Origin: Klebsormidium nitens
Lineage: Eukaryota > Plantae > Klebsormidiophyceae
Direction of reading: 5' to 3'
Length of the DNA stretch: 58,902 bases
Assembly (NCBI GenBank): GCA_000708835.1
Contig: DF237495.1
Location: 1-58,902, forward strand
A program made the translations under genes and the position numbers. Positions 1-58,902 of this stretch are shown piece after piece. Below the pieces are notes generated by a model. That model had not been told where the DNA came from and did no database searches. It saw only the letters and a program-made list of their open reading frames with translations. Positions within the stretch are counted from its first letter, which is position 1, and each line of letters begins with the position of its first letter.

Positions 1-1626
1 TATAGAAGCGACCAGCTTTAGTTCCGCGGGTTTGCATGCTGGAGAGAAGCTCTTGAAAGTCAACTCTTTGGACCCGAGATTTCATTGTTCTACACCATGC
101 AAGCTTGGGGATTCGGCTTGAGCATACTACGTCTGCAAAGCTCCGAAGATTATAGCGTGGCATAATGAGAGTGATCACCTCATACAGCCATGGAGGTATA
201 ATAATCTCCAAAGTTGAAACGTTTCTTAGTAAAAGTACCTATCTAATGGCGGTAACTGACCATTAATGTGGATTCTGGAGGGGTGTATACCTAGTAGCTT
301 GTATTGGTCCGCCAAAAGTTTCAAACGTTACGTACATAATTTCAAGGCATCGAATGCCACGAGTTAAACGTTGGTACGGAACGACTTGGAGTCTGGACGC
401 TCGTACGGTGTGGAAAAATTTCGGTATCTAGCGGTACGTACCGCACCTTGTCGGAAGATTCAGCCAACCGTCAACCCTAGGTTTTGACGTAGGTACCGGG
501 GGTACCGGGCCATTAACATTCTATTATTTCTACGAGCTACCAGTACCGCGCGGCGACAACGTCAGTTCGCATGTCGACTGGTTCCGACTCAAAGTCGGTC
601 ATACGGTAGTGGACGGTGAGCGCCGGACGACCGGTCACCGGACCTCCTTCTCAATCTACCAGTCGCCGGGCTCGTCTTCCTGGCCAAGTCTGATGCATGG
701 TTGGGTTGCCCGGTGTATCATGATAGATCGGCCGGAAACCATGGCCCGGGGAACGGAGCCGACCGGTAAACAACGACGATACGTATGACGAAGAGTTTGC
801 CCGGTACAATATGTGGCGGATCTGCCAGATTCTGATGTCACTGTCAGACACACACAAACCTGGTATCAGGTACAGCTACCTAGTACCGTAGACCGCGGTA
901 CGCCTGGTGGTGTCATGAACAGTGACTCCGAATCAGTCCGGCGGCCGCCAACACTTGAAGTAGGTACAGTCACCACGTAGCAGTGGCGGCGTTCTTAAGA
1001 GTGTGCTGCCGGGCCCCCAGGGGCCAGCTTCAATGTCGCTTGCAAATGTCGTCGCACATGTGGTGCGCGGCGACTTGATGCGCTGCATTCGCGCTTCTCA
1101 GTCGCCGAAAATGGGGTCTGGAGTTCTGAACCGTCTGCCCAGACAAGGGGAAGATTCCTGTCGCAGTCAGAGCGGCTCCCACTTCCTCGGACTCGTGCAG
1201 TGGCGAATCTTCAAATCTCTGCTCGACAAACGAATGCAGGGCGCACCACGTCAAATGAATGATGTAGGTAGGGTAGCTGTAGCAGCGTCACATGGCCGCC
1301 AATTCTCTTTGACGTTATGCCAATGGTGCTCACCTTGGACTTGGTGATGAGTCCAAACTGCAGCTGAAAGGGACATCGTGATTGCTGTCCAGAAAGGCGA
1401 TTGTAGAGAGAGAGTCGAAAGCACCTCTTGTTGCATCAAGGTTGGTCAATGCCTGGAGGGTTTCTATGGTTGGTCCTCACTTTGTGAGCTCTGTTGTGTG
1501 TGGTTGGTTTGGCATCGCGGCCACGTTTCGATCTTGGAGCTCTTGCCGTCCTGTTTTCTGAATCTTAGTCGATGTGCGCTCTATAAACATGAAGCCTGCT
1601 GAGGAGCTTGCATTGCTCTAAGTAGG

Positions 1627-4600
1627 ATGAACGGGGGCCTTGAGAGGATGTCGCCTTCTGCTCTTCTGTCGAGCTTCAGCCCCTGGTATCACAAGCTGAC
1701 TCCGGTGCCAGAGGACAGCCACGTGGATTTCTCTGATGATGAGCAACCTAAGGTTGTCAGGCAGCCCTTCAAAGGGCTCATCATCTGCGCCACGGGGGTC
1801 CCTAAAGGTGAGTGGTGTTGAAAATTCAGTTTAGATTTCATTTTCGGTTTCTTCTCTGGTTCTCATTTTCAGGAACCGTTGTGATTTGATTGCGGACAAA
1901 CTGGATTCTAGTGAGCTGGTTCAAGTTTTTGAAGGGTTTCCATTCGCAAATTGCTCATGAGCACGATAAATGATTATATGTCAATTTTGGAGCAACGAGA
2001 GTGTGGATCAACTTACAGCAGGAATGCAGGAAAGACTTGTTAAAAAGTCAAAAGCAGCACGAAGTGCAATCTGTCAGCATTGTCGTTCTTTGAAACCAGG
2101 GGACACCCCCTTCCTCCTTTGTTGCATGCTGGCCTGCGATTGCATCTTTCTATTTGCAATCCTCTGAAAGTCCATGTTAGGGCCATTTTGCTTTTGAGGT
2201 TCTGGAATCAAATTGTAAACAGAACTGAGTGATCCACTGTGTTTCTTACAATGACTTGCAAGCTTGAAGGTACAAGTGCAGTTTGGAGTATTGTTTGTCA
2301 TGAAACGGCAGTTGTGTAGATCTGTACGATGGGCAAATGGGGCCATAAACTCTCCAGGACTGTCCGGGAATACTGGCTATCCTGTTTCTTGGCTGCCTGC
2401 AAGACTGAATGAGCCGTCAACATATTCTCCTGGAAACCTTCGACGGACTGTAGATTCGATGGACCATTTCAGCATCCCTTGCAGCCACCAGCGCAAATCA
2501 TAGAGAGCATGGTTCACATTGCCGCAAAGAAGCCTACTAAGAATCGTGAATTACGATGGCATTGTTTTCCTCCTCGATTTGAATCCATCTGAGATACAGA
2601 GCAAGCTGTGCATAATTACAGCGTGTTCGAAACGTAAGTTTTGTGGCCCGTTGCTAAGCCGCATATCTTCTGTTCTTGCAGATGTTCGCAAGCAGATGCG
2701 GGATGTCACGGAGCGGCTGGGAGGGGCGTACAGTCCTGATCTGCATCGAGGCTGCACACACTTGGTCGTTCAGATATCCTCATCCACGCATGATCGCTCG
2801 TCATTGTCGGCAACTTTCTTAAACTATTCACTTCTGAGACTGGTGCTCGTTGGATGGCTGGTTTTTGGAGTGGCAGTCTCGAAAAATGAGAGTGGACGTG
2901 CTGTGTTGTACTTGATGCTGGGCAGATTATCAGCATTGTGACAGCAGCTGCTGGAGAGAATTGCTCGCTTTTGACGCATCAAACAACCTGTGGATGGCAG
3001 TATATCCGTTGTTTCATGACCCTGGCCTGGACGATCTGTATTCATCTTTCTTGAGTGACTCCTTGACTCCATTGCACGGCACCAGCGGCCAAAAATTTCG
3101 GCACGCAATCAAGCACGGCGAGAAGTGGGGCCTTAGAGTGGTCACAATGAGGTGGTTCCTGGTATCTCTACAGTTGAACGGTGAGGCGCCTGAAAATGAT
3201 GCTCTGCCGGACAGTGCTGTGGTTGCTGTTGCATCGCTGAGCCTGTCCGCCCGAGACCCTATGCAATTGCAGATGGAAACGTTCTTTCTGATTCATGAAG
3301 TTCTGTGAAGCAAGTTTGCCAGGAATAGCAGGTACTAGAACCTACCGCTTGGCACCCTTTTGCGAATCGCTCAGAATAGATTGCACAATCTTGTTTGCTT
3401 GCAGCCTGGTCTGAATCCCCGGCCATATCCATGTATCCAGCAAGCCAAGGAATCATTCACAATCCATCTTCCTGTTGTTAACTGCAGTTCGGATGGATGA
3501 AAATCCATACAAGGTCATAGTTACGGACTTTGCGATAGAGGACAGCGAAACGCCCAAGACACCCCCAACTGACGACTGCACAGACAAGGTCCTCCAACCG
3601 CGACCAGAAAACTGCTCGACCGCAGGGGATGTTAGCATAGACAAGGGCGCCCGAGCCGTCCCTCATGTACAGGAGCCGCTTGAAGACTCCAGCACGCACA
3701 GCGATCTTAACCTGGCATTAGCGCTAGTTCCTCGCCCCCCCTCGCTCGAGCTCGTCACCATCAATGGAGAATCGGCCATCGCTGAGGTTAAGGTGGAGGA
3801 AGTGAAGCTCTCAGAGGACCTCTTCAAGGGCTACTGCTTCTTCATCGACCCCGAGATCTCGTCCAAGTTGCTAGAGCAGCTGCGCGCTAGCATAGACACC
3901 GCCGGGGGCACTGTTTGCCCCCAGTGGTTCATTGGCTGCAAGGCAACGCACCTAGTCTGCGAGGGCAGCACGCTTAGAAAGTACGTGGGGCGGGCGGCAA
4001 ATGTCGTGACTCCCCTTTGGGTGCTACGCTCGGTGGAGCGGGGCTCGCTTCTGAAGTCGGTCCAGTTCTCGGTTGACATGGGGCGCCATTTGGCAACACT
4101 GTTAGGAGAAAACGATGATGGGCCAGGGAGACCTGCCACACGAGGCTCGGTTCAGCAGGTAAGCTTGTCAGGGCCGGTGGTTCTTTGTCTGGTTACGTCC
4201 TTTATTCTGGCACTCGTATCGGCTCATCTGTTGACAGCCAAGCAACCTTCAAACCACAAAGCATTGGGCATTGCTGTTAACAGACAAATGAGGATACGTT
4301 CAGCGTTCTCCTGGAGTTTTGCCAAGAAACGTTGCTTCAGGGAGCAAGTTACGAGTTGGGCGAGGGTCAGTGGTGTGTTCAATTGTCCTCAAGGACTGTG
4401 AGTTGAACGTGGCAATGTTGAGTAGGAACACTCTAGGTGGAATTGTTATTGTAAAAAATGCTCTGACTGCACTGGAGCCGGCTAAGGGTTTCTTTTCGAA
4501 TTGAAGTCTGGCAGCATTTCTGTCCCATTGCCTCATCTCAGAGCTGTGCATTGTAATGCTGTCCCTCCAGAATCTTACAGTCCTTACAGGGAGATTGCAA

Positions 4601-7600
4601 AGAGTGAGGCCCGCAAGGGTGGCTTTTGTCAGCTAGCATCGTGACTGACTCTGGATAGCAGAACTTCGCAGTGCAGGCTTTCGCTGCAATTTCCAAAGAT
4701 AGGGCAGGTCTCTCCACAATATCTGAGGCAGCTCTTCTATGCTCTTGGGGCTGCATGTCTTGCACCGCCTTGCCTGCTTAAAAGGACTGGAGGTTTGGAT
4801 CTCGACCATCCGTATATCAAGATACAAATGAGGACATATGGTAGTAGCTAACCAACACATAAGAGGGTAAATATAAAGCAGATTGAGCGAGGGTTGAGAT
4901 TCAAAGATTTCAGCATGTTCCATCTGTTTTGGCTAAATGTTGGACTGTTTGCAACTCAAAAAGCAGACCCGTTGGAACGCTGATTGCATTATTGTCCAGC
5001 TTTGCTAGTGACAAAAACGTGTAAGGAACGGGGTGCCCAGCCATAAGAGCAGACACTTTTTGACACTGACCATTAAATACGCACCCAGAATCTCTAACCA
5101 CTCGCTGAGCCTATGTGGAAAGGGACAGGCCTCTCTCGCCCCGCAAGCAGAAGTTCCAAGAATTACCAGAACAGCACAGTAAACCCTTGCACGCCAAACG
5201 CGTACATTGTGCCTGCAGGGAGATAGCCAGCCCTCTCCCAGCACCAGCGGTGCCCGGCAGCCGGGCGCCTCCCCGTCTCCTGCCGCTGTGGTCTCGGCGA
5301 TGGCGGCTGAGAGGCGCCGGCGGAGGGAGCAAGAGGTGCAGGAGATGAAGGCAGAGATCCGGCAAAGACGGTAGGCCATTATTTGTACAGTCTAGTTACC
5401 ATCGGACGCTCACCGGCGATTCGCTGGTACTTGGCTTGCTTAGACTGTTTCTGGCTCTTTATCTCACTTGTTCGAACGGCTTCAGATTGGAGCAAAACCC
5501 CTCAGATCGAAATTCAAAGTGGTCTGGATCTTGTGCACACCGAGCAATACAGCATGCAAAGGATTGGATTGTCATATTGGCCGGGTCAGTCAAAGGAGTC
5601 TCCAACAAGGCCAAGGCCCTTTGGCTTTTCTTGAGGGGTATGGTACAAGTCCTCAGGGAAGCAGTGCCTGTAGTCGTCTTGTATATTGAGATTATGTTTA
5701 CTACAGACATTGGGGCAGGACCATTTCCAGTGAAGGTCCTTAAAGTCTCCTCAGACATTGCCTGGATTGCCTGTTACGCTGCAATTTTCATTGGTGGAAG
5801 GGCAATGCAGCTGGCTTGACGTCTCTATCCCCCCTTCAGCAGTTACGCTTCCTTCTGCAATCAACAAGGTATCCTGTTTCACGTCCTCCAGGTAGCATGT
5901 GCTCGAACCTCTCCCCAATCCCAAAGTTCCTCAAAAGACTAACTTTTCAGATTTGTAAACTGACTCGCCATGCCTCCTCCCTGCAGATCAAAACGGCCTG
6001 GGGGCAATGCAACCGGCCCCAAGTCCCTCTCCCCCCTCCAGCTTCTCGAGAGCGTCTGCTGGCGCGTCACCGACAGCCCCGTCACTGCGCGGGTCTACTG
6101 CGATACTGACCGGGAGTCTTCCCCGGGGGCACATTCACACCACGGGCAGCAGCCTAACGGAAACCGGGAGCTTTCTCCTGGGGCGCACGCAAACTACGAG
6201 CTGCAGCCCAACATCGGTTGGCACAGCCCGAACGAGCAAACCGTCGCTCAGTGGGGGGAGGGGGAGCCTCAGGCCGATTGGAACGTTCAAGGGGCTTTGG
6301 TGGTGTCTCCAAACGGGCTGTCTAATCTACGGCAAGGCGCAGGGAGCGAAACTAGGTTGCGGGGCATGAAAGAAAGGTGAGGGTTCATGCGAAGCCTCCA
6401 GAGTTTTTGTTTCTTTTTCCGGCAGGGCGGTGGATGTCTCTTGTCGTCGCCGGGGTCAAATGACGACTTGCTGTCGGTGTCATTCCCGCACATGCGGGAG
6501 TCTGCTGCCTGTTTTGGCATCAAGCCTCTGTCAAGCTTAAGTATTTCCAAAAGTGCTCTTTAAAAGTCGGTTCTGAGCGCTCTGCAAGGGACATTATCGT
6601 TCCCAACGCACAAGTACATTGTGCTCCCCGCTGATTGAGTTTGTTTCTGCAACAGCTGGAAGCAGCTTTCACTGTTGCACCACAATCGTTGGAGCTTGTT
6701 CGCTTTGGAGCTTGTTCGCCTTGCAAGCATTTTCTAACTCTGGAGCTTCTTCCCACAGCGAGCGCGCAGAGGTGGTGTTCCGGGGCCCTTTCCTGACGCT
6801 ACTCTTCCCGGTGGATCGCTTTGGAGAATTGGGCCCGCGCTCACGCGGCTTCTTCAGCGAGAAAGGGTTCACGCGACAGCAGCTTCTGGAGCGCGTTCAC
6901 ACCTTCTACCAGGTTAGCTTTTCATTCGCTTCCCCGTGCCCGCTCATTTTGCATTTCGAATACCATACACTGGACTTGCTAGAAGGAGTGGCCTGGCTTA
7001 TGAAATGTTTCTGGTGAGTCTCGGAGCTTATTTGCACTTCCTCTCGGGTCGGGAGAAACGAATCTGCCTTATCCTTTTCAAGTGGTTGCACGTGTAGTTT
7101 AGTACACGGACATGTGCGAGCTCCCATCCCGCGCATGAGAAGCATCTAAGGTATGAACACTCGGCCTAGAGCCTTGCACACAAAGGTTTTGTAACAGCAA
7201 TTCGCAGCGAAATTACGTTACCGCAGCGTTTCTTCGTTTGCTCGATATCTCCGCCATTAGGGCCCGCCACGAAATGAGGAGACTGGCGCCAAAGGAATCT
7301 AATAGTTCATTTTTGCCCGCCACTTGTTCAACCTGAGGTTGTACAGAAGACGGTCATTGACCTTTTTCTTGGGCCAGTATCTGTTTCCCCTCTTGACTCG
7401 CCCATCCTTCAATTTCCAGGAGGGCATGTCGGACGAAGAAGTCTCACTGGCGTTGCACACCGACTCGAAGCACGCCGACCGGCTGCGCGCCCTTTACGTG
7501 GCTCAGCCAATGGACGACCGACAGCTGGCACGGCCCCTCATGGTGAGAGGGGAGTTCCTTGGCAGTCGGCAGAACTTCGAAGGCCTGCAGAGGACCAGCC

Positions 7601-7644
7601 ACAATGCAAGTGGGCAAACGTACGAAGTGATCCTGAGCGCATGA
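1627..7644 (+). CDS. BRCT-domain protein (plant multi-BRCT, putative DNA-repair scaffold), 8 exons, about 655 aa
   Basis: Exons 1627-1807, 2682-2773, 3078-3180, 3488-4158, 5219-5370, 5987-6376, 6759-6912, 7420-7644 join in frame (1968 nt). First BRCT: PFKGLIICATGVPKDVRKQMRDVTERLGGAYSPDLHRGCTHLVVQ-GTSGQKFRHAIKHG..VVTMRWFLVS. Second BRCT: LFKGYCFFID..AGGTVCPQWFIGCKATHLVCEG..VVTPLWVLRSV. The C-terminal FFSEKGFTRQQL..LHTDSKHADRLRALY..FLGSRQNFEGL..YEVILSA resembles, from memory, the land-plant family. Confidence 0.85.
2774..3077 (+). other. U12-type (minor spliceosome) AT-AC intron
   Basis: 5' site ATATCCTC at 2774, branch site TCCTTGAC at 3060-3067, terminal AC at 3076-3077. Removal gives the in-frame junction HLVVQ|GTSGQKF inside BRCT1. 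Confidence 0.88.
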
Positions 7645-8249
7645 TGGCGCTCGAGTTCAACGGCCACGAGGCTTTCTGGAGGAGGAAGCACGGAACTAAA
7701 ATGGCTGGAGGGCTTTCCGAAGAGGGAAGGGGCCGGTAACAACCGCTTTACTGAATTGATAATTGACCGTTGTTAATTAGACACTTGCTTAGCTTGTTGG
7801 TTGGCAGTCGAAACAGAAACGAGTCATGTTAAACCTTATGTCTTAAGTTATGTGAACGCGTACAGAGGACGAGCCTAACCGCCACCCTTGAGGTGCCACA
7901 CGAACTTACCCCGTGTAGCCCAGAAGAATAAGTACGCCCCAATAAGGGAGACAGTCAATTGGTCACAGTTGCAACCTTAATTTGTGGTAAGTTGTCTTCA
8001 TAAACAGTTCAAATCATTGATGTTTTAGGGTCCTCTCGAGGTTCTAACGAATAACTTCTTTGATATTAATTCCTCAACGCAGAGTCCACCGGTCAAACCC
8101 GTTCATCATCCCATAGTTCATTTGTCGAAATTTAGAAGTTAGATGTAATCCCGATAGGGATCCGGACCTACGGCCTTCTCAACGGCCCCCTGCATCAGAC
8201 CCAATCCGGTTCGACTGCTGCCAAGCTAAGTGCGCCATGCCGATCGACG

Positions 8250-8900
8250 TCGATGTGTACGTCTTCAAATTGAATGTCGGGGGTATTCACTGATATGATG
8301 GTCAACTACCATATGCTGTTTACCGGGACGGTGACATATATCTACAAAACATGGTCTTCATCAGCCCCCTGCATGAACACTAGTAACAGTTTCATAAGAA
8401 CACTCAGCACCAGTATACCCATGCTGAACATTCATGTCGGATCTCCAGTCCGCCCACATGTGCGCTCATAGGAATGCTTGATCATCATTGCATGGTCATG
8501 GTCGCGAAAAGATGTTCTCTAGCTTTTCGTAGAACCGTTGAACGCCGTACGTAGCCAGCATGCGGCCATGGGCTTCTAGCTCATGGCATACAATTGTTGT
8601 GTTTGAAGATGTATGCGCCTTCTCTAAATCAACTTCCGACTATACTCTGAGCCTATACCGACACTAATACAAAGACGTTCTCACTTAAAGATCGCACCAT
8701 TCAGAAAATTCTTTATGATGCATTGAGTCAACCAATTTGCATTCATGCAAGATCCGGCGCATGACGCGTGAGTCCGAGGGTCATTCACAAAGCATACACC
8801 GGCAGGAAACAGACAGTGGTCGATGTCCATTCAACCTGCATCGGGTGCGATCTGAGACTATAAGAGCTTGATCTTTTGCATGTGGAGCCAACTTAATTGA
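8250..8900 (-). mobile_element. Highly degenerate Ty3/Gypsy-like pol (RNase H) remnant
   Basis: Minus-strand translation through stops gives ..MLATYGVQRFYEKL..NDDQAFL..FVDICHRPGKQHMVVD. This resembles the Gypsy RNase H motifs LAxVxGVxxFxxYL, TDHxAL and FDIxHRPGKxxxxAD. Multiple stops; no LTRs seen. Confidence 0.4.
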
Positions 8901-9035
8901 ATGTCTGTGGTTGATACATCGACTTGACCATGACTGTGCAACATATTGCCTGAGGCGAGCTGCATACTGTTAGTACCTACAGTGATGAACAATCATGCCC
9001 ATTGTCAATTTCTGTACACGTATTGCCGCCGCAGG

Positions 9036-12000
9036 TTATCTTGACTCGTCGTCCTCTGCCATCGCCTCCATTTCTTCCAATTGCGCAAGCGCTTCGATTG
9101 CCTCGTTTAACGGCAACCCATACTTCTTTGCAAAGACTTGCGCCGTTCGAAGCGACTCCTCCGTCTCCTTATCCATATCCTCCATCGACTTCTTGATCTC
9201 CCTCAAATCCCCCGGCATCTCATACGTTTCAACGGACGGCCCCTTCCCCATCCCCACCCCTTCCAGCGGCCCCACTTTCTCCACGTCCACCCCAATCCAA
9301 TCCTTGTAGCCCTGCCCCGGCGGACCCTCTTCCGCAATTTTGGCTGCCTTTTTCGGGTCGTAACCCTCGTCTCCCGGCACTAGTGGCGTTACATACCAGT
9401 CCCGGCCGACCTTCACCGGCTTCAGCCCCTGATTGCGGAGATTCTCCGCAAGCCCCTGGTGCTTGTCAAAGTCGACGTTTTCGAAGCACTGGATAAACGA
9501 CGGCCGCCAGTCGTCGGTGCGCCGCGCCTCTTGCCACTTGGTGAGCTCCCCAATCAAGACCTCGTTCTCTTGCAGGAGTCGCCGGAAGCGCGCAAACATT
9601 CGTTCGCTGCAAACAATCGAACCGGCACATCAGATTGATCTTCAAGCCAAAGGCGCGCGAACATGCCTTCGCTGCAAGATTTAGCCAAAAGATCAAATCG
9701 GCATTCAAGCCGGAGGCGCGGATATGTCAATTCGCTGCAGAAGGTTGAAAGGGCACGCTGAACCAGGTTTGAAGACAGTGCTCCGCATAGGCTCCCGCCG
9801 TGGTGCTGCTAAGGCATCTGACGCCCAAAACGCTTGGAAAGCATCTTCGGGAGGTTGACAAAACCAAAGGCTTGTTAACACCTTTTGACATCACCTGGGT
9901 GTATCCAGAGATTCGAGCCTCACCACAGAGGATACGACTCAAAGGCTCGTGCATCAAGATCAGGTGAAGAACTCAGGCCCTTCGATTAGACCCTGCGCTC
10001 TGCTTTTGCGAGACTTTGTGCTCAACCATGCGACCCAGGCGTCGAACGGTCGAGGCTGTCAATCAAGCGAGGTGCTGGAAAGCCGTAAAGCCAAGACTTA
10101 TGCCGCTCTCAATAGAAGTTGGAGCAATCGGACGGACGAAGCAGATGGAAGCTTCGTGAGAAGTCAAGCACGAGTTGCTGTAACTGACCTGCAAAGAATC
10201 TGCTTGGGTTCCGGTTGGCGTGCGGGCGTGCACTCGCTCATCAGCATCTGGTAATGCTCCGCGACTCTGCATGGATACATGCAAGTACTCATCATTGGCG
10301 GGAGAAGCATGCTTGAGAATCCAGAAACTGGTTTAACGGCAAACCAAGTGATCGACTGAGGGCTCGTAAGTGGTGGCGACAACGGGCCTGACTTGCGGCA
10401 AACAACCGCCGGAATGGAAGCACGCAGATGGGTAACGTTCTTTTGAAATATGGTAAAAGACTGGAGCGGTGGCCTTACTTCTGATCGAAACAAGCCTGTT
10501 CGGACGCGTCGGTTATCGCTTTCCATCAGGAACCGCCTCAACTTGCGTCGGTGAGAATGCAGGTTTACGGATCTCTGACTATCAACATGCGGCCTGGCAA
10601 CAAAGGAAGAGTCGGATTGCTCACTGTTCTGTAGTCGACTCCCCGCTGTCCAGCAAGTGCTTGGTGAACTGCACAGACAAAAATCTTGATGAATATAACG
10701 AGGTTTTAAGGGAAGCTCAATGTGCAAAGATTTCCAAGTTTCTTGCACGAACCAAGCCCACACGCTCCAGAAGTTCCAGAAGTACTACACCGATTGAGCG
10801 CAAACCGTTGCAATTAAACGGAATGTCAGACGAGATTCGAGAGTGTCATCATTCTCGCGGCTCCCCTAGCGGTTTTCGAGAAGGGTGGTGCGGTAATGTC
10901 CCTTGAATCCTCATCATTCTAGTGCCCCGCTTTTCTTTGCCCAATGAAGCAGGAGTCACGGTGTTGTTTCGATATTCAGAACTCGGCTCTGGAGTTTAGC
11001 AAACTCTTGTGTTAGCATTTCCGAGTCAAAGGAAAGACGAGAATCTTATCGTACTGCGGACTTCGCCGAACCTGTCCGTAGAATTGGGTGCTTCTTGGAG
11101 CAGACAATACGCTTGGGTATCCGAACCGACCGTTCTTCAGAGGTACACGGAGCTTGAGTCTCCGCTGTTGACTGAGTTCCGACCGCTTCAGTTTCGTTGT
11201 TTCGAGAAGAGATCGAAACACGCTTTCCGCCTTTTTGACATTTGGGAGCCCGAAAGGGGAAGGCTACTTTCAGCATCTTTTACCGTGTCTTCCAAGTCAA
11301 TCTTCCAGATTACTACCCAAAGGAAAGAAGAGGAGTCAAATTCCCAAAAAGCAAGAAGAAAGACAAATCAATGCCCAAGAAGAAGAAAGAAGAAGTCATT
11401 GCCCAGAAGGAAAGAAGAAAGAGAAGTCATTGCCCAAAAGGAAAGGAGAAGAATACCTCCAAGCAGACTCACACTATGGTCCTGATACATGACTTCCAGG
11501 TACGGCTGCTTCGTCCGCGGGTGCTCCAGGACGTTCCGCACCGCGATCGACATCCCGACCTCGCTGTTATTCGCTGGCTCCTTCTTGCCGTCGGGGACCA
11601 AAAAGCAGATCGCGAAACCGTGCTCCTCCCTGCACGATACATGGACGGGTTTGAGACTTACAACAGTTAAGTGCAGGACACGTGGAGGAGTTTTGAGATA
11701 TTGCAGGCTGGAATTGCAGGACACGAGGGGGGCCTAGTCTTATGTCTCACATGCATTAACGCCCGTTAGGAACGAAAGCACGTTTAACATTGAACTGCAG
11801 GACACGTGAAGGGCTTCGACACCGACTTCGCTTTCCGTTGCAGGATGACCTGGATTTGGAAAAAGACAAAAAGTGTTTCGTCAAAACCTGCCGCCCGAAG
11901 GGAGGGGATGGCTAGGAGACTCGGACTGAATCCTTGACAGTGAGGGTCAGTGTGACGGGCTCCGACCAAACCGGAATCATAGTTGAACAGCGCGCGATCC

Positions 12001-14688
12001 TTTCTGATCGCGCTGTGAGATGGATGGACAAATTGGGATCCAAGAGAATGCAGATCCTTCGGGGCAACGGATTCGCCAGGCGCTTCGAAGTAGGGTGGGA
12101 ATTGCAGAGTTCGAAAAAGAAAACAACCTGGACAACTGATGATTGAGGACCACTGATCCCGGTTCTCCAATCGATCACTGTTTGATCGAGTCTGTTGGTT
12201 AACACAAAAGTTTCTCGTCTTTCTGCAGGGGACTCTGAGTACTCTTTCGCGCGACGTTCATGTGTTTCCACTCTCCTGTCGAACATCCTAACATGGTTCG
12301 ACCACAGAGCGTCTGATCGATTTGAATTGAACACAAGTAACATGCGAGTGTGTCAGCAAAAAAGGGTCGAAACCGGGACCCACTTGATGGATGCAACAAC
12401 GCCCAGCTACTCACCTGACGAGCGAGATGAAAAGCTCCATGATAGCGAGCCGGAAGTCGAAGTCGTAGTTGGTGGTGACTGGGTAGCGTTTCCGCACCAA
12501 AGGGTCGCTCAGCCGGATCACGTGCTTCGCCTCGTCCGCCGTGAACATCTTCTTCACCTGAAGTGGATGAAAAATATAGTGTCAGCTTTGTTGGTTCATG
12601 TTTTCGTTTTTCCTCAAACATGTGTCCAGCCAAAAACACACTCGTTATCAGGGTCGCTCAGCCGAATCACGTGCTTCGCCTCGTCCGCCATGAACATCTT
12701 CTTAACCTAGTGGGGAAAAGCTGTAGCCTCAGCTTTCTTGGCAATTTCTTTCTCCTTCTTGTGACGTTTTCGAGCCAAGATCCTCCTCGAAAGTATGGAG
12801 TCTGCTCCGGTGCACGTGGTTTCACACCCCCGTGCATGCACTTGCGTCTTTTACTTTTACTGTAACTACCCAACGTGGGGCTCAGTCTGTGGCTTGTATG
12901 CCCCACTTAAAGGATCTAGAATCTGCATGGATGTATTGATGCCCTGGGCTCGTAATAATACACTCCTGCAATCCCACTCACACCCCAGTACGGTCCACAG
13001 TCTGCCAAAAGTCCCCACATCAGACCGTCGCTCGTCTGCAGCGTGCTTTGCCAGTCAGGTTCAAACTCCGCGGAGTATAGCACCCCTGCGATCCTTGTCA
13101 CCCCCTTAGCATAGAGACTTTCCCCTTTCTAGAGCTCCCCCACAATTGTGGATTGCTCAGGGCACAGTTTGCCCTAATTACAACCCCGCGATCCCACCAT
13201 GAGCCTGTTCGCACCATCCTCGAAAGTCACCCCATCTCTCCCGTGAGGCTTTCTAACATCAAGTCATCATTCCCTTGAACCGCCTGACAAATCCACATTT
13301 CATAGATTCTATGATTGCCCCTACGAGAGCCTGTTCACACTAACAAGGGCAGTCTCACCTTCTCCTGGAGCTCCCTTATGTCTGGCCACTGTCCCACCCA
13401 TAGCTTGAAGTGCCTAGTGTAGCCTTACAATTGTTTTTTACCCCTGGGCCTTTTCACACTGACGCCGAGGGGCATTCTCACCTTCTCTTGGAGCTCCCTA
13501 ATGTCCGGCCACTGCTCCGGCCACAGCTTGAACTGCCCTACGTGCACCGTCTCCGCCATGCTGAACGGGTACGGCGGTGGCGCTTCCTCTTCCTCCTCCT
13601 CTCGATACACCACCTTCTCATACTCCTGGCCTTCCTCAATCTCAACCTCTTCTTCGTACTCCTCCCATTCAACTTCCTCTTCGTCATTGTCAGAAGCTGC
13701 GGAGATAAGTTGGGGTGGTGTTGGGACGCTGATTTTGAGCGGACGAGTGAGTGTGCCGTCAGCAACGAAGATTGATGGTGGAAAGAAATGTTCAATCACA
13801 ATGGCCGCTTTTGTGTTTGACTTTATCAAGGTGGTCAATTGGACAACAATGACTTCCAAAGCACAAACAGTGTATCAATCCAAAAAAGAATCTGTAAAAT
13901 CAGCACAAGACCTAGTAATGTCAAATAGAGCGCCACACAGAGGAGTCAGGCGGCTTTGTGCCTGCAAACACCAGCACCTTTACCATGAAAAGAATAAATC
14001 GAAAGTTCTTTCTTTGATGAAGCTTAGACACAGGCCCAACCTCACCAAGTGTTCACCAACGATGCTTCTTTACAAGAAAATCTCAAAAAGCTGATGCCTG
14101 TACTGGTCATTGGCTTTGGAGCAATTGCACGACCTCATCATGATGCACCACCTTTTCATCACACCTAATCAAATGGCTCAAACAATTTTATCTAGGTACT
14201 GTAAACATTACACTTCCAATGCCATCAGAAGACAGAAGCATCGAAAAACTTAGCGCACCTTTGACTGGGCCCTTCTCTCCACCTTCTATCAGCCATTTGT
14301 ACTCCAGCTCCCCGCTGTCTGGAATCTCCCACCTCCCAGAAGATGACGCCGTCTCACTTCCGTCCCTCTCATTGCGCCTGTCGGCTGGAATAGACGGCCC
14401 TGAGGCCGCCGCACTTGTCCTGCATCCCCTTCTTCGTTCTGCGTTTTTTTTTTTTGAACCAATGAGAGCAGCAGCGAAAGGAAGAAGGGAACTATTTGCC
14501 CCATGGTGGGATTTGTCAGCTGACGAAAGCTCCACTCTCCTTTGAATTGAAGGTGGTTGCTGCGCAAAGAAGGGCCTGAAGGTGGAGCATGCCATTTCGG
14601 GAGGTGTAAAATAGGGGCATCTGCCTGAAATTTTTGAAAGCGGTGAGAGGAATGGACGCCCTGAAAGAAGCACCTCAGAGGCGGCCAT
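9036..14688 (-). CDS. Hypothetical protein, 8 exons, about 576 aa, with a likely N-terminal organellar (plastid) transit peptide and an acidic linker
   Basis: Exons 14688-14259, 13696-13482, 12557-12415, 11629-11473, 11164-11072, 10668-10625, 10266-10189, 9606-9036. All junctions are GT-AG and all phases match (1731 nt). The N-terminus is S/A/R-rich, followed by DNDEEEVEWEEYEEEVEIEE. No family recognised. Confidence 0.75.
11310..11450. repeat. Degenerate purine-rich minisatellite (about 28-30 bp unit, about 5 copies) in intron 4 of the hypothetical gene
   Basis: Repeated AAGAAAG(A)AGAAGTCATTGCCCA(G/A)AAGG-like units; the two best copies lie at about 11381-11445. Confidence 0.7.
12501..12708. 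repeat. Direct repeat of about 59 bp (12501-12559 and 12650-12708): intronic copy of the start of exon 3
   Basis: AGGGTCGCTCAGCCGGATCACGTGCTTCGCCTCGTCCGCCGTGAACATCTTCTTCACCT versus AGGGTCGCTCAGCCGAATCACGTGCTTCGCCTCGTCCGCCATGAACATCTTCTTAACCT. Confidence 0.9.
13327..13541. repeat. Tandem duplication (about 120 bp period): intronic copy of the end of exon 2 and its donor site
   Basis: TCTCACCTTCTCCTGGAGCTCCCTTATGTCTGGCCACTG (13353-13391) versus TCTCACCTTCTCTTGGAGCTCCCTAATGTCCGGCCACTG (13476-13514). Similarity extends on both flanks. Confidence 0.85.
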
Positions 14689-15090
14689 TTTACATAGGTA
14701 TTATCTTTTACAGTTCAGTGTTGACCACCCTCCTTTTCCCTGTTCCTTTTCGATCTCCAAGACTGAGTCTCGCATCGAACATATCTGGTATCGAACATAA
14801 TACAAAGATAATTGTAAGCTTCTTACGCTTCGACGATCGGTTTTGTTAATTACCTGGAGAGAAGGAAAATGCTTCCCCCTCTCTCGCAAGCGCGGGTGCA
14901 GAGTGGTGCAAAGGGAGGAGGGAGAGTGGCGCACGTGGGACTTGGCGCCAGGCAGGTTGCAGCTAGCTAGGCGCTCTTTGTTGCTGTGATTGATCTTCCA
15001 CCACATAGAGGAGATCGGGTTCCATTTGGAGGAGGAGCATTCTAGGGCAGAGGAAGAAGCAATTTGGTGGAATCAAGACTCTGAGGCAAC
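14689..15090. promoter_or_regulatory. Probable bidirectional promoter between the hypothetical gene and MPP-alpha
   Basis: Divergent ATGs at 14688 (-) and 15091 (+), about 400 bp apart. G-box CACGTG at 14932-14937. Function is inferred from geometry only. Confidence 0.45.
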
Positions 15091-18000
15091 ATGCTCTCCC
15101 AAAGTGTCCGACGCCTCAGGCGGGAGCTGCCTGAGGTCAGTGGTTCCAGCCATGTATATTTCTGAGGATGTGGCCCTCTTTCGCATTCGTCCAGATCTAT
15201 GCATTATATGTCAGTTGTAAAAACCTAGTCCCACTTGCTCTGTGGCAGATAAAAGCAGCTTTTTTCGGAAAGCTAATGCATGAGCAATATTGGTTGGAGG
15301 GGCACTAGCATGACCTTGGCCCTGCCATCCTTTCCAATTGGGGTCTAGTGCTTGAGTCTTTTGTCGGTTGATTGCATGTTTTGCTGAGTTTGCGCCAGGA
15401 ATCTGGTTGATTCCTGTATAGATTTTAGGCTTGAATATAGCCATATGGAACCATTTCCATGTAGACCTTGTTGCATTTGAATATCACTTTATGGTGCGGA
15501 TGTTTTGGTTGGACATGATAAACAGTACATGTAAATTGCTGATAAGGGTCTGGAAGCATCCTTTTGGTTGCTCTGATTGACCGCAAGAAGCACGCCCGGA
15601 AGAAGGAGCTTTAGGGAAATGCAACAATTGGAGGAATGTGGCAGATGGAATGAAAAGGATCGAGTATCTTCTGTTCTTTGCTTATTCAAATTCATTTCAG
15701 CGGGCCGCATTGAATAGATCCATCGGCACCCCGTGCGTTTGTGATGAGGCGAAAACTCCAGTATTGCAGCGCATCAGTGTCGTTGTCAAACGCTGCCACA
15801 TAAAACTTGTGCCTGCTGTTGGGAAAGTTCAGACAAACTTCTGATGTAACATGCACTAGCATTGTCTGGGCGCAGATTGATCAACAAAGGCTGAACTTTC
15901 AGCCTGGGTCTAGACGTGAACACGTTGCAAAGCAGGCAGAGGACCACAGTTATAATTAGGCCAATCCCGCGGCGCATTGCTTCTCAATTGCTCGCCTCCA
16001 CCCGATTGTCTGCAAAACTGCTCTACCACTCTAAAACCATACTATTGCAAATCACATGATCTCATTTCTCTTCCGTCCATGCGTTGAAACTCAATGTCCC
16101 ACCACTCTACAATCTGGTAGCCCAAAAGTATGAATGCTTCTCACCCATCTCCTGCACAGGCTGTGGCCAATGCTCAGCGGGCGATCTCCACAAGCGCGCC
16201 CCTCGAGCAAGCCGCCCCGGCCCTTGCCACGGCCGCCAAGAAGACTGGCGGGTTTTTCTCCAGCTTCTTCGGAGCCTCGTCGCCTGCGCTCCCCCCATTG
16301 GACGAGCCCCTCCCTGGAGTGCCCGAGCCCCCCCCTTTCAACGCCACCGCTGCACCCCCTGGCACTAAGATCACAACGCTGGACAATGGCATGAGGATCG
16401 CCTCGGAGGACATCCCGGTAAGAGCGCCTGACGTTGCTCTTCTTCTGCTAAGAGTATGTTCAATTTCAGTTTCCATGGATACCTCGATTTACCAGCAAGC
16501 TCTCCGAGGCTGGCAAAGGCCGGCAGCTTGGGCTGACTGGCGGTGGATATTTTCAACATCTTGCCCTCTGATTGGCGATTGGCCTGTCTTATCATTTTAG
16601 GTTGCCTCAATCGCAGCCGGCAAAAACCTACAAGACATGGTATGCGACTTGAATTGCATTGAGTCTGTCGCCCAGAAGAGTAAGACTAGTGGAATCTGAC
16701 TGGAACATGGCGCATAGCTTTTCTGTGCCTTTGCATGCATGGTCATCTTGGAAAATTCCTTCTGCTCATTTGACAAGAGCGTTTTTGGCTCTTAACGCAG
16801 GGTGCGGCCAACAGCGTTGGCGTGTACATCGCTTCTGGCAGCGTGTATGAGGACTCGTACAATTCCGGGGTGTCCCACCTGCTCGAGCGCATGGTCTTTA
16901 AGAGCACGATCAACAGGACGCACTTCCGGCTGGTCCGAGAGGTGAGCATCATATCAGAATGCAAGATCTTGGTGCCAAAAGCAAAGATGGAATTCTTGGC
17001 TTCTGGTTGATCTGCTATCAGGGTTTGAGGCTGATCCGACATGCAAAGTATGTGACATTGACAATGCTGTGGACGTCGTATTTCTATCTCGAGCATGGCT
17101 CTTGTAAAGCGAGAGCCGTTCTGAGATACTGACAATGAACCATCTTGACCAGGTTCGTTGTTACTTGAGTTCAGGTCGGCAGTAAGCATAATTTGATTCT
17201 GCTCAAGACACGACTCCTTCTAAATCCTGACGTCATTGTTGCAGCTGGAGGCCATCGGTGGCAACATCGTTGCGGGTGCCCACCGCGAAGTGTTTGTCCT
17301 CGCTGGCGACTCCGTCAAGACGTACCTCCCGGAGGTGGTAGAGATCCTGGCGGACTCGGTGCGCAACCCGCGATTCGCGCCCTGGGAGGTCGCTGAGCAG
17401 GTAAGCTGGATCGTTTAGCTAATGGTCAACCAGCACCCTAAGCACTTGTCCTCCTCTTCTACTCTGATGTTGGTGTCTCTCAAAAGGTCTTGGCTTTGTT
17501 TCATGGTTAGCTCACCGACAGGAACTGTCACCGACCGTCGTTTTTTTTTCCCTCGCCTCTAGTTGGAGAAGTGCATAAGGACGTGCACATGGCCCCGAGC
17601 ACATGTCTTCTTCTTGATTCCCTCGTTTCGTTAACGCCACCAGTTCTCTTTTTTCCCTCGCCCATGACCGGAGAGGGTGCGCGAGGACGTGCACATGGTC
17701 AAACAGCGCCTCGAGCACTCGTCTTCTTCTGAATTCCTTCTCGATTTGAAGCCAACAGTTCTCTTTTCTTCCGCGTCTAGTTGGAGAAGGTGCGTGAGGA
17801 TGTGCACGTGGCCAACCAGCGCCCCGAGCACCTTCTCCTGGAGGCGCTCCACCAAGCCGGCTACCAGGGCTCGCTCGGCCGCCCGCTGCTCGCGCCTGAG
17901 AGCGGCATCTCGCGGCTCACGCCGGATGTCCTGCACCGCTTCGTGGAGGTGAGCAGCACGAGCAGTTTCAGCAAAAGCTGCAGGCCGAAAAGGTTGCCGG

Positions 18001-21000
18001 ATGTTTAGATTGTCCTTGAGTAAGTTCGGAATTGTCTTAACAGTCAACGTAATGGCTGACTCTGACCGCATCTGCTGTCAAGGTCGAAGAGGATACTTAC
18101 GGATTGACAAGTGCTGGATGAATGACTTGTGATACATGAAATCTGCCAAGTACATCGGACGTGCTCGTTACCGCACGAGTCCCCATGCATGCTCACGACA
18201 GGTCTCTCAAAATGTCTTCAAGGCGCCAGGAAAGCAGTAGTGAAGACGAAAAGGATGAATTGGAATCAAGACTGTTCTTCGGATTTCCTGAGGGTTGGGT
18301 GTTTCGTGAATCTCCGAAATTTTGCGGCACAGTCGAGCTGTCTTGTGGCTCACAGTCCCACTGGGTGGTCTCCAATCACCTCCTGTCAGCTGCGCTCGCC
18401 AATCACATTCCATGTGACGCAAGCTTACTCGTTGTGTCTCACCATTACAGTCCCACTGGGTGGCCCCCAACCTGGTCCTGTCCGCCGCGGGCGCCGACCA
18501 CGACGAGCTGCTCGCGGTCGCGGAGCCTCTCTTCGGCGACATGGCCCGTGTAAGCGCCCAGACGCCCCCCCCGTCCAAGTACGTCGGCGGTGATTGGAGG
18601 AGGGCCATTGACTCACCCCTGACCCACGTGGCACTCGCGTTCGAGTTCGAGGGGGGGTGGAGGAACGTCAAGGGCGCGACCGCGCTGAGCGTGCTGCAGG
18701 TGAGTTGGGAGTTCCTTTGCTTGCAGAAAGGGGTGCTTTCTTCTGGTCTGCTGGAACCACGAGCTGGGTGGATTGATTTTGAGTTTGAGGGGGCAAAGAA
18801 CACCAAGGGCGCGAGAGCATCAAGCGTGCTGCAGGTGAGTTTGGGAGCTTTGATGTTTGATGAAAATTCGTTCCAGTCTTCGTGCTTCTTCTTGTCTCCG
18901 GGCCTGATTAGTCGAAGCTGAGCATTACAATCGGCAGCCCGCTTCTGCACCTTAGGGACGGCACCTGAGCAGTCCGTTCAGAGATGGTCCTGATGCGCCG
19001 TTTCTTTTCGCCTGGTTGATCCGAGGTGTCCAGGCATCTTTTAAGGGCTTGACCGGATTGCCCGAATCCATTTTAAAAAAGGCGCTTCGTCCAAACAAAC
19101 CACCGAGCTTATGTATAACCTATCAGTTTGTTTCTCACAGCCCTTGAAAGGTTCGGCCGAGTGAAAGACTCCATGCAATCCTTAACGCTCTTGGGTACAA
19201 TAAGCGAGCTCTTTCTGAACTCCTTTGACCGCGAGTCTTAGTCCTCAGCGGTTCTCCCTTTCGGCTCAGTAACGGCTCAGTCGTTGCTTTGAGAAGCCAG
19301 GGCCAAAGCTGTTTCGTGGTTGGCCAGACGCTTCGTTGGCTAGTTGTCTCTCTCGAATGCGTGAGTTTCTTTCGATGCTCTCTTCTCCGTTAAGATTTGT
19401 CTTCCACCGTTCGCTGTTCTCTTCGATCTGCTTTGACCGTGCGCTCCTCCCTTCTCGTTGTTCTCAGGTGCTGCTGGGCGGAGGCGGGTCGTTCTCTGCC
19501 GGAGGCCCGGGCAAGGGCATGTACTCTCGCCTTTGTAAGTGAAGACATTCCACCCACTTTATAACTGTCGATGCAAGTGGCTTCGGCTTTCTCTTACGCT
19601 TGTGTTGATCATTCTACAGTCTGTCTTCCCTTTCTGTACCTTCCTTGACGCGGTTAGAAAGGGCCTCGAAAAGGCGACGCTCTTGTTTGCATCTATTTTT
19701 TCCGCCGACACCGGCGAACTTAGCCACGCGTGAGTCCAGAATGCGGTCGCTTTCCCCTTACTTTCGTACCGTTGCTATCTTGCAGACACTGGTGTTCTCA
19801 GCCAATACTCCTGGGTGACCTCGGCCACGGCCTTCTCGCACGTCTACAACGACACCGGCATGTTTGGCATCCACATATCAGGGGTGGGTGCCTACAGCTT
19901 TCATACCCGTTTAACAGAAAAGAAACCTAGATAGTCACGCCGTCTTCTTAACGGGGTTGGCGTTAACCCCTCTGCGCTGAGGCTCTTGGTCCCCTCAAGA
20001 TACCGTACAGTTTTGCCATTGTGTGGCATGACCACTGCGGCCCCGGATAGTGCTAGCGTTTGCTGGTCGTCAGGTTTGATGTCGTCATCGCCAGCCTCTT
20101 CAAGTCGCCGTGCTGTTCTCGACGTTGTCGTCTTCCTTGGTGCATCGCTCTCAAGCGGTTACTGGCTGGGAGCCCCGGATCCTTCGTTACACTAAGGAAG
20201 CCAAGTTCTCCGTCAAAGTGATGCCCGTGCGTGACAATCTCTTCTCGAGCCGTGATATCGTTCATGGTTGCTAGATGTGGCGTCGTCGTCTTCTGACCGT
20301 CCCTTGTGTGTTGGCAGGACTCCTACCGTGCGGGCGACCTTGTGAACATCGCCACCGACGCGCTACTGGCCATCCCGGCTGGGAAGTGTAAGGCTCCTAA
20401 CCGCTTACCAGTATGCATCAAGTGGAAGCCCCAAGCGATGTGATGAGAACCAGCAGAATGGTGGGCCGATCGTGAAATCTACCTCGTTTCAACTTGTTCA
20501 CTGTGGTGACCTTCATTTCATTGAAGAGGCAAGTTGATTAAGGTAGGTGTTTGCAAGACGGGTGGTGTTAGTTGGGTGGTTAAGATGGCTTTGGATGCCG
20601 AGCGCATAAAGCTTGAAGTTTGGAATATGCAGTTGCAGACCTGGGTACTCAAATCCTTGGTGAAGTCGTTCTAAGACGAAAGAAGAGGTACCAGTAAAAC
20701 TCGTTCCGTTGATTCAGAGCGTGAAGATGACGAGTGCATCCACAATAACCGACTTTTCAGTTTATCCGGTCTCAAGTGAGTCTGACTAGCTTAAGGGTTT
20801 CCCGTGCAGTTACCCAGACGGAACTAGACAGGGCCAAGAGAGCAACCATCTCGTCCATCCTCATGAACCTTGAGTCCAGGGTGAGTCACATCGGAAACCG
20901 TTCTCAACCCCAAAGTTTCGGTCTGTTTGGGTTTCGTCTCGTGCTGCGCTGTAGCTCCTAAGCAGACTTCGGTTATATTGAACACTCTCGTGTGCAAAGG

Positions 21001-22342
21001 ACTGGGTGCCCCTCTTTCGCTGCTCGTTCTTGCTGATTGAGTATCAGAGGCAAACTTTTACCTGGCCAGAGCAGGCAAGTGTAAAAGCTTCTTCTAGTGC
21101 GGCTTCCGCACTGGCCTGTTTGGGGACCAAGCTCACGTCAGCTTTTGTTGTGCCAGACTGTCGTCAACGAGGATATTGGGAAGCAGATTCTGACGTACGG
21201 CAAGAGGTGAGCTTGGCTTTCCACGTCATTTTGCAGGATAGGATAACCGTTGCATACCCAAACCACTTCAAAGTTGGTCGTTTGTTCTTATGCCCCGGTT
21301 AAATTGACAAGCCGTGGCTTCGCATTTTCCATGGATTCAGAGCATGCATATTAGTCAAGGCTACAGCGGAAAATGTTCTGGGCCTACCCGTGAAACTTGA
21401 GCTCCTCAGAAACATGCTCCGACTGAGTTCAACTCAGGAAGGCTGGTCAATTCAAAGGTTCACCGTAAAAAGCCAGCTTCGAGATTGCTCCAGCTGCTCC
21501 AGCTCTGCTCGTCTTGTCATCCTTGCAGAAATCTGCCACGTGGCCCTGCATGCCGTTGATTTCTGATTCTGGCGCCGTCTAGCATGGTGCATTGGGTCCT
21601 CCTCGCCTCTGCTTCCTGCACTACATAAGCAATCGCCCTGTCTCTGTGAATGCACTCCAGAATAATCCTGGAAGGCAACTGTTGCGAGCAAGCGTGCTTC
21701 TGGGCGGGCATCACGAATTCTTTTGATAAGTTCTTTCGATGCGAGATCAGCGGTTCTTGACGAGAAAAACGCCGATGGCTTTATGCTCCCTTGGTGCCGC
21801 GTGCAGACTGCCTGCGCCGGACTTCCTCAAGGAGATCGAGGCCCTGACCATGAAGGATATCCAAAATCTGGCGACCAAGATGCTCAAGACACCCCCAACT
21901 GTAGCAGCCTGGGGAGACGGTGAGTCGCAAACCTCGTTTGCTCCTACCATTTGGTTGGATCGACTGGCCGTCAGCTGGGTGTTTTCCTAACGCCAACAGA
22001 TTCCGTGTTTTGCCTTGCATTGCGTCTACCAGAGTCTGCGTGAGGGTGCCAGCTCGCTCTGCATATGGTTTCTTCTCAGCAGGCGGAACAGTAAGTCCTG
22101 CTTGCGGAAAAATTCGTCGTGATTGTTAACCCCTGACGTCTGGATTCTCAGTCTTGGGTCATGCACCCGCTCTCTCAGCAAAAGATGAAGGTTTTCGTAC
22201 AATCAAATCAGGAGACCTTAGAACGAGTAGCCAGCGTGCTGGATTTGACGGACCCATTCTGCCGGAATTCTTGACGCGTTCGTTCTTTGCTGCAGTTGTC
22301 CATGTGCCCAGGTTGGACCAAGTTGCCTCTCGCTTTGGATGA
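15091..22342 (+). CDS. MPPA: Mitochondrial processing peptidase alpha subunit (M16 family), 13 exons, about 510 aa
   Basis: Exons 15091-15135, 16160-16417, 16801-16941, 17245-17400, 17781-17948, 18451-18699, 19468-19534, 19786-19883, 20318-20387, 20810-20880, 21157-21206, 21807-21919, 22296-22342 (1533 nt). Motifs: [30 protein letters not shown], the glycine-rich loop [48 protein letters not shown]-terminal presequence-like [11 protein letters not shown]. Confidence 0.95.
17540..17840 (+). repeat. Three degenerate tandem copies (about 100-115 bp period) of the MPP-alpha exon 5 acceptor and exon start
   Basis: Functional copy TCTAG|TTGGAGAAGGTGCGTGAGGATGTGCACGTGGCC..CCCGAGCAC at about 17776. 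Decayed copies start at about 17558 and about 17665. Confidence 0.85.
18345..18850 (+). repeat. Decayed copies of both ends of MPP-alpha exon 6 in the flanking introns
   Basis: CACAG|TCCCACTGGGTGGTCTCCAAT (18351) versus TACAG|TCCCACTGGGTGGCCCCCAAC (18446). GAGTTTGAGGGGG..AAGGGCGCGA..AGCGTGCTGCAG|GTGAGTT (ending 18834) versus the real exon end at 18699. Confidence 0.85.
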
Positions 22343-23436
22343 AGGGACTTATCCTGCATGAACGAACTCATGTGAGGTTTGACATATCCTCTGATTGCAA
22401 GGCATAGAAGACGTAGTCTGAAGCCAACCAAAGAAAGCAGTCGTCTACCAATTGCGCAATGTTGGAGCTTGAGCAAAAGGATCTGGGCTTGCAAGGGAAC
22501 GAGTCTGTCATGCGTTTGCTGTTATTGCGAATCTGCTTACTGTCTGTGCACAACAACAGAAGTACCTAAATGCCTTGGTCTAGAAACGCACAGTTATATC
22601 ACAGAGCCCAGATGCATGACTTACATGCCAAATATGGGTTCCCGTATCACCCTCTTTACCCCTATGAACAGGCTGACTCAACGAGTGGAAACTTTCATGA
22701 TAACAATGGCCTGCACGTCTCAAATATTTGCGTGACTCAAGCCAGTTGAGTGCCCATATGTAAAAATCATGGTGGCGCTCCAATTCGCTCAATGATTCAT
22801 ATGGGCGTGGCTCATGCAAAGTGCATGCAAAACTTACGAATTATGCTGGGTTATGCCACGCGTTTCTGCATGCTCATACGCTGCGCGGCCGCATGCTGAA
22901 CGCTCCTGCAGCATGTAACAATTTTGCGTGGCTACATACAAATGTATCATGCAATGATGATATGCAGAAATCAACGTACTTCATCCATTGGACCTGCCGA
23001 CAACCACAAAACACATGGACCGAGGGGCCTGCCGACGGTGCAGAACATCGCAATGATTTAACTGAGCTGCGACGAGGTGCACCGCAGGTCGCCCGCCTGT
23101 CTATCCCAGTGTTCCCATGCAATTGTGCGGGTCATCATTGATTTCAAAAGCTGCATGTGCGATCACACACTCAGAATAGAGCTCCGGCAGCACTCTTTAG
23201 CGAGTTGCACAACGAGAGAACTGCCCTATGAGAGCGGCTGCAGTCGGATGGTTTGCTGAAATGATAAATCTTTCAAAACAGCCAACACGATCTCCGAGCC
23301 ATCATGATCCCTTTTGTGTGTACGCTTTGCTGATTCCCCCGTTGCGCCGCCCACAAGCTTTGCTATATGAAATCGATCGATGCGGGCTCTTGGAAAACCG
23401 ACCAATTTTCTATGATCACAAGACCTTGTCATCCCC

Positions 23437-25000
23437 TTACTTAGCCTTCCTCTGCACCCGCTTCCTCGGGTTTGAAGGCTGATCGACGTTGGCCTTCAAC
23501 GGAGGCCACCGGCCCAGCTTCCGCAACTTGCGCTTCCGGTCAAGCTTTTTCCTCCGAAGGTGCGCTTTGTAAGCAGCCTTCTCCTCAGGAGTCTCTGCAG
23601 ATTCAGGGCAGGGGTCAGGAAGGAAGTGGAGCAAACTGCTTCACCTAGGTGGCCATACGTGCGCCATATAATTCATGAGTCGATTAGGATTTAGGTTTCC
23701 TAAGGAGAGTTCGATTTGGACCTCGATCCGCTTGGATGAAATTGTAGGCTTAGCAGCCAGCCTGGCTGTGTCAGCGCCCTTTCACTCTAAGACACCAGAT
23801 TACTTGAAAGAGTTTTACGGAACGTTGTTGGAACACAAAAGGTCATTCGGACCATGCACTTCCTTATTACTGGTAGAGCAATTCAAGCACAGGTGGCTTG
23901 TTCCTCGACTCCCTCCCCAAGACCCCAAGCTGAATCATCTGCAATCTTCTTCATGGCACATGATCCCTGCAGCTTGAGGTACAGTATCCAGATTTTGCTG
24001 TCAATCCACATAACCGGCACCTTCTCACGAAGAAGCACAATGCTACATCCAACTAGACGCTCGATGCGTTACAAATCATCTCCACCTATTGCCTCCATTC
24101 TTGAATGTCGTCCAACAAGGGCCCTTACAAGCTCACATGTGTGGATAATGTGGTGGGCTTGTCAAGGCCACCACATTATGCCCAACACAAATGCACCTCG
24201 CCGGGTCCATGTATGGTCGCCTTATAGCAGATGATGTGATACCACAACAATGGAGCAAACTCAATGCAACTAGATACCAAGGGGATGCCCAAACAGAACA
24301 CAATTAGCATCTCTAAAGCCGGCCAAAGTTGACAAGATTGAACCTTTTGCAAACGATCAGAAATGGCAAAAAAGATCAATGGAAGGTACAACTCCACACA
24401 CTCCTCTCTGATGCCTACGAAGTTGCAACTTGTCGACCACTTGGTAATGATGCATTCCAGTCTGGCAACAGGCGCGACCAGCATGGGCGCTAACACCCGC
24501 TTATCGTACGAATTGGGTTTGGTAATGGTCTCAACTCGTATGCAAGAAAATGCAGCTCAAAGCTGCTCTGGATGGGCCATCCTCACCATGTGGCAGCAAT
24601 CAACTGCACTTCGGCCACGGAAAGCAGGATTTTGTTGAGGAATAAAACACCAGAAAGCGAGACACTTCGCCACAATGTGCAACTATGACTTACTAGGTGG
24701 CCGGCCCTGCTTCTCCCCGTCGTCCTTGCCCGCCTTCTTTGCTGCCAACTTCGCCTTCTTTTCCGCTACAAACGCCTCCTCATCCGCAGTCTCCGACGCT
24801 GACGGCCCCTCTGCCATCACAACCCCAACCTGCTTCCTTCCATTCCGAGTCACCGGTCTTATTTCTAACCTAAACCCCCTGAAACTAGAGACGAGAGACG
24901 AGGACACACAGCTCTGTGCTGGTGCTCTGCTCGTTCTGCAGACGACGTTTGACGCAACGGCCTGAGTGAAGGCCACTCGGCAGAGGGCCGCATGAGCCAT
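23437..25000 (-). CDS. PSRP5: Plastid-specific 50S ribosomal protein 5 (cL37), 2 exons, about 154 aa
   Basis: Exons 25000-24694 and 23594-23437 (phase 1 match). Transit-peptide-like N-terminus. The basic motif LRRKKLDRKRKLRKLGRWPP matches the PSRP5 signature RRKRLVRKRxxRKKGRWPP as remembered. Confidence 0.75.
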
Positions 25001-25616
25001 TGTGAATCAACGGCCCGCCACTGGCCTCCCTTCAACACCAAGAACAAGATTGCCCCTTCAAGAAAGCCCAATGTGGAGCCGTCACATCGGCCTCAGGAGA
25101 ACCACCAAAGGAACCCTAAAATGCAGCGCCCCTGCCTTGCTGAAAGCTGTTATATTCCACCCTGCTCAAGATTGAGAAAGCATTCCTGCAGCTAGGTGTT
25201 TTGCTCACATCTGGTCGCCGCGAACAAGATTCAAATGGTACTCTAAACATACTGAGCGGAGCGACCGCGCAAAAGTCGCAGCGCACTACGGTATGTACAG
25301 CTAGCTCAGGCTGGAGAGCGCAGAGGAAAGCTCACTTAGACGATATAGCGCGAGCTCCTTGCAACTTCTGAAGGATTAAAGAAGGATCAGGCGGCTTGTC
25401 GCCAGGAATCATTGATTGGAAAGCTGGTGCACTTTGCTGTTCTTGGAAGCTCAGGTTGTCAAGCAGGGAGAGAACGCAAGCTGCTGGTTGTTGCAGCCTA
25501 TCTGTCTGCTGCAGGCGGGAAAGCCTCTGTAGCGTTAAAGTGCTTCTCTTCAACACCTGGCTAAAGATTTCCAGGGTTAAAGAGAACCACGCAAGGAGTT
25601 GCAAGGGGAGGAGAGA
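25001..25616. promoter_or_regulatory. Probable bidirectional promoter between PSRP5 and DSS1
   Basis: Divergent ATGs at 25000 (-) and 25617 (+). Function is inferred from geometry only. Confidence 0.4.
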
Positions 25617-26861
25617 ATGGCCGGAAAGGCAGAAGAGGCAGCAAAGGAGACGCAGGCCGCCCCGCCACCCGCTGCGCCTGGGCAGCCCAAGGTCGATGTC
25701 TTTGAGGACGATGATGAGTTTGAAGAGTTTGAGAATGAAGGTGAGGAGAATCTAGTAGTAGAGGGATTGCAATTGCTTTGCAGATTGTTGTTCTGTTCTC
25801 AATGGCGAGATGGATCGACGCCACCTTTTTATCCACTCAAGGGACCTATCTAGTAGGTTTGCTGGGGGTCAATTCATACCACTGGCTTGGATTGTGCTGG
25901 GAAACTGCACTTAAAAATCTGACCAGTTCTCACGAACAAGTACTGGAGTGTGTTGGTGCTTCAACAGCTGGATATGTGTGCGAGGCTTCAAAGCGATTGA
26001 ACCTGGTATGAAAATCAAGCGTTCTGCAAACAGGGAGCGGAGCTAGCGTCCAGGCAGATCGTTAGCAAGGTCTCTTCTGCTACTTCAAGTTTCTCCCTGA
26101 CCAATCATTATGACCATTAAGAGGAGCTGCATGATTTCTTCAGTGTTGGTGGGCCTGTCTCTCTCCGGAGGTATCGCATGCTGCTAACAGGGCTTGCAGC
26201 TCTTTCATAACCGACTTTAATTTGTGAATTCGACATGTCCTTCGCTCGATTGCCATCAAGGATCTGAGTTTTTCATAAGCACCAGTGTTGGAACTGTGTT
26301 TTCTCAAGAATCCAAACTATCGTTTTGAGTTGGTAGTGAGCAGTTGATCTTCCGCTAACTGCTTCATCATGTTTGTCCTGTTCTTTTCAGTACGCCGTTT
26401 GCCGCTGCTTTCTAACGTGCATTTCAAACACCAGAGAGCTCCTAAAAAGTTGGAAGAACTTCCAGTTGACTTTTGAGTTCAAAATTTTGCGGCCTATGCT
26501 CATCAATGGCCCTGCCTTTACAGCAGTGGCCCTACTGTGTCAACCTCCAAAACGTAGCTCAAAGAGTGGTTTATATTGATTGTTGGAACGATCGATATGG
26601 AGGAGATCAAGGAAAATTAGTGATCTATGGTACTGTAACATGAATACTTGGCCTTGGCCATACTTGGCCTTTTACTCCTTGTAATTGGACAACCTCAAGC
26701 CCTTTGTTCTTTTCTATCTGCTTGCAGATTGGAATGCTGAAGAGGAAGACACCACAGCCGTACATCAATGGGAAGATGACTGGGATGATGACGACGTCGG
26801 TGATGACTTCTCAAAGCACCTTCGAGCAGAGCTAGAAAAGGCTGAGGGGCAAAAACAATGA
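25617..26861 (+). CDS. DSS1: DSS1/SEM1 (26S proteasome lid / BRCA2 / TREX-2 partner), 2 exons, 85 aa
   Basis: Exons 25617-25740 and 26728-26861 give ..[13 protein letters not shown]|[34 protein letters not shown], the canonical DSS1/SEM1 acidic motifs. Confidence 0.95.
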
Positions 26862-27924
26862 ACTGGTTTGAATGCTTTTCTACTTCTTGTACAGTGCACC
26901 TTCGCTATTACGGCGAGGTTGCACCATTGAATTGGGTCGCATCTAGCTCACGCCGCAATTGTTGGTATGCTTGAGCATAGCTGTCACTTTGGGATTGCCG
27001 CCTAAATGCATGGCCATGATAACATGACGACATGGATGCTTGTATACTTATCCGATTCCTTCAAGTCACTGTCGCGCGATCTCATTCATCATGCAGGCTT
27101 TGATAGTCTTGCAAAGACAACCCATAGTTCAGGATTCTTGTTATGGAGATCTGCAGCGTCGGATCGCTCCCGGAGCTTGCTTTCCTGTAACGAGCTTTAG
27201 TCCAGCGGTTTCTTGTGTTACTTGTTGTCACGCGGAGCCGCAAAGTTGTATTGTTCTGCAAGCTGAGCATGCATAGAAATATGCATCAGGGCTGAGCCAT
27301 GCAGCGCGGCTGCATTTCAAGGCCCGAATTCCACAGATGTGTATGCCCATGCGGTCAGACATTACAATTTGATAGACTTATATGTTCCGAAGCTGCATGG
27401 CTGCAATACACTGGTCGAAAGCCTTTCACTGACTCGATTCGCATGCACTGAAAGGTCACAGTCATGGTCTCCACCGCTTATCAAGCGCCGCATACATCTG
27501 CTAAGAGCTATTATTGAAGCATATGACGTCCAGATTGACTCACAAATTTTGACGTCGACCGGCATACCACCCGCCGCGCCACTTAATTTGACCATTCACT
27601 CCGTAGAAAACTCATCTGTCATGACAAACACACAAGCTGCCTGCAGAATGATTGTGCTACGAATTTACAAGTTCCATCTACCATCAATACTACGCAACTG
27701 CGAGGAACGATTTGACGGTGGATGGCAAATTTGAAGCTGCAGTGTAATTATCGACGATGGCTCTAAAGTCAGTTGTTAGGCATTTCCAAAATAGCCAATA
27801 CAGGCCCGTTGCTAGGATGTCACCTGAGCGTTATTACACAACTCTACTCGCTGACCGTTGCTCATGATGCAGCTGCAGCGCCTCATGAGCCAATATACAA
27901 CGCGTATAGCACAGTTATCATATC

Positions 27925-30900
27925 CTACCGCGGAAGAGTTTGTTCAAAGTCACCCCTTTTGGTCTGCTTCTTCTTCTTTGCCAACTCAATCTCCGCCGCC
28001 TTGCGGTAAAACAGCGAACCGTCATACTGTCCACGGATCGCTTCCCGCGTCATAACCTCTCGCCCGTCTGGCGCAACTTCTTTGGCGAGGAGCCAAGTAA
28101 CCGCCCATTCCAACGTGGAGGCTGTTCGCCCGAAAAAGTCGTACAGGTTGCGGTTGTGGGCGACCATGCCCTGCAGCTCGTCCCACGTCAGGGCGCCCTT
28201 ACCGTCTGCAAAGATGGAAAAGGAAGCCTTCAGAGGAGCTGATAAGGGGAGAATGCATTTTTAAACAACAGCCCAGCTGTTGTGCACTGGTCGCAACATC
28301 GTGATGATTCCACTACTCCTTTCTATTGCGAGTTCTAGCGGCTGCTAAAAGGCAGCAATCCGTCGGCCACGCTCTTCCCGCTCGCTTTATTCCTCACTCT
28401 AGTCGCACCCATCCTAACCGGAACACATTTTCGTAAATGTAACCAGCGCCACCTATTCCAGCAGGAAACAGCAAAGCAGAATCACAGTAAATCTGGTGAA
28501 TGGTGCGTACGATCCAAGCCAAGATGAAACGGACTGAGAACTGTCGTGTACTTGCTCCTAGAAACCTCAGTAGCTGTAAAAGTTGATGCTGGCCAGTGAT
28601 TCCTTAAAAAAAAGCTCCCCTGATCTGGAAGACTCCATATCAAGGACCTCAAGCGAGCGTATGCTTCCTTTCGTTCTTTTTCGAAGTTTTGCAAGAGCTG
28701 TCGACCCCACGAGGGAGACAAGCGTCGATCATCAACTTGGAAAGCAGAAAGCAGATTATGCGACTCTGCAGTTCCCATCCAGATTGACGCAAGGGTTGAT
28801 TTACCAGGCGGAGCATCCATTGAAAGTTCGACGGTCGTTCAGGGCATCTTTTGTACGACGAGCAAGACTGACGACAACCTCGTATCGAAGTAAGGCAAAC
28901 ATACCATCGTGTATGTTCCTACGGCTCTACTTACTGGGATGTAGTTTCAGACATTGCTCGTTTACTGGGCACGAACCCAGGTCGTCGCCATGAAAAAGCG
29001 ATGTCCAAACCCCTAGACGAAAGGGACTTGTGCTTGTAGCTCAATAGGGATAGAGTGCTAAACTACAGGAAGGAGCTCAACTGAGCCTGCGAAAAGCGTC
29101 GAGGGCCAACAATTCGATCGCTCTCTGGATTCTGCAGTCCATCGCTTTTGTGGAACCTGAAGGAAGACAAGCAGTATACCGACGTCGGACAAGGGAAGGG
29201 AAACGAGGGATCCAAGACTTCAACACTTGCCTCTGTCAAACTTGGTGAAAATCTCTTCGAACTTCTGGGGCACGAACCGGCCCTCTGTGTCGTACACTTC
29301 GGAGTCAGATCCACTGCAAAAACCAAGACAGACTTCGATAAGCTGGTCAATTCGGTTCCGAGGAGTCCGAGAGTTGAGATATCTTTCGGTCCGACAAACT
29401 TAGATAGGCACTAGAAGCTGCATCGCCTTAGCAAAGGGTGGCTGCAAAGGGAGCATCAGACATTTGATTACAGAAAAGCACAAAGGGCGGTTTTCGATCC
29501 ATTGAACTTCACTGGTAGGACTATGCAGAACACTTGTTTCAGCCAGACGGGTGATTTGCCCCATGCCCCGATCTTGGGTGTCACAAGCCGATAAAATCAT
29601 CAAAACTTTCAAAACAGGGGTAAACCCCTTCTATGCGTTGAGTAATCATAAGTGGTGTATAACTCGGACTTGCGAAGCCACAAAGAAGATTGTTTTAACA
29701 AACTTAGGACGGTGCGATCAGATGAACTTTTTTCATTCTAGGAGCTGTCGTTCTCCCCAAGCAAACACCAAAGAACTATTCCACCTTCTGCATTATGGTC
29801 TGAAGTAGCGCCGCAACGATACTCGTGTACACTGTGACCTGGAATAATTGGTATCTGACAACAGTTAATGAGTGACTTCCAATCAAGGGAACTCGGAAGA
29901 TTGAAAGCCAGTCAGTGAAAAGCTGAGGCTGTCCACTCACTGCTTTGCGCGATGGATCCGCTGTGTGTAGATCGGGAGGCGGATGTCCAGAATCCCAGGG
30001 GCGGTGGGAAAGGCCATGGCGGAGTTGATGAACAGCCCCGCTAGCGCACAGATGAGCGGGTTGTATCCCAGCCGCCGGAAGCCATGGAATGTGTCCCACG
30101 GGTAAATCAGGCCGTCCTCGTCTGCAGTAAAAGCACAGGCTTACAATCAAACCTGAGATCATATTCCGGGGTCGTTAGGTAGGTACCCTATTCAGGATGA
30201 CCCGCGCGCTGACAATGTCCAGCTGCACAGATCTCAGGTGCCGGGATTGTCAACAAGCGCTACGTTAGCAATATGTTGAAGAATGCACAGATTGACTAAT
30301 AGATCCACATTTGAAGTACTTTGCTGGACACTGCTGCAAGATGCATCTTCCATAGTGAGGCTGGGCTTAATGAGAAGCGTGTGTCCAGAAGCTGTGATTC
30401 AACAGAAGTGACCCAGCTAGTTGACATAAGAGCACAACAAGGCAGCGGACAGTAATTCTTTTGCTTCTGTCGTTGTTTCTGATTTGAGGACAGCTCCAGA
30501 GGACAAGAATCATACTGAACAGGCCTGATCTCCAGAGATTGGTCCAATGCAAGCCCAGGATTTTTCACAAGCTGACCTAGCCGAATTCTTGCGCGTCAGT
30601 CCTCTACAAGCTGATGAGATCGAGCTAATATCATCAGGTCAAACCTTCCAGATGAAATCAAATCAACCAAATCAAGCTCCTAATCATGTGCCCACTTAAT
30701 TTATGCCCAATGAGGGCTCAAGCAAAGGATTGCAGATCAAGCATTGAAAGTGGTCTCACCTGTGTCAAAGAAGTCCACATGCTGCTGCAAAACTGTCCTC
30801 CCTTCCCCATTCAAGAACTTCTTCATTTGATCACTCTCTGCCAAACCGCTGGGATAGTCCAGCGTCGGTGTGTTGTTTGCCCTGGGCAGCCAGGGTTTAG

Positions 30901-31276
30901 GAATGACCTTATCCAGGTCCTCTGGCACCGCATACTTTTGGGTGAAAGGGGCCTCGGGGAGCGACGTTACAATACCTGACTCAGACTCCGCTTTCTTCGG
31001 AGGCGCGCTGGTGTCTTCCAGAGCAGTGGTGGCATTTGCGATCCCTTTTGATGTGCTCTTTTGGGGAGAAGTGGAAGCTTTACAGGTGACGGCCAGCTGT
31101 CTGCATGTTGAGGCGTTGTTCTTCTTTGGCAGAGAGCGATGTCGTGCTGAGCTCAGCGGTGCACAGTCTGGTCGGCTGCTGGAAACTCTTTGACTGCTCT
31201 CACCGAGGGCTGCATGAGCATTTAAGCTGGCAAGCTTTGAAGAGCCCAATGTGGGTGCTGAAAAGGCTGTAGCCAT
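27925..31276 (-). CDS. Caleosin / peroxygenase with a long N-terminal transit-peptide-like extension, 4 exons, about 353 aa
   Basis: Exons 31276-30760, 30121-29941, 29313-29231, 28205-27925 (1062 nt). Motifs: PRANN, TVLQQHVDFFD, EF-hand [69 protein letters not shown]. Confidence 0.92.
28206..29230 (-). other. GC-AG intron (caleosin intron 3)
   Basis: Donor AGAG|GCAAGT at 29230 and acceptor TTTGCAG| at 28206. Only this join gives the in-frame sequence KFDR-DGKGALTWDEL. Confidence 0.8.
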
Positions 31277-33244
31277 CTTGAGAAGACACCTGACTGATCT
31301 GCGGTACGGTTCTGGCCCCCCAGTTAGCGGCTGATGGCTCCCAGAAGAGCTGGACCGATAGGTTGCTCAACAGGCAGATAGCTAGGAGCTTGCTTGCTGC
31401 CCCTTGAACAGCTCCAATCTCGCTGCTGCAACCCTGCTGCTCCCGCAAGAAAACAGCGTCCTCCTTGATCAACAATCGAATAAAGAGGGCAGCTGTCAAG
31501 CCCTCATACTTTGCACTCCCCTTGCCTCTGCCTCTGGCGTGGTGCTCTCTCTGACTCTCTGCTGGGACTTGGAGGCGGCTCAAAGCCACGTTGCGTGCTG
31601 CCATTGCTTGCATGCAAAAGAAGAACCTTGGCGCATCCAAATGATGCAAGCTGTGCGCAAAAAGTATTGATGGTGCCACGTCAAGCTGCCATGTCATCTA
31701 CTATTTAGTCTATTTTGGACTCTTATCCACTCGCGACGGTCTTGAGATTCGGGTTTGGAACTTTTGTCCAATCAAAATGACGTTCTCGGGATTTGCTTTG
31801 GACCCCATGTGAAGAATACAGGGGTCGAAAATCTCCTTCCTATAGCTGTCACTTGGACTGGTTGTGTTCAGACCTGCTAAACAGTGCAATTTTGTGCTCA
31901 AGAGTCAAAGGTGCAGGACTGTACAACATGTTGACACGTTTTGTGTGACCAGATTCATACCAAGAAAAAAATCAACAACATTTTGACACGTCCTATTTGA
32001 ACTGAGATTCGCCTGGTAAGTCGAGGAGGCACTGTTGGCATGGCGATGATCCAGTGGTGATCGGGCATCAATTTGAATGCCTTCGCGCTCTAGCAGCTAG
32101 GGAGCTAGAATCAGACATCGCTAAGATAGTGAAAGATGCACTGAGTCGAACATCATGGCAACTTCTTTGACATACTATTTCAAAGATGGTTGCATTTGCG
32201 GAACACTCGCGTCTAAAGAAAGCCCATCGACTTTTTGAAAATATTCTTGAAGTCGCAACTGGACAGTTGCATGGATTGCTGACGAAGCGACTCAGTCATC
32301 GGCCCACGTGCCAATATTTTCGCATCCCATTGCGCTAGGCCTGACAATTTGCAGCGCGCCGCTGAGAAGCCGTTTTATACTGCATGGCCTTCGGAAATCA
32401 TAAGCCAATCAAATTTATTGGACTCAACTACCAGACGTGAAGCATGGTGGCTGTTTAAAGACTCTTTCATAATGAGAACATGATTATGAACTGCGTTTGA
32501 AGTTGCAAGATTAGCATTATCTCTACCACATTAAGCTGGATAGAAATCCATCTTTCACCACGAGTCCTTCACAGAAGGTTTGTCGCGCTGACGGTTTCAT
32601 TGCCTTTGATCTTCTACTTTTCTGCTATGCGTAGCTTTTCTTTAGAATGTTGTGATGATTCCCTTTCTGCATAAACCACTCCTACCGTGGCTACCAAGGT
32701 CTGCTGAGAGTTGCTTGAAGTTTGTCTCCTTCACTGGAGATTGTAGCTTTTCATGGAGCCTTTCCTAAACTTCCTTCGGTTTTCTGCGGCATTCTACATC
32801 ATTACCGTGATCACTCCACTTTTTCAGCACACCCAGCGTGAATTGGAGGCTCCTGAGTCCTTCTCACTGGCCCTACCTCAGTTGATTCGAGTGCTCAACT
32901 GGTTACAAAAGACCCTTTTCTTCTATACTTACGCTTCTGTCACCTCCAAGGACGACTAGTACTGGAATCACTACTTCCGTTTCCCTGGTCTTCCAAGTCG
33001 GAGATCTTATTTTCTGCTGGCATGCGTTTTCAACTTTTGCTCAAGAGCCATTTTGGCCGGTTGCTCCCGCCTTGCAAGTTCCCAAACCGATGTATACGTC
33101 CTCCTAGACTACAAACAGTCGCCTAGTTTCTGAGCCAAGTGCTTGTCAAAGGGTTGGCCGAGGCTCTCGGCTTTGCAAAGTCCTCGATGCTTCTTCCTCA
33201 TCCTGCCTCGATTGCCGACAATCCGACTCTTCATCGTCATTGTT

Positions 33245-36200
33245 TCAAGTAAAGAAGCTGTCATACTCGACCCAACTGTGCACCAATCCCCTTTCACCTC
33301 CTTTCCTCTCCTGCATCAGTTCATCCAGGAACGCATCCGAGCTCTCCCTAGCTGGATTCACGGCGACCTTCACCGCACAAACGCCCCGCTTCTGGTCGCC
33401 GCCCGGCTTACTTGATGGGAAAAGGAGCCTTCCGATCCACTCCTTGCGGACGGCCCTCGCGTAAATCTCCTCTTCGTACGTCCGCCGGCACATGAGTCGG
33501 TAGACTGCCACGTGGCGCGTCTGCCCGGGGCGGACCACGCGGCCGATGAGCTGGCGGGAAACAAATGAGGAGAACCCAAGCGTAAATCCAAGCGTAGCCA
33601 TTGAAAAAGGTAAACACAACCGATTGTCTATCCGTGTTTAGGATTCTCAAAAGAGTTGCGCTAACTTGAGTAGTCCAAACGGATGACATATTGCCCCAGA
33701 AACATTGGTCGCAAGATGCTGCCGGTCAAAGCTTTGCAAAGGTATTCGGAGGACTCAGAGGACACCTGTCCTTAAGCTTCTCTCGACTACGAAGTCGAAG
33801 GAATCGCAGCGAACTTGACTGCAGTGCGGGTTTTCTAAAGGCCTCTCTGATCAAGGCAAGAAACCAATCACGACCCCCAATCGCTTGTAGCAAATGCTCC
33901 CAGGTTAGAGATTTGAAAATCGATATGAGTTTCCAAGTAGCCCACCTGCCGCGCCCGCATCGGGTTCCACAGGGGCGCCAGGATGACGACACGTGTCGCC
34001 CCAAAGAGCTCGATCCCCTCGTCACACGTGTCCACGGTCGCCAGCAGTACGACTGCCCGGCTCTGCGGATCGTTGAATCGGTCGCGCCTGAGAGGGGAAG
34101 TGCATACTCAGAACTTGCTTGTTCGAAATGTCAGGAGTCAAGATTGGTGACGGTTATAATCAAGCACAGCTGGGACGCTCGAAGAAACGGGCACGAGGTC
34201 TACCGATTTTTGCAACGGCTGCCAGTCTGGGAGCATCAGCAGGCGTTTCAGAACCGATTGGCTGACGTCATCTGATTCCTGTGGAAAACACAGAACTGGG
34301 TTGAACAGGCCAAGTCCGCTGCACTCTCGGTTCAGAAGACAAGGACTCATGAAGCGACACAACAAGCATTAAAATCAGACAACGTTAAGATATACGTTTG
34401 GTCCTGACGTCTTAGCATCGATACGTCAACACCCGAAGTCAGGCAACAAACGCATCATCTCATAGACAATCAAACTGGAAGCAGAAACCAATTCATTATG
34501 AAAGGCAAAGAAGGGCTGACCGGGAACCCACCTCTCTCGCCGAATGCTCTGACGGACGTTCCCGTCGATATAGAGTATCTCATCCCCGTCCATGTTCGAT
34601 TCGTCCAGCTCCCAACCGAACCGCCGCGCCAGCCCCCGGGCGATTGTTCGGAGCGGCTCCACGTTCTCGCCGAACACCAGGACCCGCTCGGTAGACCTCA
34701 CCCGGGCGACCAGCCGGCTGACGAAACGCGCCTTGCAGCTGTGCGCGTCGCTGACGTCAGCGGAGAGGGCCGCCAGGGAGCTGCGGATGGGGAGGAAAGG
34801 GAGCCGATTCCGCGCCGCGACCAGAAATGCACGAAGAAAGTGGTTCGTATTTCGGAGGGAGCGTAACGAAGTATATATCATCTATTTGTCGAGGTCTCGA
34901 GTTGGGACTGTGGTTTTAGAAACGCGGCGAACGACTCGACCTGGCAGATGGAAAACGGCGGAAAGGAAAGCTGCAAATCAAAGAGCTCTCAGTTGCGGAA
35001 GCGGGACTGATGAAAAATGTTCCTTTTGCAATCCGTTCACGAAGACAAGATCAATTGAACATCAATGAAATCACAGTGGCCGAAGCTCGATTGAATGGGG
35101 TTTGCGTAAAGCCAAGCTGGCTAGGCAGAAGTACATTGCTCACGCTTTCGATCTTGAAAGCTTGACAAACTTGTCCGCGTAGCGACTGGCGAAAGCGGCT
35201 GGGTGCGCCCAAATGAACCCCAACTCGCTTGCGAAGCGCAGGTGACTTTCCGTATGCCCTCCGTCGTTCTTGCCTTGTCGCTTTTTATCAATTTTCCGGT
35301 CTTTCCGTTTCCGTTTCCGTTTCGCGCCGCTTTTGGAAAGCCCACCGGCTTCATCCTCCCCTGAGTCCGACTCGCTATCCGTCTCCTTATCCAGGAGAAC
35401 GATTTCCGCTCCGGCCTCCTCTTCCGCCCGGAACGGTCCCCACAACGGAGCCCGGTTCGCCGGAACGAACGCGTTCATGTACTCGGCGTACAGCTCCTCC
35501 TGTTGTGACGTCATGTTGAGGCTGACGACCGTCTCCGTGTGCGCGAGCGCGCGCCCGTCAGGAGCGTCCGCGGCCGCCGGCCGCCGCTGGAGTATGGGCG
35601 CCATCAAAGCCCTTAAACCCCGCAAGAGGCGCTCCGCGCGCGCGCGCACGCGGGGCGTCACCGCGGGAGCGGCCGCGAGGAGTTCGACGAGCGGCTCTTC
35701 GAACTCCCTTACGAACGCTCGCCGAGCTTCCTGTTCCGTTGCTTCCGTTGCTTCCGCCGGCGGATCCTCGTCCTGGCTGGAGAGCGTGTCGGCCGCCCAC
35801 TGGAGCATGACGTCCGGCTGCGCGAAGTGGAGCAGGTTCCACACCTCGGTGAAAGAGTTGTTGTATGGAGTACCTGAGAAGTGACGTCAGAGGCAAGGGC
35901 ACACGTCAGGTAGTTTTTTGTTAGGCCAAATTGAACGGCAACGTTGCATTTGAACGGCACGCCGCGATCTCTCTGAATTGTCCGACTGATTGATTTCATG
36001 CTTTTCAGAATCATGTACATTTGGATGCAAAGTTTGCTGTTGCTGGTCACTTGGAGTGCGTCAGAAGAACCCAGCCCGGCAAGCATGTCTAGCGTTTTCA
36101 TATTTTCGTGCCCTCACTTTTGAGGAACCAAGATGACGATTGCTGGAACTCTTTCCTGTAGTGGACACAAAATTTACGATGGCAGCGCCTTGGAGGGCGC

Positions 36201-39200
36201 GACAGGGCTCGACAAGAGGTGCATCAACCCTTCAGGCAGATACTTTTAATCTGCCTTGCATCATCCCTTGAAGTACGACGAAAAAAATACGTTCCTCAAC
36301 ACATGCGCCGGTTTGCTACACCTAGTCGACGAGAAGAAAGACACTTCCAAACCCAAAGCAAAGGATGTTGGACAACAATCCAGCCCACCTGTGAACAGCA
36401 CCCTTCGTCGCATTCGCAGCCCCCGCAACAAGTCCTGGTACAACTGCCCGTCTTTGTTCCTGATATTATGCGCCTCGTCGAACAAAGCGACGTCCGGCGC
36501 CTCCAGCAGGTGCCACGTCAGCTGCGCGCGCAGGCGCGCGCTCCCCGCGCTCCGGCTACGGAGCAGCGCGCGCACAGTCTCGTAACTCGCGAGGAGCATT
36601 CCGTCTTTTTTCCCGGCCCACTCCTGGAGAATCTTTACCCGGTGCTTGAGGCTCCTCTCTGTTTCCGTCGTCCCCGGTACGTACCCCGGGCGATCCAAGC
36701 GGTACGTTTTGATTGACACCGGCTTTTGGTCGTCCCACACGTGGAGCACGGAGGCGGGGGCTAGTGTCATAATACGTCGGCGCTGCAGGAGTTGGAGCCA
36801 CCAGTACAATGCCCAGCCCTGTTAAGGATTGTTAGAATCTGTTGGAGTGATTTACGAGACATCAGAGCATTGAAATGAATGGTCAGGCCCCGTTTTGCGT
36901 CGCGCGTTAGCATAAAAAGATGGAAAACAAATCATCTTAACTCTCTACTCCTTAATGTGGTCCTGTTTCAAGCAGAAGAGGTCCCTTAATAAACCAGACC
37001 TAACGAACCCATCGTGTCTGAAACTTTGCATACAACGTGAAGGATCTAATCAAGGGGGACCCTCGTTGAGAAGAAATCGACATGAATCTTCGGACCAAGC
37101 TGATCGCAAAAGTCGAGGTCATGTTTCAACACGGTATTGGTGCTTTCCAATCTGCTCTCGATCACAACGAATAACAAACCTCGGACCCACCAGCTTTGTC
37201 TTCCCACTGCCCATCGCATGCGCCAGGACGCAACCCTTTCCGGCTTCCTCAACCTCCGCTTCCGACACCCCTCCCAAGCATCCCGCTTGGCTTCCCAGTC
37301 CGTCTACCGACCCCGTCAGAGCCCTCATCGCAAATTCAAACCCTTCCACTTGTGACCGGAAGGGTTTCCGCCGGGCGCCGAGCACCGCCCAGAACGCCGC
37401 TTCCGCGGCGGATCCGTGCTCCGCGACCAGCTCCGGCGGAGTCCGCCGTTCCGCCGCCCTCACAGCGGAAGTGTGCGACAGCGGACACTCCGGGATGTCC
37501 TCTAGAGTTACTCTCCTCTTTCTCCCCGGGCGCTTTCTCGACTCGTCCCATCCCCCCGGAGGGGGATCCCTTTCCGCCCACAGCTTCGGTAAGACCTTTC
37601 CCATCCAGTTTCTTTCCCAGCGGTGTGAATACGCCCGTGTGTCCAGGCGTTCATCCACGCACGCCCCGAGGAAGGCCCCGTTCACACCGCAGAAGCGGCC
37701 GTACTCGGGATCGATCTTCACACACGACTCGTCATGAGTGTGCCCTTTAGCAACTCCTTTCTTTTCTCCGTTCCGCTGTCGTTCCGCTTCCGTCACTTCC
37801 GCTTCCTGCCTCCGAAAAGCATCGAAGTCCTCCCAGACGCGCCGCAAGGCAGCATCTCCCGAGCTTTTTGCCTCCTCCGTCCGTTCCGTTCCGTTCGTGC
37901 CCTCCCGTTCCGCTGCGGACTTACTCCGTTCTTCCGGCGGCCGACCATCCTCAGCAGCCGTTCTCTGCGACCTCGCTTCCGTTAGAAACTCGTCGAACAG
38001 CGGACAGTCGCCGAATCCCACCCCGCTCGCGCCCACAAACTCCTTGTCCGCCACCGTCCCTCCGAAGAACACCGCGCTCTGCGCGCGCGCTCCCGCGGCC
38101 GGCTCGCGCGCGCCGCCGCGCATCTCCCCGCTCCGCTCCATCGCTCGTGCCATTCTCCTCCGGGTCTCCACAGCGGCGACACGACAGCTCCTCCTGGGCG
38201 CTGCAAGGTCGCCGGAAAGCCCCCTTTTACTGAAACCGTTTCCGCCGACTGGCCGACCGTTTCTCGTTTGTTCCTTTCTTCGCGCCTCCTCTCTGCTCTT
38301 CTTTCGAAGCTGCGCGGTCGACTCCAGCATCTCGTAGTGGCTTAGAATATCATCAAGCGTCGGTTCTGGAAAATTCGAGTTCCAACAAGGCTTTTGGCCT
38401 TTCGCATCGCTTTTTCGGTTGTCTGCCTCAGGGTTTGGGGGCTTGGGCTGACCGTCGGATGCGATGCCGACGGATTGTGGTCCTGACGCCGAAGCATTCT
38501 CGTCTCCTTCTGAGGCTGTTACCCACTCTCCCTCCGTTTTAGACGTGCTCTCGCCAGCCGCCACGTCATCGCACTTCCGCACTCGCGGCTTCTTCCCGCT
38601 GCCCACCTGACGGCTGACGTCAGACCCCCCTTCCGTGACGTCCGCCTCCTCATCCGCCGGATCCTCTTTCCAGCCTCCAAAATCTTCTCGTATGCTCCAG
38701 AGGCATTCGTACTTCCTGTTCTCTTGAATTTCAACCGGAGTCTCCTCAAGCGCTTTCTCTCCAGCCGTCAGCAAAAGAGGCGTTCGCCCCGGACTCTCCT
38801 CCCAACAGTCAGGCACCTCGAGCGCTGGTCCGCTGTTCCGCCGGAAGCAGCGTCTCTTTCCGCCGGAGCCGCTTGAAACTGTCCCCACCAGCTCGCCGGG
38901 GGGATCCCACGGCTGCCCGCTCGGGCCGTGCGCGCGCCTTTTCCGGCCCCGCCGCCGCGTTTCTTCGTAGCAAGGGTAGCACTCCGTCTTGGGACCGAAC
39001 GCGCTGCCGTACCAGACGGTACAAACCGCCCGGGCACAACGCCAGCAAGGGCCCCCCTGACTTCTCACAATCGCCCACTTACTTTTCGCACCTGACTTTT
39101 TACCGGACGTCTTTGGCTTCCGCGTGCTTATTACCCGGCTGATTTTGCTTTGGTTGGTTTCTGACCGGTCGGATTGCCCCGCTTTTACGTCTCTCGGTTC

Positions 39201-39755
39201 ACGTCTCGTAGGCAAACAGTCGAAACTGATCGCCGAAGCTGACGCTTTCAGGGCCTCTAACTCTTTGTTCCTCTTCTCGGCGGAACGCTCCGCTCTTGAT
39301 GCACTCTCGCCAGGTAAGTCTGAATAGAACGTTTCAGAATTGGTACTCGAAGAGCGCTTCCGCGCCGCCTGCGAAGATTCGGATTCTAGAAGCATTCCTC
39401 CTGCCTCTTCGATGGTCAGCGTCTCGAACCCGCCTTCGCCTCTCCACGCGCAGCTTGGTAATGAGACCGCCGATTTAGCTGCTCTTCCGTTCCTAAAGTG
39501 ACCGGAAGAAGAAAGAGCGGGAACCTCAGACCGGAATCCCTCCCGACTTCTCTCATCCTTACAGAGTGATCCCCCGCTTTCCTTATCGGAAAGAGCAAGT
39601 GGGTAGAACTTGGAGGAACCGGTTCTCATGACGTCAGCGCCGCCCACGTGCCCGTTTGGGATGCCCATGTGGGCTCCCATCAGCTCTCTGTCGTCCAGGA
39701 CTAGAAACGAGTCTCTTTCTCTGGGCGTGATTGAGAAGCGCATGTCGGCTTCCAT
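33245..39755 (-). CDS. CLSY/DRD1: SNF2-family chromatin remodeler of the CLSY/DRD1 type, with an N-terminal GATA-type zinc finger, 6 exons, about 1470 aa
   Basis: Exons 39755-37191, 36818-36389, 35873-35144, 34780-34532, 34087-33946, 33550-33245 (4422 nt, phases consistent; start codon uncertain). Motif I CVLAHAMGSGKT; Ia LAPASVLHVW; II LFDEAHNIRN; III LFTGTPYNN; ERVLVFGE; RFNDPQSRAVVLLATVDTCDEGIELFGATRVVILAPLWNP; VI QLIGRVVRPGQ. The FNDPxSxAxVLL..CxEGI.LxGA segment is typical of CLSY/DRD1 rather than of ATRX or RAD54 (from memory). Confidence 0.8.
38970..39047 (-). other. GATA-type C4 zinc finger coding segment within the SNF2 N-terminal exon
   Basis: CWRC-x18-CYPC (CWRCARAVCTVWYGSAFGPKTECYPC). 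The W and GPKT align with the plant GATA consensus CxxC..TPxWRxGPxGPKTLCNAC. Confidence 0.7.
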
Positions 39756-41680
39756 CGAGAACGCCTTCTGATGCACGTGACCAAATCTTGAAGCCAGTTT
39801 CGTTTTTTAGGAGCCACCTGCAAGGAACGGACCAGACAAGTTTAGTCTCTGATAGACTGCTGTGGTCTTAATCACAGTTCTTTCGAGTCCAAGCAACTTG
39901 AGAACAGATCCGGGCGGCCTGTGGATGAAAAAATCAAACAGTGGACAGCAAAGAGGGTTGTGTTTCGCAAGAGAACTCCATTCTCTCCAGAGCATAAGTT
40001 CGTCTTATCATATAAATAGGTTGAGACAGCCTCAAATGGTTCGAGCACGGAAAAAGCAAAATATGGAAGAATGATCTCTTTCCCTGGGCAAAAGCTGGCT
40101 GTAATTTGACTTCGAGCCGGGATTTTGCCGATCAATTGTAAGTGACGAGAAGCAGCCCACTCAAAAGGGATTGTCTTTAGAGCAAGCTTCCAGATTTTCG
40201 CAGCCTCAACGACCCCACAAAATCGAGCAATCAGAACAACCGTAATGACATCTTGCAGATTCATTATCAACAACTCACAAATTGCAGAAGGTCGACGTTT
40301 GTTTTCTAGGTTAATAGAAGTGGATATTCGCAGATTACTACGACCCGAGTTGAGTTTATCCGTCCGTAAAGGATTAAGTGCCCTCCACAACTGGTGCCCA
40401 CAAACTTCGAGAATCAAAGATTTAATCCGTTGTCTTAAAGTTCTCTGGAATGTTTCCTTCTTACCTGTGAGTTCCTTCAGGCAAGGAGAAACAAGTAGAG
40501 GCAACTCTTGCTGCTGGGCAGAGGCCTTGTCTCGAGAAGCAATCTCCCACCGCAACCCCAGGTGCAACAATGCAACTTGGCAAAGCTGTCCAGACTGTAG
40601 CAATAGAGGTATGTCGAAGCTGATGTTCAGGCTATGCCAGTTGCAAACACGCCCTGGTTTCCACTCTTCTAGTTTCGAAAACAGGGCATGCCTCTGAAGC
40701 AACCAGCTCCCAATCAGCGCACTGCAACTCAAGATAAAATCGCCCACCAGAGAATGGGCTTCAAGTCCCAAAGTTCAATGTACAGCTCAAGCGAAGGCCC
40801 AAAACGTAATGTTAGAAGACTACCTGAGGGGGAATGGCGCTTGGACGCTGTTGACACCTCAGCAGGTATCCTTGAAGTACTGCGATTCTCCTTGTTTTCA
40901 TTCCTGCTTGGAATTCGTCCCGTGCAACTTCGAGGTCCAAATTCTGGGTTACTTCGTGAGTTCCAGCATCTTACGAGGGTTTTAGTTGTCTAATCACATG
41001 CCTGAACGTCAATTGAACAGTCAAACCGTCTGGCCGACTAACCACATTTGCTGATCCAATCGGTCCCTCGAACTCGGTCGCCCTTTCGTCACTTCGTACG
41101 TCACAACACCGTGTCGCGGTCACGTCAAAGTCTGCACTGGGTTTCAAAGTGATTTTCGGAGCGCATGCAGCACAGTGTCTCAAGTCTAGTGCTTTGAAGC
41201 GGGGACCTACAAATTCTTTCAGTCGTATCAGTCCATTATTCAAAGAGTACTGAAGCAAGAAGTGGCTACTGCAGGACCAAGAGTCAACATTCCAAGAGCC
41301 AAAAGTTTTTTGGGAGGCTCCCTCGCAGGTCCCTGTGAGCAGAAGAGCCAAGGCTTTAGAGGATGCATTTGTTTTAGAGCTTACATATCTCTCGCAGGGG
41401 GTCTGTCCGCAGCTGCCCTCAATCTAAGAAGTGGCATCAAGCCTTCTTTTGACAGCAACTTAAGGCCCTTGCGGCGTTCTCATAACTTCATCGGACGAAA
41501 GCAAGCTGGAAGATTGCGGCGACTGGGTAGAAACTGAGTCAGAGCTAGAGAGCGCCTGATCTCTTGTGCTTTGAACACGCCAGAACACGCCAGCACAGAA
41601 AGATTGAAGAGTGATTGAAGTTAGAAAGTCTGAGCTTGTCGCAGTTTGATCTCCACGAAGCGCTCTGTGGATCATTCAGC

Positions 41681-44600
41681 ATGAAGGCACCCAAAGCTCC
41701 ACTTGAAGTGCCGGAGAGTCTCTGTTTCCAGATCTTGGGCCCCGAGGAGATAGTGAGTGCCTCTTCTTCCTTTCGTTCAGAAATGCAGACGAGCCTTTGA
41801 CCTGCTCTTTTGGCTGAAACAGTGGAAGCTGAAAACATGGAAAGAACAGTGTCCCTTAGCTCATCCACTCTGCTGCTCTGCTCAAATCAGACGAAGGTGA
41901 GCGAAAAGTTCCCGTCCACGGAGTGTTTCCGGCGACAATCTGCTTGTTGTCCTGGGCAGTCTGTCGCCCCTCTCCTTTGGCACTTAGCTTTCCGCAGCAA
42001 CTGAGAAGCGGCAAAATGACCAAGTCAGACGCCATAGAACCTTCAGCAATGAGAGAATATTGCATCTTTTGAATCTCCCGTAATGGTCTCGGGTTTGACC
42101 TGACAGGTTTCAGTTTGCCTTTGTTGCTCTGAGGCAAGACATTATACGTGTGGATCTGCTCAACCGAAACAATCTGGAACACCCTCCGGCTCCCTTTAAC
42201 GGACCCTTGATAGCAGGGGGACCGTCATATGTTGCTTTGACGTCAGAAAGGCTGAGTAGTAACTATAAATGCGGGAGGCCTTCTTGAAACTGTGAAACAA
42301 TGCATCAAAAGGAGCTTGCCTCGTAAATTGTCTGCTTAATCCAATTGTGACATTGAAACGGCGGGGAAGATCCTCAATTCCACTTGATCCCCTGCGAGAA
42401 ACATCTTCGACCGTTTCGTAGTCCCATAACCAGGTCGCTAGGATGCGGTAGAGATGGTCGCGTTTCCCTACCAATCTTTCGGCATCGTCACTTTCATCGT
42501 CGATCTTTCTGCAGGAGAAGCACAGCGTCGCTCGGTTCGACGCTAAATCCGAGTTGGAGCCGACGAAGAAGGCCCGCTGCAAGGCCAAGTACGCAAAACT
42601 GGGCGTGCCGTACAATGCAATCGGCAAATGTCCGACGTGCGGGGCTTATGGGAGAAAGTGCCCAGGTGCCGTCCTAAGTGTCCTTGGTTAGCTGCTGGTT
42701 TGTCGAAACCCATCCAATGAAGCGAACCGGCTTTGCTGAAAGTCAACTCTGCTTTGAGCGAAGCTTGCAAGCCAGCTTACGATTCTCTGGATTGCAATCA
42801 GGAATGAACGTAGAATCTACAGCTAGGACCATACACCATTCACCAGATGTTCTTGTCTTAAATTAGAAACTGTTTCAGGGAGTTTTTGCCCATTTTTCTG
42901 TCGCTTTCCTGATCGAGGACTTCCTATGAAGACCACGATCTTCCTCACATCTGAGCTTCGATCCTTGATTCACTGATGCCCATCACATCGTCTAGAAAAT
43001 AGAAACAAAACAACAAGAGTTGCACCGACATGCATGCTGAACCCTTTGGAACCCAAGTCTTATGCTAGTGCTTGACTTTTAAATCAAAGTATGCTGACGT
43101 CGTGGCAGGGCACTTCGGCCACACGGATCTGGCGGGCCCGCTGTTCCGGGGGGAGGAGGAAAACAAGATCATCGCTGACGTCATGCGGCACCTCTGCTTC
43201 GCTTGTGGGCGCCCGTCGAGAATGAAGGTGAGAATGACAGGTGGCAACGCCAGAGAAAGTTCAGGAGCGTTTGGCAAACATTCAGCCGCCTCTCAGAGGG
43301 ACGAAGGGGTTGCAATCAATTCTTTTCTTTCGTCAAGGCCGACATGTGAATGACCTGTCTCCTCAGTTATTTCTTTTACCAAATGAGCTGACGCGGAGCT
43401 CAGCTTACCTGATAAGGTTTGGTGCGTAGACATGCTTGATTCTCAGACGATTCTTAGTTCGTGTCTCTTTTCTTGCACGTCTATCAGATGAGTCTAAAAG
43501 ATCGCCATCGTTTCGCTTCATCTCAATCTGGGCTGCGAGAAGCGGATCTTAGAACCAGACTTCCTCCTCTCATCCTCTGCTACGTCCAAACGACCGGTTT
43601 CTCTGTAAGGAACCCAGAAAAGGAAAGTGCATCAAGCCTAGAACGACAACCTATTCAGAAAGAGTCGACAAATAGAAGTTTCCGTGCTTTCCAATTCCTT
43701 GACTTTCATCGACGCTGATAGCATCAATCTCTTGCAGACGCGACTCGCGAAGATTCAAGATCTGCAAGAGAACAAGTGTTTGAACCCGATGGACAGGCGG
43801 TCCATGACAGAGATTGCGGGGAACATCAGGGGCCCGAGCGTAAGCATGACGTCATCACAGAGTTGTTTGCGATGGATTTGTGCTCATATAGTTTCTTGGG
43901 ACTCTTTTTTGCCACATTTTCCCGATCCGCAAGAACGGTTCTTCACGACCCTGATTGCATAGCTTTGACGCGAGGACTTCTGTACTTCAAGACGGAGCCT
44001 TCTTTGAGCGCAGAGATGGCATCGAGCACGGCCTTGCTTTCTGCTTTTGACATGGAATAAGTTCTTTGCATCTTGCATCGAGCGAGAGTTGAACCCCTTC
44101 AGTACTTGAAGAAAAAACGTGATATCTGAGCCGGTGAGTTCGCTTTCAGACAAGGAACCTTATCTTCAGGAATCCTGGTAGTTCGGCCTACTTTAAAAAT
44201 TCTCTCGATGCGAGCCCTTGCCTTTGGCAAACACCTGTTGGGGAGAGAACTTTATGTCTACGCCGGCGGCGAAATCATTTTAAGGAGTCCTTAACACTAC
44301 AGAATGATGTTCGTTTCCAACCTGTTGCTTTGAACAGCAGCATCTGCCAGGAAGATGACTTGTCTTTGACAGAATGCTTGCGCACAGAGATGGATCCTTC
44401 TGCCTTTTGTATCCTTCACATTTATCTTTTCTGATGTTCGTTTTCGAACCTTATGACAGGTGTCGGCCACGCATCCCGTGCTGGCCCAAGCAGGCGGCTT
44501 GGTCCTCAAGGGCGCGACACGTGGCATCCTCCTACGCAATTGGAGCCAGATCCTGTGCGAAAGCTGCGGCGCAAGCTTCAAGAAATTGGCCACGACTCAC

Positions 44601-47600
44601 CCCGAGATGGCTATCCCCAGAGGCTTCAGCGCGCTCGCGGTGAGCATAGCGTATGACAAGTCCAAGAAAGCTTATGGGCTTCTCGAATCAATCTGGCTCT
44701 AGGTACGCTTTGCCTGTGAATATTGTTTCAGGGCGCTCTGGAGTTGCAAGAAAGCTTATAGTGAAACTCGACAGGGATGCAAACCGGCTTTCCTTGTTCC
44801 AACTCTCTTCTGAAGGTAGAACGGCTGCGAAGTGACGTAGGATAAATCATGAGACGAACTTCACACGCTCTCACATTTGAGCGCCGGCAAACTTCGCTGA
44901 TGAACTGGCTCTCACCCTTTGTATGATATTCTTTCCCTCCGGATGATTGAAGAAGTTATCTGGACAAGATGATGAAAGGTCAGCAACTCTCGGTCCGCAT
45001 TTTGGAGCTTTCATCACCAGGTTTTAGGCCGTTTGTTCTTCCTCCACAAGTCGTTGTCGGTGTTTTAGAACTTTTCTCCGCTATTCACGGCGCCTCCTTC
45101 CGTCCTGACGCCAAAGCTCTCAGAAACCCCTGAGACTTCAATCCTCCACTCTCTTTTCAAAGCGTGGAATTTTACCTGCTTTCTGTGCGTATATGCTTAC
45201 ATAACCAATCCATTCTTTCTCATGACGTAGATCCTGGACGCCCTCAAAAGAATCTCGGATGACGACTGGGCGCGGTGTCCGCTGCGGAATTCCGGCCGGA
45301 TCTCCGTCGCCCGGCCGGAATGGCTGCTCCTGACCAAGCTCCCCATTCCCCCCCCACATCTATGCCTGACCATCGCCCCCCTGAAAAAGTTGGTGGCAAA
45401 GAATCGGTGTCTCAAGCGCGAGCACGCGGCCGCGATGCGGCGGGACCCGGACCGCGCGCTCAAGCTGCTCGCGCACAGACTCCCGAGCGAGCTCCAGCCG
45501 CTGGCCAACGAGCACTTTGGGACCAAGGGCACGGTGAGTGCTGACGTCATGGTGAGGTCACTTAGGTCCTCGTCAATCACAAAGAACGTGGTTGTTTGGA
45601 AAGCTGCGCGCAAGCCTCTGCTTTCAACAGAAGCTGTCGTAGTACCTTTTGGGGCAAGCCATGGATTCTGAAGAATGATGTCGACGCGAACGATCGGGCG
45701 CTGCGCGCGGTGTGGACACTTCAGGAGCCCACTTATAAAATCAATCAGATTCGGTTTCCAGTCGTGTCAGATCATCATTCTTCCAAAAAACGCAGAGTTC
45801 AGGCTCCTAAAGCTCTACCATTTACAAATACGACTCGTAAGAACATGCACCGGACCAGATTTGGACTTGAGAAAATGTCTTTTTGAAAGGTATGCACTTT
45901 GCAAGCTGATTGCTTCACCGCACGATAGAATCCTGCAGAAAAGGGCTTTTGCTGAAACTTGGGGCCACGACGTTGTTCAAATCACTTTCTCTCTGTGCGT
46001 GTTGCAGCTTGCCCAACCAGCTGGGAGCCGCCTGATCGGCCGCCTTCAGCCGCACCAGGCTAAGAAAGGCCGGATCCGCTGCACAGTGGCCGGAAAACGT
46101 GTTAATCACGCCGGAACGAGCGTCATCTCGCCGGATCCGTCACTGCCCATCGGAGTGATTGGAGTTCCGGTGGAGATAGCGGAAACGCTTTCCGGATCAC
46201 CGACCTGAACATCGACTACTGGCAGGAGCAAGTGAACGCCCTGGTTGGGCGTTCCGATGGGACAGGCGAGGAGCGGACGCCGGAGCGGAAAGCGGATGCG
46301 GAGCGGAATGAGGGGTCAGGCTGGGTACCGAGACCGGATGGGGAAGAGGGACCGGGGTGGGGAAGTGGATCAAACTGGGACGAGAACAAGGAACAGGAAA
46401 CGGAACCAGAGCCGGAGCGGAAACCGGAACATGAGCGGAAGGAAAAGTCGGCTGAGAGAAAACCGGCAATCAAGCGCAGGTTCTTCAGAAAGGGGAAGCC
46501 GCTGATGTTGGTTCCGGGGGCGACCCTGAAAGTGGGAGATACGCTGGAGCGGTCGCTGCGAAATGGCGACCGGGTGGTGATCAATCGCTACCCGTCGCTG
46601 CATAAGGGCAGCGGGTTCTCGGTTACGGTTCGGGTTTCCGAAACCAAAACCTTCGCCCTCCACCCGGCGATGTGTAGGGGCATGGGAGCGGACTTCGACG
46701 GCGACACAATCGGTTGGTTTCCTTTTTTATCCGATTCTAGTTCGTCTTTCCCCTTTGTCTTTTGTCTTTGCGCCCCGCCTTCGGAAAGGAGACACTCCAA
46801 TACCACCCCTCTATCAGCAACTTTTCTGAATATTCTTTTTCACGTGGACCCGTTGTTTCTTGGGTTTTCCACTAATGTGTAAGCAGCTTTGCGCTCGAAG
46901 TAATAAATTAAAAGGTCAGTTTCTCATGAAACTCCTGCTAGAACGGTTTGATTGAGGGTTCGTAGCGGTACAGCGTCTTATACAGGGAGGTCTGTGTCGT
47001 GTTTCTGGAGTCAACTGTATACCTTGTGCACACCTTGCTCCCATTGGATGAAACCTTGGTTTCAAAAATTGATAGGCCGACTTTGGATTACGAATCTCTC
47101 TTGAAGTTTCTCGGAAATGGTACATCATTTCGTTTTCGTTTCTATGAGTTTTTGATCTTGCGTTGAAGGTACCGAAACTGAACGGTATTGTCTTTTGTTT
47201 TATCCAGTCATCCACGTGCCGCAAGCTCCAGAGCCGAGCGCCGACGTGCAAAGCCTGCTCCCGATCGAGGAGAATCTCGTTTCTCCCTCGGGGGGTGAAG
47301 CCATGGTTACTTTCTTGCAAGACTCCCTCCTAGCCCTCTCCGAGATGGTTAGCACGCTGACCACCTTTTTCACCCAGGAAGAAGCGCAAAATCACTTCGC
47401 GAACGTGCTCCTCGCGTCAGGGTCAGAGGACGGGTTAACGCTAAACCACTTCCCGGAACCGGCAATATGGAAGCACCCCGGGTCGGAGGTTCTAGCGGGC
47501 GGAAAGCGGGTTAAAAACCCGGTTTGGACCGGCCCGCAGCTGGTCGCGGCGCTGCTTCCGGACGGTTTCGAGTACGAAAGCCCGGGTGATGGGTTAGCAT

Positions 47601-50600
47601 TGATCGGGGGAGAGTTCGTGGAGATTGACCGGGAGGGGCAGCTTATGGTCTCAGTTGGCAGACCGGTCAGGGGAAGCGCGTGGCTGCAACCGGGGCCCCG
47701 GGGACTCGTCGCGGCGCTCGATCAGATGTGAGACGACTCCTCCTTTGCGTTTTTATTCATCCATTCTTCTTCGTGTTCATCAGAGTGAAGAAATCAGCTC
47801 TTAGAACGTCGCACAAGGATAAACCTATAGATGCTCACGCTTGCAGAACCCTTATGCCCCGGGTGCGTCACGAGAAGACGACGTAGACCGCACCTCTTTT
47901 TGGTGATTCCGCGTTCTGATACGCCACGGGAAGAACGTGTTACCATATTCTTGGAGTATGTCTTCTCATCGATCGTGCTCGGTAACTGTACTCGATTCCT
48001 AGCCAGTGTATTGCCTTTGACCTCTAAAGATGATAATCCTTAATCCCCGTCAAAAGAGTTTGCATAAAGAAGTGCCGCAGAAACGAAGGAGAAAGAAGCA
48101 TCGCATCAATGTAGAGACTTCCAATCTCCTTGCAGGTCAAAGGAAAACGCATTCACTCCTACAACCGGCCCCGTCTGCGGGCCGCGCGGCGCGGCCGCGG
48201 CCCTCGACGCGCTCCTCGCGCTCGCGCACAGCGTCATGGACGAGCGCGGCTTCAGCGTGGGCCTCGCTGACGTCACCTTCGCAGACGCCCTGAAAGCTGA
48301 CGTCAGGTGGGAGCTCTTTGAGGCCTTCCAGCGGGAGACGCGCGGCGCGGCCGCGAGGGCGATGGCGGTGCGGCCCAAGCAGGTTTTGGGGGCTTTTGGG
48401 AAGGGGCGGTCGCGGGAGGACGAGAATTGCGCGCCCGGACTGATGCTTGCGAGTCAGAGCAGCGCCAAAGCAGTGCAGACAATCTTCAAGGTAAAGTCTA
48501 CTTTTTGGGTTGGAAGGTGACGTTGCAGTTGCTTGGAAAGAAATCTAATTTCGTCAGCCGCTGACGCGGGAGATAATTAAGCTGAGTGACAGACCTTTGC
48601 GCACATCCGCTATGCTTTCCATACGAAGCACGGCTCTTACATTTCGTGCTTGCCCCGTGTGGAAGTATTGTGTAACACCCTCAGATAATGCCATTCTCTA
48701 ATTACCACCGTTCCCTGATTTCCTTACGCCTACACTATATGCTACTGCGAAGAACCCCAAAATCGGCTTCACGCATCAAAGAACCTGGTGATATCGACCT
48801 CTCCCATCCTACTAAAGCGCAACCTAAGCGTTCACCCGAATTCTCAGCTCCACTCGTCAGCTTTCACGACTCACAAATCACAGTGGGGAAACTACTGTTT
48901 TGTGACTCACAAATCAATGCTACCGGAACAACCTTCACTCACCGACCAATCACCGCTCCTCTGCCACGACTATTCCTTCAAGCTGGCCCATCTGCTTCTT
49001 GGTTCTACCTTTCAAATGCGTTCAGTCTTGACCTGGAAGTCGCCTTAAATGAATCCGCCTCTCAGAAAGTGTGCCGTCAGCAATACCTCAACTCCGCAGA
49101 TAAAACCTAAACAAAATCTCATGTCACTATCCAACCGCCGCTTTTTTGCCAGGACTATTCCTCAAGACTCGCCCGCCTTCTGCTCCCCGTTCTACCGCCG
49201 ACAAACGCGTTCAAGCGCATGCTGGACGCCGGATCGAAGGGGTCCCCCTCCGACCTGGTGCAGCTGTGCCTGGCGGTGGGCCTGCAGGGGCACCTGGGCT
49301 CGGGCGCATTCCCACTCGCGGTCAGACAGGAGCTGTACGGGGCCCACTTCTTTTCCGAAGACGAGTGAGAATGCGCTCACGACGGCTACTCTGATTCATT
49401 CTGGCTCCTGACTTCCAGAGTTTCTCCTTCCGGGTTACTATTGCCATCCGTGCTTTCGATGCTTTCGATGGCTGAAGTACAACTGTACCTGCGTTTGAGC
49501 TCTAGTTCACGTCTTCTTCTGGTAGATCTTCAGGTGACCCAGCGGAACTTACAGGCTGTCACGAGAGACCTGTCAACGTCGTTTGTCTTCTTGGATACCT
49601 AAGAAAGCGGTGGATCGACGCCCTTTCAATCGAATGCATCCGACGCTGGAATTGGAAAAGCCAAACCGAATCCGTTCAGTTAGGCAGATACTCGGCGGAC
49701 CATACAAACTCAGACGGCGCCAATCTCAAGGTCCAGCAGATGATGGCACTTCTCGTTCCTGCAATGCCACTGATTCGCCGTTTGATCCTCTTCCAGGTTC
49801 GGCTCGCGCCTCTCTGCTGACGACGCGGCCGCGCGCGACGCCAAAGCGCGCAACTGCTCCCTCGACCAGTATCGCGAGGCCGCGGAGCCGCGCGCGCGTC
49901 TGCAACTCCTGTACGCCCAAGCAAACTTAGGGCTCGTCCCCGTCGGCTTTGGCGGGGCCGTGCTCGCGCGAGCGCGCGAGCAAGAGCCCATGAGCGACGC
50001 GCTGCGCGCGTGCGGGTTTTGGTGCACCGCGCAGGCGGGCCGGGACAGGAACATCGCACACCACCTGCTGACCGCTCTTCCCCATGGAATTGTGAGTTCT
50101 GGGTTCCTCGCTTTTCTGATTGCGTTCTATAAGTGCCGAGCCTTACGATTCTTCATTGAATCTGACATGGCCGAAGTTGTGAACGTCGATTTATAGTACT
50201 TTTGTAAAGTGTGTCCCTTCATTTGCTTCTTCAACGCACCTTCAACGGTGCGCAGCTCTGAATATACCAATGCACCTCATGAGTGCTTGATAGTTTCTGC
50301 TGTCTTCTTCGGACAATTTATGAGCTACGGAACTTGAAAGTTCGCATCCCACATGGAAGCAGCATCGACTTCATCGAACACGTCAGTAGTGCTGTGGGTT
50401 CGGTCACCTCATTTGCTGCCCCGACCTGGAAACTTTATAATAGTCGCTTTCGAATCCTTACAAATCTGTTGGACCACGTAGATCCCACTGCATCGCTGTC
50501 TTTTTATTGAATTGCTCCAGATGGCCTCCGAAAAAGAAGCAGGTTTTGCGAGAATCCGGAATTTTAAGTTCCCCGTTTGTCTTTCGGTTTGAATTCAGCA

Positions 50601-53600
50601 TTCCGAGTCCTCTGCTATCCTCCTTATCAGGGCTCCGGTTTGAGAGCCCAAATGGCTGACGTCAAGCTGGCGTATGACGGCACGTGCCGCGACCTCTCGG
50701 GCACGATCCTCTACTTCAACAAAGAAGCGGAGGGGCCGAACGACGTCGACGCGACACGTGGCGCCCTGCAATTGGACCCAGAAGAGAGCGCGGGAAGCCT
50801 GGCGTCATACGCGCTCAGCGAGCCAATGTCGCAGCAGGCGTTGAAGTCGAAGCACCCGGGGCAATACGCCGGGGAAACACTGGACGCGCTCGAGGTGAGC
50901 TAAAGCTTTATCGCCGGGGAAACAGTGGACAAGTTCGAGATCTCCATAACCAAAACTCATAAATCCCGGCGGCGGGCTAAAGCCGGAAGCACTTGGATTT
51001 TGCCAAGGAAATAGGCTTACCAGATGGAGACTCTGTGAAGGCATCTCTTCGGATTCAAGGCCGATTTTAATCAACTGGAAGGATGTTCTGAACCCCGGAA
51101 GATTCTGAAGCTGAACGCTTCAGGTCATGATGACGTAGATCTTTCAATGGTATTATTCTTGTAGCACGGTAGCGTTTTGATGGAATCTTGACTGCTGTTT
51201 TGAGGTTGTGTTCAGTTGATTCTTCAGTCACCACGTGGCTTCAGCGCGCGCTCAAGGCTTTAAGGAACCCTCACCGCCGTCAAACAATCAAAGATGTGAG
51301 AGTATGATCCGACGAAGATCCCCGCTTACCGGCCTCGTGGTTGCCCAAACCTTGACAAAATTTACGGACGCCCAATGTGAAATTCAAACCCTTCAGCACC
51401 CATTCGCTGAAAGCGCGCCCTCCTTCTTTCTCAACAGCTGGCTCTGCAACTGAAGACACCGGGCTCCAAGTTCTGCCACGTCATCCTGCCGTTTGTACCC
51501 GAGGTGAAGACGGGAGAAGAAGGGGCAGCGACGCCAGAGATAACGTCAGCCCGTGAAATCACGTCCCGAGATCCCGCCACCAGGAAGTGTCACGCGCTCA
51601 TGGACAAGATCCGGCACGTGACGCTGAAAGACATCGCAGCGGCATGGGAGATCAGGTGAGCGGAATTACAGCAAATTCAGATGTTTCAATGAATCTCTTA
51701 AGCTGGAACTAGTGTGGAGACCACTATCTCTAGGATCTTTGAGAGGACCGTCTGAGGAAGCAGCGGTGGCGTGATCCATGCCTTTCTGAAAGAGGTCAGA
51801 TTTCGACGCCTTCATGCACGCACCGGTTGATTGAACCTAAAATGTAGTGATACATGGAGGCCTACTGAACGTTTGCTTGGTAAGTCAGGTCCCGTAGCAT
51901 GGTGTAAGTACCGAGCGAAGCGCGCTCTCAGTTACTCAAAACCAGTCAAATCTCGACTCGACGGAGAATCAGACACGTGTCACTGTTTGTTTCTTGCAGG
52001 TACGATCCCAAGACGGCGCAGCGTGCCTACGACCAGCGCTCCAACTTCATCCTTTCCATCGAGCTGACGAAGCAGGTAAGAAGACTAATCTATTTTCCCG
52101 CATTCGGCGTTGCTGGCTTAGCTCTCATATCTGCTCGAGCCGTCATCTTGTCAGTGGAGTTTACTATGACTAAACTTTCGCCAGATTATGTGACGGCAGA
52201 ACTTCGGTGCAACGAGTGCGCGGCTGGCGATCAACTCCCATCAAAAAGGATCATCTAGAGTACGTCCACTTCCCTGGAAAACGAGCCCAAAGTCATCCAT
52301 AACTTTGAGGCAGCGCAAACAAGCAAGTGAAAGCACATGAAAGCACCCTTCTCACGGCAAAGATGTTGTGCTAAATCACGCTTTGGAAACCCAGTCCCGC
52401 ATGTTACCTACTTTCGTGGTGCGTAATTCACTAAAGAATGAGCAACCCTTTTCACAGGCCATCTTCGACCACCATCTCTTCGACGCCGTGCGCACTCTGG
52501 ACCTGCCACGTGTCCTGGGCGACGCGCAGCCGGGCTTCCGCGCGCGCGTGTGGACTGAGGTCACGTGCCATAAACCCGAGGGCGGTGCCGAGTGCCCCGC
52601 GTGCGCGCAGATGGCGGCGGACCTGGCGGCCGAAGCGCGCCTGGCCGCGCGCGCAGAAAAGTGGGTTCATATTCGCATATAAGATTTCTATTCCCTGAAA
52701 GCTGACGCAGAGAGTATCGACTTCTCAATACATGCTGGAGTTTTGATCATTGCTAAAACAATGGTGGCCTTGTTGTCGTCCAAGCTACTCCTGCACTCTA
52801 AGAAAGTTGTTGTCGAAATCGACAAAGGCAATATTGCCCCTGAGCATCTGAGGATTGTAATCTAGGCCATCAGATTCAAGCGGGCTGTCAAACATCAGGA
52901 TGCCTTTCTGTTCTTTTTATAGCTTGCAGCGATGTTTAATGCTCTCAAAACATTAGAAACCAACCACGAAAGCTCTCAACATCTGCCCAACCGGGTCTGG
53001 ATGTCGAAAATGTCTCAAGATCTTGCCATTGGCTTCCCAACTTTTGTAGCCTACTTCCCTGATCTTGAGCCGTCCGATGCCTTCCTTTTCGTCGATCGAA
53101 CGGTTCACGATCAGGAACCATGAGGGGAGCTTTCGGACGCAACGGCAGGTTTGATGCAAAGAGCTGTAAGCTCCATCAAACTCAGCCTCTTTGCAGCTCC
53201 TCCGTTGACGGCAGCGGTTACGAAGAGGACCCGCCCTCCGTTTTCGACAGTACGGCTCGCAAGCTGCGGGGGATGAGCCGGCAGGCTCTGCGAGAATATG
53301 CGGCGGTACGAGGGACCCCTGAAGTCATCAGTGGTTCTTGCAGCAGCGCGTCTCTGATTACAAGGATCATCGATTGCTGCAAGTGAGCTTCTTCAGTCTG
53401 GTATGCTGTGCGTGCCTCTGTTTTTCCATCCCGTAGCGCGGCGCTTCTGACAGTGGTCTGATTGTTTCGTTTCCCGAAACAGAAAACTTTTGGTGATTGG
53501 TTGCGGGCAAAGTAAAGAGAAATCTAGAATGATTGTCACCAGATATTTTTGTTCAATTGACGTTCTTCATGTGAAGTTTCTTTCTGAACCAAGTGAATTC

Positions 53601-56600
53601 ACCAGCTTTGAATGCCACAGTCAATCAAGCACAGACGTGCAAGGCTCTTTAAGCTTCTCGACTTGCAAAAGCCCTGGCTGACCGATGGCGAGACGTCACA
53701 ACTTCGCCAATGAGACACAACATCAATTTCTCTCAAAAACCAGCTAATCTATGTTAGATGAAGTCAGATCCGTCTCTCGTCGCCAGCTTCAAGTACAGCG
53801 AAGATCCTTGACCTTTCTTCAAACCCCGATCAATTTTATTACGCCCACAAACGCCTCGAGATATTTGCTTCGACAGGATCCATTCGGAGGCGTTCTTCAT
53901 CGAAAACCATCAAGTGCACCTTTTAGCGGTGCTGGCAGACCACGAGATAGACCTGAGAGCCCCCAAGAAGTTTCCGGGGATCGCGGCGGGGGACGAGGCG
54001 GGCGTGCTGATGGGAGCGCAGAACGCGCGCATTCGCGAGGCGGAGGATTTCCTGCGGACCACGCTCAAAGGTGAGTGGAACAGCTTTAAATCGTTGTTCG
54101 ATCCAATCTGGTAAATGAGATGTTTTCAGATGGTGAGAACACAGGTAAGGCCCCTGCAGTAAGAGTAAGAATCCCTCTTTGTGGGTGTGTGTTAATTTTG
54201 GGATGGTCGGGAACCTCTGAATTTCGGTTGGGGTCGGTAGGAGAAACAGAGGTTGAGATACTATTTACATGGTTTTCAAGGATCGGTTAGGGCCAAACAG
54301 GGCTGACTAGCAAGGACTATTTTTTTTTCCCCACCTCTGGTACAGATGCAGCAGCTTAAGGGAGGTAGATTTAAAGACTCGAATGATAAAATAGACTAGA
54401 GTAGAAGCCTTGCTACTCCTCCTGATCCGCTCGGTACCATTCGGGAAGATCATCATGTCTCACCAAAAGCTCTCTCCTGAGGAAGACCATGTCAGAAGTC
54501 TCTGAGAATTCAAGGACGTCGGATCGAATGCATCAAATTCTGTGAATTTGCGAGGCAGTGTGTTGACTTAGTGGCACGAATCCACTTGCAACAAAGACGC
54601 GCTTCGTTCAGATCCGTTACACGGGCGATCTAAAAGATCCGACTCGTTTTTGTCCTTCACAATTTGCCAAGCTTACAAAGTCAGGTTTTGACTGCCACAT
54701 GGATTCTTGCCAACCTTTTCCGCCGTTTCCTCTTGCAGGTGATCCGATGGTTACGGACCTCAAGCCCACCTTCACCGAATACAACCTCCTCTTTCCCCGG
54801 CCCACTCCGGTAGAACCTTCCCCGGTCACTGCCTCCTCAGCCGAACCACCGCTCAGCACACCGGGGCGGTTAATCGGGGAGGTCACGCTGGAGGTGACGT
54901 TACGGCGCCCGACGGGCAAAGCGTTAAAAAGGTGGAAACCGGTGGCGCACGCGGCCGCGGCCGCGGGGGGTTTGGTCGACGCGGTTGACTGGAACCGGGC
55001 GGTCTTGAAGCACCCGGGGGATGTGGAGAAAGTATATGGGCTGGGAACGGCGGAAGCTATGGTCAAAAAGGTCGGGAATCTTTGGTCTTTAAATCTTTTT
55101 GTTATGTTTGTCTTCTACGGTTGTCTGAATACAGCTCTTCTTTCCAGAGTGCTGTAATGAGTCCGTTCAAAACTGCCACTCAGTCTCGATATGCACCAGA
55201 TGCTTCTACAAATACGTATGAGACTTACGCAGAGGACTGATAAAGGTTGACGACCGCAACGGTTTGAAATCGTATTCGAGCAGATTCGTTTCGAAAACGA
55301 ACATCCGCCAGACTTTCTCATTCAGCACCAAAATTTCAAACGAGGTTTCATCCTGCAAAATTTTCCACTCTAGTTTGATCAGCCCATCGAGTGCTGAATA
55401 ATCCACAGGACTATCCTATAAGCCTACGGTTCACAAATGAACCATAAAGATATGCCCAGCCTTCAGACGCGTGCGTAAGTTCATTAATCTCTGACCATTA
55501 CAGACGCCCTTCCCAGGACTTCGGTTGCAGCAAAAATAAAAACGACGATACACAAAAGATAGCAGCACCAAGACTCGTCGAGAATCTTATCCCAAACCTT
55601 TCCCAAGCTCGGCCGTCTCTTCATCATTTTCGCTTCGCTTCATTTGCTCCTCTTCTCCTTTGCAGACCGTGACGTCGCTTTACGCCGAGGCAAAGGCCCC
55701 CGTCTACGAGCAGCACATCAATCTGGTTGCGGCGTGTATGGCCAAATCTGGGAAGCTCCGTCCGTTCACGTCCGCCGCGCTGAACCAGTCGCTCGGCGCC
55801 GCGAGGCGGCGGACGGAAAAGCACCGCGCGGAAACCGCGCCCATGCGACGCGCGCACTACGGGGTGAGTGCTGACCTCCAGAGAGCAAACATAGACTTTC
55901 ATACGACGAAATTTGAGGGTCTAAACAAGGGGCACTTCGGTTCTGTGGAGCTTTCTATCCTGCTTGTATTTCGCTGGCGAGGTCTTGAGAACGCTTTCTT
56001 TGGCGAAGATGTGAAAACGCAATAGGAGATTTTGAATGCTGATAAGAATGAGCGTATGACGGGTCAGAGAATTCATTTGCGTTTACAGGGGTATTGCCTG
56101 ACAAGATCCTGCCCACTCCAAGCTTCACAGCCTTCTTGTAGGATTGGAAGCGATCCTCGGACTTCCATTTCTGATTGCAATGGTCTTCGAAACTGTCACG
56201 AGCATTGGCTTAGCCGTGACGTCGGGTCGTGGGACTCGTATTTGAGCGTCAGTCCTCATAAGCAGAGTCCGAAACGAACTTTCTCCTTCTGGACAACGAC
56301 AGCCGTCATACATACAGTCAGAGCTCAATCAGCCACTAAATCTGCCGTCACCTGCGTTTGCAGGGTGCCTTCTCGACTTTCCAGCAGGCCGCGCTCCGCG
56401 GCGGCACGGAAACGCTCGCGAGCGCGGTCAGCCTGAGCGCGTTCGGGCGGAACGTTCCGCTGGGCACCGGCGGAAAGTTCGACCTTTTGCTCGATTTGAC
56501 TCGATTCCCCCCGGCGACTGTGATTCCTGAGAGAACCTGGCTATGTGTAGAAATGCCGGATGCGTTTAGGGAAACGGAAGCAGCTAGGGCCTCCGGAGAG

Positions 56601-56630
56601 GAGAAGAGGTCGGAAATCAACGAAGTTTAG
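41681..56630 (+). CDS. NRPD1/NRPE1: Pol IV/V-like (NRPD1/NRPE1-type) DNA-directed RNA polymerase largest subunit, about 20 exons; contains a -1 frameshift at about 46190 (possible pseudogene or assembly error)
   Basis: Exons 41681-41752, 42515-42665, 43109-43227, 43738-43839, 44460-44639, 45231-45533, 46008-46712, 47208-47727, 48136-48490, 49153-49364, 49797-50091, 50631-50894, 51438-51655, 52000-52075, 52458-52660, 53197-53305, ~53930-54070 (acceptor and phase unresolved), 54739-55070, 55666-55863, 56364-56630. Motifs: FQILGPEEI; CPTC..CPGHFGH; LCFAC; ARPEWLLLTKLPIPPP; GKRVNH..VISPDP; INRYPSLH; GADFDGD; QDSLL; WTGPQL; AGSKG..LVQLCLAVGLQ; YDGTCR followed closely by AGSLASYALSEP (Pol IV/V-type deletion); KGDP; VDWNR..VYGL; GTGGKFDL. 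No YSPTSPS heptads. Confidence 0.85.
50868..50939 (+). repeat. Short tandem echo of the 3' end of polymerase exon 12 inside the following intron
   Basis: GCCGGGGAAACACTGGACGCGCTCGAG|GT (ending 50894) versus GCCGGGGAAACAGTGGACAAGTTCGAG (about 50913-50939). Confidence 0.75.
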
Positions 56631-57814
56631 GACTTCAGAGGAAAGAAGCATCGAAGATCGGTTTCCGAGACGATTAGAATCTAGGGGTCTATACCACTTG
56701 AAAGATTGTGTGCGGGAAGACTTTGACGCGATTCAGCCCAATTGCCGCGCCGGACCCAGCAAAAAGTCGCTGAAAGGGGACAATGCACTGGTACAGATCT
56801 TGTGCAGAGAACCATGCAGTGGGAGAGATTGGAGTGATTTTCGAAGGTGGTAGGCTTCTTTCTCCTTGCTCGATGACACGAAACCAATGTATCTCGGTCC
56901 ATAGTTTTCAAAAGTTAGCAACTTTTGAAGGACAAGAGTGGTCAGATTACGAGGCTCCTTGCCTGTGAGCCGCGTCCGTACAACAGCAAGCCTTCAGAAT
57001 TACTGGTTCCTCATCTGGAAAGAGAGCATGCAGTGGAGTAGTTTCAGCGCGAGAAGCGGTTAACTTCCGGCAGGGGATTCTTGTCGATAATCAGTGAGTG
57101 CTGCACTCCTGTTGCAATGACAACGAGCAGACGAGAACCTTGGAAGCGCTTGCTTGGTGAAGTATGCGGACCGGAGCTCTTGAACAATCATCCAAAAATA
57201 AAGCCGGGAGAATGAGTCTTATACATGTCCAAATATTAGTTCGTAACGACATTAGTTCCTAGTGGAAATCATATGGTTCTCAAGCGCGACGCTTGGAGGT
57301 GCTTCAACTGAATCTCCACGGACTCTCCAACGTGGTCACAGCCTTAATTATGTGTAATTGCTCTTGAAAAGCATCAATGCCGACATGATCGTACTGATCG
57401 ACAGGAGCCCATTTTAGGACCTGACAATTGCTTCACCATGCGCGGTCACATACAACATGAATGATCATGAAGCCTTGTCTCTAAAGGGGCTCGTATCCGG
57501 AGCCTGGGGATGGGTGGGGTTGCTTTGGTGATTAGGGTGGGTAATAATGGGATTGCATAAGATAGTTCTCAGAGAGTTGCCCAGGGCTTCTCGAATACAA
57601 ATCTCCTAGGAGACAAGGGAGTTTGCCACTACGATGGAAATTTGAGCTAGAGGGCCATCATTCAGAATCTGTCACCATGTGGCCCACGTGGGCAGGTAGC
57701 GTATCGGGGATCTGTAGGCTCGCTTCTGGATCAAGGCAATCAACCTCACTCTGACTCTTGCAGTCTCTTCGATTCGTCCTCGGCCAACGTTGGACTAGAT
57801 GAACTTCGGCATCG

Positions 57815-58296
57815 ATGACTCGGCTACGTATACGCATGTACGCAACTAACCATCTGTTCAACGGCATAAAACTCAACCACTCTCCTGCCGCCACGTGCCC
57901 CCCCTTTCCGCTTGGAAGGCTTTGCCTCCGCAACCTGGTCGCCCCAGGCTCGCCGGCTCCGGGAACCGCAAAAACGCTTCCGGAACTGAAAAAGCTCTGC
58001 ATGCAGTCACTGCGGTTCACGTATCAGTGGTTCACCACAGCGTTGCTGGGCGTGCCTCACCCGCTGCGTTCTTCACAGCGGTGTGTGTGTGCGGTAAGGA
58101 GTTGCCGGAGTGGATTGGGGCGGAGCATACGCTGTTCCCGAGGTGGAAAGCGCGCACGCTGACGCATGATGGCATCCGAGATGCGCGGTACTTCATCCTG
58201 CGACTCGGAGACTCGGGTGTTCAGCATCCGCCGGAAGGCGAGGGGCATCTTTCCGCTGAGAGACTGAGAGACGGAGGGGAGAGTGATGGATGCTGA
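57815..58296 (+). other. Exon-like GC-rich segment of unknown affiliation (may belong to a truncated neighbouring gene or to an unresolved polymerase 3' region)
   Basis: Two overlapping + ORFs (115 and 133 aa) with coding-like composition, and a good donor GCG|GTAAGG near 58093. No recognisable domain. Confidence 0.25.
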
Positions 58297-58902
58297 TGTT
58301 CTAGCATCGCCGGACTACGTTTGCACACTATATTCAAATGGACTGTGGTGGACGTAGACGGCCATGATGCAGGAGTGTTGCCCAGGCTTCGCGCGTGCGT
58401 TCTAAGGGATCGGACGTGTCCAAAGCCTACCCTTCATAGTAGAGAAGGAGATGTTGAACCAGCCACTCGTGCAGGCAGGCCGGCAGCAGATTTGCATGGT
58501 CATTATCAGACCTTTGAGTTAACTTAATTACACATTGTTGTCCTAAGCAAACGATAGCAGCATCGACTAAAGGTCCGCATACACTATGAGGTCGATCGGC
58601 TTCTCGGGCTCGTAATATTCAAGCAATGTCATACAATACAATCGCATTTTCTTGGAACCTTTGAGACCCCACTCAAAAGCGTGATTGCGGAAAGTCTTCA
58701 TGGGAAAGCACACGACTGTATGCTGCAAATCCCGGGCTTCACTCGGGCACTCGGGCATTATGTACCACCAAGACATGCATACACCAGAGACTTGGTTCTC
58801 TGTAATTCAGCATGGCCGATGTCTAGAGACGTTAATGTTGTTGAAAGAGCAACAGAGGAAGAAAATTGAGCTACACAAGCTTGAGCTCCTGCTGAGGCGT
58901 CG

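What the first reader, a model, noticed from the sequence alone, without database searches (positions are those of the whole stretch)
33245..56630. Head-to-head CLSY/DRD1-like remodeler and Pol IV/V-like largest subunit: a candidate ancestral RdDM gene module
Seen: a CLSY/DRD1-type SNF2 gene (-, ATG 39755) and an NRPD1/NRPE1-type polymerase gene (+, ATG 41681) diverge from a spacer of about 1.9 kb, with no recognisable gene between them. Known: in angiosperms CLSY1-4 recruit Pol IV and DRD1 (DDR complex) is required for Pol V. To my recollection charophytes have been reported to encode a single Pol IV/V precursor and a single CLSY/DRD1 homologue, so the genes themselves may be known. I am not aware that their physical linkage has been described. 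Inference: if both are single-copy, chance adjacency among thousands of genes is very unlikely. That points to a co-regulated, co-inherited polymerase-plus-remodeler unit from the origin of RdDM, or to a locus retained, duplicated or decaying as a block.
Basis: partly seen in the sequence, partly recalled or inferred. Interest (0 to 1): 0.9.

Follow-up and report, generated by a model that had tools for sequence, protein, structure and literature searches.

The report
Linked CLSY-like remodeler and silencing polymerase
In the alga Klebsormidium nitens a CLASSY-like chromatin remodeler gene and a fast-evolving, tail-less copy of the plant silencing-polymerase (Pol IV/V) largest subunit lie head-to-head; related algae keep this arrangement, but neither gene is single-copy, the polymerase copy is frameshifted in this strain, and liverworts lack the linkage.

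Summary
The window is scaffold DF237495.1 of Klebsormidium nitens NIES-2285. SNF2 gene KFL_005460070 (minus strand, ATG 39755) and a multi-exon Rpb1-like gene (plus strand, ATG 41681) diverge from a 1,925-bp spacer that has no called gene, Pfam hit or Rfam hit.

Both family calls hold. The polymerase is sister to land-plant NRPD1/NRPE1 and shares their foot-domain deletion and DFDGD site. The remodeler's four best fold matches are Arabidopsis CLASSY1-4.

The "single-copy ancestral module" reading does not hold:
- K. nitens has an older SNF2 paralogue elsewhere, with no polymerase beside it.
- This polymerase has no AGO hooks and no DeCL tail, unlike the published K. nitens homologue. Earlier scan notes, unverified here, place a giant hook-bearing Pol IV/V gene on another scaffold.
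- It carries a strain-specific 10-nt frameshifting deletion upstream of the active site and is almost untranscribed. dN/dS of 0.26 and intact copies in two relatives indicate recent function.

The head-to-head pair, with a downstream caleosin gene, recurs in metagenomic relatives. One keeps the full polymerase and one keeps only its first exon. Three liverwort NRPD1/NRPE1 loci have no SNF2 neighbour.

Verdict: a lineage-conserved linked pair, functional coupling unproven. The linkage appears undescribed.

The parts
33245..39755 (-). CLSY/DRD1-family SNF2 ATPase gene KFL_005460070 (P0001, 1,473 aa, 6 exons). Motif I GSGKT is at aa 849, DEAH at aa 969, TGTP at aa 998 and QLIGR at aa 1372.
   Evidence: Pfam SNF2-rel_dom and Helicase_C. 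Fold matches to CLASSY1-4.
37191..39755 (-). SNF2 exon 1 (aa 1-855). It is a long disordered N-terminus with one GATA-like C4 zinc finger (aa 232-270, about 38946-39062), the conserved RRSxRVAAVETRRRM motif, and helicase motif I at its end.
   Evidence: The zinc-finger Pfam hits are below threshold.
39756..41680 (.). Spacer of 1,925 bp between the two start codons. It holds no called gene, and no block is conserved with relatives.
41681..56630 (+). Pol IV/V-type (NRPD1/NRPE1-like) largest-subunit gene, multi-exon, annotated product 1,692 aa. It has no CTD heptads, no AGO hooks and no DeCL domain.
46190..46205 (+). Site of a K. nitens-specific 10-nt deletion in Rpb1 domain 2. Relatives read AETLSVPV(R/V)(I/V)TD here. 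The upstream frame runs into a stop at 46205, and the downstream conserved frame is shifted.
   Evidence: A DNA re-assembly is identical over 40500-46499, and an RNA-library contig crosses the site unspliced.
46691..46705 (+). Metal A site DFDGD, in the context GMGADFDGDT. It lies downstream of the frameshift.
50607..50900 (+). One exon that joins the YDGTxR motif directly to the trigger-loop region (SLASYALSEP...SKHPGQYAG). This is the foot-domain deletion typical of NRPD1/NRPE1.
56358..56630 (+). Last conserved exon (domain H, ...GTGGKFDLLLD), followed by a tail of about 35 aa and a stop codon.
   Evidence: An intact counterpart with a similarly short tail is in relative L008.
27925..31276 (-). 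Caleosin gene downstream of the SNF2 gene. It belongs to the same conserved syntenic block.

Best explanation
This is a real divergent gene pair, conserved within the lineage. One partner is a CLASSY-type (CLSY/DRD1-family) SNF2 remodeler. The other is a second, fast-evolving, CTD-less paralogue of the Pol IV/V largest subunit. The pair sits in a larger conserved block: caleosin, SNF2, polymerase.

Shown here:
- both family assignments;
- the arrangement in K. nitens and in at least three related loci;
- long-term purifying selection on the polymerase;
- a fresh 10-nt frameshift upstream of the active site in the reference strain;
- loss of the polymerase at one relative's locus while the remodeler stays intact.

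Inferred, not shown: the two proteins worked together, the remodeler helping a non-coding polymerase onto chromatin as CLSY does for Pol IV and DRD1 for Pol V in Arabidopsis, and the shared 1.6-1.9 kb intergenic region co-regulated them.

The polymerase partner now looks dispensable and is decaying in several lineages. The pair is not the single ancestral RdDM polymerase plus remodeler.
For: Polymerase family:
- Rpb1 domains 1-5 occur in order and DFDGD is present.
- It is sister to a land-plant-only clade whose members carry DUF3223/DeCL (FastTree 98, IQ-TREE PMSF SH-aLRT 99).
- An AU test rejects a Pol II-like placement (p 0.015).
- It shares the foot deletion.

Remodeler family:
- Foldseek ranks 1-4 are CLASSY2, 3, 1 and 4 (E 2e-31 to 3e-29), ahead of ATRX at 5e-27.
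- The best sequence hit outside Klebsormidium is a CHR35/DRD1 orthologue.

Conserved arrangement:
- L010 has the SNF2 exon on one strand, and polymerase exon 1 plus all 18 conserved blocks on the other, with a spacer of about 1.6-1.7 kb.
- L004 and L006 have polymerase exon 1 divergent from the SNF2 gene, with caleosin downstream.

Selection: dN/dS is 0.26 at dS 0.49, the same upstream and downstream of the frameshift.

Frameshift: a 10-nt deletion relative to L002 and L010. It is present in the re-assembled DNA reads and in an RNA-library contig.

Independence of the partners: the SNF2 gene is intact in L004 and L006, although the polymerase is gone from L006/L007.
Against: - No co-expression or shared promoter is shown. 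Both genes account for only 5-9% of sampled words in RNA contigs of one study, and no RNA lies over the spacer or the 5' exons.
- The spacer has no conserved non-coding block. At 1.9 kb it is longer than classical bidirectional promoters.
- The caleosin adjacency is conserved just as well, so plain synteny could explain the retention.
- The remodeler survives without the polymerase in L006/L007.
- A close relative has a CLSY-like ORF downstream of the polymerase on the same strand, so orientation may not be fixed.
- No tree including CLSY, ATRX and RAD54 could be built here. The Klebsormidium branches are very long in both trees.
- The existence of the second K. nitens Pol IV/V gene rests on earlier unverified notes, plus the mismatch with the published description.
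Confidence: 0.55

Rival explanations
1. Neutral synteny. The two genes became neighbours by chance in an ancestor of Klebsormidiophyceae and stayed neighbours because the block has not been rearranged. The adjacency has no regulatory or functional meaning.
For: - The caleosin-SNF2 adjacency is conserved to the same depth.
- The spacer has no conserved element.
- There is no evidence of co-expression.
- The SNF2 gene is retained intact where the polymerase is lost.
- Three liverwort NRPD1/NRPE1 loci have no SNF2 neighbour.
- Both families have other, unlinked copies.
Against: - Prior odds of adjacency between members of two small, functionally partnered families are about 5e-4 (my estimate).
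- In a close relative a second CLSY-like ORF also lies next to the polymerase gene. Two chance juxtapositions would be odd.
Confidence: 0.3
2. This is the single ancestral Pol IV/V precursor and the single CLSY/DRD1 precursor, inherited as a co-regulated module from the origin of RdDM.
For: - Both family assignments hold.
- The literature reports single CGA homologues of each family.
- The linkage is conserved among relatives.
Against: - The SNF2 paralogue P0004 predates the split from the relatives.
- This polymerase lacks the AGO hooks and DeCL domain described for the K. nitens homologue.
- Earlier notes report a giant hook-bearing Pol IV/V gene elsewhere in the genome.
- The polymerase here is frameshifted and nearly silent.
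- The linkage is absent in liverworts.
Confidence: 0.08
3. The polymerase gene is an old dead pseudogene, and the pair is a meaningless relic.
For: - The frameshift lies before the active site.
- RNA signal is negligible.
- The stem branch is very long.
- The public representative search did not return the annotated protein for the catalytic exon. This suggests the annotated gene model skips that exon (inference).
Against: - dN/dS is 0.26, equal on both sides of the frameshift.
- All conserved blocks are intact and collinear in L002 and L010, and both read through the deletion site.
- DFDGD is kept.
Confidence: 0.07

Closest known systems
NRPD1/NRPE1 of land plants and the charophyte 'NRPD/E1' precursors (Luo and Hall 2007; Chakraborty et al. 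2024, PMC11194755)
   Same: Rpb1 domains 1-5, a DFDGD metal A site in a non-canonical context, deletion of the foot domain before the trigger loop, no heptad CTD, a high substitution rate, and a position sister to land-plant NRPD1+NRPE1.
   Different: - It has no DeCL/DUF3223 domain and no GW/WG hooks. The ORF ends about 35 aa after domain H, both here and in a relative.
- It has CESC where NRPD1 has C[KR]YC (direct reading; alignment position not checked).
- It carries a 10-nt frameshift in the reference strain.
- It is probably not the K. nitens gene described in the paper.
Arabidopsis CLASSY1-4 and DRD1/CHR35 (the DRD1 subfamily of Rad54-like SNF2 ATPases)
   Same: A complete SNF2 ATPase core. 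The best fold matches are CLASSY1-4 across the whole 684-aa region, and the best outside sequence hit is CHR35. The protein also has a long non-conserved N-terminus.
   Different: - Identity is only 21-27%.
- Klebsormidium copies carry 1-4 GATA-like C4 zinc fingers in the N-terminus. I did not check these against CLSY or DRD1.
- The gene is duplicated within the lineage (P0001 and P0004).
- Interaction with a polymerase is untested.
Conserved divergent (head-to-head) gene pairs encoding interacting proteins, such as histone gene pairs
   Same: Opposite strands, start codons 1.6-1.9 kb apart, and an arrangement kept across diverged relatives.
   Different: The spacer is longer than the usual limit of 1 kb or less. 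No shared promoter, conserved motif or co-expression is shown.

Membership tests
Pol IV/V largest subunit (NRPD1/NRPE1 family) | Rpb1 domains in canonical order, with a DFDGD metal A site | tested here: met
   Pfam Rpb1_1 to Rpb1_5 hit successive plus-strand exons and the annotated product. GADFDGD is at 46691-46705.
Pol IV/V largest subunit (NRPD1/NRPE1 family) | Phylogenetic position with NRPD1/NRPE1, outside Pol I, II and III | tested here: met
   It is sister to a land-plant clade (Riccia, Calypogeia, Adiantum) whose members carry DUF3223, with support 98 and 99. An AU test rejects a Pol II-like grouping, p 0.015. Caveats: the stem branch is long (2.3 changes per column), and no labelled plant NRPB1 was in the set.
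Pol IV/V largest subunit (NRPD1/NRPE1 family) | Deletion of the foot domain (about 190 aa) just upstream of the trigger loop | tested here: met
   Exon 50607-50900 aligns as a single HSP to P0138, P0073 and P0077. In Pol II-like and Pol III-like references the same two motifs lie 110-150 aa apart.
Pol IV/V largest subunit (NRPD1/NRPE1 family) | C-terminal DeCL (DUF3223) domain | tested here: not met
   No Pfam hit in any ORF of 56340-58902. The frame stops at 56630. The relative L008 also stops shortly after domain H. The scaffold ends 2.3 kb downstream, so a distant extra exon cannot be excluded.
NRPE1 (Pol V) specifically | GW/WG Argonaute hooks in the CTD | tested here: not met
   The frames after domain H contain 0-2 WG/GW motifs. 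Riccia NRPE1-type P0049 has 22.
NRPD1 (Pol IV) specifically | C[KR]YC / CYC-YPMF CLSY-docking motif in the clamp head | tested here: inconclusive
   Exon 44457-44669 reads ILCESCGASF. There is no CKYC or YPMF, but I did not align it to NRPD1. Chakraborty et al. report the motif as absent from CGA homologues.
Pol IV/V largest subunit (NRPD1/NRPE1 family) | Intact, expressed gene | tested here: not met
   A 10-nt deletion shifts the frame before the active site and is confirmed in re-assembled DNA. The only RNA signal is three contigs of about 200-260 nt, at a depth of about 2.
CLSY/DRD1 subfamily of SNF2 ATPases | Complete SNF2 N-lobe and helicase C-lobe with motifs I-VI | tested here: met
   Pfam PF00176 and PF00271. 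GSGKT, DEAH, TGTP and QLIGR are present. AlphaFold2 model pLDDT is 74.
CLSY/DRD1 subfamily of SNF2 ATPases | Closer to CLSY/DRD1 than to ATRX, ARIP4 or RAD54 | tested here: inconclusive
   For:
- Foldseek ranks 1-4 are CLASSY1-4.
- The top outside sequence hit is CHR35 (107 bits), against ATRX 83 bits and RAD54 82 bits in the PDB.
- It groups with DRD1 against ERCC6, CHD and bacterial SNF2.

Against: margins are modest, DRD1 itself ranks ninth in Foldseek, and no tree containing CLSY, ATRX and RAD54 could be built with the sequences available.

The published tree places a K. nitens homologue in this family, but its gene identifier is not given.
CLSY/DRD1 subfamily of SNF2 ATPases | Physical or functional association with Pol IV or Pol V | not testable with these tools
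   Needs co-IP, genetics or complex modelling.
Co-regulated bidirectional gene pair | Divergent orientation with a short shared intergenic region | tested here: met
   The start codons are 1,925 bp apart and no gene lies between them. The distance is about 1.6-1.7 kb in L010. Both are longer than the common 1-kb criterion.
Co-regulated bidirectional gene pair | Correlated expression or a shared promoter element | tested here: inconclusive
   Both genes are barely represented in RNA contigs, and only in one study. No RNA lies over the 5' ends. The spacer has no conserved block.
Ancestral RdDM gene module | Linkage conserved beyond Klebsormidiophyceae | tested here: not met
   Riccia fluitans P0049 and P0073 and Calypogeia fissa P0138 have no SNF2 gene or tblastn hit within 10 kb on either side. 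Other charophyte classes could not be examined.

The most novel reading that the evidence does not exclude
Klebsormidiophyceae independently evolved a two-polymerase, two-remodeler silencing system. One polymerase would be a giant hook-bearing Pol V-like enzyme. The other would be a CTD-less Pol IV-like enzyme that is genetically linked, head-to-head, to its own CLASSY-like remodeler. This would parallel the land-plant split into Pol IV-CLSY and Pol V-DRD1, and would contradict the current 'single specialised polymerase, single CLSY/DRD1' picture for charophytes.
Probability: 0.2. Interest if true: 0.8.

Novelty: new variant of a known kind. Interest (0 to 1): 0.55.

Why it matters
The current model (Chakraborty et al. 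2024) holds that streptophyte algae have one Pol IV/V-like largest subunit and one CLSY/DRD1-like remodeler, and that both families split only in land plants. This locus suggests Klebsormidium has at least two CLSY/DRD1-like genes. Together with earlier scan notes, it also suggests two Pol IV/V-like largest subunits.

One remodeler-polymerase pair is physically linked across diverged relatives. Genomic linkage of partners that interact in Arabidopsis (CLSY with Pol IV, DRD1 with Pol V) is a testable hint that the partnership predates land plants.

The natural variation helps. The polymerase is frameshifted in NIES-2285, intact in two relatives and lost in another, so comparative material exists for asking what such an enzyme does in an alga.

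The finding also warns that the reference gene model for this polymerase is unreliable around the active site.

Tried and rejected
- Searching single exons against the PDB gave no clear subfamily call. NRPD1 was only marginally ahead of RPC1 for the catalytic exon, and ATRX or INO80 led for the SNF2 exons.
- The representative-library search with the catalytic exon did not return the annotated K. nitens protein. I could therefore not obtain the official 1,692-aa sequence or see how its model passes the frameshift.
- The word-indexed protein search returned only DRD1 orthologues, not CLSY, ATRX or RAD54. No decisive SNF2 tree was possible, so I used Foldseek ranking instead.
- I first read a 13-nt deletion in L002's domain-H exon as a second independent frameshift. 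The full contig shows a tandem duplicate with an intact second copy, and I dropped that reading.
- I looked for inverted repeats at the scaffold end that would mirror the downstream CLSY-like ORF seen in L008, and found none.
- The supplementary tables of the key paper are not held, so the gene identifiers used there are unknown.
- GATA zinc-finger assignment for the SNF2 N-terminus stays below the Pfam thresholds.
- One look-up of encoding contigs failed because I trimmed the wrong end of a minus-strand ORF. The corrected look-up is.
Full report
**Identity of the window and check of the observation**

The window is the complete 58,902-nt scaffold DF237495.1 of Klebsormidium nitens NIES-2285, GCA_000708835.1. 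On the minus strand lies SNF2 gene KFL_005460070 (P0001, 1,473 aa). Its exon 1 is 39755-37191, five further exons run down to the stop at 33245, and helicase motifs I-VI are all present.

On the plus strand, starting at 41681, the annotation calls a 1,692-aa product that hits Pfam Rpb1 domains 1-5. My own exon scan finds those domains in order. The last conserved domain (H...GTGGKFDLLLD) ends at about 56525, and the frame stops at 56630.

The spacer is 1,925 bp. It holds no called gene, its one long ORF has no Pfam hit, it has no Rfam match, and no RNA contig lies over it.

**The polymerase**

The catalytic exon carries GADFDGD (46691-46705). In the PDB its best match is Arabidopsis NRPD1, but only marginally ahead of RPC1.

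I built a conceptual protein from 18 blocks conserved with an orthologous contig from a close relative (L002, a Logan assembly; 75-89% aa identity per block). In trees with 34-84 largest subunits from the representative search, the Klebsormidium pair is sister to a clade made only of land-plant proteins: Riccia fluitans P0049, P0103 and P0073, Calypogeia fissa P0138 and Adiantum P0077. Support is FastTree 98 and IQ-TREE PMSF SH-aLRT 99. P0049 and P0138 carry DUF3223/DeCL, and P0049 has 22 GW/WG motifs, so this is the NRPD1/NRPE1 clade. An AU test rejects grouping with the Pol II-like clade (p 0.015).

Independently of the tree, exon 50607-50900 joins the YDGTxR motif to the trigger-loop region with about 25 residues between them. 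It aligns as a single HSP to the NRPD1/NRPE1-clade proteins, whereas in Pol II-like and Pol III-like references the two motifs lie 110-150 aa apart. This is the foot-domain deletion that the literature treats as diagnostic.

Two caveats apply. The Klebsormidium stem branch is very long (2.3 changes per column), and no labelled plant NRPB1 was in the set.

**What this polymerase lacks**

After domain H the ORF runs on for only about 35 codons before the stop. The remaining 2.3 kb of the scaffold holds no DUF3223 hit and almost no GW/WG motifs. The relative's contig has the same short tail.

Chakraborty et al. 2024 (PMC11194755) describe 'the' K. nitens NRPD/E1 homologue as having numerous AGO hooks and a predicted DeCL domain. 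Earlier notes of this scan describe a roughly 3,400-residue Pol IV/V-like gene with GW/WG hooks on another scaffold of this genome, and a silent, frameshifted RPB2 paralogue. I could not fetch those scaffolds, so I did not verify either note.

Even so, the gene here does not fit the published description (tested), and a second locus has been reported (not tested). Together these make it likely that this is a second Pol IV/V-like largest subunit and not the published one.

**The frameshift**

At 46192/46193 K. nitens lacks 10 nt that both the close relative and a more distant relative keep. L002 reads AETLSVPVRITDRNIEYW and L010 reads AETLSVPVVVTDRNIKLL. The upstream frame, which encodes the conserved GKRV...SVISPDP...GVPVEIAETL stretch, then stops at 46205. 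The downstream conserved sequence, including DFDGD, continues in another frame.

A Logan re-assembly of DNA reads matches 40500-46499 with no difference. That sample may be the same one the genome was assembled from. A 205-nt contig from an RNA library crosses the site unspliced, at a depth of about 2, and could be pre-mRNA or DNA carry-over. No other RNA signal lies on the 5' 4 kb of the gene.

The representative-library search with this exon did not return the annotated protein. This suggests, by inference only, that the official model splices around the catalytic exon.

Against old pseudogenisation, dN/dS versus L002 is 0.26 over 1,487 codons (dS 0.49). It is 0.25 upstream and 0.27 downstream of the lesion. 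The lesion is therefore recent or specific to this strain.

**The remodeler**

P0001's helicase region hits human ATRX (83 bits) and zebrafish RAD54 (82 bits) best in the PDB. This places it in the Rad54-like group.

In the large protein collection the only strong hits are itself, a K. nitens paralogue (P0004, 44-50% identity, annotated 'RAD54-like'), two metagenomic proteins, and then Kingdonia P0005 (107 bits, E 4e-25). P0005's 120 nearest relatives are CHROMATIN REMODELING 35, that is DRD1.

An AlphaFold2 model of residues 790-1473 (pLDDT 74), searched against Swiss-Prot AlphaFold models, gives Arabidopsis CLASSY2, 3, 1 and 4 as ranks 1-4 (E 2e-31 to 3e-29, full-length alignment). ATRX follows at 5e-27, then ARIP4, RAD54 and CHR35 at 1e-25.

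I could not obtain CLSY, ATRX or RAD54 sequences for a tree. Membership of the CLSY/DRD1 subfamily therefore rests on these rankings and on the published tree. I rate it likely, not proven.

**Copy number of the remodeler**

P0004 sits on scaffold DF237598.1 between kinesin, Dna2 and two unknown genes, with no polymerase nearby and no polymerase exon by tblastn. In a helicase-domain tree the topology is (P0004,(P0001,(L004,L006))) with SH-aLRT 96. The duplication is therefore older than the split from the metagenomic relatives. The 'single CLSY/DRD1' statement does not hold for K. nitens.

**Conservation of the arrangement**

Long eukaryotic contigs from two JGI metagenomes carry positional orthologues. 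Their caleosin exons are 70-88% identical to K. nitens. Their polymerase blocks are 40-67% identical, and the SNF2 N-terminal region is 41-46% identical.

- L010 has the SNF2 first exon on one strand. About 1.6-1.7 kb away on the other strand it has polymerase exon 1, followed by all 18 conserved blocks in order.
- L004 has SNF2 followed by caleosin. Upstream and divergent lie polymerase exons 1 and 2, then a gag/zinc-knuckle retroelement, then the contig end.
- L006/L007 has SNF2 followed by caleosin. Upstream and divergent lies only a remnant of polymerase exon 1, and no other polymerase exon appears in the next 17 kb.

The SNF2 gene is intact, with the same exon structure, in L004 and L006. 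The three contigs are about 77-87% identical to one another in the SNF2 region and its upstream flank, and they co-occur in the same samples. They may be three species or three paralogous blocks of one genome, and I cannot tell which.

In the close relative, the full contig (L008) shows a 547-aa ORF 2.7 kb downstream of the polymerase, on the same strand. It has the family-specific N-terminus: two C4 fingers and the RRSxRAAAVETRKRM motif. It is 79% identical in nucleotides to window 38014-38192 over 180 nt, and it runs off the contig end with an apparent frameshift. Either the polymerase is flanked by CLSY-like genes on both sides there, or its orientation differs.

**Depth of the linkage**

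Three liverwort NRPD1/NRPE1 loci have no SNF2 gene and no tblastn hit within 10 kb on either side: Riccia P0049 (NRPE1-type), Riccia P0073, and Calypogeia P0138. From memory of the AGI codes, the Arabidopsis genes are also unlinked; I did not test this. I could not examine other charophyte classes. The linkage is therefore shown only within Klebsormidium-like algae.

**Regulation**

The spacer shows no block conserved with L010, L004 or L006. Both genes appear only as 5-9% of sampled words in RNA contigs of a single 2024 study, and not at all in about 20 other RNA runs. Co-regulation is neither supported nor refuted.

**Comparison with what is known, and novelty**

The two families and their presence in K. 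nitens are published (PMC11194755). Earlier surveys had missed the polymerase. No held paper mentions synteny or adjacency, or these gene identifiers.

New here:
- the conserved head-to-head linkage;
- a second, CTD-less and frameshifted Pol IV/V-like paralogue;
- an old CLSY-like duplication in K. nitens;
- repeated decay of the polymerase partner.

I class this as a new variant of a known kind. Interest is moderate (0.55). The single-copy 'origin of RdDM module' reading is not supported. The locus nevertheless challenges the one-polymerase, one-remodeler picture for charophytes and offers natural variants to test it.

Noticed in passing
L008:3-1643 (minus strand of the Logan contig; 2.7 kb downstream of the polymerase gene, same transcriptional direction): A 547-aa ORF in the close relative has the CLSY-like N-terminal architecture: two C4 fingers and the RRSxRAAAVETRKRM motif. 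It is 79% identical in nucleotides to window 38014-38192 over 180 nt. It switches frame near the contig end and runs off it. It is either a second CLSY-like gene flanking the polymerase or evidence of an inversion.
   Followed up: partly
L002:13560-13704 and L008 about 4380-4660: The domain-H exon of the relative's polymerase is tandemly duplicated. The first copy has a 13-nt deletion and the second copy is intact.
   Followed up: partly
L004:1385-3170 (minus strand): Retroelement gag-like ORFs with a CCHC zinc knuckle lie where the polymerase gene should continue after exon 2. The contig ends just beyond them.
   Followed up: no
L007:1-17460: In this relative only a 24-aa remnant of polymerase exon 1 survives upstream of an intact SNF2 gene. 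No other polymerase exon appears in 17 kb.
   Followed up: yes
L010:9300-10340: Part of the catalytic exon (RKGRRVQLSP...LQVGDVLER) occurs twice in tandem. The second copy continues into DFDGD, and an extra insert of about 30 aa lies before the active site.
   Followed up: no
window 38946-39062 (P0001 aa 232-270); P0004 aa 27-100; P0002 (L004): The number of GATA-like CxxC-X17-18-CxxC fingers in the remodeler N-terminus varies: 1 in P0001, 2 in P0004 and in the L008 ORF, and about 4 in P0002. Pfam GATA and DUF7685 hits are below threshold.
   Followed up: partly
window 46230-46470: A charged low-complexity insert rich in E, R and K, with an 18-nt tandem repeat at 46272-46308, lies inside Rpb1 domain 2 between the frameshift site and the active-site segment. 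It is also present in L002 but poorly conserved there.
   Followed up: no
window 23437-31276: The neighbouring annotated genes are caleosin (27925-31276, minus strand), DSS1/SEM1 (25617-26861, plus strand) and PSRP5-like (23437-24817, minus strand). The caleosin adjacency to the SNF2 gene is conserved in L004 and L006.
   Followed up: partly
window 46106-46879: The exhaustive representative search with this exon returned fragments from relatives (P0036, P0037, P0039) but not the annotated 1,692-aa K. nitens protein. This suggests the public gene model omits the catalytic exon.
   Followed up: no

Follow-up and report, generated by a model that had tools for sequence, protein, structure and literature searches.

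A largest subunit derived from RPB1 has been described in streptophyte algae, including Klebsormidium nitens, as a single-copy gene and a precursor of NRPD1 and NRPE1 (Chakraborty et al. 2024, PMC11194755), and the gene family is thus already known in charophyte algae. In Arabidopsis the trigger loops of both descendants have changed: S898 occupies the His position in NRPD1 (PMC11343019), F1084 and H1085 have been lost from NRPE1, and Pol V has a short trigger loop without contacts to the NTP phosphates (PMC10229537). These losses agree with what an earlier, sequence-only reading of the DNA studied here had stated. A two-residue deletion in the bridge helix is confined to NRPD1 (PMC10229537).

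The window, which is the whole stretch of K. nitens DNA analysed (58,902 nucleotides), contains an 18-exon gene that very probably encodes the largest subunit of an algal Pol IV/V-type RNA polymerase, from a lineage that left RPB1 and pre-dates the separation of NRPD1 and NRPE1 (Table 1). The encoded Rpb1-family protein is very diverged, and the PDB matches of the gene's ORFs are polymerase largest subunits. Like the charophyte precursor (PMC11194755), the gene is RPB1-derived, retains DFDGD, has the foot deletion of about 190 residues and a diverged bridge helix, lacks the C[KR]YC box, branches ahead of the NRPD1/NRPE1 split and comes from a genome with a CLSY/DRD1-type remodeler. Unlike the precursor, it stops about 45 residues past the core. 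The precursor's trigger loop was called not conserved (PMC11194755; the published gene is not necessarily this locus), whereas here Q, L and H stand in register.

Every intron of the model is GT..AG, the splice sites and frame of exons 4 to 18 are retained in the orthologue of a second species (L001), and two introns are confirmed by a single spliced RNA contig. RNA support is thin, consisting of a few low-depth contigs with none covering the bridge-helix or trigger-loop exons. Contigs across 52882-53427, which include the candidate extra exon, are unspliced, and a Pfam search of that candidate gave no match. The sequence-only reading had confined the gene to 45231-50894, which proved too small a span; DWNR (54987), VYG (55032) and GTGGKF (56463), which it had quoted, are present beyond it. 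The motifs it listed were all located by translation except KGDP, which occurs in no coding frame, the nearest being KGSPSD.

Table 1. Features of the Rpb1-family gene in the window; motif positions are from translation.
Feature	Position	Strand	Remarks
Whole gene, 18 exons	41681-56630	+	About 1,558 codons with the 10-bp gap discounted; Pfam Rpb1 domains 1-5 in exon ORFs
Exon 1, start codon, MKAPKAP..FQILGPEEI	41681-41752	+	GTGAGT donor; outside L001 coverage
Exon 2, zinc motif CPTCG..CPG	42515-42665	+	Splice to exon 3 rebuilds CPG/HFGH
Exon 3, HFGHTDL..	43109-43227	+	
Exon 4	44460-44639	+	Conserved in L001
Exon 5, RPB1-like domain 1 block	45231-45533	+	LKRISDDD 45243-45266; ARPEWLLLTKLPIPPP 45309-45356
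Exon 6, GKRV..SPDP block, dock insert with 3 GW/WG, metal A site	46008-46712	+	GADFDGD 46685-46705
Break: 10 bp absent after 46193, frame shift, stop 46206-46208	46193-46208	+	DNA alignment against L001; L003 intact
Exon 7, Rpb1 domain 3	47208-47727	+	Exon profile matches land-plant NRPD1-type proteins
Exon 8	48136-48490	+	Conserved in L001
Exon 9, domain 4, GSKGS..LAVGLQ with Pol IV/V-like GLQ	49153-49364	+	LVQLCLAVGLQ 49255-49287
Exon 10, bridge helix, core 50020-50091	49797-50091	+	Length as in Pol II and NRPE1; AQAGRDRNIAHHLLTALPHGI 50029-50091
Exon 11, end of bridge-helix region, 24-residue linker replacing the foot, trigger-loop N-terminal arm	50631-50894	+	YDGTCRDLSGTILYF 50673-50717; AGSLASYALSEP 50790-50825; EPMSQQALKSKH 50820-50855
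Exon 12, second trigger helix, KTP motif	51438-51655	+	RNA contig joins 51655 to 52000
Exon 13	52000-52075	+	Spliced RNA contig on both sides
Exon 14	52458-52660	+	Loose end of RNA contig matches from 52458; conserved in L001
Candidate extra in-frame exon, 62 codons	53197-53382	+	Open frame, AG and GTGAG in window and L001; unproven
Exon 15	53877-54070	+	Conserved in L001
Exon 16, VDWNR..VYGLGTAEA, Pol IV/V-like DWxR	54739-55070	+	
Exon 17	55666-55863	+	Conserved in L001
Exon 18, GTGGKFDLLLD, about 45 residues, stop codon 56628-56630	56364-56630	+	Without CTD

From the copy as assembled here, a full-length protein cannot be made. The premature stop lies upstream of the metal A site, and the coding sequence in the window has a length of 4322, with a remainder of 2, returning to frame when the 10 bp are counted. 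The orthologues in related algae are intact. Across 1432 codons dN/dS against L001 is 0.24, and therefore any decay must be very recent; the trigger-loop exon has the lowest value in the gene (0.12) and 92% identity to L001. The chances appear evenly divided that this is a recently dead pseudogene, in which the deletion is real and no full-length protein is made in this strain while the gene functions in sister species. Two orthologues have the 10 bp that are absent here, the stop follows only 13 bases downstream, the sole splice that would restore the frame relies on weak sites and costs 24 conserved codons, and expression is very low. However, there are no further stops or frame defects across some 1,550 codons, transcripts of the gene are still made and spliced, and the 10-bp gap may be an assembly error.

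In the trigger loop the N-terminal arm, EPMSQQALKSKH, matches Pol II E1074-H1085 without a gap as E-P-x-x-Q-x-x-L-x-x-x-H, in exact register with Q1078, L1081 and H1085. The sequence-only reading had allowed that its His might fall outside the trigger loop on proper alignment; three independent alignments place it on the invariant trigger-loop His. In a phmmer comparison with yeast RPA190 it falls on H1206, in a MAFFT alignment of 46 largest subunits it occupies the invariant column, and an HMM trained on 16 RPB1/RPC1 trigger loops gives an ungapped match (E 3e-5). The same alignment register recovers the published Arabidopsis NRPD1 residues E887, L893 and S898 (PMC11343019). Chance does not explain the motif, which L001 shares unchanged and a third species (L002) shares but for a single M>V change; in all three species Q, L and H occupy the exact Pol II register, and an algal homologue 35% identical (L005) retains Q, L, N and H.

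The Pol II likeness that had been claimed for the loop nonetheless does not hold for the loop as a whole. In the MAFFT alignment it lacks 8 residues relative to Pol II, immediately after the His, and 5 relative to land-plant Pol IV/V. Pro-Gly directly follows the His, the equivalents of N1082 and F1084 are both K, and at the N479 position of the metal A motif there is a G, or an A in L001. The His is also less peculiar to this gene than had been supposed, since in the alignment NRPD1 of liverwort and moss carries it, as do Marchantia NRPE1a and one lycophyte paralogue; its retention is ancestral and not special to the Klebsormidium gene.

Despite being shortened, the loop may use its His to position the NTP, in which case the enzyme would resemble Pol II more closely than Arabidopsis Pol IV or Pol V does. 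A rather unlikely alternative is that the motif is only a structural helix, with a loop that cannot close on the NTP, a slow enzyme like Arabidopsis Pol IV/V and a His that serves another role or is a frozen relic. The missing residues of the loop, the two K substitutions, the G or A at the N479 position and the strongly diverged bridge helix would all fit such an enzyme, as would the precedent of the short Arabidopsis Pol V loop lacking NTP-phosphate contacts (PMC10229537). Against it, the trigger-loop exon is under the strongest constraint in the gene, and the Q, L and H are held in register across the three species and, with N, in L005. In other RNA polymerases the trigger-loop tip also accepts large changes, such as the SI3 insertion in bacteria.

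The bridge helix and the trigger-loop base are separated by 73 residues, compared with 245-278 in nine RPB1 proteins and 58-93 in land-plant NRPD1 and NRPE1. The foot (Rpb1 domain 6), of about 190 residues, is absent, and the gap of about 25 residues noticed earlier is exact to within one residue, with 24 separating YDGTCRDLSGTILYF and AGSLASYALSEP contiguously within a single exon. The bridge helix, counted from FF(x)H to VR(N/D), is 47 residues long, a length shared with RPB1 and NRPE1, compared with 45 in NRPD1. The Pol II length that had been attributed to it is thus correct, but the full-length helix is, by this alignment, an NRPE1 trait as well, only NRPD1 having the two-residue deletion. 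A PDB search with the bridge-helix ORF alone gave no significant match.

The mixture of characters described in the sequence-only reading is borne out by alignment. On the Pol IV/V side are the foot deletion, GLQ, DWxR, a GTGxxF one residue longer and the absence of heptads; on the Pol II side, besides the RPEW..PIPPP and GKRV..SPDP blocks, are a bridge helix of 47 residues and Q, L and H in the trigger loop. This mosaic is an early-branching Pol IV/V-type subunit in which derived and ancestral characters occur together.

The C-terminal end is short. No heptad-like YSPTSPS repeats occur in the model, which has no CTD, and GTGGKFDLLLD is followed by about 45 residues before the stop in the window, and by about 58 in L001. 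An AGO-hook tail was not found in the gene, the only three GW/WG pairs lying in the exon 6 dock insert. For DeCL (DUF3223), no downstream ORF has a Pfam match, while two land-plant controls (P0022 and P0030) both do, and tblastn with three land-plant C-terminal/DeCL queries gave no significant match to the window, L001 or L005. The C[KR]YC box is absent from the gene model; the same pattern matches MpNRPD1 and Humulus NRPD1 but not Physcomitrium or Selaginella NRPD1.

Land-plant NRPE1 (MpNRPE1a; Arabidopsis NRPE1, 8hyj and 8hil) resembles the algal subunit in the foot deletion, the Pol II-length bridge helix and the GLQ, DWxR and GTGxxF motifs, and MpNRPE1a also keeps the trigger-loop Q, L and H (QPAYQVMLEANH). 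In contrast, the AGO-hook CTD and DeCL domain belong to NRPE1, the His is gone from Arabidopsis and Cryptomeria NRPE1, and the algal protein has the loop shorter by 5 residues and domain 1 and GKRV blocks that are still RPB1-like. Of the features specific to NRPE1 (Pol V), the algal gene lacks the AGO-hook platform and has the bridge helix without the two-residue deletion. Land-plant NRPD1 (Arabidopsis 7eu0, MpNRPD1, Physcomitrium NRPD1) is of comparable size, shares the foot deletion and the absence of heptads, and provides the best named full-length matches for an exon-7 profile searched against 1.84 billion proteins; moss and liverwort NRPD1 also keep the trigger-loop L and H, and in moss the Q. 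Its two-residue bridge-helix deletion and DeCL domain are not found in the algal gene, which has His where seed-plant NRPD1 has S or N. Of the features specific to NRPD1 (Pol IV), the C[KR]YC box and the bridge-helix deletion are both missing. RPB1/NRPB1 (Pol II) shares the RPEW..PIPPP and GKRV..SPDP blocks, the bridge-helix length and the register of the trigger-loop arm; unlike it, the algal protein has no foot or heptad CTD, and it has a trigger-loop tip 8 residues shorter, a lost N479 equivalent and an identity of only about 25%.

In a maximum-likelihood tree the gene is sister to land-plant NRPD1 and NRPE1 and branches before their split; under a site-heterogeneous model the algal and land-plant Pol IV/V sequences group with support of 100/99, as do the land plants alone (100/99). 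The branch to the gene is very long, at about 2.3 changes per site, with a deviating amino-acid composition, and it may have been attracted to the equally fast Pol IV/V clade. It is very unlikely that the gene is an independently degenerate RPB1 copy, as the sequence-only reading had considered, arising as a duplicate in the algal lineage that lost its foot by convergence and was drawn to Pol IV/V by its long branch: such an origin would fit the branch length and composition, the identity of about 25% to RPB1 and Pol IV/V alike, the absence of DeCL (a hallmark of NRPD1/NRPE1) and the scoring of archaeal, Pol III and Pol II chains above NRPD1 by exon 6, but it is opposed by the support under the site-heterogeneous model, by an unchanged placement (support 99) when L005 is added to break the branch, by AU tests that reject the alternative placements (likelihood differences 75-94), by another very long RPB1-like row (P0021) that is not pulled into the Pol IV/V clade, and by four rare shared characters, namely a foot deletion in the same place, GLQ, DWxR and the extra residue in GTGxxF.

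As the gene is sister to NRPD1 and NRPE1, the foot deletion predates the loss of trigger-loop residues, the order that had been proposed earlier. On the placement as an early Pol IV/V-type subunit, the foot was deleted first and the trigger-loop residues were lost later, more than once. The Pol II-like characters are ancestral states, in keeping with the His of bryophyte NRPD1 and NRPE1 and the bridge-helix length of NRPE1. Where the copy of a species is intact, the subunit is predicted to combine with a second subunit and with subunits shared with Pol II in an active polymerase. Added here to the published account are the ancestral retention of the His, the bridge-helix length shared with NRPE1, the shorter loop, the lack of an AGO-hook or DeCL and the 10-bp frameshift.

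A further, distinctly doubtful proposal is that Klebsormidium-type algae have two largest subunits of the Pol IV/V clade, a giant Pol V-like one with an AGO-hook and the compact, tail-less one described here, with a near-intact catalytic trigger-loop arm, encoded head-to-head with a CLSY/DRD1-like SNF2 remodeler gene. If true, a division of labour like that of Pol IV and Pol V would exist in algae, independent of or before the land-plant NRPD1/NRPE1 split, and the published single-copy picture would be contradicted.

The polymerase segment first recognised, 45231-50894, lies within the polymerase gene but is only the middle of a larger gene on the plus strand. Pfam searches of the stop-free segments between 41.6 and 56.6 kb found RNA_pol_Rpb1 domains 1, 2, 3, 4 and 5 in order. 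Against the PDB, the active-site piece matched largest subunits, with Arabidopsis NRPD1 at the top (42.7 bits) and RPC1 close behind, while the bridge-helix ORF returned no polymerase match. As a full-length annotated protein for the gene was not found in either protein collection, an 18-exon model was built by hand, its exons delimited by conservation between the window and the orthologous locus L001. In a word search, the trigger-loop exon matched two ORFs of other assemblies at 93% identity, and the contigs carrying them are the orthologous loci L001 (18.4 kb) and L002; a third orthologue, L003, is more distant. All introns in the model are GT..AG, and the lengths of exons 4 to 18 in the window and L001 are identical or differ by multiples of three. 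The junction 51655|52000 is supported by one spliced RNA contig, whose loose end fits 52458 onward, so the transcript is spliced at a low level; RNA contigs are patchy over 51511-54655, with none over 49101-51500. A further stretch of 62 in-frame codons, with ..KLRGMSRQALREYAAVRG.. and ..LITRIIDCCK, is a candidate for an additional exon: the window and L001 alike have the open frame there, flanked by an AG acceptor and a GTGAG donor. It is overlapped by unspliced RNA contigs (52882-53427) and has no Pfam match.

Coordinates of the hand-built exon model and of other features, in the window unless another locus is named.
Feature	Location	Strand	Remark
Exon 1	41681-41752	+	
Exon 2	42515-42665	+	
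Exon 3	43109-43227	+	
Exon 4	44460-44639	+	splice sites kept in L001
Exon 5	45231-45533	+	splice sites kept in L001
Exon 6	46008-46712	+	splice sites kept in L001
Exon 7	47208-47727	+	splice sites kept in L001
Exon 8	48136-48490	+	splice sites kept in L001
Exon 9	49153-49364	+	splice sites kept in L001
Exon 10	49797-50091	+	splice sites kept in L001
Exon 11	50631-50894	+	splice sites kept in L001
Exon 12	51438-51655	+	splice sites kept in L001
Exon 13	52000-52075	+	splice sites kept in L001
Exon 14	52458-52660	+	splice sites kept in L001
Exon 15	53877-54070	+	splice sites kept in L001
Exon 16	54739-55070	+	splice sites kept in L001
Exon 17	55666-55863	+	splice sites kept in L001
Exon 18	56364-56630	+	splice sites kept in L001
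Candidate extra exon	53197-53382		
Dock insert (exon 6)	46268-46456		acidic/basic, low complexity
Head-to-head neighbour gene	33245-41400	-	upstream of polymerase gene
SNF2-related domain piece	36261-36809	-	in neighbour gene
Long N-terminal ORF	37119-39776	-	in neighbour gene; 885 codons
ORF downstream of L001 orthologue	L001 16748-18388		547 codons, open-ended
L005 gene	L005 4588-20573		Pol IV/V-type; JGI metagenome 3300060285 contig

The window protein is about 25% identical to RPB1 and likewise about 25% identical to Pol IV/V subunits, and its single exons often match archaeal or Pol III chains best. Family membership therefore rests on phylogeny and rare characters. Exon 6 was dropped as a probe for relatives, its best scores being against archaeal and Pol III subunits; a word search with it retrieved mainly Pol I/III fragments and the archaeal operon L004. 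An exon 7 profile built on three species gave only 51 matches among 1.84 billion representatives, the best named full-length ones being a DeCL-bearing liverwort protein, a Riccia protein, Selaginella NRPD1 and Humulus NRPD1. The named MpNRPD1, MpNRPE1a/b, Physcomitrium NRPD1, Cryptomeria NRPD1/NRPE1 and many RPB1 sequences were obtained with the liverwort protein as the query of a word search.

In a maximum-likelihood tree (44 rows, 1240 columns, LG+C20+F+G4), land-plant NRPD1 and NRPE1 are monophyletic (support 100/99), and the window protein and L001 join that clade (100/99). When L005, a homologue 35% identical to the window gene on a eukaryotic metagenome contig, was added, it fell on the algal branch (99) and the placement of the window gene was the same. 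It had been considered that the gene might instead be an unrelated, degenerate RPB1 copy. Holding the algal genes with RPB1 is rejected by the AU test (likelihood difference 94 under LG+G4, p 2.6e-6, and 75 under C20), as is holding land-plant IV/V with RPB1 (difference 94, p 6.8e-6), in a 21-row set with the tested groups chosen once the tree was known. The rare characters agree with Pol IV/V as well: GLQ for GQQ, DWxR for DATR, one additional residue in GTGxxF, and a spacing across the foot deletion of 73 residues, compared with 58-93 in IV/V and 245-278 in RPB1. By phylogeny and these characters the window gene belongs to the Pol IV/V clade, with the caveat that the algal branch is very long and deviates in amino-acid composition. 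The family is already published, with a single Pol IV/V precursor reported; the alga may hold more than one, the window gene being a possible second paralogue.

Two other proteins were encountered. P0028 (3,763 aa) was rejected as a giant paralogue, as the aligned bridge-helix/trigger-loop region resembles coiled coil and not polymerase. P0021, an RPB1-like protein of 1738 aa from a 6.7-kb Logan contig, keeps the foot (Rpb1 domain 6). Its bridge helix has diverged strongly, and its trigger loop is short and retains Q, L and H (SEPVTQKTLSNKH); its branch is very long, yet lies outside the Pol IV/V clade.

In the active centre, the short linker proposed to replace the foot is present, 24 residues separating YDGTCRDLSGTILYF from AGSLASYALSEP within one exon, which the splice 50091|50631 joins to the preceding one (..TALPHGI to GSGLRAQMADVKLAYDG..). 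The bridge helix, described as being of Pol II length, does have the 47 residues of RPB1 from FF(x)H to VR(N/D). However, in a MAFFT alignment it is also 47 residues long in NRPE1 of Marchantia, Riccia, Diphasiastrum and Cryptomeria, and 45 only in NRPD1. Consistent with this, the Pol V bridge helix is straight and undeleted and that of Pol IV has a two-residue deletion (PMC10229537, PMC11343019). Therefore, a length common to RPB1 and NRPE1 is not specifically Pol II-like.

The retention of the Q1078, L1081 and H1085 equivalents is confirmed, as E-P-M-S-Q-Q-A-L-K-S-K-H corresponds to E1074-H1085, and three alignments alike put the His inside the trigger loop. With phmmer, LDPEESAGSLASYALSEPMSQQALKSKH aligned ungapped on the trigger loops of S. 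pombe RPA1 and S. cerevisiae RPA190, with the His on H1206, the invariant Pol I trigger-loop histidine (PMC11343019). In a MAFFT alignment of 46 largest subunits, the His shares the H1085 column (Z. rouxii RPB1 numbering equals S. cerevisiae numbering over this stretch). A trigger-loop HMM, built solely from 16 RPB1 and RPC1-type loops, aligned the window exon ungapped with His on His. The register on angiosperm NRPD1 (SEAAYSALDQPIS) gives E887, L893 and S898 of Arabidopsis NRPD1 as published (PMC11343019) and is thereby validated. The rest of the loop has changed. Both the N1082 and F1084 equivalents are K, and the His-to-KTP spacing is 18 residues versus 26 in Pol II, the eight absent residues being Pol II 1086-1093, directly after the His. 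Compared with Pol II, land-plant Pol IV/V loops lack three residues, and the window loop is five shorter than those. The N479 equivalent is G in the window protein and A in L001.

The sequence-only reading called the protein a Pol II / Pol IV-V mosaic. RPB1-like and Pol IV/V-like blocks do coexist in it, but the former represent shared ancestral states. Among them are LKRISDDD..RPEW..PIPPP and KKGRIRC..GKRV..SPDP, whose land-plant IV/V counterparts read PEA..PPNC and GKRS..GDP. The motifs quoted for this reading are at or near the positions given, except that KGDP was not found in the translation; DWNR, VYG and GTGGKF are present but downstream of 50894.

The order of events proposed from the window gene, with foot deletion before trigger-loop decay, is borne out and is more general than claimed. 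The algal L005 (SEPLAQGVLNAVH) keeps Q, L, N and H and also has a short tip. Among land plants, liverwort NRPD1-type proteins from five species (..K[LM]xxxH) keep L or M plus H; Physcomitrium NRPD1 (EPAYQLKLDSPH), MpNRPE1a and Riccia NRPE1-type proteins (QPAYQVMLEA[NT]H) keep Q, L and H; and Diphasiastrum paralogue a keeps L and H. The His has been lost in MpNRPE1b, Diphasiastrum b and Cryptomeria NRPE1 (Q at its column), in Selaginella NRPD1 (P) and in seed-plant NRPD1 (S, N, R or Q). As the His is kept in algae, bryophytes and some lycophytes, the foot-deletion-first order holds beyond the window gene. Judging from this distribution, the trigger-loop residues were lost within land plants, more than once and separately in the NRPD1 and NRPE1 lines. 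The first interpretation of the window gene is thus largely right, but what it describes is the ancestral state to be expected in a published family and not a singular intermediate.

According to reviews, NRPD1 and NRPE1 have lost the trigger loop (PMC7714444), and a charophyte study describes it as 'not conserved' in algal homologues (PMC11194755). In a targeted literature search, we found no paper stating that trigger-loop residues are retained in algal or bryophyte Pol IV/V. What the analysis adds is that retention in both algae and bryophytes, the shortening of the loop tip, the lack of a C-terminal tail, the possible second paralogue and the frameshift in the assembly. Loop loss is tied in reviews to slow, error-prone Pol IV transcription and weak Pol V activity. 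The retention raises the question of whether the first silencing polymerases were catalytically Pol II-like, with the poor enzymology of Arabidopsis Pol IV/V a late specialisation. This is testable in Marchantia and Physcomitrium through predictions on rate, fidelity, backtracking and alpha-amanitin sensitivity.

Where the copy is intact, the subunit would provide the catalytic centre of an RdDM-type polymerase specialised in non-coding RNA, combining the DFDGD site with a full-length bridge helix. [quoted passage not shown] Loss of the N479 equivalent together with the truncated tip points to a relaxed handling of substrates like that of Pol IV/V.

Against L001, the window gene has a dN/dS of 0.24 at 81% identity with no internal stops (1432 aligned codons). 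Its most constrained exon is the trigger-loop exon (dN/dS 0.12, 92% identity), in which the substitutions fall in the 24-residue linker and none in the loop. In L002, M>V is the sole change in the trigger-loop motif, and the bridge-helix end is the same as in the window. Codon substitution patterns thus place the lineage of this gene under purifying selection.

The window copy itself is broken as assembled. Immediately after 46193 it lacks 10 bp relative to L001 and L003. At the break the L001 frame reads AETLSVPVRITD.., which fits the GVP..IA..L..P segment conserved in all compared polymerases, and the window frame runs into AETLSGSPT and terminates at 46206-46208, before the metal A site (DFDGD) is reached. 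The sole splice that would restore the frame, 46155 to 46226, has weak sites and costs 24 conserved codons. From exon 4 onward the CDS is 4322 nt and is in frame solely with 10 bases added; as counting these bases restores the frame, the deletion is the single defect in about 1,550 codons. Either this strain may really have lost the bases, and very recently, or the assembly may be in error.

At the C-terminus, the window frame continues for about 45 residues past GTGGKFDLLLD to a stop at 56628-56630, and L001 for about 58 residues to a different stop, where nucleotide conservation ceases. The window protein has no heptads, no AGO-hook tail was found downstream, and Pfam and tblastn found no DeCL domain in the 2.3 kb downstream in the window or the 4.4 kb downstream in L001. 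Only three GW/WG occur in the window protein, all within the low-complexity dock insert of exon 6. This insert is present in L001, also with three GW/WG, absent from L003, and larger in L005, with four. L005 has further large disordered inserts between domains 3 and 4 and, over about 105 residues, in place of the foot.

Downstream of the L001 orthologue, the open-ended ORF has a weak GATA zinc-finger match. In the window, the 2.3 kb after the gene contain nothing equivalent, and synteny of the two loci therefore ends with the polymerase stop codon. Upstream, the long N-terminal ORF of the head-to-head neighbour is without Pfam matches, and a search for the SNF2 neighbour in L005 gave no matches. 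The neighbour could be a CLSY/DRD1-type remodeler that has a promoter region in common with the polymerase gene.
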